From: Candidatus Woesebacteria bacterium GW2011_GWB1_33_38
GTDB taxonomy: Bacteria; Patescibacteriota; Microgenomatia; UBA8517
Direction of reading: 5' to 3'
Assembly: GCA_000990005.1 (NCBI GenBank)
Contig: LBPF01000003.1
Coordinates: 7,479-71,478 of the forward strand
Length of the DNA: 64,000 bases
Shown: piece by piece, positions 1 through 64,000 of the stretch
How positions within the stretch are numbered: position 1 is the first letter of the stretch
Layout: the number at the start of each line of letters is the position of its first letter
The notes under the pieces: model-generated
What the model saw: only the letters and a program-made list of their open reading frames with translations
The model's database searches: none
Told to the model about the DNA's origin: nothing
Translations under genes and position numbers: made by a program

Positions 1-1047
1 ATTTTGGCTACTCTTGAAACTAAATTTCCAAGACCGTTGGCAAGATCAGCGTTATAGACATCTCTCAACTTTTCTTCTGAAAAGTCCCCATCTGTAAAAG
101 GTTGAAATTTAGCTAAAAAGTAATAACGGAGACTATCTGCTCCGTATTTTTTGATTAAATCATTTGGATCGATGACATTTCCTAAAGTTTTACTCATTTT
201 TTGCCCATTAACTGTAAAATAACCATGGACAAACAAAGCTTTGGGAAGAGATAGTCCAGCGGACATTAAAAATGCTGGCCAGTAAACAGCATGAAATCTG
301 GTTATACCTTTACCAATTACATGCAAATCAGCCGGCCAATATTTTTTATATTTTTCCTCATCCCAGTCAAAACCAATTCCTGATTGATAGATGTTTAAAG
401 CATCAAACCAGACATAAATTTTTTGGGAATCATCATTGGGGACAGGAACACCCCAGTTTTTTGCCCTTTCGTTGGAACGGGAAATTGAAATGTCCTGAAG
501 TGGTTCTTTCAAAAAAGATAGAACTTCATTTTTTCGCTCAATGGGGTAGATTTTTAATTTGTCTTTACTTATTAAATCTATTAAATCCTTTTGATATTTT
601 GATAATTTAAAGAAATAATTTTTTTCCATTTTCGTTTAAATCTTCTGGAGAATAAAAAGCCTCACAACCAACACAATATAGCCCTTCGTATTCTTTTTGA
701 TAAATATCATCTTTACAAAGTTCCCAGAGTTTCTGTGAGGATTTAAAGTGTTTTTCTTGATCACTTCCCTTTTGCCAGATATCAAATTCGCAGTTTAAGT
801 TTTTGGTAAGTTCAACAAACAACTGATTATTTTTATCAACAAATTCTTGAACAGGTTCCTCAGCAGCCTCAGCAGCCTGAACATTTTTTAAAGCATTTTC
901 ATCTCCACCAGAAAGAAGAATAACATCTTCACCTAGCAACCTATGATATCTAGCAATAGTATCTCCCTGTACAAACTCAAGTGCATGCCCCACGTGTGGC
1001 CGACTGTTGGTATATGGGATTGCACAGGTAACATAAAACTTGGTCAT
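1..1047 (-). CDS. metG: methionyl-tRNA synthetase, 3' end runs off window; apparent frameshift in T7 run at 619-625
   Basis: N-terminal piece (607-1047) has the class I HIGH region PYTNSRPHVGHA and a CxxC zinc knuckle. A second frame downstream has FFKLSKYQ and KMSKTLGNV. The frames join within an A7/T7 homopolymer. Confidence 0.8.
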
Positions 1048-1066
1048 GAAGCAATTATACTAGTAT

Positions 1067-1408
1067 CTAGTGTCCGTTCGCTAGTTTCTTTACTCTCTCA
1101 CTCCAGACGTTGGCCCATTCCTCCGCTTCCATTTTTTTTAGAGCTAATTTAATGCCTGAAGTGTTTATTATATTTTTAACCTCAGTAATTGCTTTAGATG
1201 TTACTTTCAAATTAATTTTGATGTTTTCATAATCTCGACCTTTACTCAGCCAGTAGGCAATCGCTAGCCTTTTTGAGAAAATCTCAAGCTCTTTTGAAGT
1301 TAAAAAATCACTAAAAAATATTTCAAAGTTTTGTTTTGTTTTGATATCTTCAAGAGTTTGAAAAAATGTTTTAGTTATTTCTTTTTGTAAGCTTTGCATA
1401 AAATTCAA
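1067..1408 (-). CDS. TrpR-related YerC/YecD-like small HTH protein
   Basis: 113 aa; the segment LTSKELEIFSKRLAIAYWLSKGRDYENI...KVTSKAITEV resembles the YerC/TrpR family. Confidence 0.45.
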   Translation of the reverse strand: MNFMQSLQKEITKTFFQTLEDIKTKQNFEIFFSDFLTSKELEIFSKRLAIAYWLSKGRDYENIKINLKVTSKAITEVKNIINTSGIKLALKKMEAEEWANVWSERVKKLANGH

Positions 1409-1727
1409 TTATTACTCCTAGTCCCGCAAGAAGTAGGAAGTTTAAGATGTTACCAATTCCAAAGAGTCTAAACAAGCTAAATACGGTTAAGATTGTCGAA
1501 ACAATTAATCCTCTTCTGGAATTGCCCAAAACAAGTGCTGTAGTAAAAAAAAGTGTGGTAAAAAGATTAATAAAAAACAAAACAACAAATAACTGATTTT
1601 GTGGATCCGTGAAATATACCAAAAATCCCAAAGTTACCCACAAAAGAGTAGTAATGACTAGGGAAGGTAAAAAATTCTTACGCTTGAGCCTATTTACCCC
1701 CACACCAATTTTTCGTTTATTTTTCAT
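1371..1727 (-). CDS. hypothetical multi-pass membrane protein
   Basis: 118 aa, four predicted hydrophobic helices, no recognised motif. Confidence 0.35.
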   Translation of the reverse strand: MKNKRKIGVGVNRLKRKNFLPSLVITTLLWVTLGFLVYFTDPQNQLFVVLFFINLFTTLFFTTALVLGNSRRGLIVSTILTVFSLFRLFGIGNILNFLLLAGLGVIIEFYAKLTKRNN

Positions 1728-1981
1728 AATTCGATGCTTTTTTCAATTCTTTTTTTAAGTTGAGCTAAAGCTCTACTGCGTAATTTTAAGTTGTGCTCCC
1801 GATGTCTTGCGTCATATTCTGCAAAATAAGCTTCGTAGTAAACAAGTTTTAACGGTCTACGATATTTTGTCGAGAAAACTTTACCATTATTGTGTAACAA
1901 AAATCTAGCTTTAAGGTCCTTTGTCGAACCAATATACAATTTACTATCTTTTAAACTTTTTAAAATATAGGTGTAGAACAT
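1724..1981 (-). CDS. GIY-YIG domain nuclease family protein (UPF0213-like)
   Basis: YILKS..KLYIGSTKDLKARFLLHNNGK...RRPLKLVYYE matches the GIY-YIG core. Confidence 0.8.
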   Translation of the reverse strand: MFYTYILKSLKDSKLYIGSTKDLKARFLLHNNGKVFSTKYRRPLKLVYYEAYFAEYDARHREHNLKLRSRALAQLKKRIEKSIEL

Positions 1982-2011
1982 AATTGGTGTGGGGGTGTAT
2001 TATATCTTTGT

Positions 2012-2872
2012 ATGGATTTTGTTGTCATTACTCTAATTATAGTTCTAATTTTTTTGGTTGGAATGCTTATTTTAAAAAGCCAAAGATCTTCACCTGAACT
2101 TTTGGAATATTTGAAAACTACAAATACTAGAATTGATAGCCAAAGTAGTGCAATCGGGGATAGATTAGATAATGCCTCAAGAGTCGTAGCAGATTTACAA
2201 AAAAACATTGCAGAGTTTAACCAGTTTTTAGCCTCCCCAAAACTTAGGGGAAATATAGGAGAGCAGGTCTTAAAAGAACTTTTAAAACAATTTTTGCCTA
2301 ATGAATCTTTTAACCTTCAGTACACATTTAAATCAGGGGAAAAAGTCGACGCAGCGATTATGACTTCAGCAGGAATTATTCCAGTTGATTCAAAGTTTCC
2401 AATGGAAAACTTCAGAAGGATGCAAAATGACAAAGTTTATTTAAAAGCATTTGAATCAGATGTTAAGAAACATATTGAAGATATTTCAAGAAAGTATATT
2501 TTAACTGATGAAGGGACATTAGATTATGCCCTAATGTATATTCCATCTGAGGCTGTTTACTATGAAATAGTAAACAGTCAGTCTCTTTTTGATTATGCAC
2601 AGAGTAAAAGAATACTGCCTGTTTCTCCAACTACTTTTTATGCTTACATCAAGGCAATTTTAATGAGTTTTGAAGGGCAAAAGATAGAAAAGCAGGCTCA
2701 AGTTATTCTTGCCTCACTTCGCGCCATAAAGAAAGATTATGGCAAAGTTGAAGAAAATCTTTCCACACTCCAAAAACATTTGGTTAATGCTACAAATATG
2801 ATGAGCAATGTCTTTTCAAGTTTTACCAACCTTGGCAATAAAATCGACAACACACAACGACTTGACAAGTAA
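2012..2872 (+). CDS. rmuC: DNA recombination protein RmuC
   Basis: N-terminal TM and coiled coil; RmuC-like blocks GIIPVDSKFPMENF and ALMYIPSEAVYYE. Confidence 0.7.
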   Translation: MDFVVITLIIVLIFLVGMLILKSQRSSPELLEYLKTTNTRIDSQSSAIGDRLDNASRVVADLQKNIAEFNQFLASPKLRGNIGEQVLKELLKQFLPNESFNLQYTFKSGEKVDAAIMTSAGIIPVDSKFPMENFRRMQNDKVYLKAFESDVKKHIEDISRKYILTDEGTLDYALMYIPSEAVYYEIVNSQSLFDYAQSKRILPVSPTTFYAYIKAILMSFEGQKIEKQAQVILASLRAIKKDYGKVEENLSTLQKHLVNATNMMSNVFSSFTNLGNKIDNTQRLDK

Positions 2873-2899
2873 TACCTGTTTTGTTAGTATTACATCAAT

Positions 2900-3157
2900 A
2901 TGCAAGTATTACTACAAAATCAAGAGTCTTATGTTACACAAAAAGGTCAAATAACAATCCCGATGTATTTAAGAATTAAATTTGGTTTACAACAAGGGAG
3001 CCGTGTTTTTTTTGACGTGGAAAAAGACCATATTAAAATAAAACCTGCATCTAATTTGGCGTCAGTCTATGGTTCAGTTTCTCCACTTTTACGAAAGATG
3101 TCCCTGAAAGAAATGAAGAGAATAGCTCTAGAAGACAAACTAAATGCAATTCGTTGA
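2900..3157 (+). CDS. AbrB/SpoVT-type antitoxin (VapB-like)
   Basis: 85 aa; KGQITIPMYLRIKFGLQQGSRVFF swapped-hairpin motif; 14-nt overlap with the downstream PIN gene. Confidence 0.6.
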   Translation: MQVLLQNQESYVTQKGQITIPMYLRIKFGLQQGSRVFFDVEKDHIKIKPASNLASVYGSVSPLLRKMSLKEMKRIALEDKLNAIR

Positions 3158-3551
3158 TACAAACATATTTATTAGACTTTTGGCCAAAGACGATCCTGTT
3201 AAATCTGAAAAATGTTTTAGATTGTTTAAGAAAGCAGAAGATGGAGATCTAGAGTTACATACTACGGAATCAATAATTTCAGAAATTGTCTATGTTTTAC
3301 AATCAAAAAGATTATATAACTTGGATAGAGACTCAATTGGTAAGAAATTGTCAGTTGTATTAAAAATCAGAAGTTTAAAAATACCACATAAGTCGGTCAT
3401 TATTTCTGCTCTAAATTTATATTCTAAAAATAATATAGATTTTGAAGACGCTATTTTGATTTCCCACACTTTATATTCAAACTCAAAAGAGATATATTCG
3501 TATGATAGAAGCTTTACTAAAATTGAAGGTGTTAAAAGATTAGAACCATGA
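3144..3551 (+). CDS. vapC: PIN-domain toxin VapC
   Basis: FVDTNIFIRLL start, conserved acidic residues, FEDAIL motif. Confidence 0.75.
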   Translation: MQFVDTNIFIRLLAKDDPVKSEKCFRLFKKAEDGDLELHTTESIISEIVYVLQSKRLYNLDRDSIGKKLSVVLKIRSLKIPHKSVIISALNLYSKNNIDFEDAILISHTLYSNSKEIYSYDRSFTKIEGVKRLEP

Positions 3552-3832
3552 AAAACTGGAATACAGATACTACAAAATTTAAAACAAGACTTTCTAAAAA
3601 GATTTGGGAATTGTCTCAAAAAATAAATTATGGCTTGAATGGTAAAAAATTAAATTTAACTGATATCAAAGATAATTGGTTGTTATTAAAAAACGAGTTA
3701 GACCCCAATAGGGCAAGAATGATAAACAAGTTTGCCATTCTGGTAGAATACTTAATATGGGGAAAAATCTACTCACTCCAAAACAAAAACAAATTTTGGA
3801 ATTTATCTCCAAAGATAAAAATTTATGGATGA
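3548..3832 (+). CDS. hypothetical protein
   Basis: 94-aa ORF translationally coupled to its neighbours; no motif recognised. Confidence 0.3.
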   Translation: MKNWNTDTTKFKTRLSKKIWELSQKINYGLNGKKLNLTDIKDNWLLLKNELDPNRARMINKFAILVEYLIWGKIYSLQNKNKFWNLSPKIKIYG

Positions 3833-4160
3833 ACTTATTTTAGTTTACACAACTTGGGAAAATGCAGAACAGGCAAAAGAAGCGGGCAGAAAGTTACTTA
3901 AAACAAGAACATGCGCCTGTGTAAATGTTTTACCTCAACTTTATCCATTGTTTTGGTGGCCCCCAAAACAAAATATTATTGATGAATCTAGTGAAGTGGT
4001 AATGATAATTAAGACATTAAAATCAAAATTTGAAAATTTGGAGAAAGAAATATATAAAATTCATCCGTATGAAGTTCCGTGTATTATTGCAATTCCAACA
4101 TACAAAGTTAATAAAGGTTATTATGATTGGATAAAAGGGGAAATAAATCAACAATCATGA
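3825..4160 (+). CDS. cutA: divalent-cation tolerance protein CutA
   Basis: VYTTWENAEQAKEAGRKLLKTRTCACVNV...HPYEVPCIIAIP...YYDWI matches CutA1. Confidence 0.75.
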   Translation: MDELILVYTTWENAEQAKEAGRKLLKTRTCACVNVLPQLYPLFWWPPKQNIIDESSEVVMIIKTLKSKFENLEKEIYKIHPYEVPCIIAIPTYKVNKGYYDWIKGEINQQS

Positions 4161-4555
4161 TACATATTAAATATAGATTAAAAAATTCGAAGATCCATGG
4201 AGTTGGTTTGTTTGCTAATGAAAATATAAAAAAAGGTAGTTTAGTTTACTCAACCAGTCCACTTTTGGATGTGAATATATCTAAAGATAAATTTAAATCA
4301 CTGGACGATAAAGAAAAACAAGAAATTAGATGGTGGGGATTTTGGGACGCGCCAAATAATGTCTGGCATGTTGATTTTGATGTTTCAAAATTTATTAATC
4401 ACTCATTCAATGGAAATTTAACACAGGACAAAAACAATAAAGATGCTTATCTTGCGACTTCGCGAAATATAAAACTAGGAGAAGAGTTAACTCAAAATTA
4501 TTTAGAATTTGAAAGCATGGAGGATTTAAAAAAACGAGGGATAAAAATAAAATAG
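4157..4555 (+). CDS. SET-domain protein
   Basis: IHGVGLFANENIKKGSLV, INHSFNGN and IKLGEELTQNY match SET-domain motifs. ATG at 4157 avoids overlap with cutA; the ORF track starts at a TTG at 4127. Confidence 0.6.
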   Translation: MIHIKYRLKNSKIHGVGLFANENIKKGSLVYSTSPLLDVNISKDKFKSLDDKEKQEIRWWGFWDAPNNVWHVDFDVSKFINHSFNGNLTQDKNNKDAYLATSRNIKLGEELTQNYLEFESMEDLKKRGIKIK

Positions 4556-5292
4556 TGAATTTAAAAGATCTTCAAAAGGAAACTAAGAAACTGGCAAATC
4601 CTAAAAAGGCAAAAAGCTACCAGTGGTTTTTTAAGACAGGGAAGGGTGAATATGGAGAGGGAGATGAGTTTTACGGCATTACTGTCCCAGAATCTAGAAA
4701 AGTTGCCAAAAAATATAAAGACCTAAGTTTTAGTGAACTTCAAATTTTAATTAAATCAAGGATTCATGAAGAAAGATTGATTGCACTTTTAATTTTAGCT
4801 TATCAGTATCAAAAAGGAGATGATAAATTAAAACAAAAAATCTTCGATTTTTATCTAAAAAACACAAAATATATAAATAACTGGGATTTGGTGGATTTAT
4901 CTGCACATAAAATAGTGGGCGATTATCTGTTCTTACAGGGTCGGAACCTGAAAGAGAAGATAGCAGAGGTTCCGACCCTCTTAACGCGTTTAGCAAAATC
5001 AAAAAATCTTTGGGAAAGAAGAATTGCCATGATTTCTACATTTGCCTTTATTGGTAATGGTTCTTCAAAAGAAACTATTAAAATTGCAGAAATTTTAGTT
5101 AATGACTCCCATGACTTAATTCACAAGGCTGTCGGTTGGGCGCTTCGTGAGGTAGGAAAAAGAGTATCTATGAAAGATGAAATAAAATTTCTTGATAAAC
5201 ACGCATCTACTATGCCGAGAACGGCTTTAAGATATGCAATTGAGAGATTTGAGCCTAATTTAAGAAAGATGTACTTGACAAAAAAGAAATAA
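4555..5292 (+). CDS. DNA alkylation repair enzyme (AlkC/AlkD-like HEAT-repeat glycosylase)
   Basis: YQWFFKTGKGEYGEGDEFYGITVPESRKVAKKY N-terminal signature; helical-repeat composition. Confidence 0.7.
   Translation: MNLKDLQKETKKLANPKKAKSYQWFFKTGKGEYGEGDEFYGITVPESRKVAKKYKDLSFSELQILIKSRIHEERLIALLILAYQYQKGDDKLKQKIFDFYLKNTKYINNWDLVDLSAHKIVGDYLFLQGRNLKEKIAEVPTLLTRLAKSKNLWERRIAMISTFAFIGNGSSKETIKIAEILVNDSHDLIHKAVGWALREVGKRVSMKDEIKFLDKHASTMPRTALRYAIERFEPNLRKMYLTKKK
4937..4979. repeat. GC-rich inverted repeat, 13-bp perfect arms AGGGTCGGAACCT/AGGTTCCGACCCT with 17-nt spacer, in-frame inside the AlkD-like gene
   Basis: Read directly; local GC content far above the surrounding sequence. Confidence 0.8.
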
Positions 5293-5313
5293 TGTATATT
5301 ATAGAAATATACA
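5293..5313. promoter_or_regulatory. inverted repeat TGTATAT-N7-ATATACA just upstream of brnT (putative TA operator)
   Basis: Perfect 7-bp arms 7 nt before the BrnT start codon. Confidence 0.4.
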
Positions 5314-5319
5314 GATGGA

Positions 5320-5616
5320 ATGGATGATTTATTTAAGACCAGCCTTGAATTTGAATGGGATAGAGGAAATGGAGAAAAGAATTGGAATTTACATAAAGTA
5401 AAAAACAAAGAAGCTGAAGAAATATTTAAAGATTTAATAGCTATCATATCTTTAGATACAAAACATTTAAAAGTAGAATTGAGATGGTTGTTATTAGGTA
5501 AAACAAAATCAAATCGAAAACTAACAGTTGCTTTTACAAAAAGAAATGCAAAAATTCGAGTAATTTCAGCAAGAGATATGAATAAAAAAGAAAGAAAGTT
5601 ATATGAAAATCAATAA
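5320..5616 (+). CDS. brnT: BrnT toxin (DUF497 ribonuclease)
   Basis: FEWDRGNGEKNWNLHKV...IRVISARDMNKKERKLY matches the BrnT family. Confidence 0.75.
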   Translation: MDDLFKTSLEFEWDRGNGEKNWNLHKVKNKEAEEIFKDLIAIISLDTKHLKVELRWLLLGKTKSNRKLTVAFTKRNAKIRVISARDMNKKERKLYENQ

Positions 5617-5899
5617 AATATTACCAATACCAAAATTTAAGAACGAGGATGATGAAAGAAATTTTTGGGCAAAAGCTGATACTTCTAAGTATTTTGATTA
5701 TTCAAAATTTAGAAGAGCTAGATTCCCAAATCTGAAGTTTTCAACGGAAACAATTTCCTTGCGTGTACCAGCGGGGATGTTGGATGATGTAAAAATACAA
5801 GCCAACAAAATAGATGTGCCATACCAATCACTTCTTAAGATTTATATAAGTGGTGCCTTAGAAGCTGACAAAAAGAATAAATTTGCTTTTGCTTCGTGA
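5603..5899 (+). CDS. brnA: BrnA antitoxin
   Basis: Overlaps brnT; ERNFWAKADTSKY...ISLRVPAGMLDDVK...DVPYQSLLKIYI matches BrnA/CopG-like. Confidence 0.6.
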   Translation: MKINKILPIPKFKNEDDERNFWAKADTSKYFDYSKFRRARFPNLKFSTETISLRVPAGMLDDVKIQANKIDVPYQSLLKIYISGALEADKKNKFAFAS

Positions 5900-5912
5900 T
5901 ACAATCTGAAGT

Positions 5913-8726
5913 GTGAAAGATACTCCAAAAAAATTAAACAAGGAACAGTTGCGGGCGGTAAAACATGGCAAAGGCCCGCTTTTAATAATTGCTGGGGCAG
6001 GGACTGGGAAAACTACTGTAATAACCGAAAGAATTAAGTATTTAATTACAAAAGGACGAGCTTTGCCTGAAGAAATCTTGGCCTTAACATTTACTGAAAA
6101 AGCAGCAGCTGAAATGGAGGAGAGGGTGGATATGGCAATGCCCTTGGGTTATGGGGAAATGTGGATTTCTACCTTTCATGCATTTTGTGATCGGGTTCTT
6201 CGCGATAATGCAATTCACATTGGTTTGCCCCCTAATTTTAAATTGATGACAACTGCCGAAAATATTGACCTAATAAAGAAAAACTTATTTAACTTTAATC
6301 TTGATTATTTTAGACCACTGGGAAATCCTAACAAGTTTATTGAAGGAATGTTACAGCATTTTAGTAGACTTCAGGATGAGGTAATAACAGCAGAAGAATA
6401 TTTAAAATATTCAAAAAATTATACAAATGAAGAAATACTAGAGATAACAAAAATTAAAGAACTGGTAAACGCATATAAAGCATATGAGGATCTAAAAATA
6501 AAAGAGAGCAAGTTTGACTTTGGAGATTTGATTACAAAAACTTTAAAATTATTTAAGAAACGCCCTAACATTTTAAAAATTTATCAGGAAAAATTTAAAT
6601 ATATTTTAGTGGATGAATTTCAGGACACCAACTATGGACAAAACGAATTGATTAATTTACTTGCTCGAAAGTATAAAAATATCTCAGTCGTTGGGGACGA
6701 TAACCAATCAATCTATAAATTTAGGGGAGCTGCTATAAGTAATATCATTCAATTCAAAAAGACTTATCCTAAAGCTAAAATCATCAGCTTGAATCAGAAC
6801 TATAGATCAACTCAAACAATTCTTGATTCAGCTTACAGATTAATTAAACATAATGATCCAGATACATTAGAATATCAGTTGGGAATATCTAAAAAACTTA
6901 TGGCAGTGAATAGTAAACAGTTAACAGGTATAAAGTTAATTCATACCAAAACTGGGCAGGAAGAAGCAGAAGAAGCTACTGAAGAAGTTATTAAACTCGT
7001 AACCCATAACTCGACACTATATCACTATAGTGATATTGCAATTTTGGTCAGGGCTAATAACCATGCAGATGTATTTATAAGAGAATTTGAAAGACAAGGT
7101 ATTCCGCATCAGTTTTTAGGATTAAGTAAACTTTTTGAAAAAGAAGAAATAATTGATCTAATTTCTTACCTTAAAGTTCTATATAACCCTGAAGATTCGG
7201 CCAGTTTGTATAGACTATTATCTTCTGAGGTTCTAAATATATCAAGCATGGAGCTAGTAAAATTAAATAGTTTGGCCAAAAGGAAAAGTTTGTCACTTTT
7301 TGAAGTACTTGCGGAAATTAAGAACGAAAAAATAGTCAATTTACTTAAAGTTATTGACAAACATCTAAAGTCAATTAATAAACTATCAGCAGGACAGATT
7401 TTATACGATTATATAAATGAAGTAGGCATTTATCAAAAAATTTTGGATAACAGCGAGGATGTCAAAGCAAAAAATATTGCCAAGTTTTTTGAAAAGATAA
7501 AATCATTTGAGGAATCAGCCAAAAACGCAAGTGTTTTTGCATTGGTTGATTACATTGATTTACTAACAGAAGTGGGCGAGTCTCCAAGTGTTACCGATGT
7601 CGATTGGCAGGAAAATAATGCTATTAATATTTTGACGGTTCATAGTTCAAAAGGTTTGGAATTCCCCGTCGTATTTTTAGTCAATCTGGTAAGTGAACGG
7701 TTTCCATCAAGAGAACGACGCGAACAGATTCCAATACCTGATTATTTGATTAAAGAAACGCTGCCTTCTGGAGATTTTCATTTGCAAGAAGAAAGAAGAC
7801 TTTTTTATGTTGGCATGACCAGAGCAAAAGAAAGATTATATTTTACTGCAAGTGATTACTACAATGATGGTAAAAGACAAAAGAAAATATCGCCATTTGT
7901 CACTGAGGCCCTTGGTGAAATAACCAATAACCAAATTCCAATTATCAAACAATTTCAAATCACTAATTTACAAAATTCAAAACACAAGTCACCAATCACT
8001 AGTCACCAGCCATTAAAGATTAATTATTTATCTGTAAGCCAAATCGAAACTTTTAAATCCTGTCCAATGCACTACAAATTAAAATATATTTATAAACTCC
8101 CTACTCCACCATCTGCCTCAATCTCATTTGGTGTATCAATTCATAATACTTTAAAAGATTATTTCGGGACGAAGAAAGATATTCTTGGAATATATAAAAA
8201 TAATTTTATTACTGAGGGTTATATTAATAAAAAACATAAACAAGAATTTTACAAAAAAGGAGAAATTTACTTATTAGGATTTTTGAAAAATTCTTATGAT
8301 CCGAAAATTAAAACAGTTTCTCTTGAGCAAAAATTTACGATTCTAATCGACAAAACTTTAAAGATTGGGGGAGTTATTGATAGGGTAGATGATTTAGAAA
8401 AAGGGCTATATGAAGTAATTGACTACAAAACAGGAGCTAATATTCCGACGCAAAAAGAAGTTGATAAAGACATGCAGTTATCTTTTTATTGCTTGGCAGT
8501 TTCAAATTTATACAAAGTAAAACCTGAAGATATTAAACTCTCACTTTACTATTTAGATACTCAGGAAAAAATAACAACAACAAGAACAGCGAAGCAGTTA
8601 GAAACTTTGAAAAAAGAAATTTTAGAAATAAAAAAAGAAATTGAAGAAAGTGATTTCAAATGTAACAATAGTTTTTTCTGTCAGGGAAAATGTGAATACT
8701 CAATGTTTTGTAGAAATGAAAAGTAA
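5913..8726 (+). CDS. UvrD/PcrA-family helicase fused to a C-terminal PD-(D/E)XK (RecB-like) nuclease domain
   Basis: Walker A GAGTGKTT; UvrD motifs DEFQDTN, VGDDNQSIYKFRGA, QNYRST, VHSSKGLEF; C-terminal IDRVDD...EVIDYKTG...QLSFY nuclease core plus a Cys cluster. Confidence 0.8.
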   Translation: MKDTPKKLNKEQLRAVKHGKGPLLIIAGAGTGKTTVITERIKYLITKGRALPEEILALTFTEKAAAEMEERVDMAMPLGYGEMWISTFHAFCDRVLRDNAIHIGLPPNFKLMTTAENIDLIKKNLFNFNLDYFRPLGNPNKFIEGMLQHFSRLQDEVITAEEYLKYSKNYTNEEILEITKIKELVNAYKAYEDLKIKESKFDFGDLITKTLKLFKKRPNILKIYQEKFKYILVDEFQDTNYGQNELINLLARKYKNISVVGDDNQSIYKFRGAAISNIIQFKKTYPKAKIISLNQNYRSTQTILDSAYRLIKHNDPDTLEYQLGISKKLMAVNSKQLTGIKLIHTKTGQEEAEEATEEVIKLVTHNSTLYHYSDIAILVRANNHADVFIREFERQGIPHQFLGLSKLFEKEEIIDLISYLKVLYNPEDSASLYRLLSSEVLNISSMELVKLNSLAKRKSLSLFEVLAEIKNEKIVNLLKVIDKHLKSINKLSAGQILYDYINEVGIYQKILDNSEDVKAKNIAKFFEKIKSFEESAKNASVFALVDYIDLLTEVGESPSVTDVDWQENNAINILTVHSSKGLEFPVVFLVNLVSERFPSRERREQIPIPDYLIKETLPSGDFHLQEERRLFYVGMTRAKERLYFTASDYYNDGKRQKKISPFVTEALGEITNNQIPIIKQFQITNLQNSKHKSPITSHQPLKINYLSVSQIETFKSCPMHYKLKYIYKLPTPPSASISFGVSIHNTLKDYFGTKKDILGIYKNNFITEGYINKKHKQEFYKKGEIYLLGFLKNSYDPKIKTVSLEQKFTILIDKTLKIGGVIDRVDDLEKGLYEVIDYKTGANIPTQKEVDKDMQLSFYCLAVSNLYKVKPEDIKLSLYYLDTQEKITTTRTAKQLETLKKEILEIKKEIEESDFKCNNSFFCQGKCEYSMFCRNEK

Positions 8727-8731
8727 TTTAT

Positions 8732-8992
8732 TTAAAATCCCATGATTACCAATCCATATTTATTAATATCTTTTTTAGTCCAAAACTTTTGATCTTTTGA
8801 ATTTAATACAAAAGAAATTTTTTTCTCAATTTTTCTCCCTGTGTAGCTTTTATCGACTGGATCATATTCGCGTAATACTAAAATATCTCCTTTTTTAACA
8901 TTAAAATCAGCAATTCTAGCATCAAATGTTTTTTCTCCAGAAAGGATTTTATTGAATAATTCAGGCCATGTCTTTTTCTCAATCCTTTCCAT
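8732..8992 (-). CDS. ASCH/DUF3850-like domain protein
   Basis: GEKTFDAR...KKGDILVLRE matches the ASCH GxKxxExR...GDxLxLxE pattern. Confidence 0.45.
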   Translation of the reverse strand: MERIEKKTWPELFNKILSGEKTFDARIADFNVKKGDILVLREYDPVDKSYTGRKIEKKISFVLNSKDQKFWTKKDINKYGLVIMGF

Positions 8993-9029
8993 AAATTAAT
9001 TATACACTTTTACAAATGACCATGATATA

Positions 9030-9046
9030 GGTCTTGACAAAAGACC
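9030..9046. promoter_or_regulatory. palindrome GGTCTT-gacaa-AAGACC overlapping a TTGACA -35; promoter/operator of the phd-relE pair
   Basis: TTGACA at 9034-9039, TATCAT at 9056-9061, ATG at 9068 (predicted leaderless transcript). Confidence 0.4.
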
Positions 9047-9067
9047 TGTTTATAGTATCATGTAAAC

Positions 9068-9307
9068 ATGACTACGATATCTATAACTAATTTGAAAATG
9101 AATCCTGCTCTAGCCATCGCAAGTGCGCAAGATTTTCCCGTCGCTATTCAAAACAGGAATGATACTGAAGCCTATTTAATAGGTAAGGGATTATTTGAAA
9201 AAATGATTCTTTATCTTGAGGATATTGAGGATAAAAAGACAATTAAGAACATTAATATGTCTGACAAAAGGAACTTCGAAGATTTTGCATCAGAACTTGG
9301 GTTATGA
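9068..9307 (+). CDS. Phd/YefM-family antitoxin
   Basis: 79 aa, YefM-like N-terminus, 4-nt overlap with the RelE gene. Confidence 0.55.
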   Translation: MTTISITNLKMNPALAIASAQDFPVAIQNRNDTEAYLIGKGLFEKMILYLEDIEDKKTIKNINMSDKRNFEDFASELGL

Positions 9308-9561
9308 GGCTAACTATAACATCACATGCTGAAAAGCAAATCAAGAAGCTTCCTAAAAGCATACAAATAATTATTACTTCTAAAATTAGAAATTTAATAA
9401 ATAGTTCATTTGAGGATTTAGAAAAACTATCAGGATATAAAAATTATTATAAAGCTAGGACAGGAACTTATAGAATAATTTTTGTTAAATTTACAAATGA
9501 GGTAGAAATAATTTTAGTGGCTCACAGAAAAGAGGTTTACAACTTGTTGGCCAGGCTTTGA
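9304..9561 (+). CDS. RelE/ParE-family toxin
   Basis: KARTGTYRIIFVKFTNEVEIILVAHRKEVY matches RelE/ParE. Confidence 0.7.
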   Translation: MRLTITSHAEKQIKKLPKSIQIIITSKIRNLINSSFEDLEKLSGYKNYYKARTGTYRIIFVKFTNEVEIILVAHRKEVYNLLARL

Positions 9562-9578
9562 TCCGATATAGTTAATTA

Positions 9579-11120
9579 GTGCTTACAAAAATTCTTTCTG
9601 CCAGCCATTTTGGTTTGGAGCCAAACTTAATTGAGGTTGAGGTCAATGTTTTTAAAAAAGGCTTCCCAGGGTTTAATATAATAGGCCTTCCAAATAAATC
9701 AATTGAAGAAGCAAAAGAAAGGGTTAAAACTGCGCTTATTAATTCAAATATTGAAATTCCAAATTCAAAAATTGTAGTTAACTTGGCTCCTGCCGATATT
9801 CCAAAAGAAGGCTCTCTTTATGATCTTCCCATTGCAATCGGAATACTTGCATCCTTAGGTGAAGTAAAACTTCCGCAAGAAAAATCATTTTTTTACGGTG
9901 AACTTTCACTAGACGGTGGACTACGCCACACTAAAGGTGTTTTTCTTTTAGGACTCGCTGCAAAAGCTTTAAAGATTAAAAACTTATTTGTGCCGTTTGA
10001 CTCTGCCAACGAAGCTGTGGTTTTAGCCGGAATTGATGTTTATCCTGTTAAATCTTTACTTGAGCTGGTCAGTCATTTGAATGGAATAAAGAAAATAGAG
10101 AAAATGTCCTTCTCCGCCAAAGCTTCGGGGGGACGATTTGCTGAGACTCAGCAAATCGAGTTTGATTTTGCTGAAATTATTGGTCAGGAATCTGCAAAAC
10201 GCGCTATGACTATTGCAGCAGCAGGAGGACACAATATATTTATGATGGGTAGTCCAGGAGCAGGAAAGACAATGTTAGCAAGAGCATCTGCTGGAATTTT
10301 ACCACCACTAAATGAGGAAGAAGCTTTGGAAGTTACTAAAATTTATTCACTTGCCGGTCTAATACCTGCAGGAGAAGGACTGGTCAGTATAAGACCCTTT
10401 AGAACAGCACATCACACAACAAGCCGAATTGGCTTAATTGGTGGAGGAACAAATCCACATCCCGGAGAAATTTCCCTTGCCCATAATGGAGTATTGTTTT
10501 TGGATGAATTTCCGGAGTTTTCAAGAAGCACACTTGAGGCGTTAAGGCAACCGATGGAGGATGGGGAAGTATCAATAACCAGAATTGCAGGATCGGTTAA
10601 TTTCCCCGCAAGTTTTATGTTAATAGCTGCAGCTAATCCTTGTCCTTGTGGATATTTAGGCGATCCTAAAAAAGATTGCAAATGTACACCAAGAATGATT
10701 ATGAAATATCAAAGTAAATTGTCGGGGCCTTTGATGGATAGAATTGATTTACATATAAATGTTCCTGCGGTTGATATAAACAAGCTTATGGAAAATGCAA
10801 ATGCTAAAACACAAATGGTAAATTCTAAAAAAATTAGAGAGCAGGTTATAAAAGCAAGAGAGATACAGAATAAAAGATTTAGAGGCCTCTCTGTTTACAC
10901 AAATTCCAATATGAAAAATAAACATATTAAAGGATTTGTTGATATAACTCCAGAGGCATTAAGTTTACTTAAACAAGCAGTCAACACTTATAATTTATCA
11001 GCCAGAACTTATTTTAGACTTATAAAAGTAAGTCAGACGATTGCAGATTTATCAGAAAGTAAAAAAATTCTTCCAAATCACGTCGCCGAAGCGTTACAGT
11101 ATCGTGTAAGAAGTGAATAA
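9579..11120 (+). CDS. comM: YifB/ComM Mg-chelatase-like AAA+ ATPase
   Basis: GTG start; ChlI-like N-domain; Walker A GSPGAGKTM; VLFLDEFPEF; C-terminal ComM domain. Confidence 0.85.
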   Translation: MLTKILSASHFGLEPNLIEVEVNVFKKGFPGFNIIGLPNKSIEEAKERVKTALINSNIEIPNSKIVVNLAPADIPKEGSLYDLPIAIGILASLGEVKLPQEKSFFYGELSLDGGLRHTKGVFLLGLAAKALKIKNLFVPFDSANEAVVLAGIDVYPVKSLLELVSHLNGIKKIEKMSFSAKASGGRFAETQQIEFDFAEIIGQESAKRAMTIAAAGGHNIFMMGSPGAGKTMLARASAGILPPLNEEEALEVTKIYSLAGLIPAGEGLVSIRPFRTAHHTTSRIGLIGGGTNPHPGEISLAHNGVLFLDEFPEFSRSTLEALRQPMEDGEVSITRIAGSVNFPASFMLIAAANPCPCGYLGDPKKDCKCTPRMIMKYQSKLSGPLMDRIDLHINVPAVDINKLMENANAKTQMVNSKKIREQVIKAREIQNKRFRGLSVYTNSNMKNKHIKGFVDITPEALSLLKQAVNTYNLSARTYFRLIKVSQTIADLSESKKILPNHVAEALQYRVRSE

Positions 11121-11140
11121 ATTTGTGATATAGTTTTTGT

Positions 11141-11563
11141 ATGCTCTTGTTTGTTTTTGCTTCATCTGTTTATGTTACTAGTTTGGCGATAATTGATGGA
11201 TTGGTTAATCGACTAATTTTTAGAGAAAATAGTAAACTTTCTTACTTTTCAGCAGAAAAGCAAGAGATTTATAAAAGAAAAGAATGGTTTTGGTATTGTT
11301 TTTTGTTTTTGATAATTCTTCCCTTTGTTATCCCTACAATTTTTTCTTTTTTAATCGGAGGAATCCAATATGTGTTAGTTTATATTTTAATTCTTGCGGT
11401 TATTGATTGGGATATTATTTTTGGGAAAATTGTATTTGATAAATGGTTTGGTGATTTACCAAGTATTTGTTTGCCGTTTATTGGTTGGGTTCACTTTAAA
11501 CTACTTCCAACAATTATTATCAGATTATTAACAATTGTAGGAATTGTTTTGTATCTGGTATAG
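11141..11563 (+). CDS. hypothetical membrane protein
   Basis: 140 aa, 3-4 hydrophobic helices. Confidence 0.35.
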   Translation: MLLFVFASSVYVTSLAIIDGLVNRLIFRENSKLSYFSAEKQEIYKRKEWFWYCFLFLIILPFVIPTIFSFLIGGIQYVLVYILILAVIDWDIIFGKIVFDKWFGDLPSICLPFIGWVHFKLLPTIIIRLLTIVGIVLYLV

Positions 11564-11586
11564 ATCTATATCTTTGCAATATAGTG

Positions 11587-11811
11587 TCAGGACTGGGGAC
11601 TAGGAGATTCGGTTTCTTGAGATTTATCTAATTTTTGATTAATTAATTCTCTCACACTTTCAATAAATGGTTTTAATTGATCTTCAGCAGTATTTTTAGG
11701 GGCAAGGGGCAACGTGCCTCTTTCAGGATGGTTATAAAAATACTGACCATTTTGGAAAATAATATCTAATTTCATAGCTTGTAGTTTACTTCTTCTTCTT
11801 CTTCTTGTCAA
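11587..11811 (-). CDS. hypothetical protein with N-terminal Arg5 encoded by a (CTT)6 repeat
   Basis: ORF only; trinucleotide repeat at 11790-11808. Confidence 0.25.
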   Translation of the reverse strand: MTRRRRRSKLQAMKLDIIFQNGQYFYNHPERGTLPLAPKNTAEDQLKPFIESVRELINQKLDKSQETESPSPQS

Positions 11812-11839
11812 TTGTGAAAAATTGGGAGATTATTAAATT

Positions 11840-12124
11840 ATGAAGGCAGAAATTGACCAAAGTGGAAAGGTGGAACATTTGAATACGCATACAGTAGTTT
11901 CCTTGGCAAATCATGTTTCTGGATCGGTTTATTTGTCTGCCACCGAGAAAATAAAACTTATAAAAATTTTAAGAAAAAGTATATTTAACAGGGCAGAATT
12001 TATTTATAAGATATTTGCGATAATTGTTGCTATTTTAAAATTAGGTAAAAAAAGAAACCGAGCTTTATCGGCCTCACCACCCGCTTTTACGCATGGGGTC
12101 CGCTTAGTTCTCGGTTTACTTTAA
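11840..12124 (+). CDS. hypothetical small protein (doubtful); 3' end overlaps a GC-rich structured element
   Basis: GGGAGA Shine-Dalgarno 8 nt upstream; inverted repeat AAACCGAG...CTCGGTTT at 12055-12117 followed by a T-rich tract. Confidence 0.2.
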   Translation: MKAEIDQSGKVEHLNTHTVVSLANHVSGSVYLSATEKIKLIKILRKSIFNRAEFIYKIFAIIVAILKLGKKRNRALSASPPAFTHGVRLVLGLL

Positions 12125-12148
12125 ATATATTATACATAACTTGTCAAC

Positions 12149-12511
12149 ATGAAGCAATTAAATAGATTAATCGGAAAACAAGGGGAGGAGATGGCGGCTG
12201 AGTTACTCAGAAAGAAAGGATATCAGATACTGGATCAAAATAATTCTACCAAATGGGGAGAGTTAGATATAATTGCTTGTAAAGATAATATCTTAACATT
12301 TGTTGAGGTTAAACTAAAAACAACTGAAGACTATGGTACTCCAGAAGAAATGATTGGAAAAAATAAACTAGCGCAAGTTAGACGGACTGCAGAAATGTAT
12401 TTATTAAATAATCCTGATATAGCAAAAAAGTTTGATAGATATCAAATAGATGCTGTGTGTATAGTAGAGGAGTCAGAAAGAATAACGCATTATGAAAACC
12501 TTACATTTTAG
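12149..12511 (+). CDS. yraN: YraN-family (UPF0102) endonuclease
   Basis: GEEMAAELLRKKGYQIL...GELDIIACKD..LTFVEVK signature. Confidence 0.8.
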   Translation: MKQLNRLIGKQGEEMAAELLRKKGYQILDQNNSTKWGELDIIACKDNILTFVEVKLKTTEDYGTPEEMIGKNKLAQVRRTAEMYLLNNPDIAKKFDRYQIDAVCIVEESERITHYENLTF

Positions 12512-13310
12512 AGGAGTAGATCCTTATACTATTAACAAAAAATCCATCGCAATTGTTGGAAGTCGGCAAATGACAAGATATGGTAGGGAAATAGTCGATA
12601 AATTTGTTTGTGACTTTGTTGCCAACGGGATAACCACAATTTCAGGTTTTATGTATGGAGTAGATACAGAGGTTGCAGAAAAGACTATTGAGTATGGCGG
12701 TCGCCACATTGCTGTCTTTGGTTGTGGTTTAGACATAATTTACCCTGCTGAAAACGCAAAATTGTATGACCAAATTGTTAAAACAGGAGGATCAGTTGTG
12801 TCAGAATATGATGACTCGGCAAAACCTCATCTTTGGAAATTTCCACAGAGAAATAAAATTGTTGCAGGACTTTCTTCACTTGGAGTTTTGGTTATCGAGG
12901 CGGGAGAAAATAGTGGGTCATTGGTAACTGCAAAGTTAGCTAAAAAAATGAAGAAAAAAGTATATGCAATACCTGGACCAATTAATTCTAAAGTTTCTAT
13001 TGGATGTAATGATCTTATAAAATCTGGGGATGCAATTATGGCAATAAGTGTGGGAGACATAATTAAATCAAAATTTAAAAAGATAGCATCGCTTACGCGT
13101 CAAAATACAAAATTACAAATTAAAAGTCAAAATTTTGCGAACGGATTAGAACAAAAAATTTATAAAGTACTTGAAATAGAACCTCTGGAAATTGATGAAA
13201 TTGCAGTCAAAATCAGGGGGAGTGTTGTAGAAATTGGATCAACATTATCAATAATGGGAATTAAAGGTCTTGTTACCGAATCTGGAGGTAAATACTACTT
13301 AAATAGGTAG
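12492..13310 (+). CDS. dprA: DNA processing protein DprA (Smf)
   Basis: AIVGSRQMTRYG...ISGFMYGVDTEVAE...HIAVFGCGLDIIYPAEN...RNKIVAGLS...VIEAGENSGSLVTA. Confidence 0.85.
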   Translation: MKTLHFRGVDPYTINKKSIAIVGSRQMTRYGREIVDKFVCDFVANGITTISGFMYGVDTEVAEKTIEYGGRHIAVFGCGLDIIYPAENAKLYDQIVKTGGSVVSEYDDSAKPHLWKFPQRNKIVAGLSSLGVLVIEAGENSGSLVTAKLAKKMKKKVYAIPGPINSKVSIGCNDLIKSGDAIMAISVGDIIKSKFKKIASLTRQNTKLQIKSQNFANGLEQKIYKVLEIEPLEIDEIAVKIRGSVVEIGSTLSIMGIKGLVTESGGKYYLNR

Positions 13311-14117
13311 TCGAAATTTAGTATAACACCCAGGGTAGAGTACTTCTGAACCACCAAACGACTTTTTAAAGTGGGTAAAACCCAGCCAAGATTTATTGGG
13401 AAACCTGTCGTCATATATTCCTTCAAAATCAAAGATTTTACAACCTTGCTTTCTAGCCCATAGTATTCCAGAATAGAGAAGAGAGTATTGGGAGAGGGAA
13501 GTGCGACCTTCTTTATTAGTAAAACCATACCAATAATATACAAAGTCGTGTGAACTCCGCGTGAAAATCGCTCCCCCGATAATATTGCCAACTTTATTGT
13601 GCGACGCAAGGAAAATTGAGTGATTGTTCAGGAAGTTTTTTTTTAAGTTTATTAAACTTTCAAGGTTTGGTACATATCGATTAAAACTAACTGATTTTTT
13701 CCAAGCTTTATAAAATTTTTCTATTTCTTTTGGGGTAGAATACTCAACAATTTTTAGTTTATCCCCTATTTTTATACTTCTTCTTGTCTCCTTTTTAAAA
13801 ACAAACGGGCTAGTCAAATCCAGATGCAATGTTTTTGAAGGTAAATATGGGTTTTTTGACAACTTGTAGTTATTAGCTTTTAATTTTTGACTATTTAAAT
13901 TTAAGTTTGGTTCAATAATTGTTTGAAAAACTCTATATTTTTTTTCTAACTTTTTTGTTGTCTTAAAATCGATATTTTTAGGTCTTTGAATTTTTAGGAC
14001 GGAACCGATTAGGGGCAGTTTTCGTATGAAGTAGTTAGTGTTTTTAATTCTCTCTATAATCCAGCCTTGGGATTTTAAATATTTGGCATAATTTACAGAT
14101 TGTCTGATATCAGTCAT
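13299..14117 (-). CDS. FemAB-family peptidoglycan aminoacyl-transferase paralog
   Basis: FemAB C-terminal blocks YYWYG...LLYSGILWARKQGCKIFDFEGI...GFTHFKKSFGG. Confidence 0.65.
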   Translation of the reverse strand: MTDIRQSVNYAKYLKSQGWIIERIKNTNYFIRKLPLIGSVLKIQRPKNIDFKTTKKLEKKYRVFQTIIEPNLNLNSQKLKANNYKLSKNPYLPSKTLHLDLTSPFVFKKETRRSIKIGDKLKIVEYSTPKEIEKFYKAWKKSVSFNRYVPNLESLINLKKNFLNNHSIFLASHNKVGNIIGGAIFTRSSHDFVYYWYGFTNKEGRTSLSQYSLLYSGILWARKQGCKIFDFEGIYDDRFPNKSWLGFTHFKKSFGGSEVLYPGCYTKFRLPI

Positions 14118-15013
14118 ACCCTTGCCTTAAGTCGAAGAAAAAACCATCTAGCTTTTTCAGCAATTCTATATAGATAATATAATGGCTTGTTTATAACAAG
14201 GTCCCAACTACCCACAAACTCAACAACCTTTGGATTGTAACCCTCCTTAAATTTAGTAAATCCCTTACCCTCTTCTCTTCCCCATAAATCAAATGTAGAT
14301 AATCCTTGTTTTTTACCGTATTTAATTGCTTCCCACATCATTAGATTATTGGCCATTACCTCCTTATACTTATCAGTTGATGCTCCATATGGGTAATACA
14401 AAAAGTCATTATGGGTAAAAAGTATCCAGGTAGAAATAATTTCGCCTTTGTATGTCGCAATTAGAAGATGTGCAATTTTATCTTTTAAATGCTTCCACAT
14501 AAGCCTATGGTACTTTTCAGTGTGAGCATAGAAGCCTTGCCTTTTAGCTGTTTCAAACGTTAATTCAAGATACTTTTCAAAAGCTTTGTCTGAATTATCA
14601 ATTCTTACCTTTACTTCATGTTTCTGGGCTAGCCTAATGTTATACCTAGTTTTGCTAGAAAAAGATTTTAGAAGTTCTTCCTCAGATTTTGTTAGGTCAA
14701 TCCAAAAAGTTGTCGGTGTAAATAATGTTTTGCCCCTGACCAGGCCTGATTTACTGAGTAACTGTTTTACTGATTCATTATTAGAAATATTTGGCTCGAA
14801 TTTTATAAAAATTGCGTTATATTTTTTGCCTATATTTCTAAACATTGCAGGGTCGGACTCTGCAATAGGGCCACATTTAAGGCATGTTCCTATTTTGAAA
14901 TTGGTATAAGGAATTTTGGAAAAAATTATTAAAGAATTCTTTTCAAAGTGAACTTCATTCCCCCACTCCTTTCTAAACTCTCCCCATTCCTTTGTTTGTA
15001 GTGGATGTGTCAT
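14114..15013 (-). CDS. FemAB-family peptidoglycan aminoacyl-transferase
   Basis: QTKEWGEFRKEWG...YYPYGASTDKYKEVMANNLMMWEAIKYGKKQGLSTFDLWG...GFTKFKEGY. Confidence 0.7.
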   Translation of the reverse strand: MTHPLQTKEWGEFRKEWGNEVHFEKNSLIIFSKIPYTNFKIGTCLKCGPIAESDPAMFRNIGKKYNAIFIKFEPNISNNESVKQLLSKSGLVRGKTLFTPTTFWIDLTKSEEELLKSFSSKTRYNIRLAQKHEVKVRIDNSDKAFEKYLELTFETAKRQGFYAHTEKYHRLMWKHLKDKIAHLLIATYKGEIISTWILFTHNDFLYYPYGASTDKYKEVMANNLMMWEAIKYGKKQGLSTFDLWGREEGKGFTKFKEGYNPKVVEFVGSWDLVINKPLYYLYRIAEKARWFFLRLKARV

Positions 15014-15017
15014 AGTC

Positions 15018-15087
15018 TATTTTAAGTACTTGTTGAGAATATTAGAATAACCAATATTCCTTATTTTAAGTACTTGTCGAGAATATT
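15018..15087. repeat. 26-nt direct duplication (1 mismatch) of the 3' end of pcrA, copies at 15018-15043 and 15062-15087
   Basis: tattttaagtacttgt[t/c]gagaatatt appears twice; the second copy contains the pcrA stop codon. Confidence 0.8.
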
Positions 15088-16723
15088 GTCAAAGTTTAAA
15101 TCATCATCGGCGATCTGTGAGTCATTATAAACATCGTTTTTTATAATTTCCAAACTGCCGTTTAATAAATGCTCAGGAATGTCCGAAAGAAATCTACTTG
15201 GGGCGTTACTTGATGTTTCTCCATAGAAGAGGCGTTTACTGGCATAACACAAAATCAATGTTTCTTTGGCTCTAGTTATGCCTACATAACAAAGTCTTCT
15301 TTCTTCTTCTAGTTGTTCTTTTTCCCACAAAGACCTTGAATGTGGAAAAATTCCTTCCTCCATTCCTACAATGAAAACTACAGTGAATTCAAGACCTTTG
15401 GCAGAATGCAAAGTCATAAGAGTAACTGCGTTTTTTGTTTCATGAATAGGTCCTGCTTCAATTAATGATACATTTTCTAAAAATTCTATTAATGTGGGAA
15501 ATTCAATCGCAACTGAACGAAGCTCTTTGATGTTTTCAAGACGTTCTACATCTTCTGGATCGATCTCTTTAAATTTGGCTAAATAACTTGTTGTTTTTAA
15601 AACCTGGTCAAGTATTTCTAGTGTTGTTAACTCTTGTAAATTGGAAATTGATAATTGTAAATTGCTGAAGGCTTCATACCTTCTTTTACCTAAGGCTAAC
15701 ACTCTTTTTTTGGAGACTGTATCTTTGTGATTAACTAAAAGCCTTAAGTATGAAAGTATGTCTTTTATTTCTTTTCTATCATAGAATCTAACACCACCCA
15801 TTAATGAGTAAGGAATACTAGCGTGGAGTAATGCCTCTTCAAGCACACGAGATTGGGCGTTCGTTCTGTAAAGTATGGCAACATCACTATAATCTTTGCC
15901 ACTAAGGACTAGCCTTTTTATTTCATTTATAACAAATTCTGCTTCATCAAAACCGTTTCTGGCAGGATAAATAGATATCTTTTCTCCACTTTCTTTTTCT
16001 GTCCATAATTTTAAAATAGGGTGAGTCATATTTTTAGAAATTACGGCGTTAGCTGCTTCTAAAATATTTTGTGTACTTCTGTAGTTTTGTTCCAGGTTAA
16101 TAACTTTTATTTTAGGATAGTCAGAAATTAGATAGTTTATATTTCTGTAATCTGCCCCTCTCCAGGAGTATACTGACTGACTAGCATCTCCTACGGCAGT
16201 AATTACACCTCTATTTCCGTCTATTAGTCTTATTAATTTATATTGTATTTTATTTGTGTCCTGCCACTCATCGACAAATATTTGTTTTAATCTATCTCTC
16301 CATTTTGAAACAATCTCTGGTATTTCAAAAAGTAAAACAGTTTTAATTAGAAGATCGTCAAAGTCTAAAGCATTAATTTCTTTTAATTTTCTCTCGTACG
16401 CTTTATAAATTGTAGAAATAGTTTGATCTGTCGGCTCCAGCATTTGATTTTTGGCTTCAGAGATAGAGTATAAAACAGATGAAGGTTTTATCGTATCTTT
16501 GATACCAATTTCCAAGATTATGTCTTTAATTAAATCTTTTTGCTGCCTTATTGGTAAATGTCAATAAAAGACAGTTTTCAGGATTAACTAACTTTGTTTT
16601 TATAAAATATGAGACTCGTTCTGTTAAAACTTTAGTTTTACCTGATCCTGCCCCAGCTAAAACCAAAAGAGGTCCTCCAACGTATGTAACTGCTTCTTGC
16701 TGTTCCTTGTTAAGAGTCTCCAT
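15061..16723 (-). pseudogene. pcrA: UvrD/PcrA-type helicase interrupted by a frameshift in a T5/A5 run at 16537-16541
   Basis: N-terminal ORF 16526-16723 carries [14 protein letters not shown]...[11 protein letters not shown]. The C-terminal ORF 15061-16515 carries DEWQDTN, QNYRST and VGITRAKE. The frames join in the homopolymer. Confidence 0.75.
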
Positions 16724-16741
16724 ATTACTTACAATAGTAGC

Positions 16742-17659
16742 ATGCGGATTATTAAATTTGTTTCACTATTTTTAGGAAGTTTAATAATTGTTTTGGTTCT
16801 GCTATGTTCTAGCTTCTATTTTCTAGCACCTAAATTGCAACAGAATGTTGCAATTTTAGTTTTAGGCAAGGGTGGTGAGGGCCATACGGCTCCAGATTTG
16901 ACAGATACTATGATGCTTGTAAATTTAAATCCAGATTCTAATAAAGTATCTATTTTATCTCTGCCTCGAGATATTTGGATTCCAGCCATTCGTGCTAAAT
17001 TAAACACAGCGTATCATTATGGTAGTTTTGGTCTTGCATCATCCAGTGTGTCTAGTGTTACAGGTATAACACCCAACTATTATGTGGTTGTTGATTTTTC
17101 ACTGTTTAAAGATTTAATCGATACTGTTGGTGGTATAAATGTAGAAGTTGCCAATCCCTTTACTGATGAAAAATATCCAATCGTGGGAAAAGAAGATGAT
17201 CTATGCAATGGAGATAAATTATACAAATGTAGATACGAAACCCTTCACTTTGTCCAGGGTAAACAATTAATGAATGGGGAGACTGCTCTACAGTTTGTTA
17301 GAAGTAGAAATGCGGTAGGAGATGAAGGAACAGATATTGCAAGAGAGAGAAGACAGCAAAAAGTGATTGAAGCTTTAAAGACAAAACTTTTGTCAACGCA
17401 AGTTTTGTCAAATTCAAAGGTTTTAATGAATTTATACGATATTATAATGTCTCATTTGGAAACAAATATTGATAAAGTTATGACACTTAAATTATTAAGA
17501 TTTATTTTTGAATCAAAAGATAACATCAAGTTTTTATCAATCCCGGAAGAATATATTAAGTTTTCCCAAAATAACAAAAGATATGATTTTCAATATGTTT
17601 TTATCCCAGTAAGTGGTAATTGGAATGAATTTCAGAATTGGCTAAAAAAAGGAATATAA
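16742..17659 (+). CDS. LytR-CpsA-Psr (LCP) family protein
   Basis: N-terminal TM; [18 protein letters not shown]...[22 protein letters not shown]...ALQFVRSRN...RQQKVIEAL. Confidence 0.75.
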
Positions 17660-17660
17660 A

Positions 17661-18827
17661 TTACCACCCTACCCAGTCAAATTTATTGATAAATAGAACG
17701 CCCCAAGTGTTTACAATAATGCAGATTAAAAGTAGAAGCCAATTATGCCATCTCGGCCCATTCTGTTTTACAATTCCTTTAATTGTAAGTAACATTAAAA
17801 AAGGATAAAAGTCGACGGCGAACCGGTATCCAAATTGCGAAAATCCAGTTCCTCCGTGAGAGGCTACTATAAATAGTATTATTAAAATAGAAATCCAAGA
17901 TAATTTTGTAACGAGATCTTTTTTAGCTGCAAAGAAAGCATATATAAAAGCAGGAGTGGTTAAAATTATAGACATTCCAGCAAGAGACGGAACAATATAG
18001 GGGAAAGTATCTCTAATTACAGGTAGTTTCAAAAAGAAAATGTTAAAGTTTTTAGGTATATAAGTAGGACTCCAAAGGCCTGACGAGAACCAAGATGAGG
18101 TATTAACATCTGGAATTAAACTGTAACCATTATCAAACGGATTCCCAAACCTTAAATAGTTATAGCTAAAGCCAAATATAGCAAAGATAGAAAATACTAG
18201 AATTAATTTAGTCAATATTTTGATATTTTTAAATTTATTCCAATTCATAAAAATCATAAATGGAAAAACTAATGCTGTATGGCTTCTCGAAAGAAATACA
18301 GATCCCAACAATATTCCCAATAAAATTGGTCTAGACTTTCCAAATATTTCAACTAATGCCCAGGTCAAGAAAAAAGCAGATGTAACTTGGCCTAAATACC
18401 ATACTGATCCAACTGAAGATAAAAACCAAACTATGGATCCCAACCCAATTAATAATCCTGACCAGATCGCAAGTTTAATATCTTTTTTAATTTTATATGA
18501 CAAAATCATTGTCATACCCACAATCCCCATTCCAAATATATGAGCAATAATTTGTTGTGGAAATTCTTTTCCGAAAATTAACACAAACGGTAAAGCAATA
18601 ATTGCCGGCATTGGAGGATTTGTCACATACCATCTGTTGATATCAATCGGAACTTTTTCAAGCCATGGATAAACACCCTCTATATACAAGTGTCCTTTTA
18701 AAAAAGCATCAGCTAATAATATGAAATGGTTAAAAGCCGTGTTTCCAGCGGACGACAAAAAATAAATTATTAATATAATTATTGAAGTAATTATTATTAC
18801 CAACCTAGATTTATGATTTATCATCAT
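17661..18827 (-). CDS. polytopic membrane protein, putative GT-C-fold glycosyltransferase
   Basis: About 11 TM helices; shares YNYLRFGNPFDNGY and terminal ..WGV..IN..W blocks with the 18837-20030 product. Confidence 0.4.
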   Translation of the reverse strand: MMINHKSRLVIIITSIIILIIYFLSSAGNTAFNHFILLADAFLKGHLYIEGVYPWLEKVPIDINRWYVTNPPMPAIIALPFVLIFGKEFPQQIIAHIFGMGIVGMTMILSYKIKKDIKLAIWSGLLIGLGSIVWFLSSVGSVWYLGQVTSAFFLTWALVEIFGKSRPILLGILLGSVFLSRSHTALVFPFMIFMNWNKFKNIKILTKLILVFSIFAIFGFSYNYLRFGNPFDNGYSLIPDVNTSSWFSSGLWSPTYIPKNFNIFFLKLPVIRDTFPYIVPSLAGMSIILTTPAFIYAFFAAKKDLVTKLSWISILIILFIVASHGGTGFSQFGYRFAVDFYPFLMLLTIKGIVKQNGPRWHNWLLLLICIIVNTWGVLFINKFDWVGW

Positions 18828-18836
18828 TTTCCCGAA

Positions 18837-20030
18837 TTACCATCCTAAATTAATTGCCCATATTACTCCCCAAAAATTAACTATAACCGAAATTAGTATT
18901 AATAATAGGTTTAATTTAGTTGATTTGAATCTTAATGCCAAGATTATCATAAGAAAAACAATGAAATCTAAAACAAATCTATATCCAAACTGAACCCAAC
19001 CTTGCATAATATGTAAAAAACTGGGTATGGCACAAATAATACTTGTAATAATTAAGTTTGACTCAAGACCAGGTTTAAATTTAGGTCTTAATGCTAGAAA
19101 AAGAAGTGGGGAAGTAAAAAGTATTCCCATACCAAAAGGTGAAGGCTTTAAATCTTTTACAATTCCTCCATCAATTTTGACATTAGGGGGCATAACTAAA
19201 AAAGTATAAAGATGCAAGCCCACATTTTTAATATCAAAATATCCGAATAACGAAGACTTAGGATTTATGATTTGGCGGATAGTGTAGGGATAATCTGAAC
19301 CTGCGTATTGTAAATACACCTCGTTATAGCCTGTCCTGAAGGGATTACCAAACCTTAAATAATCATAAGACAAAATGATGGGTACAAAAACAAATGCCCC
19401 CAGAAGAAAAAACATAAATCTTTTCTTTTTTCTCCAAAGTTGCAAGAGATAAAAGATACCTGCAAGAATTAACGACATTCTTGTTAAAGCTCCTAATGCA
19501 AAAAATATCCCTGACCAAAAATCAAATTTTTTAAAATGGAAAATTAAAGATAGTGTTATGAAAAAGATAGCTACAATATGGGCAAAAAACCACGTGGTAC
19601 CAACAACTGCAGACCAAAAAAAAGACGTACCAAAACCCAAAAATACTGATAAAAGTATGGAGTTTCTTTTTGAGGTGAAACTAGTTAAAAGTAAATAAAT
19701 TAAACTTATGTCAATTGCTCCAACAAGTATAGACACTTGTTGTTGAGTAATTCCTTTGAAAATTAGGACAAAAGGTGTGAGGAGAATAGATGCGCCTGGG
19801 GGAAATGGAATATAAGTCTTGCCTTCAAATTCTAATTTATCATGATAAAATTGAGGTAGATCTGGTATATCTACCCTACCTTGCAAGATTGACTTTGTGA
19901 GGTATAAATAGTGGTCGTACCAATTTCTTGGTTCTGGGTAGATGTTTTTGTAAATCAAAAAACTTCCTAGAAACAAAATTAGTGGAACTAAAATATGCGC
20001 AAATTTTTTCAAAAATCCTATTTTTGTCAT
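18837..20030 (-). CDS. polytopic membrane protein, putative GT-C-fold glycosyltransferase (paralog of 17661-18827)
   Basis: YDYLRFGNPFRTGY block and similar topology. Confidence 0.4.
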   Translation of the reverse strand: MTKIGFLKKFAHILVPLILFLGSFLIYKNIYPEPRNWYDHYLYLTKSILQGRVDIPDLPQFYHDKLEFEGKTYIPFPPGASILLTPFVLIFKGITQQQVSILVGAIDISLIYLLLTSFTSKRNSILLSVFLGFGTSFFWSAVVGTTWFFAHIVAIFFITLSLIFHFKKFDFWSGIFFALGALTRMSLILAGIFYLLQLWRKKKRFMFFLLGAFVFVPIILSYDYLRFGNPFRTGYNEVYLQYAGSDYPYTIRQIINPKSSLFGYFDIKNVGLHLYTFLVMPPNVKIDGGIVKDLKPSPFGMGILFTSPLLFLALRPKFKPGLESNLIITSIICAIPSFLHIMQGWVQFGYRFVLDFIVFLMIILALRFKSTKLNLLLILISVIVNFWGVIWAINLGW

Positions 20031-22418
20031 AGTAATAAGTTTAATTTTAACATTACTTTGATTATTTTTTCTGCCTTAGTTTTTAGATTGTTTCTTGCTA
20101 ATTTTGGAACTTTACAACTTGACCATGGGACATTTATCGCTTGGAGTAATTCACTGGTAGTAAATGGCTCTAAGACTTTTTATGAAGGCTGGTCTGATTA
20201 TTTACCTGGGTATTTATATGTCTTATGGTTTTTAGGCAAACTTAGTTTACAGGTTCCGAACCTGCAAGTTATATTATTTAAATTACCTGCGATTATTGCA
20301 GATCTTTTGACCGGTTATCTGATTTACAAAATTTTAGAAGGCAAAAAAGGTACAAAAAAATGGGCAATAACTGGGAGTCTGTTTTATCTTTTTAATCCTG
20401 CAATTTTTGCCAATTCATCCCTTTGGGGTCAGGTTGACAGTTTGACCGCACTTTTCTCTCTTTTTGCTGTTTATGTTTTTCCTATCAGCTATTGGCTATC
20501 AGTTATTAGCTTAGCATTAGGTACTCTTATTAAACCGCAAGCCGCATTTATCTTACCTGCAATTTTATATCTTATGATTAAAAACAAAACCTCTTTCTCA
20601 AAAGTTTTGAATTTTGGAGTTTTGGGACTTGGAGTTTTTGTACTTGGTTTTGTGCCATTTAATAACTTTTCTAATTTATGGCAGTTTATAATACAACGCC
20701 TTTCAGCTTCTGCTAATCAATATCCCTACGGGTCAGTTAATGCCTTTTCTCTTTGGGGACTTTTTGGTTTTTGGAAGCCAGACAATATTACGTTTTGGAT
20801 AGGACTTGGCATATCAATTGCTCTAATTACACTAATTACTCTAATTATTTCTAAAAAGAATATCAAAAATGGTGAGTATCTAGTTTCTGCCTTTTCTTTG
20901 CTTATCACTTTTCTTTTTATGACCAGAATGCATGAAAGGCACTTATTACCAGTGCTTGCTCCGCTTTTAATTGCGACTGTGAGCAATCCTATTCTAATAA
21001 TTTCATATCTTGGTTTATCTTTAACTTACACAGCTAATTTATCGTATGCATATTATTGGATAACAGACAACTTCAAAGAAATATTTAATCCAATTTTAAT
21101 CAAAGGATTTATAATTACAAACCTTTCTTTATTAATTTTAGCGATTATTTCGGTATTCAAAAAAATTAATTTAAAAATTAAATTTAACTTTAATAATATA
21201 AAAACGGCAAATTATTTTTCAACTAAAGACATTTCAAATAAATTTGCTAAAATACTTCTCTTTTTAGTTTTGCTTTTTAGTATTTTTACCAGACTATATC
21301 AATTAGGTAATCCCAAAGAGATGTATTTTGATGAGATTTATCATTCCTTTACTGCCAAATTGGTGCTACATAATGATCCTAAAGCTTGGGAGTGGTGGAA
21401 CCCACACCCAGAAGGCTTTGCCTATGAATGGACTCATCCACCCCTATCAAAATTAGGTATGGCATTGGGGATGAAAATTTTTGGAGAAAATTCTTTTGGT
21501 TGGAGAGTTCCACAGGCGATTTTAGGTACTTTATCAGTACTGGTGATTTATTTATTGGCTAGAGAAGTATTCAAAGATAAATTAACAGCAGTTTTATCAG
21601 CTACAATTTTTTGTTTGGATGGTCTTCCTCTGGTTTTAAGCCGTATGGGTATGAATGATTCATATGTTTTATTCTTTTCACTGCTTTCTGTTTATCTTTT
21701 TGTAAGAGACAAAAATTTATTATCAAGTATTGCTTTCGGTTTAGCAATAGCTTCCAAATGGTCTGCTATTTATGTTTTTCCCATTTTATTTATTTCACAC
21801 TTCGTGTTTAGAAAAAAGATAAAAATAAGTTATTTATCTTTTTTGATTTTCCCCGCTCTAGTATATGTTGCAAGTTATAGTTTAATGTTTACAACGGGAC
21901 ACACATGGGACCAATTTATAGAGGTTCAAAAACAAATGTGGTGGTATCATACCAATCTAGTAGCGGAACACCCTTACACATCACCTGCCTGGAGTTGGCC
22001 ATTACTTTTAAGACCAATTTATTTATATGATGGGGGAGATGTTAATGGACAAGTTGCCCGAATTTATGCTTTTGGTAATCCATTTATTTTTTGGTTTGGA
22101 CTTTACTCGATAATTCTATCAATTTTTATATCAGCTAAAGAGAGAATAAAAAAGTTAGGTTTTGTAATTTTTTCGTACCTAATTTTCTTTTTACCCTGGA
22201 TTGCAAGTCCTAGAATAATGTTTTTGTATCATTATTTACCCTCAATTCCATTTTTGGCAATTGCTTCTGGTTTTGTTCTTCGCCGTTTCCCCAAATTTAG
22301 AATTGGTTTATTGGTAATTGGTTTATTGGTATTTATTTACTTTTACCCTCATTGGATAGGGGTAAGAATTCCACTAAAACTTGACGAAAGTTACTATTGG
22401 TTTTCCTCTTGGAGATAA
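19995..22418 (+). CDS. fusion of an N-terminal GT-C-like membrane domain with a C-terminal GT39 (PMT/ArnT-like) glycosyltransferase; true start uncertain
   Basis: C-terminal half carries DEIYHSFTA...EWTHPPLSKLGMALGMKIFGENSFGWRVPQAILG...LSRMGMNDSY, typical of the PMT family. The track start overlaps the divergent upstream gene. Confidence 0.65.
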   Translation: MRKFFQKSYFCHSNKFNFNITLIIFSALVFRLFLANFGTLQLDHGTFIAWSNSLVVNGSKTFYEGWSDYLPGYLYVLWFLGKLSLQVPNLQVILFKLPAIIADLLTGYLIYKILEGKKGTKKWAITGSLFYLFNPAIFANSSLWGQVDSLTALFSLFAVYVFPISYWLSVISLALGTLIKPQAAFILPAILYLMIKNKTSFSKVLNFGVLGLGVFVLGFVPFNNFSNLWQFIIQRLSASANQYPYGSVNAFSLWGLFGFWKPDNITFWIGLGISIALITLITLIISKKNIKNGEYLVSAFSLLITFLFMTRMHERHLLPVLAPLLIATVSNPILIISYLGLSLTYTANLSYAYYWITDNFKEIFNPILIKGFIITNLSLLILAIISVFKKINLKIKFNFNNIKTANYFSTKDISNKFAKILLFLVLLFSIFTRLYQLGNPKEMYFDEIYHSFTAKLVLHNDPKAWEWWNPHPEGFAYEWTHPPLSKLGMALGMKIFGENSFGWRVPQAILGTLSVLVIYLLAREVFKDKLTAVLSATIFCLDGLPLVLSRMGMNDSYVLFFSLLSVYLFVRDKNLLSSIAFGLAIASKWSAIYVFPILFISHFVFRKKIKISYLSFLIFPALVYVASYSLMFTTGHTWDQFIEVQKQMWWYHTNLVAEHPYTSPAWSWPLLLRPIYLYDGGDVNGQVARIYAFGNPFIFWFGLYSIILSIFISAKERIKKLGFVIFSYLIFFLPWIASPRIMFLYHYLPSIPFLAIASGFVLRRFPKFRIGLLVIGLLVFIYFYPHWIGVRIPLKLDESYYWFSSWR

Positions 22419-22426
22419 CTCTTAAA

Positions 22427-23317
22427 TTAGAAGGCTAAGAGTAAGCTACCAAGTATTACAAGTATTCCAAATACTGTTCCAACAATAGTTGGCCATGTTG
22501 TACCAACTGAAGGTAATTCTGGTTCCTCTTCAACACTTGCGATTGATGTAGATGTTTCTGTTGGTTCAGGAGGACATAGACAATCATTTTCTGATAGGCA
22601 AGATGTGTTTCTACAACTTCCTGAAGTTGCGCCACTAGCAATATAGCACATCAAACCATTTGGACAGTCAGTATTTTGAGTGCATGAATTGTTACATTGT
22701 GGATTCGAAGTTGCAGTAGCTGTTGCAGTAGCTGTTGGTATACCAGTGCCTGTACTTGTAGCTGTGGCTGTAGGTGTGGCTGTAGGTGTTTCTCCAGGAC
22801 AGACACAATCTGTCTCAGTTGAACAAGTCTCTTTTCTACACCTTTTGGCACTAGAATCTGCAGAATTGACAACTAAGCATCTAAGATTTGAAGTGCAGTC
22901 TGTATGTGCGGTACACAAACTATTGCATTGTTTGGGTGTTGCTGTAGCTGTTGCTGTGGCTGTTGGTGTTGCACAAATACAATTTGTTTTTGATGTACAA
23001 GCCTGTCTTCTACATCTACCTGATGTCGCAGGCCCAGGCCCTGCGCCATAACAAATCAAACCTGTGGGACAATCAGTGGTTTGTTGACAGACACTGTTAC
23101 ATACTATGTTTGGAGGTGCGGTTGGTGTAGGCGTTGTTGTTGGCCCAGTTACTGTAAATGACACCTTACAAACTTTAGGCCCAGCTGCAGCATTTGAGTC
23201 AGTTGGAGCAACATTTTTAGTTTGGTAAAGTTTAATTGCAGTGAATATTGCAATTCCAGCAAGAACAATAGTTGTTGCTATTATTCCCAAAGTTACTATT
23301 TTATTTTTGTTTTTCAT
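22427..23317 (-). CDS. Cys-rich repeat surface protein with three 8-Cys modules separated by (PTATATA)n linkers
   Basis: Start taken at MKNKNK; N-terminal TM; three C-x3-C-x5-C...GxC..C..C.C modules; C-terminal ELPSVG followed by a hydrophobic tail. Confidence 0.5.
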   Translation of the reverse strand: MKNKNKIVTLGIIATTIVLAGIAIFTAIKLYQTKNVAPTDSNAAAGPKVCKVSFTVTGPTTTPTPTAPPNIVCNSVCQQTTDCPTGLICYGAGPGPATSGRCRRQACTSKTNCICATPTATATATATPKQCNSLCTAHTDCTSNLRCLVVNSADSSAKRCRKETCSTETDCVCPGETPTATPTATATSTGTGIPTATATATATSNPQCNNSCTQNTDCPNGLMCYIASGATSGSCRNTSCLSENDCLCPPEPTETSTSIASVEEEPELPSVGTTWPTIVGTVFGILVILGSLLLAF

Positions 23318-23330
23318 TATATTTATATAT

Positions 23331-24257
23331 TTATTTTCCATACCATGTTCCAGCATAATATACTTCAGCCTGGATATTGGTTGTTCCTGAAGTAACTGTA
23401 TATAGATCATAGAAAACCGTAGCAACTTGGAATTTTTTACTGGCTGTAACTTCAGGTCTTAGTACTCCATTAACTGTAAACCTTGCTTTAGTAAAATGAA
23501 TAGTGTTATTTGCACCATATGCAGTAGGTATTGTCAAATTAACTTTTTGTCCAACCTTTAAAGTTCCTAAATCAGTAATCATTGCCCCTTGTTCAGTGTA
23601 AAGAACTATTGCATTAATACATCCTATTCCGCCTCCGCCTCCGCCTTCAGTACAATCTTCATCATAAAACATTGAGGTAAAAGCCTTATTACCATTATTG
23701 TAATAGTCAATTTGTTCGGTTCCACAATTAAATTCAAAACTGGCGCTTTCCAAATGAGTTTTGTATTCTTCATTACAGCTAGTGCCAAACGGTTTGACGT
23801 CGTTGCAATGGTAGTGGTTAACAAAATCTAAAGGAAAACTAGTTGCAGAACATCCTGTTGCAGTACATGGAGGAGTAAATTGATTTGTTGCTGCTTTTTC
23901 TCTAATATCCTGATTTTGGCCTGTTAAAAATACTCCTGCTCCAACACCACCAACAAGTAAAAATAATCCTAATATTGTTGCAATTACTTTTCCCCCTGCA
24001 AATTTTTTCTTTGGTGGTGTAGTACCCATTATTTCAGGCATAATAACGTCATCACTTGGCGCAGCTGAACCAACATTTGTTGTAACTGTTGCTGGGGTTG
24101 TGTCCAACTGTTCACCGATCACTGTTGACTGTTCACTAGCTACAGGCATTGGGGGCAAAACAGTATCTTCAACTACAGTAGGAAAAGTTACAGGAAAATT
24201 CTGATCATCAGTTTGACCATTGGTTGTTGTTGGTTGATTACTATTTCCGTTGGGCAT
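23331..24257 (-). CDS. membrane-anchored protein with a Cys-containing extracytoplasmic domain
   Basis: TM helix VIATILGLFLLVGGVGAGVFL; eight Cys; G6 run. Confidence 0.4.
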   Translation of the reverse strand: MPNGNSNQPTTTNGQTDDQNFPVTFPTVVEDTVLPPMPVASEQSTVIGEQLDTTPATVTTNVGSAAPSDDVIMPEIMGTTPPKKKFAGGKVIATILGLFLLVGGVGAGVFLTGQNQDIREKAATNQFTPPCTATGCSATSFPLDFVNHYHCNDVKPFGTSCNEEYKTHLESASFEFNCGTEQIDYYNNGNKAFTSMFYDEDCTEGGGGGGIGCINAIVLYTEQGAMITDLGTLKVGQKVNLTIPTAYGANNTIHFTKARFTVNGVLRPEVTASKKFQVATVFYDLYTVTSGTTNIQAEVYYAGTWYGK

Positions 24258-24340
24258 ATAAAAAGTCCTTGAATTAACTTTAACCTTTCATGAAATCCAT
24301 GTCAAGAAGAAGTCGTTATTATCGTCACAACTTTGGAATC

Positions 24341-24855
24341 TTACATGCAATAAGGGGTAAAATTTTTATATTTGATTTCATATCCATCTTTACAACATCT
24401 TGATATTCCTCCTTGTGAACTATTAACACAGTCAAAGTAGGAATTTGGAGTTGACGCACCCCAAATCAAATCCTTTAAAGGAAAATGAAAAGTAATACAT
24501 CTTGTTGGATCGTTCTTATAACTAGGACACATTATTATTTTTGGTCCTTGCCCGACACTATCACATTCTTTTGTAGTTTCTCCACATTTATCCCTCCTGA
24601 TATCCCATTTACATTTATAGATTTCCCCGTTTTTTTGGATGTGGAACATGCATTTGCACAACTTTCTCGATCATAATTATACTTACAACCAGCAGCAGCC
24701 TCTTCTTCAATGTTTTGGTTTTGTTTAACAAGATATAAACCTACTAAAACTGCAACTATTAAAAATATTAAACCAACTATCGAGAAAATCTTCTTTCTAT
24801 TTACTTTATTAACCTTATTAACCTTTGTTTTAATTGTATGCTTTTTTGTTGACAT
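24341..24855 (-). CDS. Cys-rich secreted protein; two overlapping ORFs that join by a frameshift in a T7 run at 24630-24636
   Basis: N-terminal signal anchor and CKYNYDRESCANACS in one frame, continuing as a 14-Cys domain in the other. Confidence 0.4.
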
Positions 24856-26119
24856 AGTGGCTTGCTAAAACTAATCCTATACCAATCATGAATAATCCCA
24901 ATGTATTTGTCAAGTAACCAGTTTCTGGCACGGGAGGCGTGGTTGCTGTTGAAGTTGCAGTAGCTCTTGAAGTTGGTGATGATGTGGCAATTGGAGTTGG
25001 TGTAAAAATTGGTGTTGCTGACGGTGTTGATTCAAATGCTGGTCCTTCAGCTGCAGAGACTATAAAATTTCTTTTTAATATTCTTATTATTCCATTTGCA
25101 TCCGTCCATTTAAGTGTTACAGTATGTTGACCTGGTTCAAGGCTGTTTGGAGGGCTCCAATTCCAACCTCCGTTTTTATCAGTTGCAACAGTTACAGTTT
25201 GAAGTTCTGATTCAACAGATACTTCAATATTGGTTTGAGATGGGCCACTACCGAAAAATTCTGGATTTACTGTTGTTATTATTTCTCCCTCATCAACTGA
25301 ATCGATCGAGATAAAAGAGTTGGTGGGTTGAACTTCGTTTCTGTTAATTTCAAAACGAGAGGAAGCCTCAATTGATTCAGGAACAGAAAGATTGCTTTTG
25401 GGAAGTGATTCTTGATTACTATTAATAGTTCTAAAATCATATGTCTTGCCAAGTAAAATAATTGGAGTTGAATTAATTGCAGTTGGATAAATAACAGCTT
25501 GGGCTGTTCCCTTGGGGCCTGCATTTATACTTATTTCAATGGCTGTTGTTTCAGGGACTGATTCTATATAATTTGATATAGGTATGACCCAACTTCCTTC
25601 TGGAGAGGTAATTGTGGATAGAGTAAAACCGTTAACCGTCAAATGAACAATTGCCTCAGCGGGTGTTGCACCATCCTGTTGAAGTACTACACCTGTAGCT
25701 ATTAAATTGTCTGCTGTAATTATCTGATTTAATGTTTTAGATTGCCATGGTATATCATTGTTTTTATAATCTTTTCCATCAGAGTTGATTGCAAAAAAAA
25801 CATCAGTACTACTTTCAAGACCTAAAATATTTACCAGATGTACACTACTTTGGGAACTTTTTTCTTCAAGAGCGACCTTGCCAAGATTGCCATTTGTTTT
25901 ATTCCATTTAACAAATCCTTTACTTTCTGTATCAGTTGTCCAAGTAACAGTAATGGAGTTATTGGAAATATTTCCGATTCGTACATTTTTAGGTGAATTT
26001 TCAACCTGTGCACCCAATTTAAAAATTTGCCTTGAATTAATTGAATAAATTCCAATAACTAAGCTCGAGATTAAAATTAAAAGGCCTAAAATAGTTGGTA
26101 ATCTTACCCCTTTTTTCAT
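24830..26119 (-). CDS. surface protein with FN3-like domain and C-terminal VPETG + TM + KK tail (sortase-type sorting signal)
   Basis: N-terminal signal anchor; ISNNSITVTWTTD; C-terminal PVPETG-YLTNTLGLFMIGIGLVLAS-HYVNKKAYN, motif encoded at 24917-24931. Confidence 0.5.
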   Translation of the reverse strand: MKKGVRLPTILGLLILISSLVIGIYSINSRQIFKLGAQVENSPKNVRIGNISNNSITVTWTTDTESKGFVKWNKTNGNLGKVALEEKSSQSSVHLVNILGLESSTDVFFAINSDGKDYKNNDIPWQSKTLNQIITADNLIATGVVLQQDGATPAEAIVHLTVNGFTLSTITSPEGSWVIPISNYIESVPETTAIEISINAGPKGTAQAVIYPTAINSTPIILLGKTYDFRTINSNQESLPKSNLSVPESIEASSRFEINRNEVQPTNSFISIDSVDEGEIITTVNPEFFGSGPSQTNIEVSVESELQTVTVATDKNGGWNWSPPNSLEPGQHTVTLKWTDANGIIRILKRNFIVSAAEGPAFESTPSATPIFTPTPIATSSPTSRATATSTATTPPVPETGYLTNTLGLFMIGIGLVLASHYVNKKAYN

Positions 26120-26319
26120 TGGTTTTGTACCCTTCTCTCAATTTCATTTAATGTATCCATGTCCAAATTAGGGTTAATTGGAGCAATTATTTCATTTGAG
26201 ACATTTACAGGACTTTCTTTTGTAAAAACACGATAAATAGTAAATGATATCCAAAAAACAACAGTAATAGTTGTTAAAATTAACAAAATCATTAAACTAG
26301 GTAACTTTGCATTTTTCAT
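26116..26319 (-). CDS. small membrane protein in the pil operon
   Basis: 67 aa, one TM, coupled to pilO. Confidence 0.35.
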   Translation of the reverse strand: MKNAKLPSLMILLILTTITVVFWISFTIYRVFTKESPVNVSNEIIAPINPNLDMDTLNEIERRVQNQ

Positions 26320-26978
26320 ATTTCTGTTTTAACAAATGGCATTCTTCCCAAAACAGTTAGGATTAGAATTTTGCCATTTTCCGTTTTGGTGGAATTTATC
26401 ACTAACGAATCAACTTTTAAAGGTCTAACTAAATTTTCTATGTCAAAAAGAAAAAGAAGTAAGTTTTGATATGAACCAGACATCGATATTGAACAAGGGA
26501 GTTCTTCTGCACCCTGGGGCAATTTTTCAGTCGCATCTATCCTCTTTGTTTTCCCTGCCACCTTACCTATTAAGGTTATATCTGACATACTCAAGTTTAT
26601 TAGCTGAAGTGAATTTTTATTTGCTAAATTTTCCATTGTTGATATTAAGTCTTCAGCGTTGGCAAGGCTTGGGATAGCAGACTCAATCTTTTGAAGTCCT
26701 TCCTCTTTGTCTTGAATAATTTGGTTTGCTTTTTGCAGGTCAAGCAACTTCTGATTAATTTTGACGATTGTTTCTTCCTTTGTTTCAATTTCTTTATTGA
26801 GTTCAATAATTGTTAAAACTGTAGGTTTAACAGCAAAAATTGCGAAGACAATGATCGTAGATAATGATAAAATAAGTTCTAAATAGATTTTAATATTGGG
26901 TTTGGTGTAATAAATCTGTAAGATATTTAAGAAAAAATCTTTGTACCTTAAATAATCTTTTTTCCAATTATTTTTCAT
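26316..26978 (-). CDS. pilO: type IV pilus assembly protein PilO-like
   Basis: Short cytoplasmic segment, TM, coiled coil; immediately downstream of and overlapping pilN. Confidence 0.55.
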   Translation of the reverse strand: MKNNWKKDYLRYKDFFLNILQIYYTKPNIKIYLELILSLSTIIVFAIFAVKPTVLTIIELNKEIETKEETIVKINQKLLDLQKANQIIQDKEEGLQKIESAIPSLANAEDLISTMENLANKNSLQLINLSMSDITLIGKVAGKTKRIDATEKLPQGAEELPCSISMSGSYQNLLLFLFDIENLVRPLKVDSLVINSTKTENGKILILTVLGRMPFVKTEI

Positions 26979-27523
26979 TTCGGTGAAATCTTTCCTGAAA
27001 CAGTAAATACAATAGTATTCGGGTCATCCTGAGAAGTCGAGATTTGAGAAAGTGTAATTTCTGAAAGATTATTTTTTGCTTCCAAGTTGGCTATAACTTG
27101 AGCAATCGAACTTTCTGAAAAAGAAGTAGCTTTAATAGCAAATGATTTATCATTAAAAGTGGTTGATGTAAAAATAATATCTAGTGGAAGTGTTGTTGAA
27201 ATATCATTTATAATTTCGGTAAAAAGAGGTTCATTATAAAGAGATTTGGCGATACTTAACTTCTTTTGAATGTTTTTGAACTCTAGTTCAATATCTTCAT
27301 AGGCAAGTATCTGGGATTGTCCAATATCTAAATCCTCATTTAAATCAGAATTTCTGGCATCTAACCAAAAACGTGATAAAAAGGCTGACATAACCAAAAG
27401 CTCAGTGATAATGACCATAACTCTAAAAGAAGAAAGGGACCACTTAAGTATTCTGCCTAGGGTACTTGTCTCAAATTCATCCTGAGGTAAAAGGTTTATA
27501 AATTTATTTTTTACTTTGGGCAT
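26975..27523 (-). CDS. pilN: type IV pilus assembly protein PilN
   Basis: Conserved N-terminal INLLP motif (FINLLPQDEF), followed by a TM. Confidence 0.7.
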   Translation of the reverse strand: MPKVKNKFINLLPQDEFETSTLGRILKWSLSSFRVMVIITELLVMSAFLSRFWLDARNSDLNEDLDIGQSQILAYEDIELEFKNIQKKLSIAKSLYNEPLFTEIINDISTTLPLDIIFTSTTFNDKSFAIKATSFSESSIAQVIANLEAKNNLSEITLSQISTSQDDPNTIVFTVSGKISPK

Positions 27524-27538
27524 ATACCCAATGTAGCA

Positions 27539-27772
27539 TTATTTTATAAGTTTGGAAAGTTGTGATTTTATTCTAGCAGATTTATTTTTGTGAATAACCT
27601 TTATTTTAGCAGTTTTGTCTGTTAAAGAGACTGCTTTTTCAATATCCTTTTTTGATTTTGTTGATTTAGCCTTTTTAATAGCAATCTCAAGCTTTGTCAG
27701 AGCAATTTTATTTACAGATTGTTTTCTAAAAGACCCACGAAGCGCTCTTTTGGCTGTTTTTGTTACTGGCAT
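27539..27772 (-). CDS. rpsT: 30S ribosomal protein S20
   Basis: AKRALR...KVIHKNKSARIKSQLSKLIK matches S20. Confidence 0.85.
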   Translation of the reverse strand: MPVTKTAKRALRGSFRKQSVNKIALTKLEIAIKKAKSTKSKKDIEKAVSLTDKTAKIKVIHKNKSARIKSQLSKLIK

Positions 27773-27811
27773 GCGGGTAGTATAATCAAAAAAAAAGAAT
27801 ATAACAAGAAT

Positions 27812-29485
27812 ATGATATTTACGAAACTAAAAAAGATTATATTTGCCAAACAGCATACGGTCTTATCTGCCGCAACTCTTATCATGGTCATGATTGTTGT
27901 CTCAAGAGTTTTAGGGCTAGTACGCCAGAGGGTTTTAGCTCACTATTTTGTACCGGATGATTTAAGCCTTTTTTTTGCAGCCTTTAGACTACCAGATACT
28001 ATTTTTGAAGTCTTGGTCTTTGGGACCTTTGCCTCGGCCTTTATTCCAGTTTTTTCTAAAAGTTTAAAAGAATCCAAAAAAAATGCTTGGAAACTAGCCG
28101 GATTGATTGCTAATTGGGGAGGTTTGTTTTTTGTAGCAATTACAACTATTGTCATAGTCTTTGCCCATCCTATATATAGGGTTATAACCCCTGGATTTAG
28201 TAACATTGACCAAGAAACAATTGTTCTAATGGCCAGGATTTTATTTGCAGCCCAGGGCTTTTTTGTAATTTCTTACGTTCTAACTGCAGTTTTGGAGTCA
28301 TCAAAGAGATTTTTTGTTCCTGCTCTTGCTCCTCTTTTTTACAATTTAGGTATAATTCTTGTTACCATATTTTTTTCAAAAGAGCTGGGGCTTTTAGCCC
28401 CCGCCTTGGGTGTTGTGGTTGGAGCGGGGTCACACTTTTTAATTCAGCTACCACTTGCTCGAAAACTTGGCTTTAGGTTTAATAGATCTCTTGCAATTAC
28501 TTCGGAAGTTAAAAAAATAGCTAAACTATCCTTACCGCGAATTATTGAAGTGTCATTTTTGCAAATTGCCAAATTCGTGGAACTTACACTTGCATCTTTA
28601 ATATCAATTCCTGCTTATACATATTTTACTTTTGGTAATACAATTCAACTTTTACCTGTTGGACTTTTTGGTACTTCAATTGCTAAAGCGGCACTTCCTA
28701 CACTAGCATCGCAGGCTGATAATTTGGATGCTTTCAAAAAGACACTCTTTGAAACATTAAATCAGGTGGTTTTTTTGATGGCTCCCATGGTTGCTTTTTT
28801 GATAGTTGCCAGAGTCCCTGTTGTTAGGCTTATTTTTGGAACGGACATTTTTACCTGGGAATCAACAGTCGAAACGTCTTTGGTTGTGTCTGCTTTTGCT
28901 ATTGGAATTTTCTCACAAGCCGCCAATTCAATACTGGCAAGGAGTTTTTACGCACTTCATGATACAAAAACTCCTGTAATAGTGTCAATCTCAACGCTTT
29001 TTTTAAATATCTTAATGGATTATCTTTTTGTCATAGTTTACAAATTACCTGTTTGGAGTTTGGCTTTTGCATTTTCAGTTGCCGTACTCATTCAGTCTGG
29101 AATTCTCTTTGGATTGATTGTTAAAAGAATTCATAACGGTATCAAAAGAACGCTTTATATTCCTGTAATAAAATCATTAACAGGAGGCATAATTTCAGGT
29201 GGTGTTATGTTTTTCATTTTAAAGTTTTTTGATAAATCAGTCTGGATTAAAAAGCTGTCATTTATAAGTAATTTAGATCTGCCTTTTGAAAAATTTGTAC
29301 TTGACACAAGGTATACAGGAAATCTTTTAATTTTAACTACAATTGTTGGCGTAATTGGGGTACTAGTTTACATCTTTATTTTAAAACTTCTAAAATCCAA
29401 AGAACTTGAGACTTTTGTAAATCTGTTTAAAAGAATGTTAACAGGTCAAAAATTTACAACCGAATTTGAAAGGTCAGACCTTTAA
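27812..29485 (+). CDS. murJ: lipid II flippase MurJ
   Basis: SRVLGLVRQRVLAHYFVPDDLSLFFAAFRLPDTIFEVLVFGTFASAFIPVF; 14 TM helices; ATG at 27812 avoids overlap with rpsT. Confidence 0.85.
   Translation: MIFTKLKKIIFAKQHTVLSAATLIMVMIVVSRVLGLVRQRVLAHYFVPDDLSLFFAAFRLPDTIFEVLVFGTFASAFIPVFSKSLKESKKNAWKLAGLIANWGGLFFVAITTIVIVFAHPIYRVITPGFSNIDQETIVLMARILFAAQGFFVISYVLTAVLESSKRFFVPALAPLFYNLGIILVTIFFSKELGLLAPALGVVVGAGSHFLIQLPLARKLGFRFNRSLAITSEVKKIAKLSLPRIIEVSFLQIAKFVELTLASLISIPAYTYFTFGNTIQLLPVGLFGTSIAKAALPTLASQADNLDAFKKTLFETLNQVVFLMAPMVAFLIVARVPVVRLIFGTDIFTWESTVETSLVVSAFAIGIFSQAANSILARSFYALHDTKTPVIVSISTLFLNILMDYLFVIVYKLPVWSLAFAFSVAVLIQSGILFGLIVKRIHNGIKRTLYIPVIKSLTGGIISGGVMFFILKFFDKSVWIKKLSFISNLDLPFEKFVLDTRYTGNLLILTTIVGVIGVLVYIFILKLLKSKELETFVNLFKRMLTGQKFTTEFERSDL
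29469..29483. repeat. palindrome AAAGGTCaGACCTTT spanning the murJ stop codon
   Basis: Same AGGTCAGACCT core as 38088-38098. Confidence 0.7.
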
Positions 29486-29494
29486 AAATGGTAG

Positions 29495-29531
29495 TTGACA
29501 GCACTTAGCACTCATATTATGATAGTGCCAG
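29495..29531. promoter_or_regulatory. sigma70-like promoter (TTGACA-17-TATGAT) overlapping a CIRCE-like element upstream of hrcA
   Basis: TTAGCACTC-N9-tAGTGCcAg: perfect left half-site, 6/9 right half-site; ATG 8 nt after the -10. Confidence 0.5.
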
Positions 29532-30257
29532 ATGAACGCATTAACATCCAGGCAGACACAAATTTTAAAAGTATTAATTGATGAGTATATTGAAACAGCT
29601 GAGCCGGTAGGCTCCGACGCTTTAGAGAAAAAATATAATCTTGGTGTATCTCCTGCAACTATCCGAAATGAAATGAGTAATCTCACAAAAACAGGATTTT
29701 TGAAACAACCTCATACATCTGCGGGTAGAGTCCCAACATCTGGAGCCATGAAATTCTATGTTGATCAACTTATGGAGGAAAAACAAATGAGTTTGGCTGA
29801 TGAAGTTAAGGCCAAAGAAGAAGTTTGGGATGACAGGGGCAATTTTGATAAATTTGTAAATGAGATGACCCATTCTCTGGCTGATCGAACCTGTGGAATG
29901 GCTATCACGATGATTGATGATGGGTCTGTTTGGCAGGCGGGACATGCCAATATATTTTTATATCCCGAGTTTGCAGATTTAGGAGCCTGCGCATCACTTT
30001 TTGGTTTTATGGATGAGGATGAGCAATTAATTGACCTTTTTTTCAATCGTTTCCCAATTGAAACACCTTTTGATGTATTATTTACAGAAGACTTGGGATT
30101 TAGAAACATGCCAATTGGAATTGTTGCAGCTCATTTTAAAGTAAAAGACAAAAATGGAGCCATGGGGGTAATTGGACCAGTCAGACAATCTTATGCAAGT
30201 TTAGTTCCAACAATAAGATATTATAGAGGAATGTTGGAGGAGGTAATGGGAATATGA
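29532..30257 (+). CDS. hrcA: heat-inducible repressor HrcA (short form)
   Basis: LTSRQTQILKVLIDEYIETAEPVGSDALEKKYNLGVSPATIRNEMSNL...PHTSAGRVPT. Confidence 0.8.
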   Translation: MNALTSRQTQILKVLIDEYIETAEPVGSDALEKKYNLGVSPATIRNEMSNLTKTGFLKQPHTSAGRVPTSGAMKFYVDQLMEEKQMSLADEVKAKEEVWDDRGNFDKFVNEMTHSLADRTCGMAITMIDDGSVWQAGHANIFLYPEFADLGACASLFGFMDEDEQLIDLFFNRFPIETPFDVLFTEDLGFRNMPIGIVAAHFKVKDKNGAMGVIGPVRQSYASLVPTIRYYRGMLEEVMGI

Positions 30258-30724
30258 CGACAAAAAACCAAAAAATCAAAGATTCAAAAACTCAAATTGT
30301 GGATAGCGAAGAACTGGGAAATATGAAAAACCAACTTGCAAGGGCAATGGCGGATTATGCCAATTTGGTTAAAAGAACAGATGAAGAAAGAGGAACAATG
30401 TATAAATTGACCAGTATTTCATATGTATTAAAACTTTTACCAATTTTAGACAATTTAAGGGAGGCCCAAAAGCATTTAAGTGATACGGGAATTGCTATAA
30501 TAGTAGGGCAGTTGGAGGCCATCTTAAAAGAAGACGGATTTAGTGAAATAAAACCGCAAGCTGGAGAAATGTTTAATGAGACTTTACATGAAGCAATTGA
30601 TACTCTTGAAACTGAGGTCGAAAAAGATAATAATATTATTTCAGAAGTCTGTTTGACAGGTTGGAAAATGGGAGATGAAGTAGTTCGATTTGCAAAGGTG
30701 AAAGTTTTTAATAAAAAAATATGA
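30254..30724 (+). CDS. grpE: nucleotide exchange factor GrpE
   Basis: GrpE coiled-coil and C-terminal beta domain; operon position. Confidence 0.8.
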
Positions 30725-32658
30725 GTAAAATTATAGGTATTGATTTAGGAACAACGAATAGTTGTGTAGCTGTAATGGAAGGTGGAAGCCCTAAAGTTAT
30801 TAGTGCTTCTGATACTGGCAAAAATACAACCCCTTCTGTCGTCGAAATGGTTAAAAACCTTGTTGGAGACGTTGCTAAAAGGCAGATGATTTTAAATGCG
30901 GTAAATACAATATCTTCAGTTAAAAGGTTGATGGGTAGAAGATTTGAGGATAAAGAAGTAACTAGGACTCAAAAAATGGTTTCCTACAAGATTATTTCAG
31001 GTAAGTCGGGAATGGCTGATGTTGAAATTGACGGCAAGACTTACACTCCTCAGGAAATTAGCGCCCGCGTTTTAATGAAACTTAAAAAAGATGCGGAAAA
31101 GTATTTGGGAGAAAGTGTAGATAGGGCAGTTATTACAGTTCCTGCTTATTTTGACGATTCTCAAAGGCAGGCAACCAAACAGGCCGGAGAAATTGCAGGA
31201 CTCAAAGTTGAAAGAATTATTAACGAACCTACTGCTGCGGCTTTAGCCTATGGATTGGACAAGAAAAATGCAGAAAAAATTGCAGTCTATGATTTGGGCG
31301 GTGGAACATTTGATATTTCAATTTTGGAGCTTGGGGATGGGGTTTTTGAAGTTAAGGCAACAAACGGAGATACCCACTTAGGTGGAGACGATTTTGACGA
31401 AAAAATTGTTGACTATATTGCTGAAGAATTCAAAAAGGAAAATTCAATGGATTTAAGGCTTGATAAGCAAGCATTACAAAGAGTAAGGGATGCTGCAGAA
31501 AAAGCAAAAATTGAACTTTCGGCAGCCGAAGAAATAGAAATAAATCAACCATATATTACTCAAAAAGATGGTCAGCCACTTCATTTGACGATGAAATTAA
31601 CAAGAGCAAAATTGGAATCAATTGTTGATGAACTTATCCAAAAAACGATTAAACCAGTGGAAAGCTGTCTTAAAGATGCAGGACTTAAAGCGGGAGATAT
31701 TAACGAAGTCATTATGGTCGGTGGCATGACCAGAATGCCAAAAGTTGTTGAAGAAGTTAAAAAGTTTTTTGGCAAAGAACCTAATAAGTCAGTTAATCCC
31801 GATGAAGTTGTTGCAGTAGGTGCTGCAATTCAGGCTGGAGTTTTAGCAGGAGATGTTAAAGATATCCTCCTTTTGGACGTTACCCCATTAACTTTGGCAA
31901 TTGAAACAATGGGAGGGGTAGCTACACCCATGATTCCGCGTAATACTACAGTTCCAACCAGCAAAACTGAGGTTTTCTCAACCGCTGCTGATAATCAAAC
32001 ACAAGTAGAAATTCATATTACTCAAGGAGAAAGACCTCTTTCAAACGACAACAAAGCACTTGGTAGATTTGTATTAGATGGGATTCCTCCATCACCACGC
32101 GGTGTACCACAGATTGAAGTTATGTTTGACCTTGATGCTAATGGAATTTTGACTGTTACCGCAAAAGATAAAGCAACGGGTAAGACTCAAAACATCAAAA
32201 TTACAGGCTCTGTAGGTTTAACGGATGAGGAAGTCAAAAAAGCTCAAGAAGATGCAGAGAAAAATAAAGCTGAAGATGAAAAGAAAGCAGAAACTATTAA
32301 AGCTAAAAATACAGCTGATGCTACAGTTGTCATGGCAGAAAAAGCTATTAAAGACGCAGGTGACAAGGCTCCAAAAGATGTAGTAGAAAAAGTACAGGAA
32401 AAAACAAAAGCATTAAAAGATATTTTAGAAACTGGAACAAAAGAAGATCTGGAAGCAAAAACAAAAGATCTTTCAGAAACACTATCGGAAGTAGGCCAGG
32501 CAATGTACCAGAACCAGGGCGGACAAGGCCAGGGGACAGCGAATAGTGGACAGGGTACAGAAGAGCCAACAGTAACCGCTTCTGATGCAGAATCGAGTCA
32601 GGAAAAGAAAGATAAAAAATCCGACGCCAAAGTCGAAGAAGGCGAAGTGGTAGAATAA
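30721..32658 (+). CDS. dnaK: chaperone DnaK (Hsp70)
   Basis: [26 protein letters not shown]; full length. Confidence 0.95.
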
Positions 32659-32665
32659 CTTCATA

Positions 32666-33550
32666 ATGTCCACAAAAAATGATTATTATGATTTGCTGGG
32701 GGTAACCAAAAGTTCATCCACCCAGGAAATTAAAAACGCTTACAGAAAAAAAGCTTTGGAGTGGCATCCAGACAGACATCAAGGGACGGACAAAGAAGAA
32801 GCTGAAAGAAAATTCAAAGAGATAAACGAGGCATATCAAATTCTTTCCGATCCTTCTAAAAAAAGTGCATATGATAATTATGGCCATGATGCATTTTCTC
32901 CTGGAGGAATGGGTAACAGAGGTGGCGGAAATCCCTTTGCAGGAGGTTTTGGTGGGCAAGGATCCCCTTTTTCTTATACTTGGTCATCAGGTGGAGGCGG
33001 TAGTCCATTTGGTAATACAGATTTTGGTGACCCGTTTGATATTTTTGAATCATTCTTCGGGGGTGGTTCGCCATTTAGGCAGGCCAGGCAAATTCCAAGA
33101 TACAGTGTTCGCTTAGAGTTTATGGAAGCTGTAAATGGAGTTGAAAAAGAATTTAATATAGAGGGAAGTCGACGCAAAATTAAAATTCCTGCAGGGGTTG
33201 ATGAGGGCACAAAAATAAATTTTGGTGATTTTACATTGTCAGTTAATGTTGCCCCACATGAGTTTTTTGAAAGAGATGGAGATGATATCTATATAAATGT
33301 CACAATTCCCTACTCAATGGCAGTTTTTGGAGGAACTATTAAAGTTCCAACCATAGATGATGAAATTAAATTAAAGGTAAGAGTTGGAACAGGGGCAGGA
33401 ACAATGATTAGATTAAAAAGTAAAGGTGTTACAAATCCCCATCATAAACAAAGAGGAGATCAGTATGTAAAATTAAATATTTTAGTCCCCGAAAAACTAA
33501 CCCGCACGCAAAAAAGAATGATTGATGATTTGAAAGAAGAAGGATTATAG
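32666..33550 (+). CDS. dnaJ: J-domain co-chaperone (DnaJ/CbpA-like, no CxxCxGxG zinc-finger domain)
   Basis: YYDLLGV...HPDR J domain, G/F-rich region, C-terminal substrate-binding domains. Confidence 0.8.
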
Positions 33551-33566
33551 TGTAAACTTCAGTCTT

Positions 33567-33592
33567 GGTGGGGAGAACCCACCTTTTTATTT
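33567..33592 (+). terminator. intrinsic terminator after dnaJ
   Basis: GGTGGG-gagaa-CCCACC followed by TTTTTATTT. Confidence 0.55.
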
Positions 33593-33607
33593 AAATTTAT
33601 TTAAAAC

Positions 33608-34621
33608 ATGTCAAATAATCAACCAAGAACAGAATTTAGCCAGGCTTTAAAGGCCATAGTCCAAGAAAGAGGACTTGATGCTAATACAATAATTGATGCT
33701 ATTAAACAGGCAATAATTGCAGCCTTTAGACGTGACCAAAAAGAAGTTGGTATTGAATATGGCGAAGAGGTTGCCTTTGATGCTGAAATAAATTCTCTTG
33801 ATGGTGGAGCCAAAGTAATAGTAGATGGTAAAGATGTTACACCTCCAGGGTTTGGAAGAATTGCAGCTCAAACTGCAAAACAAGTAATTCACCAAAAAAT
33901 TAGAGAAGCTGAAAGGGGAGTTATTATGGATGAGTTTAGTGGAAAAATTGGTAATTTGGTTTCAGGAATTGTCCTAAGATTTGACGGTCCAAACGTCAGG
34001 GTAGATATGGGTAGGACTGAAGGGTTTATGCCTCAGGAAGAAAGAATCCCAACAGAAAGATTATCTCAAGGACAAAGATTAACATTTTTACTTAAAGACA
34101 TTAGAGAAACGATTAAAGGAAAAGAATTAATTCTCTCAAGAGCTGATCCTGCCTTTGTAGTTAAGCTTTTTGCTCGTGAAGTTCCTGAGATTGGAGCAAA
34201 TTCAGTTCAAATTAAATTAATATCTCGTGAAGCTGGTGTTAGAACTAAAATTGCAGTTTACTCTGAAAGTTCAGGTGTTGATCCAGTTGGAAGCTGTGTT
34301 GGTCAAAAAGGTGTTAGGGTTCAAGCAGTTACCAATGAATTAGGAGGAGAAAGAGTTGATGTCATTTCATATAACGAAGATTTTGAAGAATTGATTAAAC
34401 TTGCACTTGCTCCTGCTTCTGATTTAGTAGTTAAGATTAATAAAAAAGAGTTAACTGCAGAAGTTACAGCTCCTGAAGACCAATTGTCTTTGGCAATTGG
34501 TAAAGATGGCCAAAATGTACGCTTAGCAAGTAAATTAGCAGGTTACAAAATTGAAATAATCGGCCTGCCTGCGCAGGCAGGAGCACCTGTTGTTGAAGAT
34601 ACCGTACAAGAAAAGTCATGA
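33608..34621 (+). CDS. nusA: transcription termination/antitermination factor NusA
   Basis: N-terminal domain, S1 and two KH domains (AIGKDGQNVRLASKLAGYKIEI). Confidence 0.85.
   Translation: MSNNQPRTEFSQALKAIVQERGLDANTIIDAIKQAIIAAFRRDQKEVGIEYGEEVAFDAEINSLDGGAKVIVDGKDVTPPGFGRIAAQTAKQVIHQKIREAERGVIMDEFSGKIGNLVSGIVLRFDGPNVRVDMGRTEGFMPQEERIPTERLSQGQRLTFLLKDIRETIKGKELILSRADPAFVVKLFAREVPEIGANSVQIKLISREAGVRTKIAVYSESSGVDPVGSCVGQKGVRVQAVTNELGGERVDVISYNEDFEELIKLALAPASDLVVKINKKELTAEVTAPEDQLSLAIGKDGQNVRLASKLAGYKIEIIGLPAQAGAPVVEDTVQEKS
34564..34581. repeat. 18-nt perfect palindrome CCTGCCTGC|GCAGGCAGG, in-frame in the nusA 3' end (encodes LPAQAG)
   Basis: Read directly. Confidence 0.9.
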
Positions 34622-34663
34622 GTATTTTAAATAAAAATTATTATGAGATTCAGCTAAATCGCT

Positions 34664-36052
34664 ATGAAAACAAAAAGACAACCCATTGTGACTGTTCTTG
34701 GGCACGTAGATCATGGTAAGACTTCACTTCTTGACGCTTTAAGAAATACTAATGTAACTGGTGGAGAAGCTGGTGGTATAACCCAATCAATTGGAGCTAG
34801 TGTAGTTAATGGTATTTGTTTTATTGATACTCCTGGTCATGCTCTTTTTTCTGGAATGAGATCAAGAGGCTCTAAACTTGCAGATATCGCACTCTTAGTT
34901 GTTGACGGCTCAGATGGAGTTAAACCTCAAACAAAAGAGGCAATTGCTCACATTAATACCGCAGGAATTCCTTTTATTGTGGTTATTACAAAGATTGATT
35001 TACCAGCAGCTTCAGTTGATGTTGCCCTTTCTGAACTTGAAAAAGAAGGAATCTGTTTTGAAGGTCATGGCGGTCAGACACCTTATATTGGTGTCTCAGC
35101 CAAGAAAAAAGAAAAGTTACAAGATCTTTTAGATTTGATTTTACTTTTGGCTGAAGTTAACAACTTTGAAGCAGATATTGAAGGAGAGTTAGAAGCTTTT
35201 GTCATTGAAACAAACAAAGATAAAGGTGGAAATATGGTGTCTTTGGTTTTACGAAACGGAAAATTAAAAATTGGTGATGAAATATTTAGCGCTCTGCCTG
35301 CGCAGGCAGGAAAAACCAAAGGAAAAGTAAAAGGACTTTTTGATTATCAAAATAAGCCTGTTAAAGAGGTTTTGCCTGGAGAACCTGCAAAGGTTTTAGG
35401 TTTTGAAAGTTTGCCTGGCGTTGGGGCTTTGGTAACAGATCATGAAATCAACGATCAACCCCACGTCGTTAAAGCTGTGCGGGGTGTCCTTGAAAAGGGT
35501 AAGATCCCTTTTTATTTAAAAGCTAACAGTGCTGGATCATTGGAGGCATTAACAACCTCAATTCCACAAGAATTTGTGATTGTTGAAAGTAGCGTTGGAG
35601 ATGTTACAGAGTCAGACGTCTTAAATGCTAAGGCAAATAATGCCTTGATTTTTGTGTTTGAAAGTAAAATTCCAGGGAGTGTTAAAAAGCTTGCTGAAAG
35701 TGAAAAACTAAAAATTGAGAGGTTTGATATTATCTATCAACTGTTAGAAAGATTGAGCGAAATAGTTAAAAGTGGTTTAAGAGAAATTCTAGGAAGAGCT
35801 GAAATTATTGCAAGTTTTCCATTTAATGATAAAAAAGTAGCTGGGTCTAAAGTCTTAATGGGTAGGATTGATAAAACTTCAGATCTACGGCTTATGAGAG
35901 GCGAAACAGAATTGGGTAAAATTAAAGTTTTGTCAATCAAAAAACAGAAAACAGAGGTTAATGGAGTTTCTCAGGGTGAAGAATTTGGAATATTTTTTTC
36001 ACCACAGCTTGATTTTACAGCAGGAGATGTTATTATTGCCGTTAATGGATAA
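34664..36052 (+). CDS. infB: translation initiation factor IF-2 (short form starting at the G domain)
   Basis: VTVLGHVDHGKTSLLDALR, DTPGH, TKID; follows nusA. Confidence 0.85.
   Translation: MKTKRQPIVTVLGHVDHGKTSLLDALRNTNVTGGEAGGITQSIGASVVNGICFIDTPGHALFSGMRSRGSKLADIALLVVDGSDGVKPQTKEAIAHINTAGIPFIVVITKIDLPAASVDVALSELEKEGICFEGHGGQTPYIGVSAKKKEKLQDLLDLILLLAEVNNFEADIEGELEAFVIETNKDKGGNMVSLVLRNGKLKIGDEIFSALPAQAGKTKGKVKGLFDYQNKPVKEVLPGEPAKVLGFESLPGVGALVTDHEINDQPHVVKAVRGVLEKGKIPFYLKANSAGSLEALTTSIPQEFVIVESSVGDVTESDVLNAKANNALIFVFESKIPGSVKKLAESEKLKIERFDIIYQLLERLSEIVKSGLREILGRAEIIASFPFNDKKVAGSKVLMGRIDKTSDLRLMRGETELGKIKVLSIKKQKTEVNGVSQGEEFGIFFSPQLDFTAGDVIIAVNG
35294..35309. repeat. 16-nt perfect palindrome CTGCCTGC|GCAGGCAG, in-frame in infB (encodes LPAQAG)
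   Basis: Read directly. Confidence 0.9.
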
Positions 36053-36953
36053 TTCGTTTAAAACTCTAATTGATTCTGCTCAAGAAGTCTTAATTTTACT
36101 TCCGCAAAAGCCAAATTTGGATCAAGTAGCATCTGGGTTGTCACTTTATTTATCTTTCTTGGGTTCTGGGAAAGATGTAACTATCTCATGTCCTGTTGCT
36201 ATGACAGCCGAATTCTCAAGACTTATTGGGGTAGACAAAATTACTGGAAATTTGGGAGATAAAAATTTAATAATTAAATTTGTCAATTACAACGCAACTG
36301 ATGTTGATAAAGTAAGTTATGATATTGAAAATAGTCAGTTTAAATTAACCATTAGTCCAAAAGTAGGTTTTAAATCTCCAACCAAAGATCAAATTGAAGT
36401 AAGTTATGCTGGAGGTAGCTCTGACTTTGTAGTTTTAGTAGGTGGTACAAGCGAATCTGATTTTCCGGTTTTACAAACTCTAGACTTTGCTAGTTCCAAA
36501 ATAATTCATTTAGGAACAAGACTTTTAGAGATTGAGAATAAAGATTTACAAGTACTTTCTTTTGCACAAAGCGCAAGTTCTATATCTGAAATTGTTGCAG
36601 GTTTAATTAAAGAGGGAGGTTTTGTATTAGATCCTGATATTGCCACAAACTTAATTGTAGGAATTGAAAGTGAAAGTAAAAATTTTCAATCTTCAGAGGT
36701 AACAGTTAATACTTTTGAAACATTTACAGAATTATTAAAACTTGGGGGTCTTAGATTCAAGAAGGTGCCAACCAGTACCTTCCCACAAGGATCAATACCA
36801 AACAAACCATACAACCAAGTAAATCAGTTACCCATTAATCCAGTAATTCAGGACAGACAAATGACCCCCGAAGAAGCAGAAGAAGAAATACAACAGGATA
36901 TCCCGCCTTCCTGGTCCGAACCCAAAATCTTCACAGGAACCAGTGTAAGTTAA
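36045..36953 (+). CDS. DHH/NrnA-like phosphoesterase family protein with degenerate motifs (uncertain)
   Basis: Position after infB where nrnA usually sits; no clear DHH motif. Start taken at ATG 36045 overlapping the infB stop. Confidence 0.35.
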   Translation: MDNSFKTLIDSAQEVLILLPQKPNLDQVASGLSLYLSFLGSGKDVTISCPVAMTAEFSRLIGVDKITGNLGDKNLIIKFVNYNATDVDKVSYDIENSQFKLTISPKVGFKSPTKDQIEVSYAGGSSDFVVLVGGTSESDFPVLQTLDFASSKIIHLGTRLLEIENKDLQVLSFAQSASSISEIVAGLIKEGGFVLDPDIATNLIVGIESESKNFQSSEVTVNTFETFTELLKLGGLRFKKVPTSTFPQGSIPNKPYNQVNQLPINPVIQDRQMTPEEAEEEIQQDIPPSWSEPKIFTGTSVS

Positions 36954-37338
36954 TTTAGAAATTCATTTACTGTTTGTCCTAGTACACACTTTCCCCAATC
37001 AATCTATTTGTTTTTATTGACTATCCAAATTCAGTTTCAAACACAAATCATCTTGAAGGCCTATTTGGCCAAAGAAAACCAGCTCTTGTCAGACACAGAG
37101 GATTATCAAGAACTAAAGTATCCAAGGCACTTCTTTGGACGTTTTACTTACAATCAAAAACCTAAAAACACCAACGCATTTTGTCTATTAACCCTGATTT
37201 TGCTGTAGGGAATGTGAAAAAAAGGTTCGAAAAAGTTGAACAAGAATCAATAAAAGATAAGAAATTTGGTAGAGATGGGTTAAGTACTTTAAACATACTT
37301 CATGGCTAAATTTTATCTATTGCACAGGAGACCACTTA

Positions 37339-38049
37339 GTGGTAATCTTCGGAGTTAATATGACAGATGTAAATTTTAAAAGCCCCAAAGCTGATATTTG
37401 GAGTGCTTATAAAGACTTGTTAGCTCAAGCAGGATCTGTGTCTACTGGTGAAAAAGTTGTAGAAAAGATAAATGATAATACCTTTCGGTTAGGTGAAATA
37501 TTAAATGATGAAGTTCAAAAAGTAATAGTTAAAATAAAAAATGCTACACAAACCTTAGCCGACATTAAAACTACTTCCGTTGCATTATCTGATTCAATCA
37601 AAAAGGAGGAAGAAGAAATTAGAAAAAGAAGGACAAGAGAAGAAGACGATTACCAATATGAGTTCGAAAAACGTAAGAAAAAACAGGAAGATGAGTTAAG
37701 TGCAAGACAAAATGAGATCAAAGAGATGGAAACTGAACTTTCAGAGCTTAGAAATTTGGCAAAAACTTTCGATACAAAGCTTGAAAAGGCCATAAAAGAG
37801 GCAGAGGGTACCAAAGAAAAAGAATTAAAAACCATTTTTGATTATGAGAAAGTTTTATCCAAACAAACTGCAGAGTCAACACAAAACCTACTTCTATCTA
37901 AAATTGAAAGCTCAAATAAAATGGTTGATGATCTTAAAGCAGAAAATACAAAGCTAAAAGAAGCAGTGACACAGGCTAATAGCCAATTAACAAGAATTGC
38001 AGAAAAAGCAGTTGAAAAAAGTCAGTCTTCAAAAAATGGAACAGATTAA
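37339..38049 (+). CDS. hypothetical coiled-coil protein
   Basis: K/E-rich heptad-like sequence. Confidence 0.35.
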   Translation: MVIFGVNMTDVNFKSPKADIWSAYKDLLAQAGSVSTGEKVVEKINDNTFRLGEILNDEVQKVIVKIKNATQTLADIKTTSVALSDSIKKEEEEIRKRRTREEDDYQYEFEKRKKKQEDELSARQNEIKEMETELSELRNLAKTFDTKLEKAIKEAEGTKEKELKTIFDYEKVLSKQTAESTQNLLLSKIESSNKMVDDLKAENTKLKEAVTQANSQLTRIAEKAVEKSQSSKNGTD

Positions 38050-38082
38050 CTGAGTCGAATTTAAACTAGATCTTATAGTTAT

Positions 38083-38115
38083 TGCAAGGTCAGACCTCGC
38101 AATTTTTATGGTTTT
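38083..38115 (+). terminator. intrinsic terminator (palindrome TTGCAAGGTCaGACCTcGCAA followed by a T tract)
   Basis: Near-perfect 10-bp stem followed by TTTTTATGGTTTTT. Confidence 0.5.
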
Positions 38116-38136
38116 TGAAAATGTTATAATACACTC

Positions 38137-38379
38137 ATGGCAAATATACCCTATTTTTTGTGGGATTATGATTTAACTGAAAAAGATGTAGTCAAAATTT
38201 TGCGTTCCAAAAATGCAGAAGAAAAATCTTGGATTATCACAAGAATTTTAGAAAGTGCTAGATATGAAGATATATGGAGATTTTTGAGTTTACAGGAAAT
38301 AAAGGCAATTTACCCAAGTCTTAAATTAAAAAAACCTATTAAAGATGCATGGGACTATGCACTTTCAATCTGGAATTAA
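38137..38379 (+). CDS. small protein upstream of AbiEii, candidate cognate antitoxin (uncertain)
   Basis: 80-aa ORF 6 nt upstream of the toxin gene. Confidence 0.25.
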   Translation: MANIPYFLWDYDLTEKDVVKILRSKNAEEKSWIITRILESARYEDIWRFLSLQEIKAIYPSLKLKKPIKDAWDYALSIWN

Positions 38380-38385
38380 TTAACT

Positions 38386-39036
38386 ATGACAGATTATAAA
38401 CTACAAGATGATTTTTTGGAGGAATTCTTTTCAGAGAACCTTACGTCCGATTTTTATTTAACAGGAGGAACTGCACTTTCTAGATTTTATTTAAATCACA
38501 GAATAAGTGATGATATTGATTTATTTACTCAAAACCAAAAGATTGATATGAGTACAGTAAATTTTTTGGTTTTAAAAATATTAAGCAATCTAAAACTGGA
38601 GATTGTAAAGCAAGTAAATACAGATACTTTTTTACAATATATTACTAAATCTAAAAGCGGTAATACGTTAAAAATAGATTTTGTAAAAGATATTCCAGTT
38701 CATTTTGGTGAATTTAAAATGGTGGATAAAGTTAGAATTGATAGTTTAGAAAATATTGGATCAAATAAAGTATTAACGATACTTGGTAGAAGTGATGCAA
38801 AGGATTTTATTGATTTATATTTTATACTACAAAAAACAAAACTTAAATTCGATTTTTTATATGAGTTGGCTACAAAAAAAGACTTAGGATTATCAGAATT
38901 TTACTTAGCTAATTCCATGCACCAAATTCAAAAAATATCGATATATCCAAAAATGTTAGTTAAATTTGACAAAACTAAATTACTAAAATTTTACTCTGAT
39001 TTAGCAAGAAAACTTCTGTTGAAAATTAAACCTTAG
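38386..39036 (+). CDS. AbiEii/AbiGii-family nucleotidyltransferase toxin (DUF1814)
   Basis: YLTGGTALSRFYLNHRISDDIDLF matches the AbiEii NTase motif. Confidence 0.65.
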   Translation: MTDYKLQDDFLEEFFSENLTSDFYLTGGTALSRFYLNHRISDDIDLFTQNQKIDMSTVNFLVLKILSNLKLEIVKQVNTDTFLQYITKSKSGNTLKIDFVKDIPVHFGEFKMVDKVRIDSLENIGSNKVLTILGRSDAKDFIDLYFILQKTKLKFDFLYELATKKDLGLSEFYLANSMHQIQKISIYPKMLVKFDKTKLLKFYSDLARKLLLKIKP

Positions 39037-39140
39037 ATTCGTTAATTAATTCCCCTTTGTAATTTTTAAGATCCACTGATATAATACACAACATTGATGG
39101 TAGCAAGGTTATTTACTTTGGCTATACATGACTAAACAAT

Positions 39141-39410
39141 ATGGCATTAAAAGTAGAAGAGAAAAAAGAATTAATTAAAAAGTTTGCAAGAGAAAAGGGT
39201 GATACGGGATCTCCAGAGATTCAGATTGCTCTTCTTTCAACAAAAATAGATAAACTTGCAGAGCATTTAAAGGAACACAAAAAAGACGTTCACAGTAGAA
39301 GAGGCCTTCTTTCAATGGTTGCAAAAAGAAGAAGACTTCTGTCATACTTACAAAAGAAAGACGAAACAAGATATAAGGCTTTAATAAAAGAATTAAAATT
39401 AAATAAATAA
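39141..39410 (+). CDS. rpsO: 30S ribosomal protein S15
   Basis: [38 protein letters not shown]. Confidence 0.9.
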
Positions 39411-39423
39411 AAGCTTCAAATTA

Positions 39424-41790
39424 ATGATTAAAAAGGTAGAAAAAACATTTGAATTAGGTGGTAAAAAAATTACCCTTACAGCAGGAATATTAGCAGAACA
39501 AGCTGATAGTGCTGTTATGGCAAGATTAGGTGATACTGTTGTTTTAGCAACTGTTGCCTCAGCTCCCTTGAAGATGGAAATGGATTATTTTCCACTTTCG
39601 GTTGAATATCAAGAAAAATTATATGCTGGTGGAAAAATAAAAGGTTCACGTTGGGTTAAAAGAGATGGCAGACCAACTGATGAAGAAATTTTGACTGCAA
39701 GATTAATTGATCGTTCCATTAGACCGCTTTTCCCCAAGCTTTACAAAAAAGAAGTCCAAATAATAGTTACAGTTTTATCAGTTGATGGAGAAAATTCTCC
39801 AAGTATTTTAGGCGCAATTGCAGCCTCAGCTGCAGTCCATGCTAGTTATTTACCCTGGAAAGGTCCAGTTGGAGTAGTCAATGTGGGAATGAAAGGATCT
39901 GATTTTATAATTAATCCAACTAATCAAGAATTAGAAAGTTCTGACTTAGACTTAGTTGTTTCTTCAACTAAAACGGCTGTATTAATGATTGAAACTGGGG
40001 CAAAAGAGGTAACCGAAGCTCAAATTGTAGATGGAGTCAAATTAGCTTTTGAAGAAGCTCAAAAAATAAACTCAGCTATTGAAGATTTTATTAAGGAATT
40101 AGACATTAAAAGAGATGTTTATACTGAAGATAGACCGCCTGTGGCGCTAGAAAAACAAGTTCATAAGTTAGTGGATGAGAAAATTCCCGGTCTTGTTAAG
40201 AATATGGCCACACATGAAGGTGCATCTGGTGATTTTATGGAGTTGGTAAATGCAGTAGCCGAAAATTTTGAAAAGATTGAAGAGAAAAAGTTCATCGCAG
40301 AAATTATTGACCACATCAAAAAGGACTATATTAGAGAACAGATTCTTAAAAAAGGTATAAGACCTGACGGTAGAAAATTAACAGAAGTAAGACCACTTAG
40401 CGCCGAAATCTCATTTTTACCCAGAACACATGGATCGGGGTTATTTAAAAGAGGTCAAACTCAAGTTCTTTCAATTGCAACACTCGGAGCTTCCAAGATG
40501 GGACAACTTTTGGAAACTGCAGAAGGTGAAGAAGAAAAGCGTTATATGCATCACTATTCCATGCCTCCTTTTACAACAGGTGAAGTAGGAAGAGTTGGAA
40601 ATCCAGGCAGACGTGAAATTGGTCATGGAGCTTTAGCTGAAAAAGCTTTGATCCCAGTACTTCCCACACAAGAAGAATTCCCATACGCAATTAGAGTAGT
40701 TTCAGAAGTAATGAGTTCAAACGGATCAACATCAATGGCCTCAGTTTGTGGATCATCCCTTGCCTTAATGGATGCAGGAGTTCCAATAAAGGCTCCAGTT
40801 TCAGGTATTGCCATGGGGTTAATTATTGACCTGCCTGCCGGCAGGCAGGTGGCAGACGTTGCAATTCTAACAGACATAATGGGACTTGAAGACTTTAATG
40901 GTGATATGGATTTTAAAGTTGCAGGAACTGAAAAAGGAATTACTGCAATTCAACTTGATGTCAAAACTTTAAGTCTAACCCCTGAAATTTTAGAAAAAGC
41001 ACTGGAACAATCAAAAGTAGGTAGGGCAGAAATATTAAAAGTGATAACAGATACAATAAAAGAACCAAAAAAGACGGTTTCTGCTTTTGCTCCAAAGATA
41101 AAACTTGTAACAATTCCAGTTGAAAAGATTGGAGAACTTATAGGTCCTGGTGGAAAAGTAATCAAGAAGTTAATGGCTGATACTGAGACCGAAGTCGAAG
41201 TAGAGGACGATGGAAAAGTTTCGATATCAGGTATGGATGATGAGAAAATTACAAAAGCAATCAGTTGGATTGAAGGATTGGTTAAAGAAGTACAAGCAGG
41301 GGAAATATATGACGGTGAGGTTGTCAGACTTATGCCTTTTGGAGCGTTTATGAATATACTTCCAGGCAAAGATGGAATGGTTCATGTTTCAGATATGGGA
41401 CAAGTTGGGTTTGTTGCTGATGCTTCTGATGTTGTCAAAATTGGAGACAAAATAAAGGTAAGAGTTAAAAAGATAGATGACATGGGAAGAGTTAATCTTT
41501 CTATGAATATGGATCCCGCAGCAGATGAAAAGGTGGAAAGTTCAAAAAGAGATAGGAATGGTGGAGATAGAAGTGGGGGATTTCCCGCCCGAGGCGGGTC
41601 CTCCTTTGGAGGATCAAGAGGACCAAGAAGAGATTTTTCAGGAGGAGGAAGAGGAGGTTTCTCAAGAGGACCAAGAACAGGTGGATTCCGAGACAATAGA
41701 GGTAATGCCGATAGGCCACTTGAGGGAAGATCATCTGGTCCACATTTTCCAACTTCAAGATACTTCCAAACTGGCCAAAGTTCAGATTGA
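39424..41790 (+). CDS. pnp: polynucleotide phosphorylase with C-terminal RGG/G-rich tail
   Basis: Two RNase PH domains, KH and S1 domains, GDMDFKVAG. Confidence 0.95.
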   Translation: MIKKVEKTFELGGKKITLTAGILAEQADSAVMARLGDTVVLATVASAPLKMEMDYFPLSVEYQEKLYAGGKIKGSRWVKRDGRPTDEEILTARLIDRSIRPLFPKLYKKEVQIIVTVLSVDGENSPSILGAIAASAAVHASYLPWKGPVGVVNVGMKGSDFIINPTNQELESSDLDLVVSSTKTAVLMIETGAKEVTEAQIVDGVKLAFEEAQKINSAIEDFIKELDIKRDVYTEDRPPVALEKQVHKLVDEKIPGLVKNMATHEGASGDFMELVNAVAENFEKIEEKKFIAEIIDHIKKDYIREQILKKGIRPDGRKLTEVRPLSAEISFLPRTHGSGLFKRGQTQVLSIATLGASKMGQLLETAEGEEEKRYMHHYSMPPFTTGEVGRVGNPGRREIGHGALAEKALIPVLPTQEEFPYAIRVVSEVMSSNGSTSMASVCGSSLALMDAGVPIKAPVSGIAMGLIIDLPAGRQVADVAILTDIMGLEDFNGDMDFKVAGTEKGITAIQLDVKTLSLTPEILEKALEQSKVGRAEILKVITDTIKEPKKTVSAFAPKIKLVTIPVEKIGELIGPGGKVIKKLMADTETEVEVEDDGKVSISGMDDEKITKAISWIEGLVKEVQAGEIYDGEVVRLMPFGAFMNILPGKDGMVHVSDMGQVGFVADASDVVKIGDKIKVRVKKIDDMGRVNLSMNMDPAADEKVESSKRDRNGGDRSGGFPARGGSSFGGSRGPRRDFSGGGRGGFSRGPRTGGFRDNRGNADRPLEGRSSGPHFPTSRYFQTGQSSD
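40829..40850. repeat. 22-nt perfect palindrome ACCTGCCTGCC|GGCAGGCAGGT, in-frame in pnp (encodes DLPAGRQ)
   Basis: Read directly; relative to E. coli and B. subtilis PNPase sequences recalled from memory, this position carries about 6 extra residues. Confidence 0.9.
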
Positions 41791-41826
41791 TAAGACTTTT
41801 TCATGTTCGCAATCAGCTAATATGTC

Positions 41827-41867
41827 TGCGCGATGTTTTGCGCGATCATTGCGTGATATGCTATAAT
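41827..41867. promoter_or_regulatory. three direct repeats TGCG[C/T]GAT (41827, 41839, 41850) overlapping a promoter (TATAAT 41862-41867) 6 nt upstream of the fic ATG
   Basis: Read directly; spacing 12 and 11 nt. Confidence 0.4.
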
Positions 41868-41873
41868 TACATC

Positions 41874-42908
41874 ATGTTTAAGCCAAAATACCAAATTACA
41901 AATAAAATCCTATCAGATTTAACTAAAATCGTTGAGATTAAATCGTTAGTTGAAAAAAGCAACATCACACCTGCGAGAGAAATTTTTCTTAAGAAAATTG
42001 CGACTATTGGTATGACACACTCTTCAACCAGCATTGAGGGAAATACTCTTGATGAATACCAAGTTAGAATGCTAGCTGATGGTGAAAAAGTTGTGGCTGA
42101 CAATAAACAGATTTTAGAAGTTGAAAATTATTTAAAATCTTTGGAATTAATTGATAAAATTCATGAATCTAAAAAGTCTTTTGGTGAAAAAGAAATACTA
42201 GATATACATAAATCAGTAACTACAGGACTAATCGACAAAAATAAAGTTGGAGTTTTTAGGTGTGGCCCAGTTTACATCATGAACATATCATTGTTTGGAC
42301 ACCGAGAATTGGTATATACACCACCAAAATTTAACAAAGTCGAATCATTAATAAAAGACTTGCTAGAATGGATGAACGAAGAAGATGGTATTCATCCAAT
42401 TATAAAAGCAGGTATCTTTCACTATCAATATGTCTCAATCCACCCCTTTACTGATGGTAATGGTAGGTCAACAAGGCTTTTAACCTTACTCTATTTATAT
42501 CAAAAAGGATATGTTTTTAAAAAGTCGATGATTTTAGATAATTTTTACAATAATGACAGAAAAAGGTATTATCAAAATTTACAAACAGGAGTAGATTTTA
42601 AATCGAGAGAAAATGCAGATTTAACAAATTGGCTTGAGTATTTTACAGAAGGATTTTTATTTGAAGCTCAAAAGGTAAAGGATTTGATATTATCATTTTC
42701 AAAAAAATCAAAAGCATCAGTTGTTTTAAATAAAGACGAATTAAAGATAGTTGACTTTGTAGTAAATTTAGGAAAGATTACGAGCGATGAGGTTGTAAAT
42801 ATTTTAAGTGTCCCAAAAAGAACAGCACAAGACAAACTTAAAAAGTTAGTGGATTTAAAAGTTTTAAAGAAAAAAGGCTCTGGCCCTAACACTTATTACA
42901 TAACTTAA
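41874..42908 (+). CDS. fic: Fic/Doc-family protein with C-terminal winged helix
   Basis: HPFTDGNGRSTR Fic motif; ATG at 41874. Confidence 0.8.
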   Translation: MFKPKYQITNKILSDLTKIVEIKSLVEKSNITPAREIFLKKIATIGMTHSSTSIEGNTLDEYQVRMLADGEKVVADNKQILEVENYLKSLELIDKIHESKKSFGEKEILDIHKSVTTGLIDKNKVGVFRCGPVYIMNISLFGHRELVYTPPKFNKVESLIKDLLEWMNEEDGIHPIIKAGIFHYQYVSIHPFTDGNGRSTRLLTLLYLYQKGYVFKKSMILDNFYNNDRKRYYQNLQTGVDFKSRENADLTNWLEYFTEGFLFEAQKVKDLILSFSKKSKASVVLNKDELKIVDFVVNLGKITSDEVVNILSVPKRTAQDKLKKLVDLKVLKKKGSGPNTYYIT

Positions 42909-43513
42909 TGAAAAAAAGGATAATTTTATTTGACATTGACAGAACGATTTTTGATACAGACAAGCTATTGAGGCTTCAAAGCGAAAATATCTCAAAAGTT
43001 GTAAATGCAGAGAGGTTCAAAGAGTTTTGGGATAGCACTCTTTCTGGAGAAAAGCATATTACATCTGAAGAACGACTAAATTTAATTTGTTCAAAATTCA
43101 ATATTAAAAACTCTAAATTATTATCGAATATTTTTTTTGGAAAAGAATATAAATATATTTATAGCGACTCTGTTTATCTTGAAACGCGTGTAGTTTTTGA
43201 TAAATTAAAAAGTAAATATCGATTGGGAATATATTCAGAAGGAACCGCAAAGTTTCAAAATCATAAATTTAGGTCATTAGGTTTAGATAGATATTTTGAC
43301 AATGATTTAATTTTTATAGTTGATGCAAAAGATACAAAAGAAGTTTTAAATAAAATTCCAAAAGATGCAATTATAGTTGATGATAAAGAAACCATTTGTG
43401 GATTTTTAACCAAAAACGACATCAGAGCTATTTGGTTAAATAGAAAAGATAACAGAAAAAGTGATAAATTTGAAACTATATACTCACTTTTTGATCTTCT
43501 AGACGTGTTATAA
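42908..43513 (+). CDS. HAD-superfamily hydrolase-like protein
   Basis: N-terminal FDIDRT (DxDxT) motif. Confidence 0.5.
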   Translation: MKKRIILFDIDRTIFDTDKLLRLQSENISKVVNAERFKEFWDSTLSGEKHITSEERLNLICSKFNIKNSKLLSNIFFGKEYKYIYSDSVYLETRVVFDKLKSKYRLGIYSEGTAKFQNHKFRSLGLDRYFDNDLIFIVDAKDTKEVLNKIPKDAIIVDDKETICGFLTKNDIRAIWLNRKDNRKSDKFETIYSLFDLLDVL

Positions 43514-43521
43514 TTTTAATC

Positions 43522-44571
43522 ATGTCAGATACTGCCTTTGATGAGATTAATTTACTTGGGGAAAAAGTCAAAACTTCTACTGTCCCCGATGAACTAAAAG
43601 CTTCTGTACAAATTAGACTTGAACAATTAAAAAAATTAACAAATTCCCCCACCTTTTTACCTGAATATGACAGGATGAATAAATACATTGATTGGATTAC
43701 TATTTTGCCATGGAACACAAAATCTCAAGATAATCTGGATTTAGTTAATGCTAAAAAAATTCTTGACCAACACCATTTTGGATTGGAAGAAATAAAGGAA
43801 AGAGTTTTGGAGTATCTAGCTGTTATGAAACTAAAACAGGAAAAAGGGGAGAGTCAAGATATTTATAGAGCTCCAATCCTTTGTTTTGTTGGATTGGTTG
43901 GAACTGGAAAAACAACTATCGCTTTTTCAATTGCAGAAGCCTTGGGCCGAAAAATTGCCCGTATCCCCTTTGGAGGTATGGGAGATCCATTAGACTTAAG
44001 GGGGCAGAGTAAAATGCATGCTGAAGCAGAGCCTGGGAAAATTATTAAAGCACTAAGGGACACTGGAACTAGAAATTCTGTAATACTACTCGATGAAATT
44101 GATAGGGTAACAGATCAAGGAAGAGCGTCAATTATGGGTGTTTTGGTTGAACTTTTAGATCCTGGACAAAACCATGCTTTTACTGATCATTATATTGATT
44201 ATCCTGTAAATCTTTCAGAATGTATTTTTATAGCAACTGCCAACAATACAACAAATATCTCAACAGCTGTTATGGACAGAATTGAGCCAATTATGATGCC
44301 TAGCTATACTGATCAAGAAAAAATAACAATAGGCCAGAAATATGTATTTCCAAGAGTAATGAAAGCTGCTGGACTTCCTGCAGAGTCTTTAAAAATTGAT
44401 GATGATATTTGGGCCAATTTAGTTAGACCTTTAGGATATGATGCTGGAATTCGTACGATGGAAAGGACAATTGGAGGAGTTGTTAGAAAAGTTGCAAGAT
44501 TAATGGTTGAAGGAAAGGGCACAGAGTTTCATGTTACTTCACAAAACGTCAAAGAGTTCCTGCCACAGTAG
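43522..44571 (+). CDS. Lon-like AAA+ ATPase module with no N domain and no protease domain
   Basis: YIDWITILPWN, GLVGTGKTT, LLDEID, LDPGQNHAFTDHY, MDRIE; ends before the Ser-Lys protease domain. Confidence 0.7.
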   Translation: MSDTAFDEINLLGEKVKTSTVPDELKASVQIRLEQLKKLTNSPTFLPEYDRMNKYIDWITILPWNTKSQDNLDLVNAKKILDQHHFGLEEIKERVLEYLAVMKLKQEKGESQDIYRAPILCFVGLVGTGKTTIAFSIAEALGRKIARIPFGGMGDPLDLRGQSKMHAEAEPGKIIKALRDTGTRNSVILLDEIDRVTDQGRASIMGVLVELLDPGQNHAFTDHYIDYPVNLSECIFIATANNTTNISTAVMDRIEPIMMPSYTDQEKITIGQKYVFPRVMKAAGLPAESLKIDDDIWANLVRPLGYDAGIRTMERTIGGVVRKVARLMVEGKGTEFHVTSQNVKEFLPQ

Positions 44572-44599
44572 TTTAGGAAGTTTTTGATATACTGACCTT

Positions 44600-45025
44600 G
44601 TGAAAATTGTAATAATTGGGGATTCACATAACAACGTTTCCAACTTAAAATATGTTATGGGATTTGCAAAGAAAATTAGGGCAGGTGCGATAATTCATAC
44701 AGGAGATTGGAATAATTTTGACAATATAAAAATAGTATCAGATTATGCCATTCCATTGTATTCGTGTCTTGGTAATGCTGATATTGATCCAAATTTTAAA
44801 TTTAAAGAGGAATTAGAAATTGAACTAGATAGTTTAAAAATTGGAATTTGTCATTCAATTAAAAATTGTAAATTGAAAATTAAAAATTTAGACGTAGTCT
44901 TCTGTGGGCATACACACAAACAAGGGCAAGAAAAAAATGTTATAAATCCCGGGGCATTAGAAAACGGCATTAACTTTGCAATTTTTGATACAAAGACCAA
45001 AGGTGTAGAATTTATCCAAGAATAA
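44600..45025 (+). CDS. YfcE/MJ0936-like metallophosphoesterase
   Basis: IIGDSHN...HTGDW...CGHTHK motifs. Confidence 0.65.
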   Translation: MKIVIIGDSHNNVSNLKYVMGFAKKIRAGAIIHTGDWNNFDNIKIVSDYAIPLYSCLGNADIDPNFKFKEELEIELDSLKIGICHSIKNCKLKIKNLDVVFCGHTHKQGQEKNVINPGALENGINFAIFDTKTKGVEFIQE

Positions 45026-45033
45026 ATTAGGGC

Positions 45034-45069
45034 TTGACATATATACATATTATGTATAGTATATGTATA
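45034..45069. promoter_or_regulatory. promoter (TTGACA 45034-45039, TAGTAT 45057-45062) with palindrome ATACATA-t-TATGTAT and TATGTATA direct repeats; RHH-PIN operator candidate
   Basis: Read directly; the ATG at 45063 or 45069 would lie at the 5' end of the transcript. Confidence 0.4.
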
Positions 45070-45311
45070 TGTTAACTCAAACTTTTAATATATCATTACC
45101 TAATGATTTAGTAAAAAAAGCCGATTTGGTTGCAAAAAGAGAATATAGGAATAGAAGCGAACTTATTAAAGAAGCACTTCGGACATATTTATTTAACAAA
45201 CTCTCGTGGGAGGAACTATTTGTGTATGGAAAAAAGATGGGTAAAAAAATAGGAATAAGTAGCGAGGAAGATATCTTTGAAAAATTAAATAATTATCGAA
45301 ATGGAAGCTAA
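45063..45311 (+). CDS. ribbon-helix-helix (CopG/ParD-like) antitoxin
   Basis: 82 aa; NISLPNDLVKKADLVAKREYRNRSELIKEALR. Confidence 0.5.
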   Translation: MYMLTQTFNISLPNDLVKKADLVAKREYRNRSELIKEALRTYLFNKLSWEELFVYGKKMGKKIGISSEEDIFEKLNNYRNGS

Positions 45312-45720
45312 TCTTCCTAGAATTACAATAGATACAAATGTCATTGTTTCTGCCTTAGTTTTTGGTGGGAATTCAAAAGCAATAATAGAAAAATTAATTA
45401 AAAGTGAATTTATAGCTTACACCTCACCTCAACTTATTTCAGAATTGCTGGAAATTTTACTCCAAAAGTTTAATTTCTCAGATGAGATGACTAAAAAAGT
45501 TGAGGTGCAAATAAATTCACTTTTTCATATTATCTATCCTGCTGTAGAAGTAAACATAGCTAGAGATAGAGATGATAACAGGGTATTAGAAGTAGCCGAA
45601 GAAAGCGAAAGTTCGATTATAGTTACCGGAGATAAAGATTTATTGTCACTGAAAGTTTACAAAAACATCATTATAATGAATCCAAAGACATTTCTTACCT
45701 TTTTAAATTTAAATGACTAA
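45301..45720 (+). CDS. PIN-family toxin-antitoxin toxin component
   Basis: ITIDTNVIVSALVFGG...VTGDKDLL; overlaps the antitoxin gene. Confidence 0.65.
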   Translation: MEANLPRITIDTNVIVSALVFGGNSKAIIEKLIKSEFIAYTSPQLISELLEILLQKFNFSDEMTKKVEVQINSLFHIIYPAVEVNIARDRDDNRVLEVAEESESSIIVTGDKDLLSLKVYKNIIIMNPKTFLTFLNLND

Positions 45721-46294
45721 ATATGAGGCCTTGCATAAACTAAAAGATGATATGGAAAAGGATGATTCACTTCCGCTTAAAAAAGGTGCTGGAAAACTCG
45801 TATTTGGATCTGGGAATACTGAAGCAAAAATACTTTTATGTGGTGAGGGTCCAGGAAGACAGGAAGATTTGCAGGGTTTACCTTTTGTTGGACAGGCAGG
45901 AAAACTATTAGATAAATTATTATTGCTGGCCGGACTTGAAAGAAAAGAGGTTTTTGTTACAAACGTTGTTCATCACAGACCTCCAGAAAACAGAGATCCA
46001 CTACCAGAAGAAATAACTAGCTATGGTAAGTATCTTGATCAGATAATAAATATCTTAAATCCTAAAGTAATAATTACATTGGGTCGTTTTTCTATGGCAA
46101 AGTTTTTACCCAATGTATTTATTAGTCAAGTTCATGGTAAAAAACATGACATAATCTGGAAAGATAAAAAAATTATTGTTTTTCCCATGTATCACCCCGC
46201 AGCATCTTTAAGAAATGGGAATATTTTAAGACAAGAACAAAAAGACTTCTTACAATTAAAAGATACTTTGTATATAATGGGGTTAGTTAAATGA
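45713..46294 (+). CDS. udg: uracil-DNA glycosylase, family 4
   Basis: GEGPGRQEDLQGLPFVGQAGKLLDKLL...VFVTNVVHHRPPENRDP. Confidence 0.8.
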   Translation: MTKYEALHKLKDDMEKDDSLPLKKGAGKLVFGSGNTEAKILLCGEGPGRQEDLQGLPFVGQAGKLLDKLLLLAGLERKEVFVTNVVHHRPPENRDPLPEEITSYGKYLDQIINILNPKVIITLGRFSMAKFLPNVFISQVHGKKHDIIWKDKKIIVFPMYHPAASLRNGNILRQEQKDFLQLKDTLYIMGLVK

Positions 46295-47982
46295 AACCTT
46301 CTTTAAAATTCATAGCTCTTTCAGGTACCACTGATGTTACAGAGAATTTATATGTTTACGAATACCTGCCTGACGGCAGGCAGGTGAAGGACATGGTTAT
46401 TTTGGATTGTGGTGTAGGTTTTCCTGACTTGGAAATGCCAGGTGTAGAATTAGTCCTTCCTGATTTTTCATATATAGTCAAAAATAAAAGTAAACTTCGA
46501 GGTATTGTCGTCTCTCAAGGACATGATGATCATGTCGGAGCTTTGCCATTTTTACTTCGAGATCTAGCTGCACAAGGTGGTCAAGTTCCTCCTATTTGGT
46601 GCCCACCAATTGTCACAGAATTTTTAAAAGTTAAGTTTAAGGATTATCAAATAGTTAATTACAAGCTAAATACATTTAATCCTGACAGAGATACATTTGA
46701 AGTTGGGGCATTTAAGTTTTCTCCTTTTAGGGTTGCTCATTCTGTACCTGATACTGTAGGTTATGCAATAGATACACCAGCTGGTAGAACATTTCATGTA
46801 GCAGAACATAAAATGGACCAAAATTCTACTGATGGAATGAATTTTGATACTAATAAATGCAAAAGTTTAGCAGCTGAAAAACCTGTACTTTGTCTGATGT
46901 CTGATTGTTTAGGTTCAAATGATCCAGGTATGGCTCCGTCTGGGGTTGAAATAGAAGAAAACATGTTTAATATTGCTAAAAATGCATCTCAAGCTTTGTA
47001 TATGACCGCGATTTCTTCATCTATTGGTAGATTTCAGCAAATGATGAATGTGGCCAAGAGATTAAATCGAAAAGTAGTTTTAGTTGGAAGGTCAGTCCAA
47101 AGCAAAATTGAGATTGCTTATAATTTAAAATACATTAAATACTTACCAGGTCAAATCGTTGACCTAAGAGAAACTCAGAAATATAATTCTAGTAAGTTAA
47201 TGTACATTATTGCTGGTTGTTATGGCCAACCTGGAAGTTCTGTTTATAGATTGGCTTTAAGTGAACACGAGAGAGTACACATAAATGAAAACGATATGTT
47301 TATTTTTTCTGCAGATCCTGGACCTGCTTATTCCAAAGAATCAATTGACTTTATAGTAGATAAACTAACAGACATTGGTGTTGATGTTCATTATTATGAT
47401 TTGCATGAAGGTCTTCATGTCTCAGGCCATGGAACTCAGGGAGATATTACTGAGCTTTTCAAAATTGTAAATCCTAAATATTTTGTTCCAACAGGTGGAA
47501 CAATTAGATATATGAAGGCATATGAAAAATTGGCAGTTAAATTTGGAGCGAAAGCTGAAAATGTACTTCGTCTTAAACCTGGAGAAAGCGTTATATTTAA
47601 CAATGAAGAAGTTAAAAAAGGAGAGACAATTGCAGTAAAAGAGGTTTTTGTGCATGGTTTAGGGGTTGGAGATATTGGTAAGGTTGTTTTAGAAGATAGG
47701 ACTTTACTTGGGGATGAAGGGATAGTTGTTGTTGCGATTAAAATTAATAAAGATAAAAAGGTAGTAGCTAGACCTGAACTTACCAGTCGTGGTTTTGTTT
47801 TTCAACAGAAATTTGGAGGAATTTTAGATGGTGGAGAACAGGAACTATTTAATCTTTTGCAGAAAAAAGATTTAAAAGATATTTCCACGATGAAAAACTT
47901 CTCAATTCAAGTCTTAGAAAAATATTTCTTTGATAAAACCCGTCGCCAGCCAATGATCTTGCCTGTGGTGGTTGAAGTTTAA
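46291..47982 (+). CDS. rnj: ribonuclease J
   Basis: Metallo-beta-lactamase HxHxDH (SQGHDDHVGA), beta-CASP domain, C-terminal domain. Confidence 0.9.
   Translation: MKPSLKFIALSGTTDVTENLYVYEYLPDGRQVKDMVILDCGVGFPDLEMPGVELVLPDFSYIVKNKSKLRGIVVSQGHDDHVGALPFLLRDLAAQGGQVPPIWCPPIVTEFLKVKFKDYQIVNYKLNTFNPDRDTFEVGAFKFSPFRVAHSVPDTVGYAIDTPAGRTFHVAEHKMDQNSTDGMNFDTNKCKSLAAEKPVLCLMSDCLGSNDPGMAPSGVEIEENMFNIAKNASQALYMTAISSSIGRFQQMMNVAKRLNRKVVLVGRSVQSKIEIAYNLKYIKYLPGQIVDLRETQKYNSSKLMYIIAGCYGQPGSSVYRLALSEHERVHINENDMFIFSADPGPAYSKESIDFIVDKLTDIGVDVHYYDLHEGLHVSGHGTQGDITELFKIVNPKYFVPTGGTIRYMKAYEKLAVKFGAKAENVLRLKPGESVIFNNEEVKKGETIAVKEVFVHGLGVGDIGKVVLEDRTLLGDEGIVVVAIKINKDKKVVARPELTSRGFVFQQKFGGILDGGEQELFNLLQKKDLKDISTMKNFSIQVLEKYFFDKTRRQPMILPVVVEV
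46364..46385. repeat. palindrome ACCTGCCTG-acgg-CAGGCAGGT (9-bp arms), in-frame in rnj (encodes YLPDGRQV)
   Basis: Read directly; relative to B. subtilis RnjA recalled from memory, about 6 extra residues. Confidence 0.9.
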
Positions 47983-48212
47983 TTCTTTGACCCTTTAATA
48001 TTTTTAGTTGATGCTTTAAAGGCAAGAAACCAGGCTAACCCTATAAAAATAATTGTAATAACTTGTAAGTATTGATTTGTTAGGCTCATTTTCTCATCCT
48101 TTTTATTTGTTTTGCATCTTTAAAAAAAACAAAGTATACAATAAACAATACAATACAACTAAAGATGGCTGCCATTAAATATATTGTGTAAAATCTATCT
48201 GGGTTAATCATC

Positions 48213-48413
48213 TTATTGATCCTTTACTAATGATATAGAAAATAAAGCAAATATTCCACTTATTGAAAAAGTAACCAAAACAGAACCAATAAATTTTGAA
48301 TCAAAATCTGTGCTGATAAATAACGGAGCAATAATTCCTGCCGTGAACCAGGCTATTGATAAATTTCCCAAGATCTCGGCAGTTTGTTTTAGTTGACCAT
48401 TTGAAAATGTCAT
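48213..48413 (-). CDS. small hydrophobic protein, first of three coupled small membrane ORFs (the others are 48086-48211 and 47979-48089)
   Basis: 66 aa, two TM helices; ATGA-type coupling to the next ORFs. Confidence 0.25.
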   Translation of the reverse strand: MTFSNGQLKQTAEILGNLSIAWFTAGIIAPLFISTDFDSKFIGSVLVTFSISGIFALFSISLVKDQ

Positions 48414-48480
48414 ATTAAATAAATAATATCATAATCATTAAATCACTAGCTACAAATTCAAAAAGTTGATATGATGTTAT

Positions 48481-50568
48481 TTGCATATGGCCAAGAGACA
48501 CAAAAGAAGAACAGACAAAAGGGCTTTTAAGTTAAAGCTTAAGCCTCAAACAATGGCTTCAATTGCCCAAGTTTTTTTCTTTGCAGTGGCATTTTTGATA
48601 ATAATATCTTTTTCCAGAAGGGGTCTAATCTTGTTTCGTTTTAATGACATGATGATGGAGATTTTTGGTTGGGCAACAGTTTTTTTACCCTTCATATTTC
48701 TATCTTTCTCTTTTCTGGTAAGTAAAATAAAATTACCTCTTTCTCAACCAAATGTAATAGTTGGCTCAATTTTAATTTTTTTATCCCTTGCTGGACTTGG
48801 CAAATCAGGAAATCTTGGCCTTATTTTTTGGGAAGGTGTTTCAACTTTAGTTACTCCAGCCGGAGCAATAATTATCTTTTTTGGAATTACTTTAACTGGA
48901 CTTATAATATTATTTAATACATCATTTGACCAAGTATTTAAAATTCTGAAAAACTTTTGGGGGACAATCAACCTTTATATCTTTGGTCAAAAATCTGCGG
49001 GAGGCGGAAGAATTTTACCTAGAAAAGATTTCAAGATTTCAGGTGCAACACCAGTCACTGTCCCCGTTATAAATATACCAAAACAAAAAGAGGTCTTAGA
49101 AGAAAAGTTAATCAGCAATATTAAGGGTGAGGATACTATTTGGAAATACCCATCAATTGATTTATTCTTTGGAGATCAAATTGGAAAAGTTGACAGGGGA
49201 GACATTAACGGGAACGCAGATATTATTGAAAAGACACTTGAATCATTTGGTATTACTGCAAATATTGTTGAAGTAAACTTAGGCCCTGCAGTTACCCAGT
49301 ATGCAATTCAAGTAGCACTTGGCACTAAGCTTTCTAAAATCACAGCTTTAGAGCGTGATTTGGCCTTAGCATTATCTGCCCCCACAGGTACAATTAGAAT
49401 TGAAGCGCCAATTCCTGGAAGAAACTTAGTCGGTATTGAACTTCCCAATAGGTCTCCTGAATTTGTACCGATAAAAAGAATTCTCGAGTCAGAAGAAATG
49501 ACAGGCAAAAAATCAAAACTGGCGGTTACTTTAGGGCTTGATGTTTCTGGAAAACCAGTTATAGCAGACTTAAATAAAATGCCACATGTTTTAATTGCTG
49601 GTCAAACGGGCTCTGGTAAATCAGTTTGTATCAATACATTTTTGGCATCAATTCTTTATAGAGCTAGCCCTTCCGAAGTTAAATTTATTATGGTTGATCC
49701 AAAAAGAGTTGAATTGACAGGTTATAATGACATTCCACATCTTTTGTCTCCTGTTATAGTTGAGACCGACAAAGTTCTTTCTGCCCTTCGCTGGCTTACT
49801 CGTGAAATGGACAGAAGATATGAGCTTTTTGAACGAGCTGGAGCTAGAAATATTGATTCGTATAATGAAATGAGTGGTTTTCAGGCCCTTCCATACATTG
49901 TTTTATTAATTGATGAACTGGCTGATGTTATGCTTCTTTCTCCAGTTGAAGTTGAAGATGCAATTACACGAATTGCCCAAATGAGCCGTGCAACTGGAAT
50001 ACACATGGTTCTTGCAACACAAAGACCGTCGGTTAATGTCATTACAGGGCTTATTAAAGCAAATATTCCTTGTCGTATTGCCTTTGCTGTTTCCTCCCAA
50101 GTTGATTCAAGGGTTATTATGGATACTCAAGGGGCTGAAAAACTACTAGGTAAAGGAGATATGCTTTATCTTCCCCCAGATCAAGCAAAACCTTCAAGAA
50201 TTCAGGGTGCGTTTGTTAATGATGCAGAAATTAAAAACTTAGTTAGTTTTGTTAAAAATCAAGGCGTACCAGTTCAGTATACCGAAGAAGTTACTACAAT
50301 GACTAAATCAGGTAAGCCAGCAGTTGCTGGAGTTATTGGAGATACAGATGATTTATTTAGTGAAGCTATTAAAGTTGTTTGTCAGTATGACAAAGCTTCA
50401 GCCTCGCTTCTTCAAAGAAGACTCTCGATTGGTTATGCACGAGCTGCTAGGGTTATGGACCAATTACAAGATGCTGGTGTTATTGCTCCATCAGATGGTT
50501 CATCTAAACCGCGAGAAGTACTCATTAAAAATGCAGACGATTTTTTAAATAGTATAGGCTCTAAATGA
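48481..50568 (+). CDS. ftsK: DNA translocase FtsK/SpoIIIE
   Basis: N-terminal TM helices; Walker A GQTGSGKS; LLIDELAD; C-terminal gamma winged helix. Confidence 0.9.
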   Translation: MHMAKRHKRRTDKRAFKLKLKPQTMASIAQVFFFAVAFLIIISFSRRGLILFRFNDMMMEIFGWATVFLPFIFLSFSFLVSKIKLPLSQPNVIVGSILIFLSLAGLGKSGNLGLIFWEGVSTLVTPAGAIIIFFGITLTGLIILFNTSFDQVFKILKNFWGTINLYIFGQKSAGGGRILPRKDFKISGATPVTVPVINIPKQKEVLEEKLISNIKGEDTIWKYPSIDLFFGDQIGKVDRGDINGNADIIEKTLESFGITANIVEVNLGPAVTQYAIQVALGTKLSKITALERDLALALSAPTGTIRIEAPIPGRNLVGIELPNRSPEFVPIKRILESEEMTGKKSKLAVTLGLDVSGKPVIADLNKMPHVLIAGQTGSGKSVCINTFLASILYRASPSEVKFIMVDPKRVELTGYNDIPHLLSPVIVETDKVLSALRWLTREMDRRYELFERAGARNIDSYNEMSGFQALPYIVLLIDELADVMLLSPVEVEDAITRIAQMSRATGIHMVLATQRPSVNVITGLIKANIPCRIAFAVSSQVDSRVIMDTQGAEKLLGKGDMLYLPPDQAKPSRIQGAFVNDAEIKNLVSFVKNQGVPVQYTEEVTTMTKSGKPAVAGVIGDTDDLFSEAIKVVCQYDKASASLLQRRLSIGYARAARVMDQLQDAGVIAPSDGSSKPREVLIKNADDFLNSIGSK

Positions 50569-51185
50569 ACACAGTTGGCCAAACTTTAAAAACGGCTCGT
50601 TTAAAGAAAGGTGTTTCTTTAATTAAACTTGAGAATTTAACAAAAATTAAAAGAGAATTTATTTCAAAAATTGAAGATAACGATTGGGATAATTTGCCAG
50701 AATTTCCTGTAGTTTCTGGGTTTGTTAAAAATATAGCAAGTGCGTTAGGCATTTCTACGGGTAATACAAATGCAATACTAAGGAGAGATTATTCTCCTAA
50801 AAAATTAGCTATTAATCCCACTCCCGATGTGGGAAGTAAATTTGTTTGGTCTCCAAAACTAACTTTTGTTGTTGGAATTAGCTTCTTACTTATTTTGGTT
50901 TTGGGATATTTGGGATTTGAATATATAAAATTTATAAAACCACCAGGACTTATTATTTTAACTCCAGTAGAAAATGAGAAGGTTTTACAAACAAAAATAA
51001 AGATTGAAGGTAAGTCGGTTACAGATGCAACCTTAACAGTTAATAATCAATTAATAATTATAGACCAAGATGGGAAGTTTAAATCGGAAATTGAAATTAC
51101 CAAAGACACCAAAGAATTAATATTTATTGTGGTTTCAAGATCTGGTAAGAAGACTGAAAAAGTTATTAAAATAGCTGTAGAATAA
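50565..51185 (+). CDS. RodZ-like HTH membrane protein
   Basis: N-terminal XRE-type HTH (LKTARLKKGVSLIKLENLTKI), single TM, C-terminal beta-rich domain. Confidence 0.5.
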   Translation: MNTVGQTLKTARLKKGVSLIKLENLTKIKREFISKIEDNDWDNLPEFPVVSGFVKNIASALGISTGNTNAILRRDYSPKKLAINPTPDVGSKFVWSPKLTFVVGISFLLILVLGYLGFEYIKFIKPPGLIILTPVENEKVLQTKIKIEGKSVTDATLTVNNQLIIIDQDGKFKSEIEITKDTKELIFIVVSRSGKKTEKVIKIAVE

Positions 51186-51189
51186 TAAT

Positions 51190-51426
51190 ATGGATGGAGT
51201 TCAAAGACTTTTAGTAATTGTAGTTATAACCTTAACAGTTCTTCTTGTCATTGTCGGTGTTCAGGTTGTTTTTATTATTTTAGATCTTAGAAAATCAGTA
51301 AAAAGATTAAATTCAATTTTAGAAGATTCAATTTTAGGTGGAGGATTAATAAGACCAGAGCGCTTAACAGGAATTGCTGAAATGTTTAAGAAAGATAAAA
51401 GTATTACCACCCACGGACAAGAATAA
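51190..51426 (+). CDS. small membrane protein; its last 16 nt are duplicated at 51984-51999
   Basis: 78 aa, N-terminal TM. Confidence 0.35.
   Translation: MDGVQRLLVIVVITLTVLLVIVGVQVVFIILDLRKSVKRLNSILEDSILGGGLIRPERLTGIAEMFKKDKSITTHGQE
51406..51421. repeat. left copy of the 16-nt direct repeat ACCACCCACGGACAAG flanking the RelE/Phd cassette
   Basis: Perfect match to 51984-51999. Confidence 0.85.
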
Positions 51427-51428
51427 AG

Positions 51429-51686
51429 CTAGTGTTTATAGGCCCCCTGTCGATGTTGGATTTTATGTACGATAATTATGTTTCTTTTTTTATCAAACTC
51501 GTAAATTATTCTGTATGGCCAAGCACGAACAGAATAAAACGATTTTAACTCTCCAGTTAGGGGCTTTCCAAGTAGAGGACTTTTCTCAATAGCCCTTAAT
51601 TTCTTTAACACTTTCTTTTTTTCGACTTTTGGAAGTTTTGCAAATTCTTTTTCAGAATTTTTAGTTAAGAGCATATTTTTTCTCAA
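51429..51686 (-). CDS. RelE/ParE-family toxin
   Basis: KSFYSVRAWPYRIIYEFDKKRNIIIVHKIQHRQ. Confidence 0.7.
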   Translation of the reverse strand: MRKNMLLTKNSEKEFAKLPKVEKKKVLKKLRAIEKSPLLGKPLTGELKSFYSVRAWPYRIIYEFDKKRNIIIVHKIQHRQGAYKH

Positions 51687-51861
51687 TCTCTTCTAAAGTT
51701 ATAAAATTTCCCTTTTTGTAATCCTCTCTAGATTTTTTAATATCGGTCATTAAATTTTTATCTGTCAAAATATCCAAAGTTTCTTCCCAAGCCTCCACAT
51801 CTTCAATAGGCATAACAACAGCTTTTGTTTTTCCACGATGGGTGATTACAAAACGACGCAA
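51661..51861 (-). CDS. Phd/YefM antitoxin; a conserved N-terminus continues to about 51903 with no canonical start codon
   Basis: ITHRGKTKAVVMPIEDVEAWEETLDIL; the upstream in-frame TIPANIARANFYQILEEV segment is also YefM-like but lacks ATG/GTG/TTG. Confidence 0.55.
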   Translation of the reverse strand: MRRFVITHRGKTKAVVMPIEDVEAWEETLDILTDKNLMTDIKKSREDYKKGNFITLEEIEKKYALN

Positions 51862-51983
51862 GTTATTTCCAACTTCTTCAAGTATTTGATAGAAGTTAGC
51901 TCTGGCTATGTTTGCTGGTATTGTTCCTGCTAATACGTTTATGTTTAAATAGTACTACTACTCGTACCACTTGTCAATACCTG

Positions 51984-51999
51984 ACCACCCACGGACAAG
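51984..51999. repeat. right copy of the 16-nt direct repeat; in frame it would encode THGQGE*, resembling the gene end at 51409-51426
   Basis: Perfect match to 51406-51421; a promoter TTGACA-17-TACTAT for the antitoxin lies immediately inside on the minus strand. Confidence 0.85.
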
Positions 52000-52226
52000 G
52001 GGAATAATCTTTATTAAAACCAACCTTCTTTAGTATTTCTATTGCGCATTTTAGCTAAGTCTTTAAGCAACGGTTTTTCCAGTGGAGCAAGTTGTTTTTG
52101 GTGTTCATCAAAACTTATTTCCTCTCTTTGGTATTGGCCTAGAAGTGCGTCTTTTATCTTGTTTGGTTGATCATTCATTATCTTTTGATAATACTACTAA
52201 TAATTATCAATTTCTAGCTGTATAAT

Positions 52227-53945
52227 TTGGCCACAATGATAACTTCTAATGAGGTTAGAGAAAAATACTTAAAGTTTTTTGAAAAAAGAGGGCATGTGAT
52301 TATTCCCCCTGCTCCTTTGGTTTTAGAAAATGATCCAACCACCCTTTTCACCTCAAGTGGTATGCAACCACTAGTTCCATATTTGATGGGTAAAAAACAT
52401 GAATTAGGAACAAGACTTGTTGATTCACAACCTTCTGTTCGTGCTCAAGGTAAAAATGATGATATTTTAGAGGTTGGTGATAGCCGCCATTTAACATATT
52501 TTGAAATGTTGGGCAATTGGAGTTTGGGTGATTATTTTAAAGAAAAACAACTTCCATGGATTTGGGAATTTTATACAAATGAATTGAAAATACCCAAAGC
52601 TAAGTTATATGTAACTCTTTTTGAGGGAGATAAATCAGTTGAGAAGGACCTTGTTTCATATCAGATTTGGAAAGATTTGGGAGTTGATGACGATCATATA
52701 TTTTATTATGGAGTGAAAAAGAATTGGTGGAGTAGGAGCGGAACCCCGGACGAGATGCCTGAGGGCGAAATTGGAGGACCAACATCAGAAGTGTTTTATG
52801 AATTTACACAGACTCCTCACAATAAAAAATTTGGTGATAAGTGCCATCCTAATTGTGATTGCGGAAGATTTTTAGAAATTGGGAACAATGTTTTTATGTT
52901 GTACAAAAAATCAAAAAGCAAACTGAAAGAACTTCCTCAAAAAAATGTAGATTTTGGTGGGGGTTTGGAAAGAATTGTTGCTGCGGCGAACGATGATCCG
53001 GATATATTTAAAATTGATTTATACTGGCCGACTATTGAGAAGGTGCAGAAAGCTTTTAATATGAAATATCTGGAGAATCAAAAAACAATGCAGATAATTG
53101 CAGATCACTTGAGGTCATCTGAAGCCTTGATAAATAACGGTGTTGTTCCCTCCAATAAAATGCATGGATATATCTTAAGAAGATTAATTAGAAGAATCGC
53201 AATAAAGTTGCCTGAATTTGAGAAAATAACTGACAATCCAGTTATTCTAGAGGAATTAAAAAAGTTTAAAGTAAGTCTTGATAAAGGCTTAAAAGAGATT
53301 AAAAAAGTTGAAAAGATAACTGGTAAAATAGCCTTTGATTTATATCAATCATACGGCTTCCCTCTTGAGTTGACCATTGAACTGTTTGAAGAAAAAGGCC
53401 AAAAGGTTGATTTGGAAGAGTTTAGAACAGAGTTTGATAGACATAAAGAAGCCTCAAGAAGTCTGTCGACCGGCATATTTAAAGGAGGTCTTGTGGATCG
53501 TGGCGAGGAAACAACAAAGCTTCATACACTTACCCATTTATTGCATGCAAGTTTAAGGAAAATCTTAGGTGATACTGTTTCTCAAAAAGGAAGTCACATA
53601 ACGCACGAGAGGTTAAGATTTGATTTTTCATATCCAGAAAAATTAACTGATATACAAGTTAAAAAAGTAATCGATCTAATAAACGAACAAATAGATAAAA
53701 ATTTACCTGTAACTTTTGAAGAAAAAACTCCTGATGAAGCCATCAAAGAAGGCGCTTTACATTTTTTTGTTGAAAAATATGGTGAGAAGGTAAAAATGTA
53801 CTCTATCGGTGACTTTAGTCGAGAGATTTGCGGTGGACCGCATGTAACTAACACAATCCTTTTAAGGCATGCTAAAATGATTAAGCAGGAGAAAATAGGG
53901 TCAGGAGTTATACGAATATATGTTAGATTTTTTGAAAAAAAATGA
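52227..53945 (+). CDS. alaS: alanyl-tRNA synthetase (short form, with editing-domain HxxxH motif)
   Basis: FTSSGMQP, GDSRHLTYFEMLGNWSLGDYFK, HTLTHLLHASLR, GGPHV. Confidence 0.85.
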   Translation: MATMITSNEVREKYLKFFEKRGHVIIPPAPLVLENDPTTLFTSSGMQPLVPYLMGKKHELGTRLVDSQPSVRAQGKNDDILEVGDSRHLTYFEMLGNWSLGDYFKEKQLPWIWEFYTNELKIPKAKLYVTLFEGDKSVEKDLVSYQIWKDLGVDDDHIFYYGVKKNWWSRSGTPDEMPEGEIGGPTSEVFYEFTQTPHNKKFGDKCHPNCDCGRFLEIGNNVFMLYKKSKSKLKELPQKNVDFGGGLERIVAAANDDPDIFKIDLYWPTIEKVQKAFNMKYLENQKTMQIIADHLRSSEALINNGVVPSNKMHGYILRRLIRRIAIKLPEFEKITDNPVILEELKKFKVSLDKGLKEIKKVEKITGKIAFDLYQSYGFPLELTIELFEEKGQKVDLEEFRTEFDRHKEASRSLSTGIFKGGLVDRGEETTKLHTLTHLLHASLRKILGDTVSQKGSHITHERLRFDFSYPEKLTDIQVKKVIDLINEQIDKNLPVTFEEKTPDEAIKEGALHFFVEKYGEKVKMYSIGDFSREICGGPHVTNTILLRHAKMIKQEKIGSGVIRIYVRFFEKK

Positions 53946-55923
53946 GGAAGAGAGAGAAAATTATTGGTCAATACTGATTGAAAACCAGTGGATTACTTCT
54001 GCAATTTGGCAAATTAAAGGTGGAAAAGTTGAAATTGTTGCTTCTTCGCCAGGTACTCGTTGGGAGGGAGATTTGAGTGAGGCTGTTGATGCTACTTTAT
54101 CAAGTTGTACACAAAGTTTACCTGACGATTTTCCAGATCCATCAAAAACCGTCTTTGGTGTATCTTCTTCTTGGATACAAGATGGGAATATTAAAGAAGA
54201 ATATCTACTTAAATTAAAGAAAATCTGTGGCGATCTTTCATTGGTTCCCTCTGGCTTCGTTGTTTTATCAGAGGCTATTTCTCACTTTATTAAAAACAAA
54301 GAACAAACCCTTTTTTCAGGTATAACTTTAGGTGTAAGTGATCAAAGTTTAGATATATCTGTTTTTGATTTGGGAAAACTCGTTGGTACAACAATAGTTT
54401 CAAGAAGTATCTTAGTGTCTGATGACTTACTCGAGGGTTTAAGTAGATTAACTACTAGCTCACACAATTTTCCACCCAGAATTGTTCTATATAATCAAAA
54501 GGAAACTGAATTAGAGGAGATTAAAGGTGGTTTAAATGAAATTGACTGGGAAAAAGTTGAAACTTTGAAATTTCTTCACGCCCCCACCGTGGAAATACTT
54601 GATCCCAGTGATAAAATCTTGGCTGTTTCACTTGCTGGTGGATCAGAAATAAGTCAGGTAGATGGTATAGAAAATATGCCCGAGGATGAAATCAGAAATG
54701 TTAGTGAGCTTGAAGGTGTTACCGCAGAAGATTTAGGTTTTGTAGTAGACACACCAAATAATCCCAAAATTAGTTTACCTAAATTTAATATTAAATTACC
54801 TAAATTACCTCGGATGAACCTTTCTTTTTCTAGTAAACCATTCATTTTTGGCGGAATATCATTTTTTATAGTTTTTGTGCTGTGTTTCTTGGTTTGGTGG
54901 TTTTTGCCCAAAGCAACAGTGACTATATTTGTTGCTCCTAAAAAACTTGAAAACAATGTAACTATCAATTTGGGTAGTGATTTGTCAGGGGATACAATTG
55001 ATACTTCAGTATCTGGTGAAAAAACTAAATCAACAACTGGAACTAAAACTGTAGGAGAAAAAGCTAAGGGACAAGTAAAAGTTCAAAATGGCACAGCTTT
55101 TCCTATAAATTTAACTGCCGGCACAATACTTCTTTCTTCATCAGATATAAAGTTCGTAACAGCCAAGCAAGCGTCTATTTCAGGTGCGTTGTCTCCAAGT
55201 GATCCTGGTACAACAGTTCTAGACGTTGAAGCTTATGGCATTGGTTCTGAATTTAACTTAGCTAAAGATGAAATACTTAAAGTCGGTAGCTACCCGAAAG
55301 CCGAAGTGGACGCTACAATTACAGCCAACTTTACTGGAGGATCAAGTCGTCAGATATCGGCCGTTTCTGATGATGATAGAAAAAAATTGTTGATAGAATT
55401 GACAGAAGAATTAACAAACCAGGCTAAAACTAAATTAGTGGGACAACTTTCTAGCGAAAAGATGATCGTTGATTCGACAATTATTTTTGAGAGCGAAGAA
55501 GAGGATTTTAGTAATAAAGTTGGAGATGAAGCAACAACTGTAAAATTATCATTGAATTTAAAGTTCATTGCTATTGCCATATCAAAGAGTGATCTAACCG
55601 ATATTTCTAAAAAGACACTAACAGAAAGGATTCCGTCAGGATTCGTCTTAAGAGATGATCAAATATCGTATGTATTTGTAGGCGAAGAAGAAAAGGATAG
55701 TATCACTGTTAAAATTACTGCCAATTTATTGCCTAGTATAAATACAGATGATATAGCTAAAAAGATTGCAGGCAGGTACCCAATAGTCGCAGAGGAATAT
55801 TTACAAAATGTGCCAGGTTTTACTAATGCTGAATTTCGTCTATCCCCACTTCTTAGAGGAAAACTAGCAACATTGCCACATGTAGCCAATAATATTGAGG
55901 TTATACTATCTTCAGAACAATGA
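53920..55923 (+). CDS. bitopic membrane protein with an N-terminal cytoplasmic domain (possibly a degenerate actin-like FtsA/PilM fold) and a large extracytoplasmic domain
   Basis: TM helix about 300 aa in; LGVSDQSLDISVFD resembles the actin-fold phosphate-2 loop. Coupled to the sortase gene. Confidence 0.35.
   Translation: MLDFLKKNEEERENYWSILIENQWITSAIWQIKGGKVEIVASSPGTRWEGDLSEAVDATLSSCTQSLPDDFPDPSKTVFGVSSSWIQDGNIKEEYLLKLKKICGDLSLVPSGFVVLSEAISHFIKNKEQTLFSGITLGVSDQSLDISVFDLGKLVGTTIVSRSILVSDDLLEGLSRLTTSSHNFPPRIVLYNQKETELEEIKGGLNEIDWEKVETLKFLHAPTVEILDPSDKILAVSLAGGSEISQVDGIENMPEDEIRNVSELEGVTAEDLGFVVDTPNNPKISLPKFNIKLPKLPRMNLSFSSKPFIFGGISFFIVFVLCFLVWWFLPKATVTIFVAPKKLENNVTINLGSDLSGDTIDTSVSGEKTKSTTGTKTVGEKAKGQVKVQNGTAFPINLTAGTILLSSSDIKFVTAKQASISGALSPSDPGTTVLDVEAYGIGSEFNLAKDEILKVGSYPKAEVDATITANFTGGSSRQISAVSDDDRKKLLIELTEELTNQAKTKLVGQLSSEKMIVDSTIIFESEEEDFSNKVGDEATTVKLSLNLKFIAIAISKSDLTDISKKTLTERIPSGFVLRDDQISYVFVGEEEKDSITVKITANLLPSINTDDIAKKIAGRYPIVAEEYLQNVPGFTNAEFRLSPLLRGKLATLPHVANNIEVILSSEQ
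55768..55777. repeat. half-site GCAGGCAGGT of the CCTGCCTG/CAGGCAGG palindrome family (encodes AGRY)
   Basis: Right arm only. Confidence 0.5.
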
Positions 55924-56576
55924 GGAATTTAGATAATCGCAAAAAGCGAAATATTATTAAGACTTCTGCTTTTATATCGGGTATATCAGGACTTGTGATT
56001 TTAGTTTCTACTATCTGGCCGATTATAAGTTATCAGTTAACAGAAGGGAGTCGATATAAGACACTTTTAACTCCACTGGTCTTAGATAAAGATTTTACTA
56101 AAGCTTCAAACTGGTTTCCTGAGGCTTCTAAAAATAAAGATTTTGGTAGTTCTAAAGTTTCCTTTTACACAATTTCTATTCCCAAGTTAAAAATTCAAGG
56201 TGCGGTTGTAGCTATTGGCGGAGAAGATTTGACAAAACACCTAATTCAATACCCAGGAACAGCATTACCTGGTAAAAATGGAAATGCAGTTATCTTTGGA
56301 CACTCAGTTCTTCCCATTTTCTATAATCCTAAAAGTTATACTGCTATTTTTTCAACTCTGCCAACGCTTGAAGAAGGTGATGATGTTTTTATTGAATATG
56401 ACGGTATTTCATATAAGTTTAGAGTTGAGGAATTATTTGAAATATATCCCACAGATATTCAGATTCTTGAACAAAATTCCACAGATTCATTTATAACCTT
56501 GGTTACCTGTGTTCCACCTGGAGACCCTAGAAACCCAAAAAGATTAATTGTCAGAGCCAGAGTGGTATCATCATAA
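55920..56576 (+). CDS. sortase (transpeptidase)
   Basis: N-terminal TM; catalytic His (AVIFGHSV), Cys (ITLVTCVPPG) and Arg (RLIVRARV). Confidence 0.75.
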   Translation: MRNLDNRKKRNIIKTSAFISGISGLVILVSTIWPIISYQLTEGSRYKTLLTPLVLDKDFTKASNWFPEASKNKDFGSSKVSFYTISIPKLKIQGAVVAIGGEDLTKHLIQYPGTALPGKNGNAVIFGHSVLPIFYNPKSYTAIFSTLPTLEEGDDVFIEYDGISYKFRVEELFEIYPTDIQILEQNSTDSFITLVTCVPPGDPRNPKRLIVRARVVSS

Positions 56577-56577
56577 T

Positions 56578-56943
56578 ATGAAATATTTAGGGATAGATTA
56601 TGGAAGAAAGAAAATAGGCCTAGCAATCTCTGAAGGTAAATTGGCAGAGCCAATGAAAGTGATTAGATACAAGGATATAAAGTTATTGGTGCAACAAATA
56701 AAACAAATAATCCAAAAAGAAAATATAGAAATAATAGTTGTTGGAATATCGGAGGGAGAAATGGCTGAAGAGTCTAAAAAATTTGCAAAAGAAATTGGCG
56801 CAGAAGTTTTTGACGAGACATTAACTTCCCAAGATGCTATTTCACTCTCAATACAAGCAGGTACAGGAAGAAAAAAGAGAAAAAAGATGGAAGATGCTTA
56901 TGCTGCGACCATTATGCTTCAAAATTATTTAGATAGCCGATAA
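56578..56943 (+). CDS. ruvX: Holliday-junction resolvase-like RuvX/YqgF
   Basis: YLGIDYGRKKIGLAIS...IVVGIS...DETLTSQDA...YAATIMLQNYLD. Confidence 0.8.
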   Translation: MKYLGIDYGRKKIGLAISEGKLAEPMKVIRYKDIKLLVQQIKQIIQKENIEIIVVGISEGEMAEESKKFAKEIGAEVFDETLTSQDAISLSIQAGTGRKKRKKMEDAYAATIMLQNYLDSR

Positions 56944-56989
56944 TTTCTGTCGGTTGACGAATCGGTTTTAATGGTATAATTTAACGAGT

Positions 56990-57187
56990 ATGTTTAAAAA
57001 TGTAATTGCACCAATACAAGCATGGCTCATGAGTCAGGGAAAGTGTGTTGGTTGTGGAATGTTGTTGAATAAAGCAAAACGTAAATCTCATAAATATGGT
57101 GAAAAAGTAACTTGTAAGTGTGAAAGAATTTATATTTTTAACCTTAAAGATAAAAAATATAGAAGAGCGCTTCTAGATGAAGTCTAA
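56990..57187 (+). CDS. small zinc-ribbon protein
   Basis: CVGCG...CKCE. Confidence 0.35.
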   Translation: MFKNVIAPIQAWLMSQGKCVGCGMLLNKAKRKSHKYGEKVTCKCERIYIFNLKDKKYRRALLDEV

Positions 57188-58101
57188 TGAAGAAAGCATT
57201 ATTGTTTATAGTATTTCTGATTTTAATTTTTATTGGACTTTCATTTTATTTAAAAAGTTTATTTTTGCCTGTCTTAAACGACAATAAAACTGTTGATTTT
57301 TTAATAACCAAAGGGTCATCAGTTGCACAGATTGGTAATAAGCTTGAATCATCAGGATTAATTAAAAGTGGAATAGTTTTTAAATTTTATGTACAGCTAA
57401 GTAATTCACAAAGTAAAATTCAAGCCGGCGAGTTTCAACTGTCTCAAAACTTATCATTGATTCAAATTTTAGACCAACTTAAAAAAGGCCCAAAAGAGAT
57501 TTGGGTAACAATACCCGAAGGGTTGAGAAAAGAAGAAGTAGCCTTAAAATTTGCCAGTACGCTAGGAAAAGATAGTGAGTTTATCAAAGAATTTCTAAAT
57601 TTAACGGCTGGTAAAGAAGGATATTTATTTCCTGACACATATTTATTTCCGAAATCAGCAACAGCTACTCAAATTGTCAATAAATTGACCTCAACTTTTG
57701 ATAAAAAAATTGGAGATATTACATTCGAACAAGTCATAGTAGCATCTTTACTTGAAAGAGAAACATTTTCTGATTTTGAAAAACCAATTGTTGCTGGTAT
57801 TATAGACAAAAGACTTAAAAATGATTGGCCCTTGCAAATTGACGCTACACTTCAGTATGCAAAGGGTAATTGGGAACCTGTATATTCAAAAGATAAAGAA
57901 ATAAAGTCACCATTTAATACATACAAAAATTTAGGCCTTCCACCATCACCCATTGCCAGTGCAGGACTTTCTTCTTTGAAAGCCGCAATTAATCCTGAAG
58001 AAAGTGATTATTGGTATTATATTCATGATAATACCGGCAAAATCCATTTTGCCAGAACTTTAAAAGAACACAATGAAAATATACAAAAGTATCTGAATTA
58101 A
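57187..58101 (+). CDS. mltG: endolytic murein transglycosylase MltG (YceG)
   Basis: N-terminal TM; IQAGEF; VTIPEGL; EGYLFPDTYLF; SLLERET; LQIDATLQY; SPFNTYKNLGLPPSPIAS. Confidence 0.85.
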   Translation: MKKALLFIVFLILIFIGLSFYLKSLFLPVLNDNKTVDFLITKGSSVAQIGNKLESSGLIKSGIVFKFYVQLSNSQSKIQAGEFQLSQNLSLIQILDQLKKGPKEIWVTIPEGLRKEEVALKFASTLGKDSEFIKEFLNLTAGKEGYLFPDTYLFPKSATATQIVNKLTSTFDKKIGDITFEQVIVASLLERETFSDFEKPIVAGIIDKRLKNDWPLQIDATLQYAKGNWEPVYSKDKEIKSPFNTYKNLGLPPSPIASAGLSSLKAAINPEESDYWYYIHDNTGKIHFARTLKEHNENIQKYLN

Positions 58102-58121
58102 TATATAATTTTCTTATTGTC

Positions 58122-58496
58122 TTGTTATCAATTCTTTTATTTATTTCCCTTTCCAGTGTAGGATTCTTTGCATACCAAGTTCAAAACTTAACAAAAGAGT
58201 TATTAGAATCTAGAAACCAGAATCTAGCTACACAAATTCCAACATCAAACTGGAAAACATATACAAATGCAAAGTATAACTTTTTATTTAAACATCCTAA
58301 GAATTGGACTGAATCTATTGATCCTGTTATGCCAGGAGCTCAATTTACTTCTTTAGTGACATATATTGTTGATAGTAGTACAGGATCGGAATTTAGAGTT
58401 GGATACTTTCCTCATTTAAATTTACAAATTAGTTTGATTGGACAAATTGGCAGTGACATTGACAACTTGGACGGTTGTGGTATACTTCACCTATGA
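58122..58496 (+). CDS. hypothetical secreted/membrane protein, N-terminal paralog of 59672-60367
   Basis: Shares the LLFI.L...GFFAYQ.QNL.KEL...RN..LATQIP block with the downstream gene. Confidence 0.3.
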   Translation: MLSILLFISLSSVGFFAYQVQNLTKELLESRNQNLATQIPTSNWKTYTNAKYNFLFKHPKNWTESIDPVMPGAQFTSLVTYIVDSSTGSEFRVGYFPHLNLQISLIGQIGSDIDNLDGCGILHL

Positions 58497-59653
58497 TACA
58501 AAGAGAGATTGCAAAACAAATAAAATTAGCCTCTAAAAAATTTCCAATAATTGGAATTATTGGTCCGCGCCAATCAGGTAAAACTACTTTGGCTAAGTTG
58601 ATTTTCAAAAATTATAGATATGTAAATCTTGAAGATCCTGATGTTCGTTTGTTTGCCCAAGAAGACCCCAGAGGTTTTTTAGAAACTTATGATTCAAAGG
58701 TTATAATTGACGAAGTTCAACGAGTGCCAGACCTTTTTTCATATTTACAAGTTAGAGTGGATCAAAATACTAAATCAGGCCAATATATTTTGACTGGATC
58801 ACAAAATTTTGCTTTGATGGAAAAAGTATCACAATCTTTGGCGGGAAGAATTGCTTTGTTTAATCTGTTGCCACTCTCCTTTAGTGAACTGATAAAGAGT
58901 GGAGTTAAATATTCAAATTTCTATGAATATATATATAAAGGTAGCTATCCAAAGGTTTTTTCTGAAAAAATAAATCCTTCAATGTGGTATCCAAATTATG
59001 TCCAAACATATATTGAAAAAGATTTGCGTAGCATACAAAATTTAGTGGATTTATCTACTTTTCAGACGTTTTTAAAACTTTGCGCAGGTAGAGTTGGCCA
59101 AGTGCTTAATTTATCTTCATTAGGACAAGACGCAGGAATTAGCCATAATACAGCTAAACAATGGATTTCACTACTTCAAGCTGGGTTTATTGTTTATTTA
59201 CTCCATCCTTATTACAAAAACTTTAACAAGAGATTAATCAAATCACCAAAGTTGTATTTTTATGATACAGGCCTTTTAACTTGGTTATTAGGTGTTAGTT
59301 CAAAAGAGATGTTAAAAAATCATTTTAATATTGGTAATATTTTCGAAAATTGGATAATTTCAGAATATACTAAATTTCAGGATAATAATGGTTTACCTCT
59401 AAATGGCTATTTTTGGAGGGATAAAGTCGGGCATGAGGTAGATTTACTGATCGATAAAGGAGAAAAAGTCATAATTACTGAAATTAAATCTACTAAAACT
59501 TTTAGGTCTGATTCGTTGGGAAATATAAATTATTTGAAAGATTTAATGGTTAACAAAATACAGACAACAAATCTCATCTATGGTGGTGATCAAAATCAAC
59601 TGAGAAACAATATAAATGTTTATGGATGGAAATCTATGACAAAAGCATTTTAA
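58475..59653 (+). CDS. AAA+ ATPase with C-terminal DUF4143-type domain
   Basis: Walker A GPRQSGKTTL, Walker B VIIDEVQ. Confidence 0.7.
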   Translation: MWYTSPMIQREIAKQIKLASKKFPIIGIIGPRQSGKTTLAKLIFKNYRYVNLEDPDVRLFAQEDPRGFLETYDSKVIIDEVQRVPDLFSYLQVRVDQNTKSGQYILTGSQNFALMEKVSQSLAGRIALFNLLPLSFSELIKSGVKYSNFYEYIYKGSYPKVFSEKINPSMWYPNYVQTYIEKDLRSIQNLVDLSTFQTFLKLCAGRVGQVLNLSSLGQDAGISHNTAKQWISLLQAGFIVYLLHPYYKNFNKRLIKSPKLYFYDTGLLTWLLGVSSKEMLKNHFNIGNIFENWIISEYTKFQDNNGLPLNGYFWRDKVGHEVDLLIDKGEKVIITEIKSTKTFRSDSLGNINYLKDLMVNKIQTTNLIYGGDQNQLRNNINVYGWKSMTKAF

Positions 59654-59671
59654 TTGTGTTATATTTAATTT

Positions 59672-60367
59672 ATGCAAGAAAATAATTTGTCAGTAGCCAA
59701 TAGTCTACAGACTATGGAAGAACAAGCTGTAGACAATAGACCCAAAGCCAACAACTTTTTAGTTATTCTACTTTCAATATTATTATTTATTGCTCTTGTT
59801 ATTGCAGGTTTTTTTGCATACCAAACACAAAATTTAGTGAAAGAACTACAAGGAATTAGGAATGAGGAATTAGCAACACAAATACCAATTCCAACTCCAA
59901 CATATGAACCAGGACTAGAACCAGAACTTGTCCCAATTGAAGTGTTAACAAAAGATTGGAAGACATATAACGATAGCAAAAATAACATTTCATTTAAATA
60001 TCCACCTACTTGGGCATATGAACTTGGAGAAACAGGTATTACAAATGGATATGCTGGTTTTGATACAAAAATATTAAACAATGAAAAAAATATTAACTAT
60101 TTTTTTAGTGTAAATCTCGAAACACTTCCAGATTTTAATAATTGGTCCAAATACGTATCAACCAAAAAAATTAACAGTCAAACCATAAATAATAAAACTT
60201 TTGACAAATATATTTTGGCAGACATGTATTACTCGTTGAATTATATTTATAAACAAGACGGAAAGATGATCAGGTTTATGCTGTATCCATATACAGAAAT
60301 TGAACAGACAACTGTTTTAGATAAAACTATTGACCAAATTCTTTCCACTTTTAAATTTACTGATTAA
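59672..60367 (+). CDS. hypothetical secreted protein
   Basis: N-terminal TM or signal; paralogous N-terminus to 58122-58496. Confidence 0.35.
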   Translation: MQENNLSVANSLQTMEEQAVDNRPKANNFLVILLSILLFIALVIAGFFAYQTQNLVKELQGIRNEELATQIPIPTPTYEPGLEPELVPIEVLTKDWKTYNDSKNNISFKYPPTWAYELGETGITNGYAGFDTKILNNEKNINYFFSVNLETLPDFNNWSKYVSTKKINSQTINNKTFDKYILADMYYSLNYIYKQDGKMIRFMLYPYTEIEQTTVLDKTIDQILSTFKFTD

Positions 60368-60385
60368 TTTTCTTAAATTAACTAC

Positions 60386-60437
60386 TTGACAAGCTTCGTT
60401 TTATCCCTATAATTCTTCACAGGCGTACATTTGTACG
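60386..60437 (+). promoter_or_regulatory. consensus sigma70 promoter TTGACA-16-TATAAT upstream of rpoB, followed by perfect palindrome CGTACAttTGTACG at 60424-60437
   Basis: TTGACA at 60386-60391, TATAAT at 60408-60413. Confidence 0.5.
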
Positions 60438-60462
60438 TTTTCCTTTTTTCGACAATAAACAA

Positions 60463-64000
<3,538 letters not shown>

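Follow-up and report, generated by a model that had tools for sequence, protein, structure and literature searches.

Four GC-rich palindromes and one decayed copy, which reside on a stretch of 64,000 nucleotides from Candidatus Woesebacteria bacterium GW2011_GWB1_33_38 (hereafter called the window), are probably members of a family of palindromic DNA elements that are ultra-short and non-autonomous and comprise little beyond one GC-rich hairpin. The element behaves like selfish DNA of an ultra-short, apparently undescribed type that lengthens protein loops. An earlier note made from the DNA had placed the palindromes within nusA, infB, pnp and rnj, and all four were recovered at the same coordinates, each following the plan (CCTG)2-centre-(CAGG)2. 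The decayed copy, in rnj, had been overlooked. All five copies of the window are genic. The copies and their host genes are as follows.

33608..34621, plus strand: host gene nusA, an ORF with the cluster name NusA, whose syntenic orthologue in L031 contains Pfam NusA_N/KH_NusA
34564..34581, no strand assigned: type A copy in nusA, in the C-terminal linker after KH2; CCTGCCTGCGCAGGCAGG, an 18-nt perfect palindrome
34664..36052, plus strand: host gene infB for a short CPR-type IF-2, an ORF with matches to solved IF-2 structures
35293..35310, no strand assigned: type A copy in infB, in a loop of the IF-2 domain II beta-barrel; tCTGCCTGCGCAGGCAGg
39424..41790, plus strand: host gene pnp (PNPase), an ORF with matches to solved PNPases
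40829..40850, no strand assigned: type B copy in pnp, in a loop of the second RNase PH domain; ACCTGCCTGCCGGCAGGCAGGT, 22 nt, perfect
46291..47982, plus strand: host gene rnj (RNase J, 563 aa), an ORF with matches to solved RNase J
46364..46385, no strand assigned: type B copy at rnj site 1, at a beta-hairpin tip (residues L26-Q31); ACCTGCCTGaCGgCAGGCAGGT
46564..46581, plus strand: old decayed copy at rnj site 2, CTA GCT GCA CAA GGT GGT = LAAQGG, no longer palindromic

The units comprise 18-23 nt with stems of 7-9 bp and a 4-nt loop. Their description as perfect palindromes was correct for nusA (18 nt), infB (16 nt) and pnp (22 nt) but slightly overstated for rnj site 1, where the stems are perfect (9 bp) and the centre ACGG is not self-complementary. 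The perfect core in infB (35294-35309, CTGCCTGCGCAGGCAG) lies within an 18-nt unit (35293-35310) containing one mismatch, because the outer pair is T/G. All four palindromes share the proposed common frame, in which CTG CCT encodes Leu-Pro. The nusA copy reads GG[C CTG CCT GCG CAG GCA GG]A = G-LPAQA-G, the infB copy CTG CCT GCG CAG GCA GGA = LPAQAG, the pnp copy CTG CCT GCC GGC AGG CAG = LPAGRQ and rnj site 1 CTG CCT GAC GGC AGG CAG = LPDGRQ, the latter with one substitution in the loop-forming centre. The copy at rnj site 2 is derived from CTG CCT GCG CAG GCA GGN.

A chance origin, already discounted in the earlier note, was contradicted by shuffling. At a GC content of 33.5%, the window harbors three occurrences of CCTGCCTG-N(0-12)-CAGGCAGG, which was not found at all in dinucleotide-preserving shuffles. 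The 7-mer occurs 14 times in the window, compared with 3.1 expected occurrences, and a search across the window for other GC-rich palindromes with stems of at least 7 disclosed none besides the four. A claimed half-site at 55768-55777 proved to be native coding sequence, as orthologues contain KKIAGKYP or KKIVGKYP in place of KKIAGRYP without any indel.

The infB, pnp and rnj sites are empty in syntenic relatives at 82-89% identity. At the infB site, a 6-codon gap was found in L031, L037, L087, L071 and others, and a 6-residue gap in Thermus thermophilus IF-2 (3j4j). The six residues encoded in pnp are absent from all seven closest PNPases (P0122-P0128, 81-88% identical) and from most of the 120 PNPases listed; the empty-site DNA is present in L031, L036 and L037, and the solved PNPases 5xex and 5yjj exhibit the 6-residue gap. 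The closest relatives (P0002-P0010, L036, L031, L037, L245) have no insert at rnj site 1, and RNase J structures show a 6-residue gap at both rnj sites (for site 1 in 3zq4 and 6k6s). The inserts of site 1 and site 2 account for the 12 aa by which the RNase J of the window exceeds typical relatives. In the AlphaFold2 model, the site 1 insert resides between strands E20-26 and E34-38 (block pLDDT ~90), and site 2 comprises a helix end and loop. The nusA site is empty in L037 (ATA ATT|GGA GCA CCT) and is occupied in L031 by a decayed copy (GGC TTG CCA GTA GAG GCA GGA = LPVEAG); these alleles are consistent with the exact 18-mer having entered at GG^A. Together, the alignments indicate that each palindrome of the window is a lineage-specific insert of six additional codons. 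The postulated surplus of about six residues was corroborated by corresponding gaps in the structures of RNase J, PNPase and IF-2, and both orthologue alignment and inspection of surface loops gave the outcome foreseen, namely lineage-specific 6-residue indels and, in the rnj model, the tip of a beta-hairpin and a loop at a helix end, coinciding with the structure gaps.

By their sequences, the palindromes of the window are members of one dispersed family with three subfamilies.

Subfamily A: 18 nt, LPAQAG
Subfamily B: 20-22 nt, LPAGRQ
Subfamily C: 21-23 nt, LPAGKAG, with a common one-base asymmetry

The family is present in Woesebacteria/Microgenomates genomes and on metagenome contigs that are unclassified and of low to mid GC content. 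Its DNA and peptide are found again at other RNase J and PNPase sites and in IF-2, DnaJ, AlaRS-like, UvrA and UvrC proteins, while TopA, DnaE, IleRS, RecF, YchF, MurD and other genes are further hosts; many are genes of the UvrA/UvrC/PolA/DnaE/RecF type. One copy is intergenic (L061), others reside in a tRNA-Leu-like gene (L139) and in a helix loop of an RNase P RNA-like sequence (L159), whose Rfam match is far below the gathering score. The landing places include protein genes, intergenic DNA and structural-RNA genes, and the element is not restricted to essential or RNA-metabolism genes. The suggested search for recurrence yielded the same DNA and peptide at other sites, genes and genomes with a strongly biased frame. 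Outside the window we counted 86 non-redundant low-GC copies (172 ends), and relatives contain approximately 6-9 copies per 1.5 Mb. In L213 and L141, copies are in tandem or adjacent, and some copies possess an additional CCTG-like unit or an abutting CAGG. Variation of near-perfect copies lies in the hairpin loop (ACGG, TCGG, TG, CA). The exact 18-mer is common to contigs of very different GC content and occupies dozens of unrelated sites; such a distribution is unusual for lineage-bound MITEs and could indicate a conserved host function. In L240 (two copies) and in L205 (opposite orientation), the type C sequence ACCTGCCTGCCGGCAAGGCAGGT contains an identical extra A. This A is also present in pnp of L069, whose distal arm has diverged (GGCTGG), and a type C copy in rnj of L032 (LPSGKAG) has diverged further. 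Since the one-base asymmetry of subfamily C is shared across loci, the copies descend from masters and were not made in place.

The boundaries of the unit were disclosed by L247 and L246 (96% nucleotide identity), which read GAA TA|T CAA and GAA TA[C TTG CCT GCG CAG GCA GG]T GAG, respectively. The indel corresponds exactly to the 18-nt palindrome, is split between codon positions 2 and 3 and is compatible with gain or precise loss. Thus, the unit is gained or lost as a block, which for type A is exactly the 18-nt palindrome. No target duplication was detected in this filled/empty pair or in the flank statistics, which revealed a weak purine^pyrimidine preference with a bias at position -1 only (G 42%, A 30%). 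Two observations on flanks and lengths deviate from this scheme: young inserts are directly followed (3′) by codons that deviate from the empty allele above background, which simple pasting of an 18-mer does not explain, and type B palindromes of 20-22 nt add 18 nt net, a point we counted against a mobile element.

Within a clade of ~91% identity, rnj site 1 is occupied by type A, type C and again type A, or is empty, which indicates recurrent gain and loss. Site 2 holds perfect type A copies in L149 and P0093, type B copies in P0010 and P0041 and a decayed copy (LSAQAG) in P0075; the same codon of rnj was struck repeatedly. L245/P0364 (88% aa identity) share the site 2 copy in a further diverged form (LASQGG). 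Shared copies mutate independently (CTA versus TTG; GCG GGT versus GCA GGC), and another decayed example is LADGQNIS of L035. These comparisons indicate that old copies decay neutrally by point mutation. An inserted copy is not maintained, and AT-biased point mutation turns it into an ordinary-looking loop of 6-7 residues.

For a census of reading frames, ORFs of at least 120 aa were considered and contigs were divided at a local GC content of 0.55. Below this value, 79 of 100 copies lie in ORFs (59 LPAQAG, 11 CLRRQ, 9 PACAGR) and 21 outside a long ORF. On GC-rich contigs, the three frames are represented almost equally (18 LPAQAG, 13 CLRRQ, 11 PACAGR). As the flank preference alone predicts frames of 37/33/29%, selection on the peptide is needed. 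Within genes, probably only frame-neutral lengths (18 nt, or 21 nt net) persist, and these only at tolerant loop tips and mostly in the phase Leu-Pro-Ala-Gln-Ala-Gly, not Pro-Ala-Cys-Ala-Gly-Arg or Cys-Leu-Arg-Arg-Gln. Because only copies of tolerated length, site and phase survive, we infer that purifying selection shapes the pattern from a far larger insertion flux. The window genome, with four near-perfect copies in 12 kb, may be in a recent burst.

For mobilisation, the palindrome most likely adopts its hairpin or cruciform form and is acted on by a nuclease or transposase provided in trans. The route could be a single-strand "peel-and-paste" as in IS200/IS605/REP-RAYT, with precise, duplication-free insertion and excision, or a blunt duplex cut-and-paste, which would be equally precise and duplication-free. 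Neither a transposase or dedicated mobilising enzyme in the window nor a recurring mobilising gene next to the copies was found, and the lack of a recurrent adjacent mobilising gene matches the expectation for a non-autonomous element. A phmmer search of 2.96 Mb of retrieved DNA with IS200/IS608 TnpA queries gave one Y1 transposase ORF, on the palindrome-free contig L039, and none on palindrome-bearing contigs. The strength of the L039 match shows that the queries were valid. The sole candidate trans-acting nuclease in the window is encoded by the following gene.

1724..1981, minus strand: stand-alone GIY-YIG nuclease gene, 85 aa (Pfam PF01541, E=5e-14)

In L139 and L159, homologous ORFs and palindromes are approximately 20-110 nt apart, and a family copy was found within 20 kb of three out of six independent GIY-YIG loci, compared with about 7 of 81 pnp-centred loci. 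The association of the nuclease with the element is statistically weak. It is conceivable, although we think it rather doubtful, that the family represents a novel class of mobile DNA. Its unit, nothing more than an 18-nt perfect palindrome or a variant of 20-23 nt, would then be the smallest transposable unit known; it would be precisely inserted and excised without duplication via a hairpin or cruciform by an enzyme new to transposition, and would be active across several uncultivated phyla. The enzyme might be the small stand-alone GIY-YIG nuclease widespread in CPR bacteria; alternatively, general repair machinery might act on hairpin oligonucleotides that have been excised. If this is true, conserved proteins receive a steady supply of loop insertions of 6-7 residues, and structural RNAs of helix extensions.

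We also considered that the palindromes are functional cis-elements selected or driven in the host, e.g., a DNA-uptake signal spread by biased transformation, a parS/matS-like site or an mRNA hairpin modulating decay of the nusA-infB, pnp and rnj transcripts. Such a function, which we regard as improbable, would agree with the conservation of the exact 18-mer over many contigs of differing composition, with the competence-type kit encoded in the window (DprA, a ComM-like ATPase, PilN/PilO), with the grouping of the four copies within 11.8 kb (P ~0.02), all in RNA-handling genes, and with their stable RNA hairpins (-10 to -18 kcal/mol; -17 kcal/mol for pnp), the stems of which are conserved while the loops vary. 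However, the closest genomes (L031, L036 and L037) have either no copy or a decayed one at these positions, old copies are left to decay, and elsewhere the element is found in any kind of housekeeping gene as well as in intergenic DNA and RNA genes. Known uptake sequences occur about once per kb, far more densely than the family in relatives. The proposal that the copies exist as recognition sites for a DNA-binding or DNA-cleaving activity is not supported, given that close relatives do not share the positions and that old copies decay. Any explanation requires an insertion mechanism, because point mutation cannot make an 18-nt GC-rich palindrome in DNA of 33% GC.

Origin in place by replication error, either by template switching that perfects quasi-palindromes or by slippage or inverted duplication of CCTG/CAGG, is very unlikely. 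The arms are indeed tandem tetranucleotides, (CCTG)2/(CAGG)2, extra or abutting units exist, type B is extended to 22 nt through changes of flanking codons, and the empty infB allele of L031 already possesses GCA GGA. This reading is largely refuted by the empty alleles TAT|CAA, TAT|GGG, GAT|GGA and ATT|GGA, which lack arm precursors, and it conflicts with the identical 18-mer at dozens of unrelated sites and the arbitrary asymmetry common to subfamily C loci. Slightly less probable still is selection at the protein level for LPAQAG/LPAGRQ as a useful module (a flexible linker or recognition motif), the DNA palindrome being incidental. The strong Leu-Pro frame bias, the location at loop tips and the decayed copies, which hold their length and partly their residues, would fit such a module, but young copies all rely on identical GC-rich codons despite a genome of 33% GC, copies occur in non-coding DNA, RNA genes and the other two frames, and the peptide is unconserved once the DNA has decayed. 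Finally, palindromes are classic artefact junctions and the data are metagenome assemblies, yet an assembly, library or chimera artefact is hardly credible: five independent assemblies of the same population, obtained from three sources (NCBI, JGI, ENA), contain identical palindromes, the frame is always kept, other genomes harbor decayed and polymorphic versions, and at least 18 contigs cover the same protein.

The family was compared with known systems. Rickettsia palindromic elements (RPEs) comprise approximately 100-150 bp, encode about 30-50 residues and form the Rickettsia-specific families RPE-1 to RPE-10. They are palindromic repeats inserted in-frame at tolerated places of unrelated housekeeping ORFs, are regarded as selfish and have no known transposase (PMC10969869); according to Di Nocera et al., they carry a CGTC tag at one end (PMC3733652). 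In-frame entry into unrelated ORFs at structurally tolerated sites was likewise found here, supporting the initial idea of a small RPE-like but much shorter element entering tolerant surface loops. The units described here differ in having 18-23 nt (6-7 residues), no tag, and CPR/Woesebacteria and other uncultivated bacteria as hosts.

Some REPs also reside inside ORFs, notably of replication and repair genes (PMC3733652). REPs and our elements are single GC-rich stem-loops of similar size (REP stems 5-13 bp, loops 2-20 nt; REP length 20-40 bp), short, repeated, multi-copy, patchy between strains and divided into subfamilies. REPs, however, are predominantly extragenic, imperfect palindromes with GTAG or CGTC at one end, the GTAG REPs flanking RAYT genes, whereas young copies here are perfect or near-perfect palindromes and mostly intragenic (79/100 on low-/mid-GC contigs). 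None of the 172 ends adjoins GTAG, CTAC or CGTC, and GACG adjoins two; within 8 nt, GTAG was found at four ends, CGTC at two, GACG at two and CTAC at one.

IS608 and ISDra2 are inserted and excised precisely without target duplication in a process depending on DNA hairpins. The precise, duplication-free indel TA|T versus TA[18-mer]T resembles IS200/IS605 elements (PATEs), but these possess two distinct imperfect subterminal hairpins and a specific 4-5-nt target 5′ of the element, whereas our units contain one perfect hairpin, with a weak R^Y preference and no conserved flank tetranucleotide. MITEs have terminal inverted repeats, approximately 50-500 bp, an internal segment and a target-site duplication; here there is neither segment nor duplication, and no longer element with these arms as termini was found. 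GC clusters of fungal mitochondria are short, mobile-looking GC-rich palindromes in a very AT-rich genome, occasionally in-frame in coding sequence, but they are organellar, usually 30-60 nt long, of other sequence and mostly intergenic or intronic. DUS/USS and the cyanobacterial HIP1, 8-12 nt long and present about once per kb, are also short over-represented motifs in genes with preferred frames and tolerant protein positions; they are made by substitution, in contrast to the block insertions found here. The high density or positional conservation of uptake or parS-like sites is not seen for the family in relatives. On the best reading, the element is similar to REPs and to Rickettsia palindromic elements, from which it differs in its shorter length, the lack of a tag and a mostly intragenic location.

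All four GC-rich palindromes that the earlier note had reported within nusA, infB, pnp and rnj were found at the coordinates claimed for them:

34564-34581: nusA palindrome CCTGCCTGCGCAGGCAGG, read LPAQAG
35294-35309: infB palindrome CTGCCTGCGCAGGCAG, perfect over 16 nt, read LPAQAG
40829-40850: pnp palindrome ACCTGCCTGCCGGCAGGCAGGT, read LPAGRQ
46364-46385: rnj palindrome ACCTGCCTGaCGgCAGGCAGGT, read LPDGRQ

The reading of each copy starts with CTG CCT. Their description as perfect palindromes holds for the 9-bp arms of the rnj copy but not for its centre ACGG, which is not self-complementary. The window, assigned to contig LBPA01000003.1 of Candidatus Woesebacteria bacterium GW2011_GWA1_33_30 (~7583-71582), has a GC content of 33.5%. 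It contains three occurrences of CCTGCCTG-N(0-12)-CAGGCAGG, compared to none in dinucleotide-preserving shuffles, and 14 of the 7-mer CTGCCTG (3.1 expected). A scan of the window for all GC-rich hairpins with a stem of at least 7 disclosed none beyond the four. Half-site-like stretches at 2615, 21985, 29549, 40604, 45893 and 55769 were rejected as remnants of the element, as they resemble normal coding sequence (e.g., NPGRRE in PNPase and VGQAGK in UDG). The one compared with orthologues, CAGGCAGGT at 55768-55777, previously taken for a half-site, turned out to be native coding sequence (ATT GCA GGC AGG TAC, IAGRY); orthologues show KKIAGKYP or KKIVGKYP at the same length, without an indel.

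Alignment with orthologues confirmed the suspected lineage-specific indel. The syntenic contig L031 of a relative (82-86% amino acid identity; gene order nusA-infB-rpsO-pnp-...-rnj) is devoid of the palindrome, and its infB, pnp and rnj genes lack exactly six codons at the insert sites. Its nusA site harbors a decayed copy (GGC TTG CCA GTA GAG GCA GGA, LPVEAG), while the corresponding site of the relative L037 is empty (IIG/AP). Six-residue gaps were also found at the insert sites in the structures of RNase J (3zq4, 6k6s), PNPase (5xex, 5yjj) and IF-2 (3j4j). The insert residues are absent from most of the 120 RNase J and 120 PNPase homologues listed, including all of the closest ones listed (up to 89% identical). 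In an AlphaFold2 model of the window RNase J (mean pLDDT 83), LPDGRQ is predicted to form the tip of a beta-hairpin between strands 20-26 and 34-38.

With 563 aa, compared to ~551 in relatives, this RNase J contains a second addition of six residues (FLLRD/LAAQGG/QV), which the earlier note had missed. The underlying sequence at 46564-46581, CTA GCT GCA CAA GGT GGT, is evidently a decayed CTG CCT GCG CAG GCA GGN. The relative L245 (88% amino acid identity) possesses this copy in a more diverged form (LASQGG) but lacks the perfect one at 46364-46385, indicating that perfect copies are young and decayed copies old. A different GC hairpin, CCCGCCCGAGGCGGG, resides at 41590-41604, where the C-terminal tail of PNPase is rich in Gly and Arg (FPARGG). 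Part of this tail appears inserted relative to L031, and the population variant P0367 (813 aa, protein level) shows FPAQAG at the hairpin, followed by a different frame and a longer C-terminus.

Related inserts were detected in other RNase J and PNPase proteins (P numbers) and in DNA loci of relatives (L numbers). The relatives sample comprised 80 pnp-centred loci of different Microgenomates species (~1.5 Mb).

RNase J, YEY/LPAQAG: P0078, P0093
RNase J, FLLRN/LPAQAG and EFKN/LPAQAG: P0093 (three copies in one gene)
RNase J, LLKD/LPAGRQ: P0010, P0041
PNPase, EKD/LPAGRQ/DF: P0182
PNPase, IIED/LPAQAG/EK: P0203
Decayed peptide forms in the protein database: LADGQNIS, LPSGKAGQ, PPSARQA, LSAQAG
IF-2, another loop, exact or near-exact copy: L054
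AlaRS-like gene and PNPase, exact or near-exact copies: L069
DnaJ, RNase J and a third gene, exact or near-exact copies: L079
RNase J, exact or near-exact copy: L109
nusA-infB intergenic spacer, exact or near-exact copy: L061

In metagenome contigs the exact 18-mer gave at least 120 matches. Among the matches listed, the majority lay in contigs of 30-50% GC, many of them from groundwater, and the hosts included UvrA, UvrC, TopA, DnaE, PolA, IleRS, RecF, YchF, MurD, HtrA, MreC and a pilin. The identical 18-mer was common to contigs of very different composition. Two copies reside within a tRNA-Leu-like gene (L139) and one in a helix loop of an RNase P RNA-like sequence (L159; Rfam RF00010, E=4.6e-5, at 23 bits below the gathering threshold of 100); on fetched contigs, tandem or adjacent copies also occurred. 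Since copies are present in many unrelated genes, spacer DNA and RNA genes, we regard the four RNA-metabolism hosts of the window as incidental. A further Rfam match in the window, RF03531 (n00280, 'sRNA included into helicase gene'; 15235-15336, minus strand; 66.1 bits, gathering threshold 65.2), falls within the ORF of a UvrD-like helicase (15061-16515); its most likely basis is the conservation of this coding sequence. Some relatives contain two other GC hairpins, which recur at fixed positions and are absent from the window: AGGTGGG-N(1-4)-CCCACCT ~1 kb upstream of nusA (L043, L047, L053, L087, L090, L091, L095, L097, L101, L102) and GTCCCGC-AACG-GCGGGAC directly upstream of pnp (L058:9948, L064:9906, L056:5692). 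They may represent RNA structures of leaders or terminators, e.g., for pnp autoregulation.

Three subfamilies could be distinguished. Type A is CCTGCCTG-CG-CAGGCAGG (18 nt), and type B is CCTGCCTG-CCGG-CAGGCAGG, frequently extended to A...T (22 nt); type B inserts lengthen the host sequence by 18 nt net. Type C, ACCTGCCTGCCGGCAAGGCAGGT, has a 21-nt reading (CTG CCT GCC GGC AAG GCA GGN, LPAGKAG); its extra A was found in two genes of L240, in L205 in the opposite orientation and in pnp of L069, and in diverged form in rnj of L032 and L071. As type C copies share this arbitrary asymmetry, the copies must descend from master sequences and were not made in place. In otherwise perfect copies, single changes were located in the loop-forming centre (ACGG, TCGG, TG, CA). 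In a relative with a type C rnj insert, the genes for the HAD hydrolase and UDG are separated by an ORF that faintly matches Pfam LAGLIDADG_3 (L032 8478-9359, L033 4847-5728); this ORF is missing in the window synteny. A raw palindrome scan of viral contigs was unsuitable for finding the family: apart from three low-GC matches, it gave chance-like matches in any frame, mostly in contigs of 52-67% GC. A longer element with CCTGCCTG and CAGGCAGG as terminal inverted repeats was rejected as well, as all such pairs of arms were due to chance or belonged to independent copies lying next to each other. On the viral contigs L016 and L017, two copies flank a 640-nt segment with an ORF, an arrangement that would recall a REPtron.

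The boundaries of the insert were best seen in L247 (P0093) and L246 (P0375, GCA_030699485.1), which share 96% nucleotide identity over rnj. The empty allele reads GAA TAT CAA GAT and the filled one GAA TAC TTG CCT GCG CAG GCA GGT GAG GAT, with no target-site duplication in this pair. Written as TA[C(C>T)TGCCTGCGCAGGCAGG]T, the filled allele marks the 18-nt palindrome itself as the indel, lying between codon positions 2 and 3. The same junction fits nusA (GG^A), L069 (GG^A) and rnj of L079 (CG^G), and accounts for the E-to-D changes preceding inserts (GA^A to GAC...GGA). The codon directly 3′ of young inserts differs between filled and empty alleles more strongly than the background does, e.g., CAA (empty) versus GAG (filled) in the 96% pair. 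At both type B copies of the window, GGA was changed to GTG at this position, which, together with the native NAC codon, completes a palindrome of 22 nt; the type B palindrome comprises 20-22 nt, yet only 18 nt are added. The flanks of 86 low-GC copies showed a bias solely at the base adjoining the element (G 42%, A 30%) and neither a GTAG nor a CGTC tag. A target-site duplication or a palindromic target was dismissed, as flank complementarity did not exceed the expectation from base frequencies.

The reading frame of the inserts is strongly biased. Out of the non-redundant copies with a local GC below 0.55, 59 read LPAQAG, 11 CLRRQ and 9 PACAGR, while 21 were not in an ORF of at least 120 aa; in GC-rich contigs the three frames were nearly equal (18, 13, 11), as chance matches would give. 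The flank preference, applied to the window coding sequences, predicts only 37/33/29%. Target choice cannot create this bias; thus, selection against Cys- or Arg-containing readings and against intolerant positions must do so, which implies an insertion flux far above the number of surviving copies.

Two copies are common to L246 and L247 and have mutated independently in each (CTA versus TTG; GCG GGT versus GCA GGC), with AT-biased decay and no homogenisation. Gene conversion as a means of keeping copies perfect was rejected; the nusA copy (perfect in the window, five changes in L031) also fits chance at ~40% synonymous divergence. In a neighbor-joining tree, a clade of ~91% identity shows type A (P0078, P0093), type C (P0081) or an empty site (P0375, P0097) at the position of the perfect rnj copy, so that three or more gains or losses must have occurred at a single codon. 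Relatives contain ~6-9 copies per 1.5 Mb. The four near-perfect copies of the window lie within 11.8 kb, and the probability of such clustering within 64 kb is ~0.02, which suggests a recent local burst.

Other origins of the palindromes are contradicted by these data. An assembly artefact is excluded because the pnp and rnj palindromes are the same in five independent assemblies (NCBI, JGI, ENA); the existence of decayed copies also speaks against it. Generation in place is incompatible with the empty-site sequences and with subfamily C, and selection for the insert peptide with the identical GC-rich codons and the copies in non-coding DNA. A selected cis-element, i.e., an uptake signal, a parS-like site or an mRNA hairpin, might be favored by the DprA, ComM-like and PilN/PilO proteins encoded in the window, but orthologous sites are empty or decayed, the copy density is low and the host genes are indiscriminate. 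The window's recombination/competence kit (9579-11120, 12492-13310, 26316-27523, 2012-2872 and 12149-12511) comprises a ComM-like Mg-chelatase ATPase, DprA, PilN/PilO, RmuC and a YraN/UPF0102 nuclease-like protein and bears on how insert-bearing alleles could spread among strains.

Altogether, an exact palindrome is gained or lost as a block without duplication in coding DNA, non-coding DNA and RNA genes, and its copies decay neutrally. The earlier interpretation as a small palindromic element inserting in frame is thereby supported and extended. Mobilisation would occur in trans, probably via a hairpin or cruciform form of the palindrome; the computed hairpin energies are -10 to -18 kcal/mol (RNA) and -5.5 to -11 kcal/mol (DNA). 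The 64-kb window contains no transposase, and no recurrent gene family adjoins the copies apart from the host genes themselves. Within 2.96 Mb of fetched DNA there is a single Y1 transposase ORF (IS200/IS605 type; L039 3758-4192, plus strand), on a Woesebacteria contig without the element. Unusually GC-rich palindromes are found close to it, within the initial 4 kb of this contig; the ORF is unrelated to the CCTGCCTG family. The only lead for a mobiliser, and a weak one, is a small GIY-YIG nuclease:

1724-1981, minus strand: stand-alone GIY-YIG nuclease gene in the window (85 aa)
L139 11406-11675: homologue
L159 9288-9543, minus strand: homologue

Across CPR groups, the homologues share 70-79% identity. 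The ORFs of L139 and L159 lie ~20-110 nt from palindromes, inside the tRNA-Leu-like gene and the RNase P RNA-like sequence, respectively, and are flanked by direct repeats of ~40 and ~17 nt, resembling mobile endonuclease cassettes that occupy genes for structural RNAs. A family copy was present within 20 kb at three of six independent GIY-YIG loci and at ~7 of 81 control loci, which are small numbers. GIY-YIG loci other than L139 and L159 are single-copy, fixed in their own populations and often without a nearby palindrome; two further ones are single-copy and palindrome-free. Closer to the window start, an ORF (607-1047, minus strand) extends over just 146 residues, the N-terminal part of a class I Met-tRNA synthetase domain; this gene looks split or truncated.

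Among repeats shown to insert into bacterial genes as a block, the element would be the shortest. Its 18 nt equal six codons, a length that alone makes it frame-neutral, and it provides a concrete mutational origin for many lineage-specific loop inserts of 6-7 residues in highly conserved CPR proteins, with all stages seen from the perfect palindrome through the decaying copy to an ordinary loop. Because the indel is exact and free of duplication and one codon was hit repeatedly, the mechanism is accessible to experiment; the subfamilies are markers of recent genome dynamics in unculturable organisms. Annotators and phylogeneticists should note that the inserts are homoplastic, as one site gained types A, B and C independently.

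In the literature searched, neither the 18-mer nor the 20-mer, LPAQAG or LPAGRQ is mentioned, and inserts of this kind are not described for CPR in any paper. Intragenic palindromic repeats as such are already known: Rickettsia palindromic elements (RPEs) are in-frame intragenic repeats of ~150 bp (PMC10969869), and GTAG/CGTC-tagged REPs are in part intragenic, with many of these in genes of replication and repair (PMC3733652). The present family works like both. However, it is 5-8 times shorter than RPEs, and, unlike REPs, it has no tag, is not extragenic and has no RAYT nearby on the fetched contigs that carry it.

IS200/IS605 elements insert and excise precisely without duplication. The element shares this duplication-free precision but has neither their specific target nor their paired imperfect hairpins.

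Follow-up and report, generated by a model that had tools for sequence, protein, structure and literature searches.

The RelE/Phd toxin–antitoxin (TA) pair described here is enclosed by two copies of a short direct repeat, and we suggest that this arrangement is probably a recombinant joint of two versions of the same locus, brought about by an illegitimate join, and not the footprint of a transposon or an integrase. The repeat ACCACCCACGGACAAG occurs exactly twice in the window, that is, in the whole stretch of 64 kb of DNA that was analysed, at 51406–51421 and at 51984–51999, in both cases on the plus strand. As the initial annotation had stated, the first copy lies in the last codons of a gene (X78), and the RelE ORF, the Phd ORF and their promoter lie between the copies. 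This interval measures 562 bp (51422–51983), and both ORFs give profile matches above the cut-offs. The arrangement is made up of known kinds of elements, a RelE/Phd type II module and a displacement-type gene-end remnant, and the event itself is of an ordinary kind, which is well documented here and will not surprise a specialist. The features of the region are given below; loci of relatives are referred to by their L numbers.

51190–51426, plus strand: X78, a 78-aa predicted membrane protein conserved in Woesebacteria/Microgenomates; live gene
51406–51426, plus strand: repeat copy 1, the 16-mer at 51406–51421 followed by AATAA including the stop codon
51429–51686, minus strand: RelE/ParE-superfamily toxin ORF (PF05016 33.7 bits, cut-off 23)
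51661–51669, minus strand: joint left by a deletion of 34 nt (in comparison with L149 and L063), with the break near 51664/51665 in a TTAA microhomology
51661–51942, minus strand: Phd/YefM antitoxin frame of 93 codons, codon 1 being ATA at 51940–51942
51949–51977, minus strand: Phd–RelE promoter, TTGACA at 51977–51972, 17-nt spacer, TACTAT at 51954–51949
51981–52007, plus strand: repeat copy 2, remnant of an X78 3′ end, with the 16-mer at 51984–51999
52014–52178, minus strand: orf54, a small gene with function unassigned, convergent with the X78-end remnant
52221–52238, plus strand: start region of AlaRS, −10 box TATAAT at 52221–52226, 9 nt, ATG at 52236

The repeat and the genes around it

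The initial annotation had proposed a search for further copies of the 16-mer, and in the 64-kb window there is none, even when two mismatches are allowed; the number of matches expected by chance is 0 (100 shuffles). At its full length the repeat measures 21 nt in copy 1 (ACCACCCACGGACAAG, a 3-nt gap and AATAA) and 24 nt in copy 2 (ACCACCCACGGACAAGGGGAATAA), so that the two copies are distinguished by a 3-bp indel, and the stop codon is included in both. Copy 1 forms the end of the X78 ORF, which reads ...SITTHGQE and stop, and copy 2 read in the frame of X78 gives (L)TTHGQGE and stop. Just before copy 2, at 51979/51980, the homology to other TA cassettes stops. No terminal inverted repeats were found at the ends of the insert, the GC content of the cassette is the same as that of its flanks, and an Rfam scan of the region 50000–53500 returned chance-level matches only.

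X78 has no Pfam or NCBIfam family. Its homologs (777 detected) are nearly all 77–80 aa long, mostly 78 aa; among their C-termini the commonest ones finish with THGQE, as does the live gene; an end in THGQGE is absent among the 120 homologs listed. The 18 nt TGACCACCCACGGACAAG of copy 2 match the X78 ends of alleles of the 'SMTTHGQE' type (L006, L060, L063, L065, L070, L075), and this match to an M-type allele is 2 nt longer than the match to the 'SITTHGQE' end of the window itself. Given this M-type match, the GGG indel present in copy 2 of the window and the existence of X78 alleles ending in THGQG and stop (L140, L148), there is a weak indication that copy 2 may come from an allele other than the live X78. 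It could be the X78 end of either the recipient or the donor.

On the right side copy 2 is followed by orf54, for which neither Pfam nor NCBIfam gave a match; in a homolog search the only database match was orf54 itself. A distant homolog, orf64 (41% identical), lies at the same junction in L144–L147, where it is paired with a 74-aa ORF, and the homolog in L144 has a weak match to UPF0175 (E 0.04). The site of orf54 is the one held in relatives by other small minus-strand genes beside X78, and such analogous genes directly abut X78 in L011, L046, L083 and L102. The −10 box and start of AlaRS form the conserved right edge of this variable junction. Both proteins, X78 and orf54, have matches among the records from the Rifle groundwater (Candidatus Woesebacteria, GW2011_GWA1_33_30), and the arrangement of the window is found in >20 contigs from several samples; therefore it is not an assembly artefact.

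The X78–AlaRS junction in relatives

We compared ∼150 Woesebacteria loci, drawn from 52 species-representative genomes, 72 metagenome loci and further contigs obtained by exact-protein look-up. The order FtsK, RodZ-like HTH protein, X78, AlaRS is conserved throughout the loci compared. About 70 of the ∼115 informative loci are empty sites with only 15–60 bp from the X78 stop to the AlaRS ATG, a spacer that accommodates the AlaRS −10 box, and the other ∼45 loci carry inserts of 70–3100 bp with very diverse content, for example, small ORFs on either strand and genes for a histidine phosphatase and a NUDIX protein. Even strains with an identical X78 protein (P0009) are found in five junction states: empty, with a 92-aa gene, with a 97-aa gene, with a 116-aa gene, and with RelE/Phd. 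Given the diverse inserts and these five states, the X78–AlaRS junction is a hypervariable spot for insertion and exchange in Woesebacteria. As AlaRS follows X78 so closely in the ∼70 empty loci, the comparison also supports that the RelE/Phd pair is an accessory insert.

The initial annotation had expected an empty site in which X78 is directly followed by the region beyond copy 2. Empty sites between X78 and AlaRS are thus common, but X78 directly followed by orf54 was found in no relative. When orf54 was looked up by exact match, only the window arrangement came back, and JGI metagenomes scanned with this gene gave no match; likewise, no relative was found in which an X78 gene ending in ...THGQGE and stop runs directly into orf54, which is without a close homolog outside the population.

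No motif or palindrome is common to the ends of the ∼45 different inserts, and no integrase or recombinase was seen in the cassettes or in the fetched flanks (FtsK, RodZ-like, X78 and AlaRS neighbours). The insert of L042 matches the NUDIX family; apart from this and the weak UPF0175 match, the other junction ORFs match neither Pfam nor NCBIfam. The identities of FtsK and AlaRS are discordant in some pairs of loci (L005–L117, 94% vs 79%; L011–L013, 85% vs 89%), which is suggestive of a breakpoint at the junction; the pair window–L004 (FtsK 93% vs AlaRS 77%) is within the spread of the other pairs.

Every close Phd homolog looked up (75–91% identity) sits at the X78–AlaRS junction, and the orientation of the cassette is the same in all versions. 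The RelE stop lies 1–2 nt from the X78 stop (2 nt in the window) and overlaps it in L045. When the window is aligned with L149 and L063, the homology is unbroken from X78 through RelE and Phd to the promoter and ends with ...cttgtcaatac (51979/80); past this point L149 and L063 run into the AlaRS promoter and the window goes on with copy 2 and orf54. At the same junction the cassette also occurs in seven versions (L063, L140, L148, L149, L152, L023, L150) that have no second X78 end. Since at least seven versions lack it, the repeat is not intrinsic to the RelE/Phd cassette. Relatives with the same arrangement and no repeat had been named in the initial annotation as evidence against its own reading, and these seven indeed speak against a footprint intrinsic to the cassette.

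All occupied junctions were scanned for second X78 ends, with shuffled tails as controls. In addition to the window such ends are present in five other lineages (one of them, L027, only possibly), where two cassettes are stacked:

L045: X78, RelE, Phd, copy 2, orf70, AlaRS; copy 2 of 37–50 nt, 35/37 over the core
L042: X78, NUDIX gene, copy 2, RelE; copy 2 of 25–35 nt
L131: X78, 187-aa ORF, copy 2, RelE; copy 2 of 14 nt
L126: X78, 48-aa ORF, copy 2, orf108, AlaRS; copy 2 of at least 33–48 nt
L027: X78, 44-aa ORF, copy 2, 96-aa ORF, AlaRS; copy 2 of 13 nt, by itself not above the shuffled controls

A further candidate, a 15-nt repeat in L029, was discarded, as the gap holds a run of N and may be a scaffold artefact of the assembly. 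Across the lineages the length of copy 2 varies from 13 to ∼50 nt. Its right edge always takes in the stop codon and its left edge varies (−13, −21, −21, −35, −36 to −50, at least −48). The window and L131 both begin at −21, that is, at the same codon position, which could hint at a preferred site.

The sequence formed by copy 2 and the next gene mirrors the junction between X78 and the next gene in a relative that is devoid of the other cassette. The alignment identifies L046 as the exact empty site for the cassette of L045; in L048 a homolog of orf108 lies directly against X78, as counterpart of L126, and in L060 a homolog of the 96-aa ORF of L027 does so; in L042 and L131 copy 2 directly abuts RelE. 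Given this parallel case in an independent lineage, in which L045 has a second copy of 37–50 nt, copy 2 of the window is a genuine leftover of an X78 3′ end. To this extent the initial annotation, to which copy 2 looked like the original gene end, is supported; it may be the end of the former gene or that of a donor. The second copies have different relationships to the live gene. In L045 copy 2 agrees with the live X78 end in 35/37 positions, and in L126 it agrees in 28/30 positions with the X78 end of L020, unlike the end of L126 itself. In L144–L147 the X78 end has been replaced (...KSHTSNREN and stop) beside an inserted gene pair and no remnant is found, which shows the complementary outcome.

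Origin of the arrangement

From end products that are directly seen, namely the repeat, the empty sites, the variability of the junction, the parallel cases and the differences between alleles, we infer the following recombination mechanism. A first version of the locus would have had the order X78, RelE, Phd that is seen in L149 and L063, and a second version the order X78, orf54, AlaRS, similar to L011 and L046, where other small genes hold this place. One crossover would have taken place by homology in a conserved flank, and the other side would have been joined illegitimately ∼21–27 nt before the X78 end of the second version, with the joint at about 51980/51981. As such a join falls just before the second X78 end, a short piece of this end (51981–52007) would persist between orf54 and the promoter of Phd as a remnant without coding function. 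The process would be a homology-facilitated illegitimate recombination which follows the logic of 3′-end displacement arrays.

Sequential displacement by this type of recombination has been proposed for T6SS effector–immunity, rhs and CDI arrays (PMC5361080). Like the rhs/CDI orphan modules and the arrays of the Vibrio cholerae T6SS described there, the present locus has a constant upstream gene with a conserved adjoining joint, a displaced 3′-end remnant, possibly of another allele, lies in front of the other cassette, and there is no integrase. As displacement predicts, the X78–RelE joint is constant, the right neighbour differs between versions, and so does the left edge of the remnant; moreover, in L126 and L045 the remnant comes from an allele that is not the live one, the corresponding signal of the window being weak. 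On the other hand, the constant gene here codes for a 78-aa membrane protein of the housekeeping type and no toxin, the remnants are just 13–50 nt long, the cargo consists of unrelated small genes including a TA pair, and the host belongs to the uncultivated CPR bacteria. Saccharibacteria have been shown to be naturally competent, and conservation of com genes across CPR/Patescibacteria has been reported (PMC10633639). Because neither a fixed-length identical duplication nor a constant core is observed, the pattern is not that of a transposase or an integrase. Several lineages thus illustrate clearly how tiny, gene-dense CPR genomes, in which obvious tools of mobile elements are few, may acquire, stack and lose accessory genes, all at a single permissive junction between conserved genes, where short displaced gene ends would be the scars of the illegitimate joins.

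A site-specific or Campbell-type integration is an unlikely explanation. In this case a small circle with RelE/Phd and an X78 end would have recombined with the chromosomal X78 end, by means of either an unrecognised trans-acting recombinase or RecA and the short homology, leaving X78 ends as attL and attR. An exact 16-bp direct repeat over a gene 3′ end does flank the insert, as in many integrative elements, but the repeat is lacking in seven versions of the cassette which occupy this site. The repeats of L131 and of the window start at the same codon and share ACCCACGGA, but over all lineages the lengths run from 13 to ∼50 nt, and copy 2 of L126 derives from a distant allele. The arrays formally resemble the stacking of integron cassettes, but the unrelated cassettes have no common end motif, a recombinase gene is absent in and beside them, and the RelE/Phd cassette was never found away from the X78–AlaRS junction. 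The proposal of the initial annotation that the repeats are the footprint of site-specific integration is therefore not upheld, given the repeat-free versions, the copies from other alleles and the absence of an integrase and of a shared end motif.

In integron arrays, as here, small promoter-proximal cassettes, often TA modules, are stacked at one site with short repeats between them. Unlike integrons, the junction has no attC-like imperfect palindromes and no intI nearby (in the fetched flanks), most of its cassette boundaries are without a repeat, and the repeat length is variable. With the integrative elements that target gene 3′ ends and bring a replacement end with them the locus shares a repeat that overlaps a conserved gene 3′ end and its stop codon and leaves the live gene intact; it differs from them in having no integrase, in an insert of 562 bp with a TA pair only, in the occurrence of the same insert without repeats, and in the lack of a constant core.

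It is quite improbable that the cassette goes back to one ancient insertion followed by vertical descent, with the empty sites produced by repeated deletion, some of it between the repeats. Such a history would account for a TA divergence that roughly follows the host (82% identity in Phd and 80% in FtsK against L023, 54% and 70% against L045) and for the constancy of the junction and of the left joint in all occurrences of the cassette. The closest Phd, however, belongs to L149 (91%), a host whose X78 is only 83% identical, and hosts at 92% have Phd proteins at 80–86%. Strains with identical X78 differ in the content of the junction. Furthermore, each copy 2 resembles the X78 end of its own host or of a near relative and not a shared ancestral one, and a neutral remnant of 16–37 nt would not stay identical over such a divergence.

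We also give little credence to a more far-reaching joint reading, according to which the X78 3′ end (...T-H-G...) would be a dedicated site for the stacking of cassettes by a trans-acting function. In its strong form the junction would be an integron-like platform of CPR bacteria without a linked integrase, at which small gene cassettes are stacked. In a milder form it would be a natural record of transformation-driven, homology-facilitated illegitimate recombination in uncultivated Patescibacteria. As a separate part of this reading, AUA at a leaderless 5′ end would be a working and deliberately weak start of the antitoxin.

The initial annotation had also considered an insertion that duplicated its target. 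Target-site duplication by a transposase, to which only the direct repeat flanking the insert would fit, is effectively refuted by the variable repeat lengths and by the occurrence of the same cassette without a repeat in seven versions; in addition the insert codes for RelE and Phd only and for no transposase, has no terminal inverted repeats, and is flanked by copies which differ beyond the 16 nt, the repeats of 16–50 nt being inconstant and outside the usual length. A direct repeat around a TA pair thus need not be the footprint of a mobile element. We favor the recombinant joint of two locus versions as explanation of the window.

The toxin–antitoxin module

Judged from its sequence the cassette is a type II module in which Phd is followed by RelE and which is read from a leaderless-type promoter. 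The antitoxin frame scores 52.6 bits with PF02604 (cut-off 29.8) and 34.6 bits with TIGR01552 (cut-off 20.8). The toxin, which comprises 85 aa when started at TTG 51686 or 81 aa when started at ATG 51674, matches PF05973 (32.6 bits, cut-off 23.9) in addition to PF05016, and stays under the cut-off of TIGR02385 RelE_StbE (20.6 bits vs 27.9). Its best solved relative is Rv2866 (3g5o_B, E 4e-6). The motifs GKPLTGELK, WPYRIIYEF and HKIQHRQGAYK conserved in the family are retained, and the last of these, a C-terminal motif of the H-R-x-x-x-Y type, aligns with ...VDHRADIYR of Rv2866.

The module can be compared to the type II pair Rv2865–Rv2866 of M. tuberculosis (PDB 3G5O). Both consist of two small overlapping genes with the antitoxin first, and the window pair passes the cut-offs of PF02604 and PF05016. 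In contrast to Rv2865–Rv2866, codon 1 of the window antitoxin is ATA, and the toxin has lost its start and ∼7 codons by a 34-nt deletion. The toxin scores below the cut-off of the RelE/StbE subfamily model, and its activity is a prediction. Thus, the gene order is canonical but the antitoxin is not a complete gene with a canonical start.

According to the initial annotation the antitoxin has no canonical start codon at its recognisable N-terminus and may be N-truncated or mutated or may start non-canonically. The first statement holds, and of the possibilities named the truncation does not. The N-terminal 27 codons of the Phd frame are free of in-frame ATG, GTG and TTG, and TTG at 51861, the earliest canonical start in this frame, would drop 27 N-terminal residues if it were used. 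The Phd homologs are 91–95 aa long and begin at an aligned ATG. The alignment of the Phd N-terminus that had been proposed places the expected start at a codon which is ATG in six cassettes (L063, L023, L143, L148, L147, L045) and ATA in the window, and this ATA is identical in 5/5 independently fetched contigs of the window population. The Phd N-terminus is thus present, and its start codon has undergone a G-to-A change.

The promoter TTGACA-17-TACTAT is the best match to a sigma-70-like promoter in the region, with 6 nt from the −10 box to codon 1 of Phd. Seven versions of the cassette can be aligned without gaps over the promoter and the 5′ region, with TTGACA, 17 nt and TAC(T/C)AT followed by codon 1; the distance between the −10 box and codon 1 is usually 6 nt, and 9 nt in L143 and 8 nt in L148. 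In this genome −10-like hexamers most often end exactly 6 nt ahead of the ATG (7/53 large ORFs vs ∼1 at other offsets), and Shine–Dalgarno-like motifs are rare. For these reasons the Phd–RelE transcript is very probably leaderless and translated in the frame 51661–51942. On leaderless mRNAs 5′-terminal non-AUG codons are poor starts. The promoter spacer and the −10 region contain two GTAC motifs, as expected for an autoregulated operator of the yefM type, and these motifs are probable operator sites. AUA initiates translation in E. coli extracts when it stands in an optimised leadered context (PMC5499595).

The second lesion of the module is the 34-nt deletion. When ten versions of the cassette are aligned, the Phd stop region, the spacer, the RelE ATG and ∼7 RelE codons are gone from the window. 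The deletion lies between two TTAA microhomologies; by chance the length of Phd has been kept, its end now reading ...YALN and stop, and the RelE frame is open upstream into the Phd 3′ end. No second copy of Phd or RelE that could serve as an antitoxin source in trans was found in the window. The toxin is most likely crippled or made in very small amounts, and the missing antitoxin start probably reflects decay that is tolerated: in the simplest reading, expression or folding of the toxin would have been impaired first, and the loss of the start codon of the antitoxin would have been tolerated afterwards. The module looks attenuated. Because both TA frames are still open, it may be functional rather than decaying. 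A TA module with two initiation lesions bears on the question how fast such modules decay.

This genome has many near-leaderless promoters, in which 6 nt separate the −10 box from the ATG, and this matters for gene calling. In public annotations the antitoxin has been called as a protein of 50 or 66 aa.

The X78 end and the AlaRS promoter

The end of X78, the conserved gene of a predicted 78-aa membrane protein, reads CACGGACAAGAATAA and is conserved at the nucleotide level well above what the protein would need (e.g., L004 4215–4264 among the related Woesebacteria loci with an empty site, and 51412–51426 in the window). In empty sites, where no insert separates X78 from the alanyl-tRNA synthetase gene (AlaRS), the TATAAT box of AlaRS is found ∼17 nt downstream of this sequence, a distance which suggests that the X78 end may double there as the AlaRS −35 region (cGGACA). 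In the loci bearing a toxin–antitoxin (TA) cassette the same position is taken by TTGTCA of the divergent Phd −35.

The protein identities of FtsK, encoded upstream of X78, and of AlaRS are weakly coupled across the junction when loci L004–L117 are compared: the pair L005–L117 has 79% identity in AlaRS and 94% in FtsK, the pair L011–L013 has 89% and 85%, respectively. This poor coupling is a hint that recombination often has its breakpoints at the X78–AlaRS junction or close to it. In one assembly from the population of the window (L002, 6819–8528) AlaRS is called as two ORFs of 168 and 396 aa, which either is a strain variant or results from a frameshift or an error of assembly in this contig.

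Small genes inserted at the junction

The following inserted features were found in related loci:
L027 4191–4325: small basic ORF
L126 1675–1821: basic ORF of the same kind
L144 3587–4007: two-gene unit, a 74-aa ORF with orf64 as second gene

The small basic ORF of 44–48 aa (…KKTWLFDGDSPKSTWRRNVGKNKKIHMIESK…) directly follows X78 in two distinct lineages, L027 and L126, and in both a second X78 end comes after it; a family search with this ORF gave no match. In the Rifle Woesebacteria L144–L147 the unit of the 74-aa ORF and orf64 is inserted between X78 and RelE. Here X78 ends non-canonically (...KNKSHTSNREN*, L144 about 4024–4060), departing from the family sequence after AAAAATAAATCTC, adjoining the inserted unit, and this appears to be a join at which the end of the gene was replaced, not duplicated.

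The only homolog found for orf54, the small gene before AlaRS in the window, is orf64 of L144–L147 (41% identity), both sharing a C-terminal NTKEGWF. The match of orf64 to the antitoxin-like UPF0175 is weak (E 0.04). The window's orf54 may be the orphan of a similar pair. The 5′ regions of Phd and orf54 match at 18 of 22 positions (TAGTAGTAYTAT..., minus strand, 51939–51960 vs. 52178–52199), which could reflect a shared type of promoter/operator or chance in AT-rich DNA.

Start sites and a further TA-like pair in the window

Throughout the window, −10-like hexamers are found close to start codons:
41874, 43522, 58493, 56578, 11141: example start sites with such a hexamer upstream

Of the 53 large ORFs, 7 have a hexamer with its end exactly 6 nt upstream of the ATG and 16 have one with its end 5–9 nt upstream; TG often accompanies the hexamer (e.g., TGCTATAAT, GTGTTATAAT, TGGTATACT). 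A Shine–Dalgarno-like motif is present in only 4/47 ORFs. Because of this proximity and the scarcity of Shine–Dalgarno-like motifs, leaderless or near-leaderless mRNAs seem to be common in this genome.

Another TA-like pair, unrelated to RelE/Phd, is located ∼5.5 kb upstream and adjoins the UDG and RNase J genes:
45190–45720: the pair, with an RHH_1-type small ORF as first gene
45301–45720: PIN_3 (VapC-like) ORF of 139 aa, following the RHH_1-type ORF
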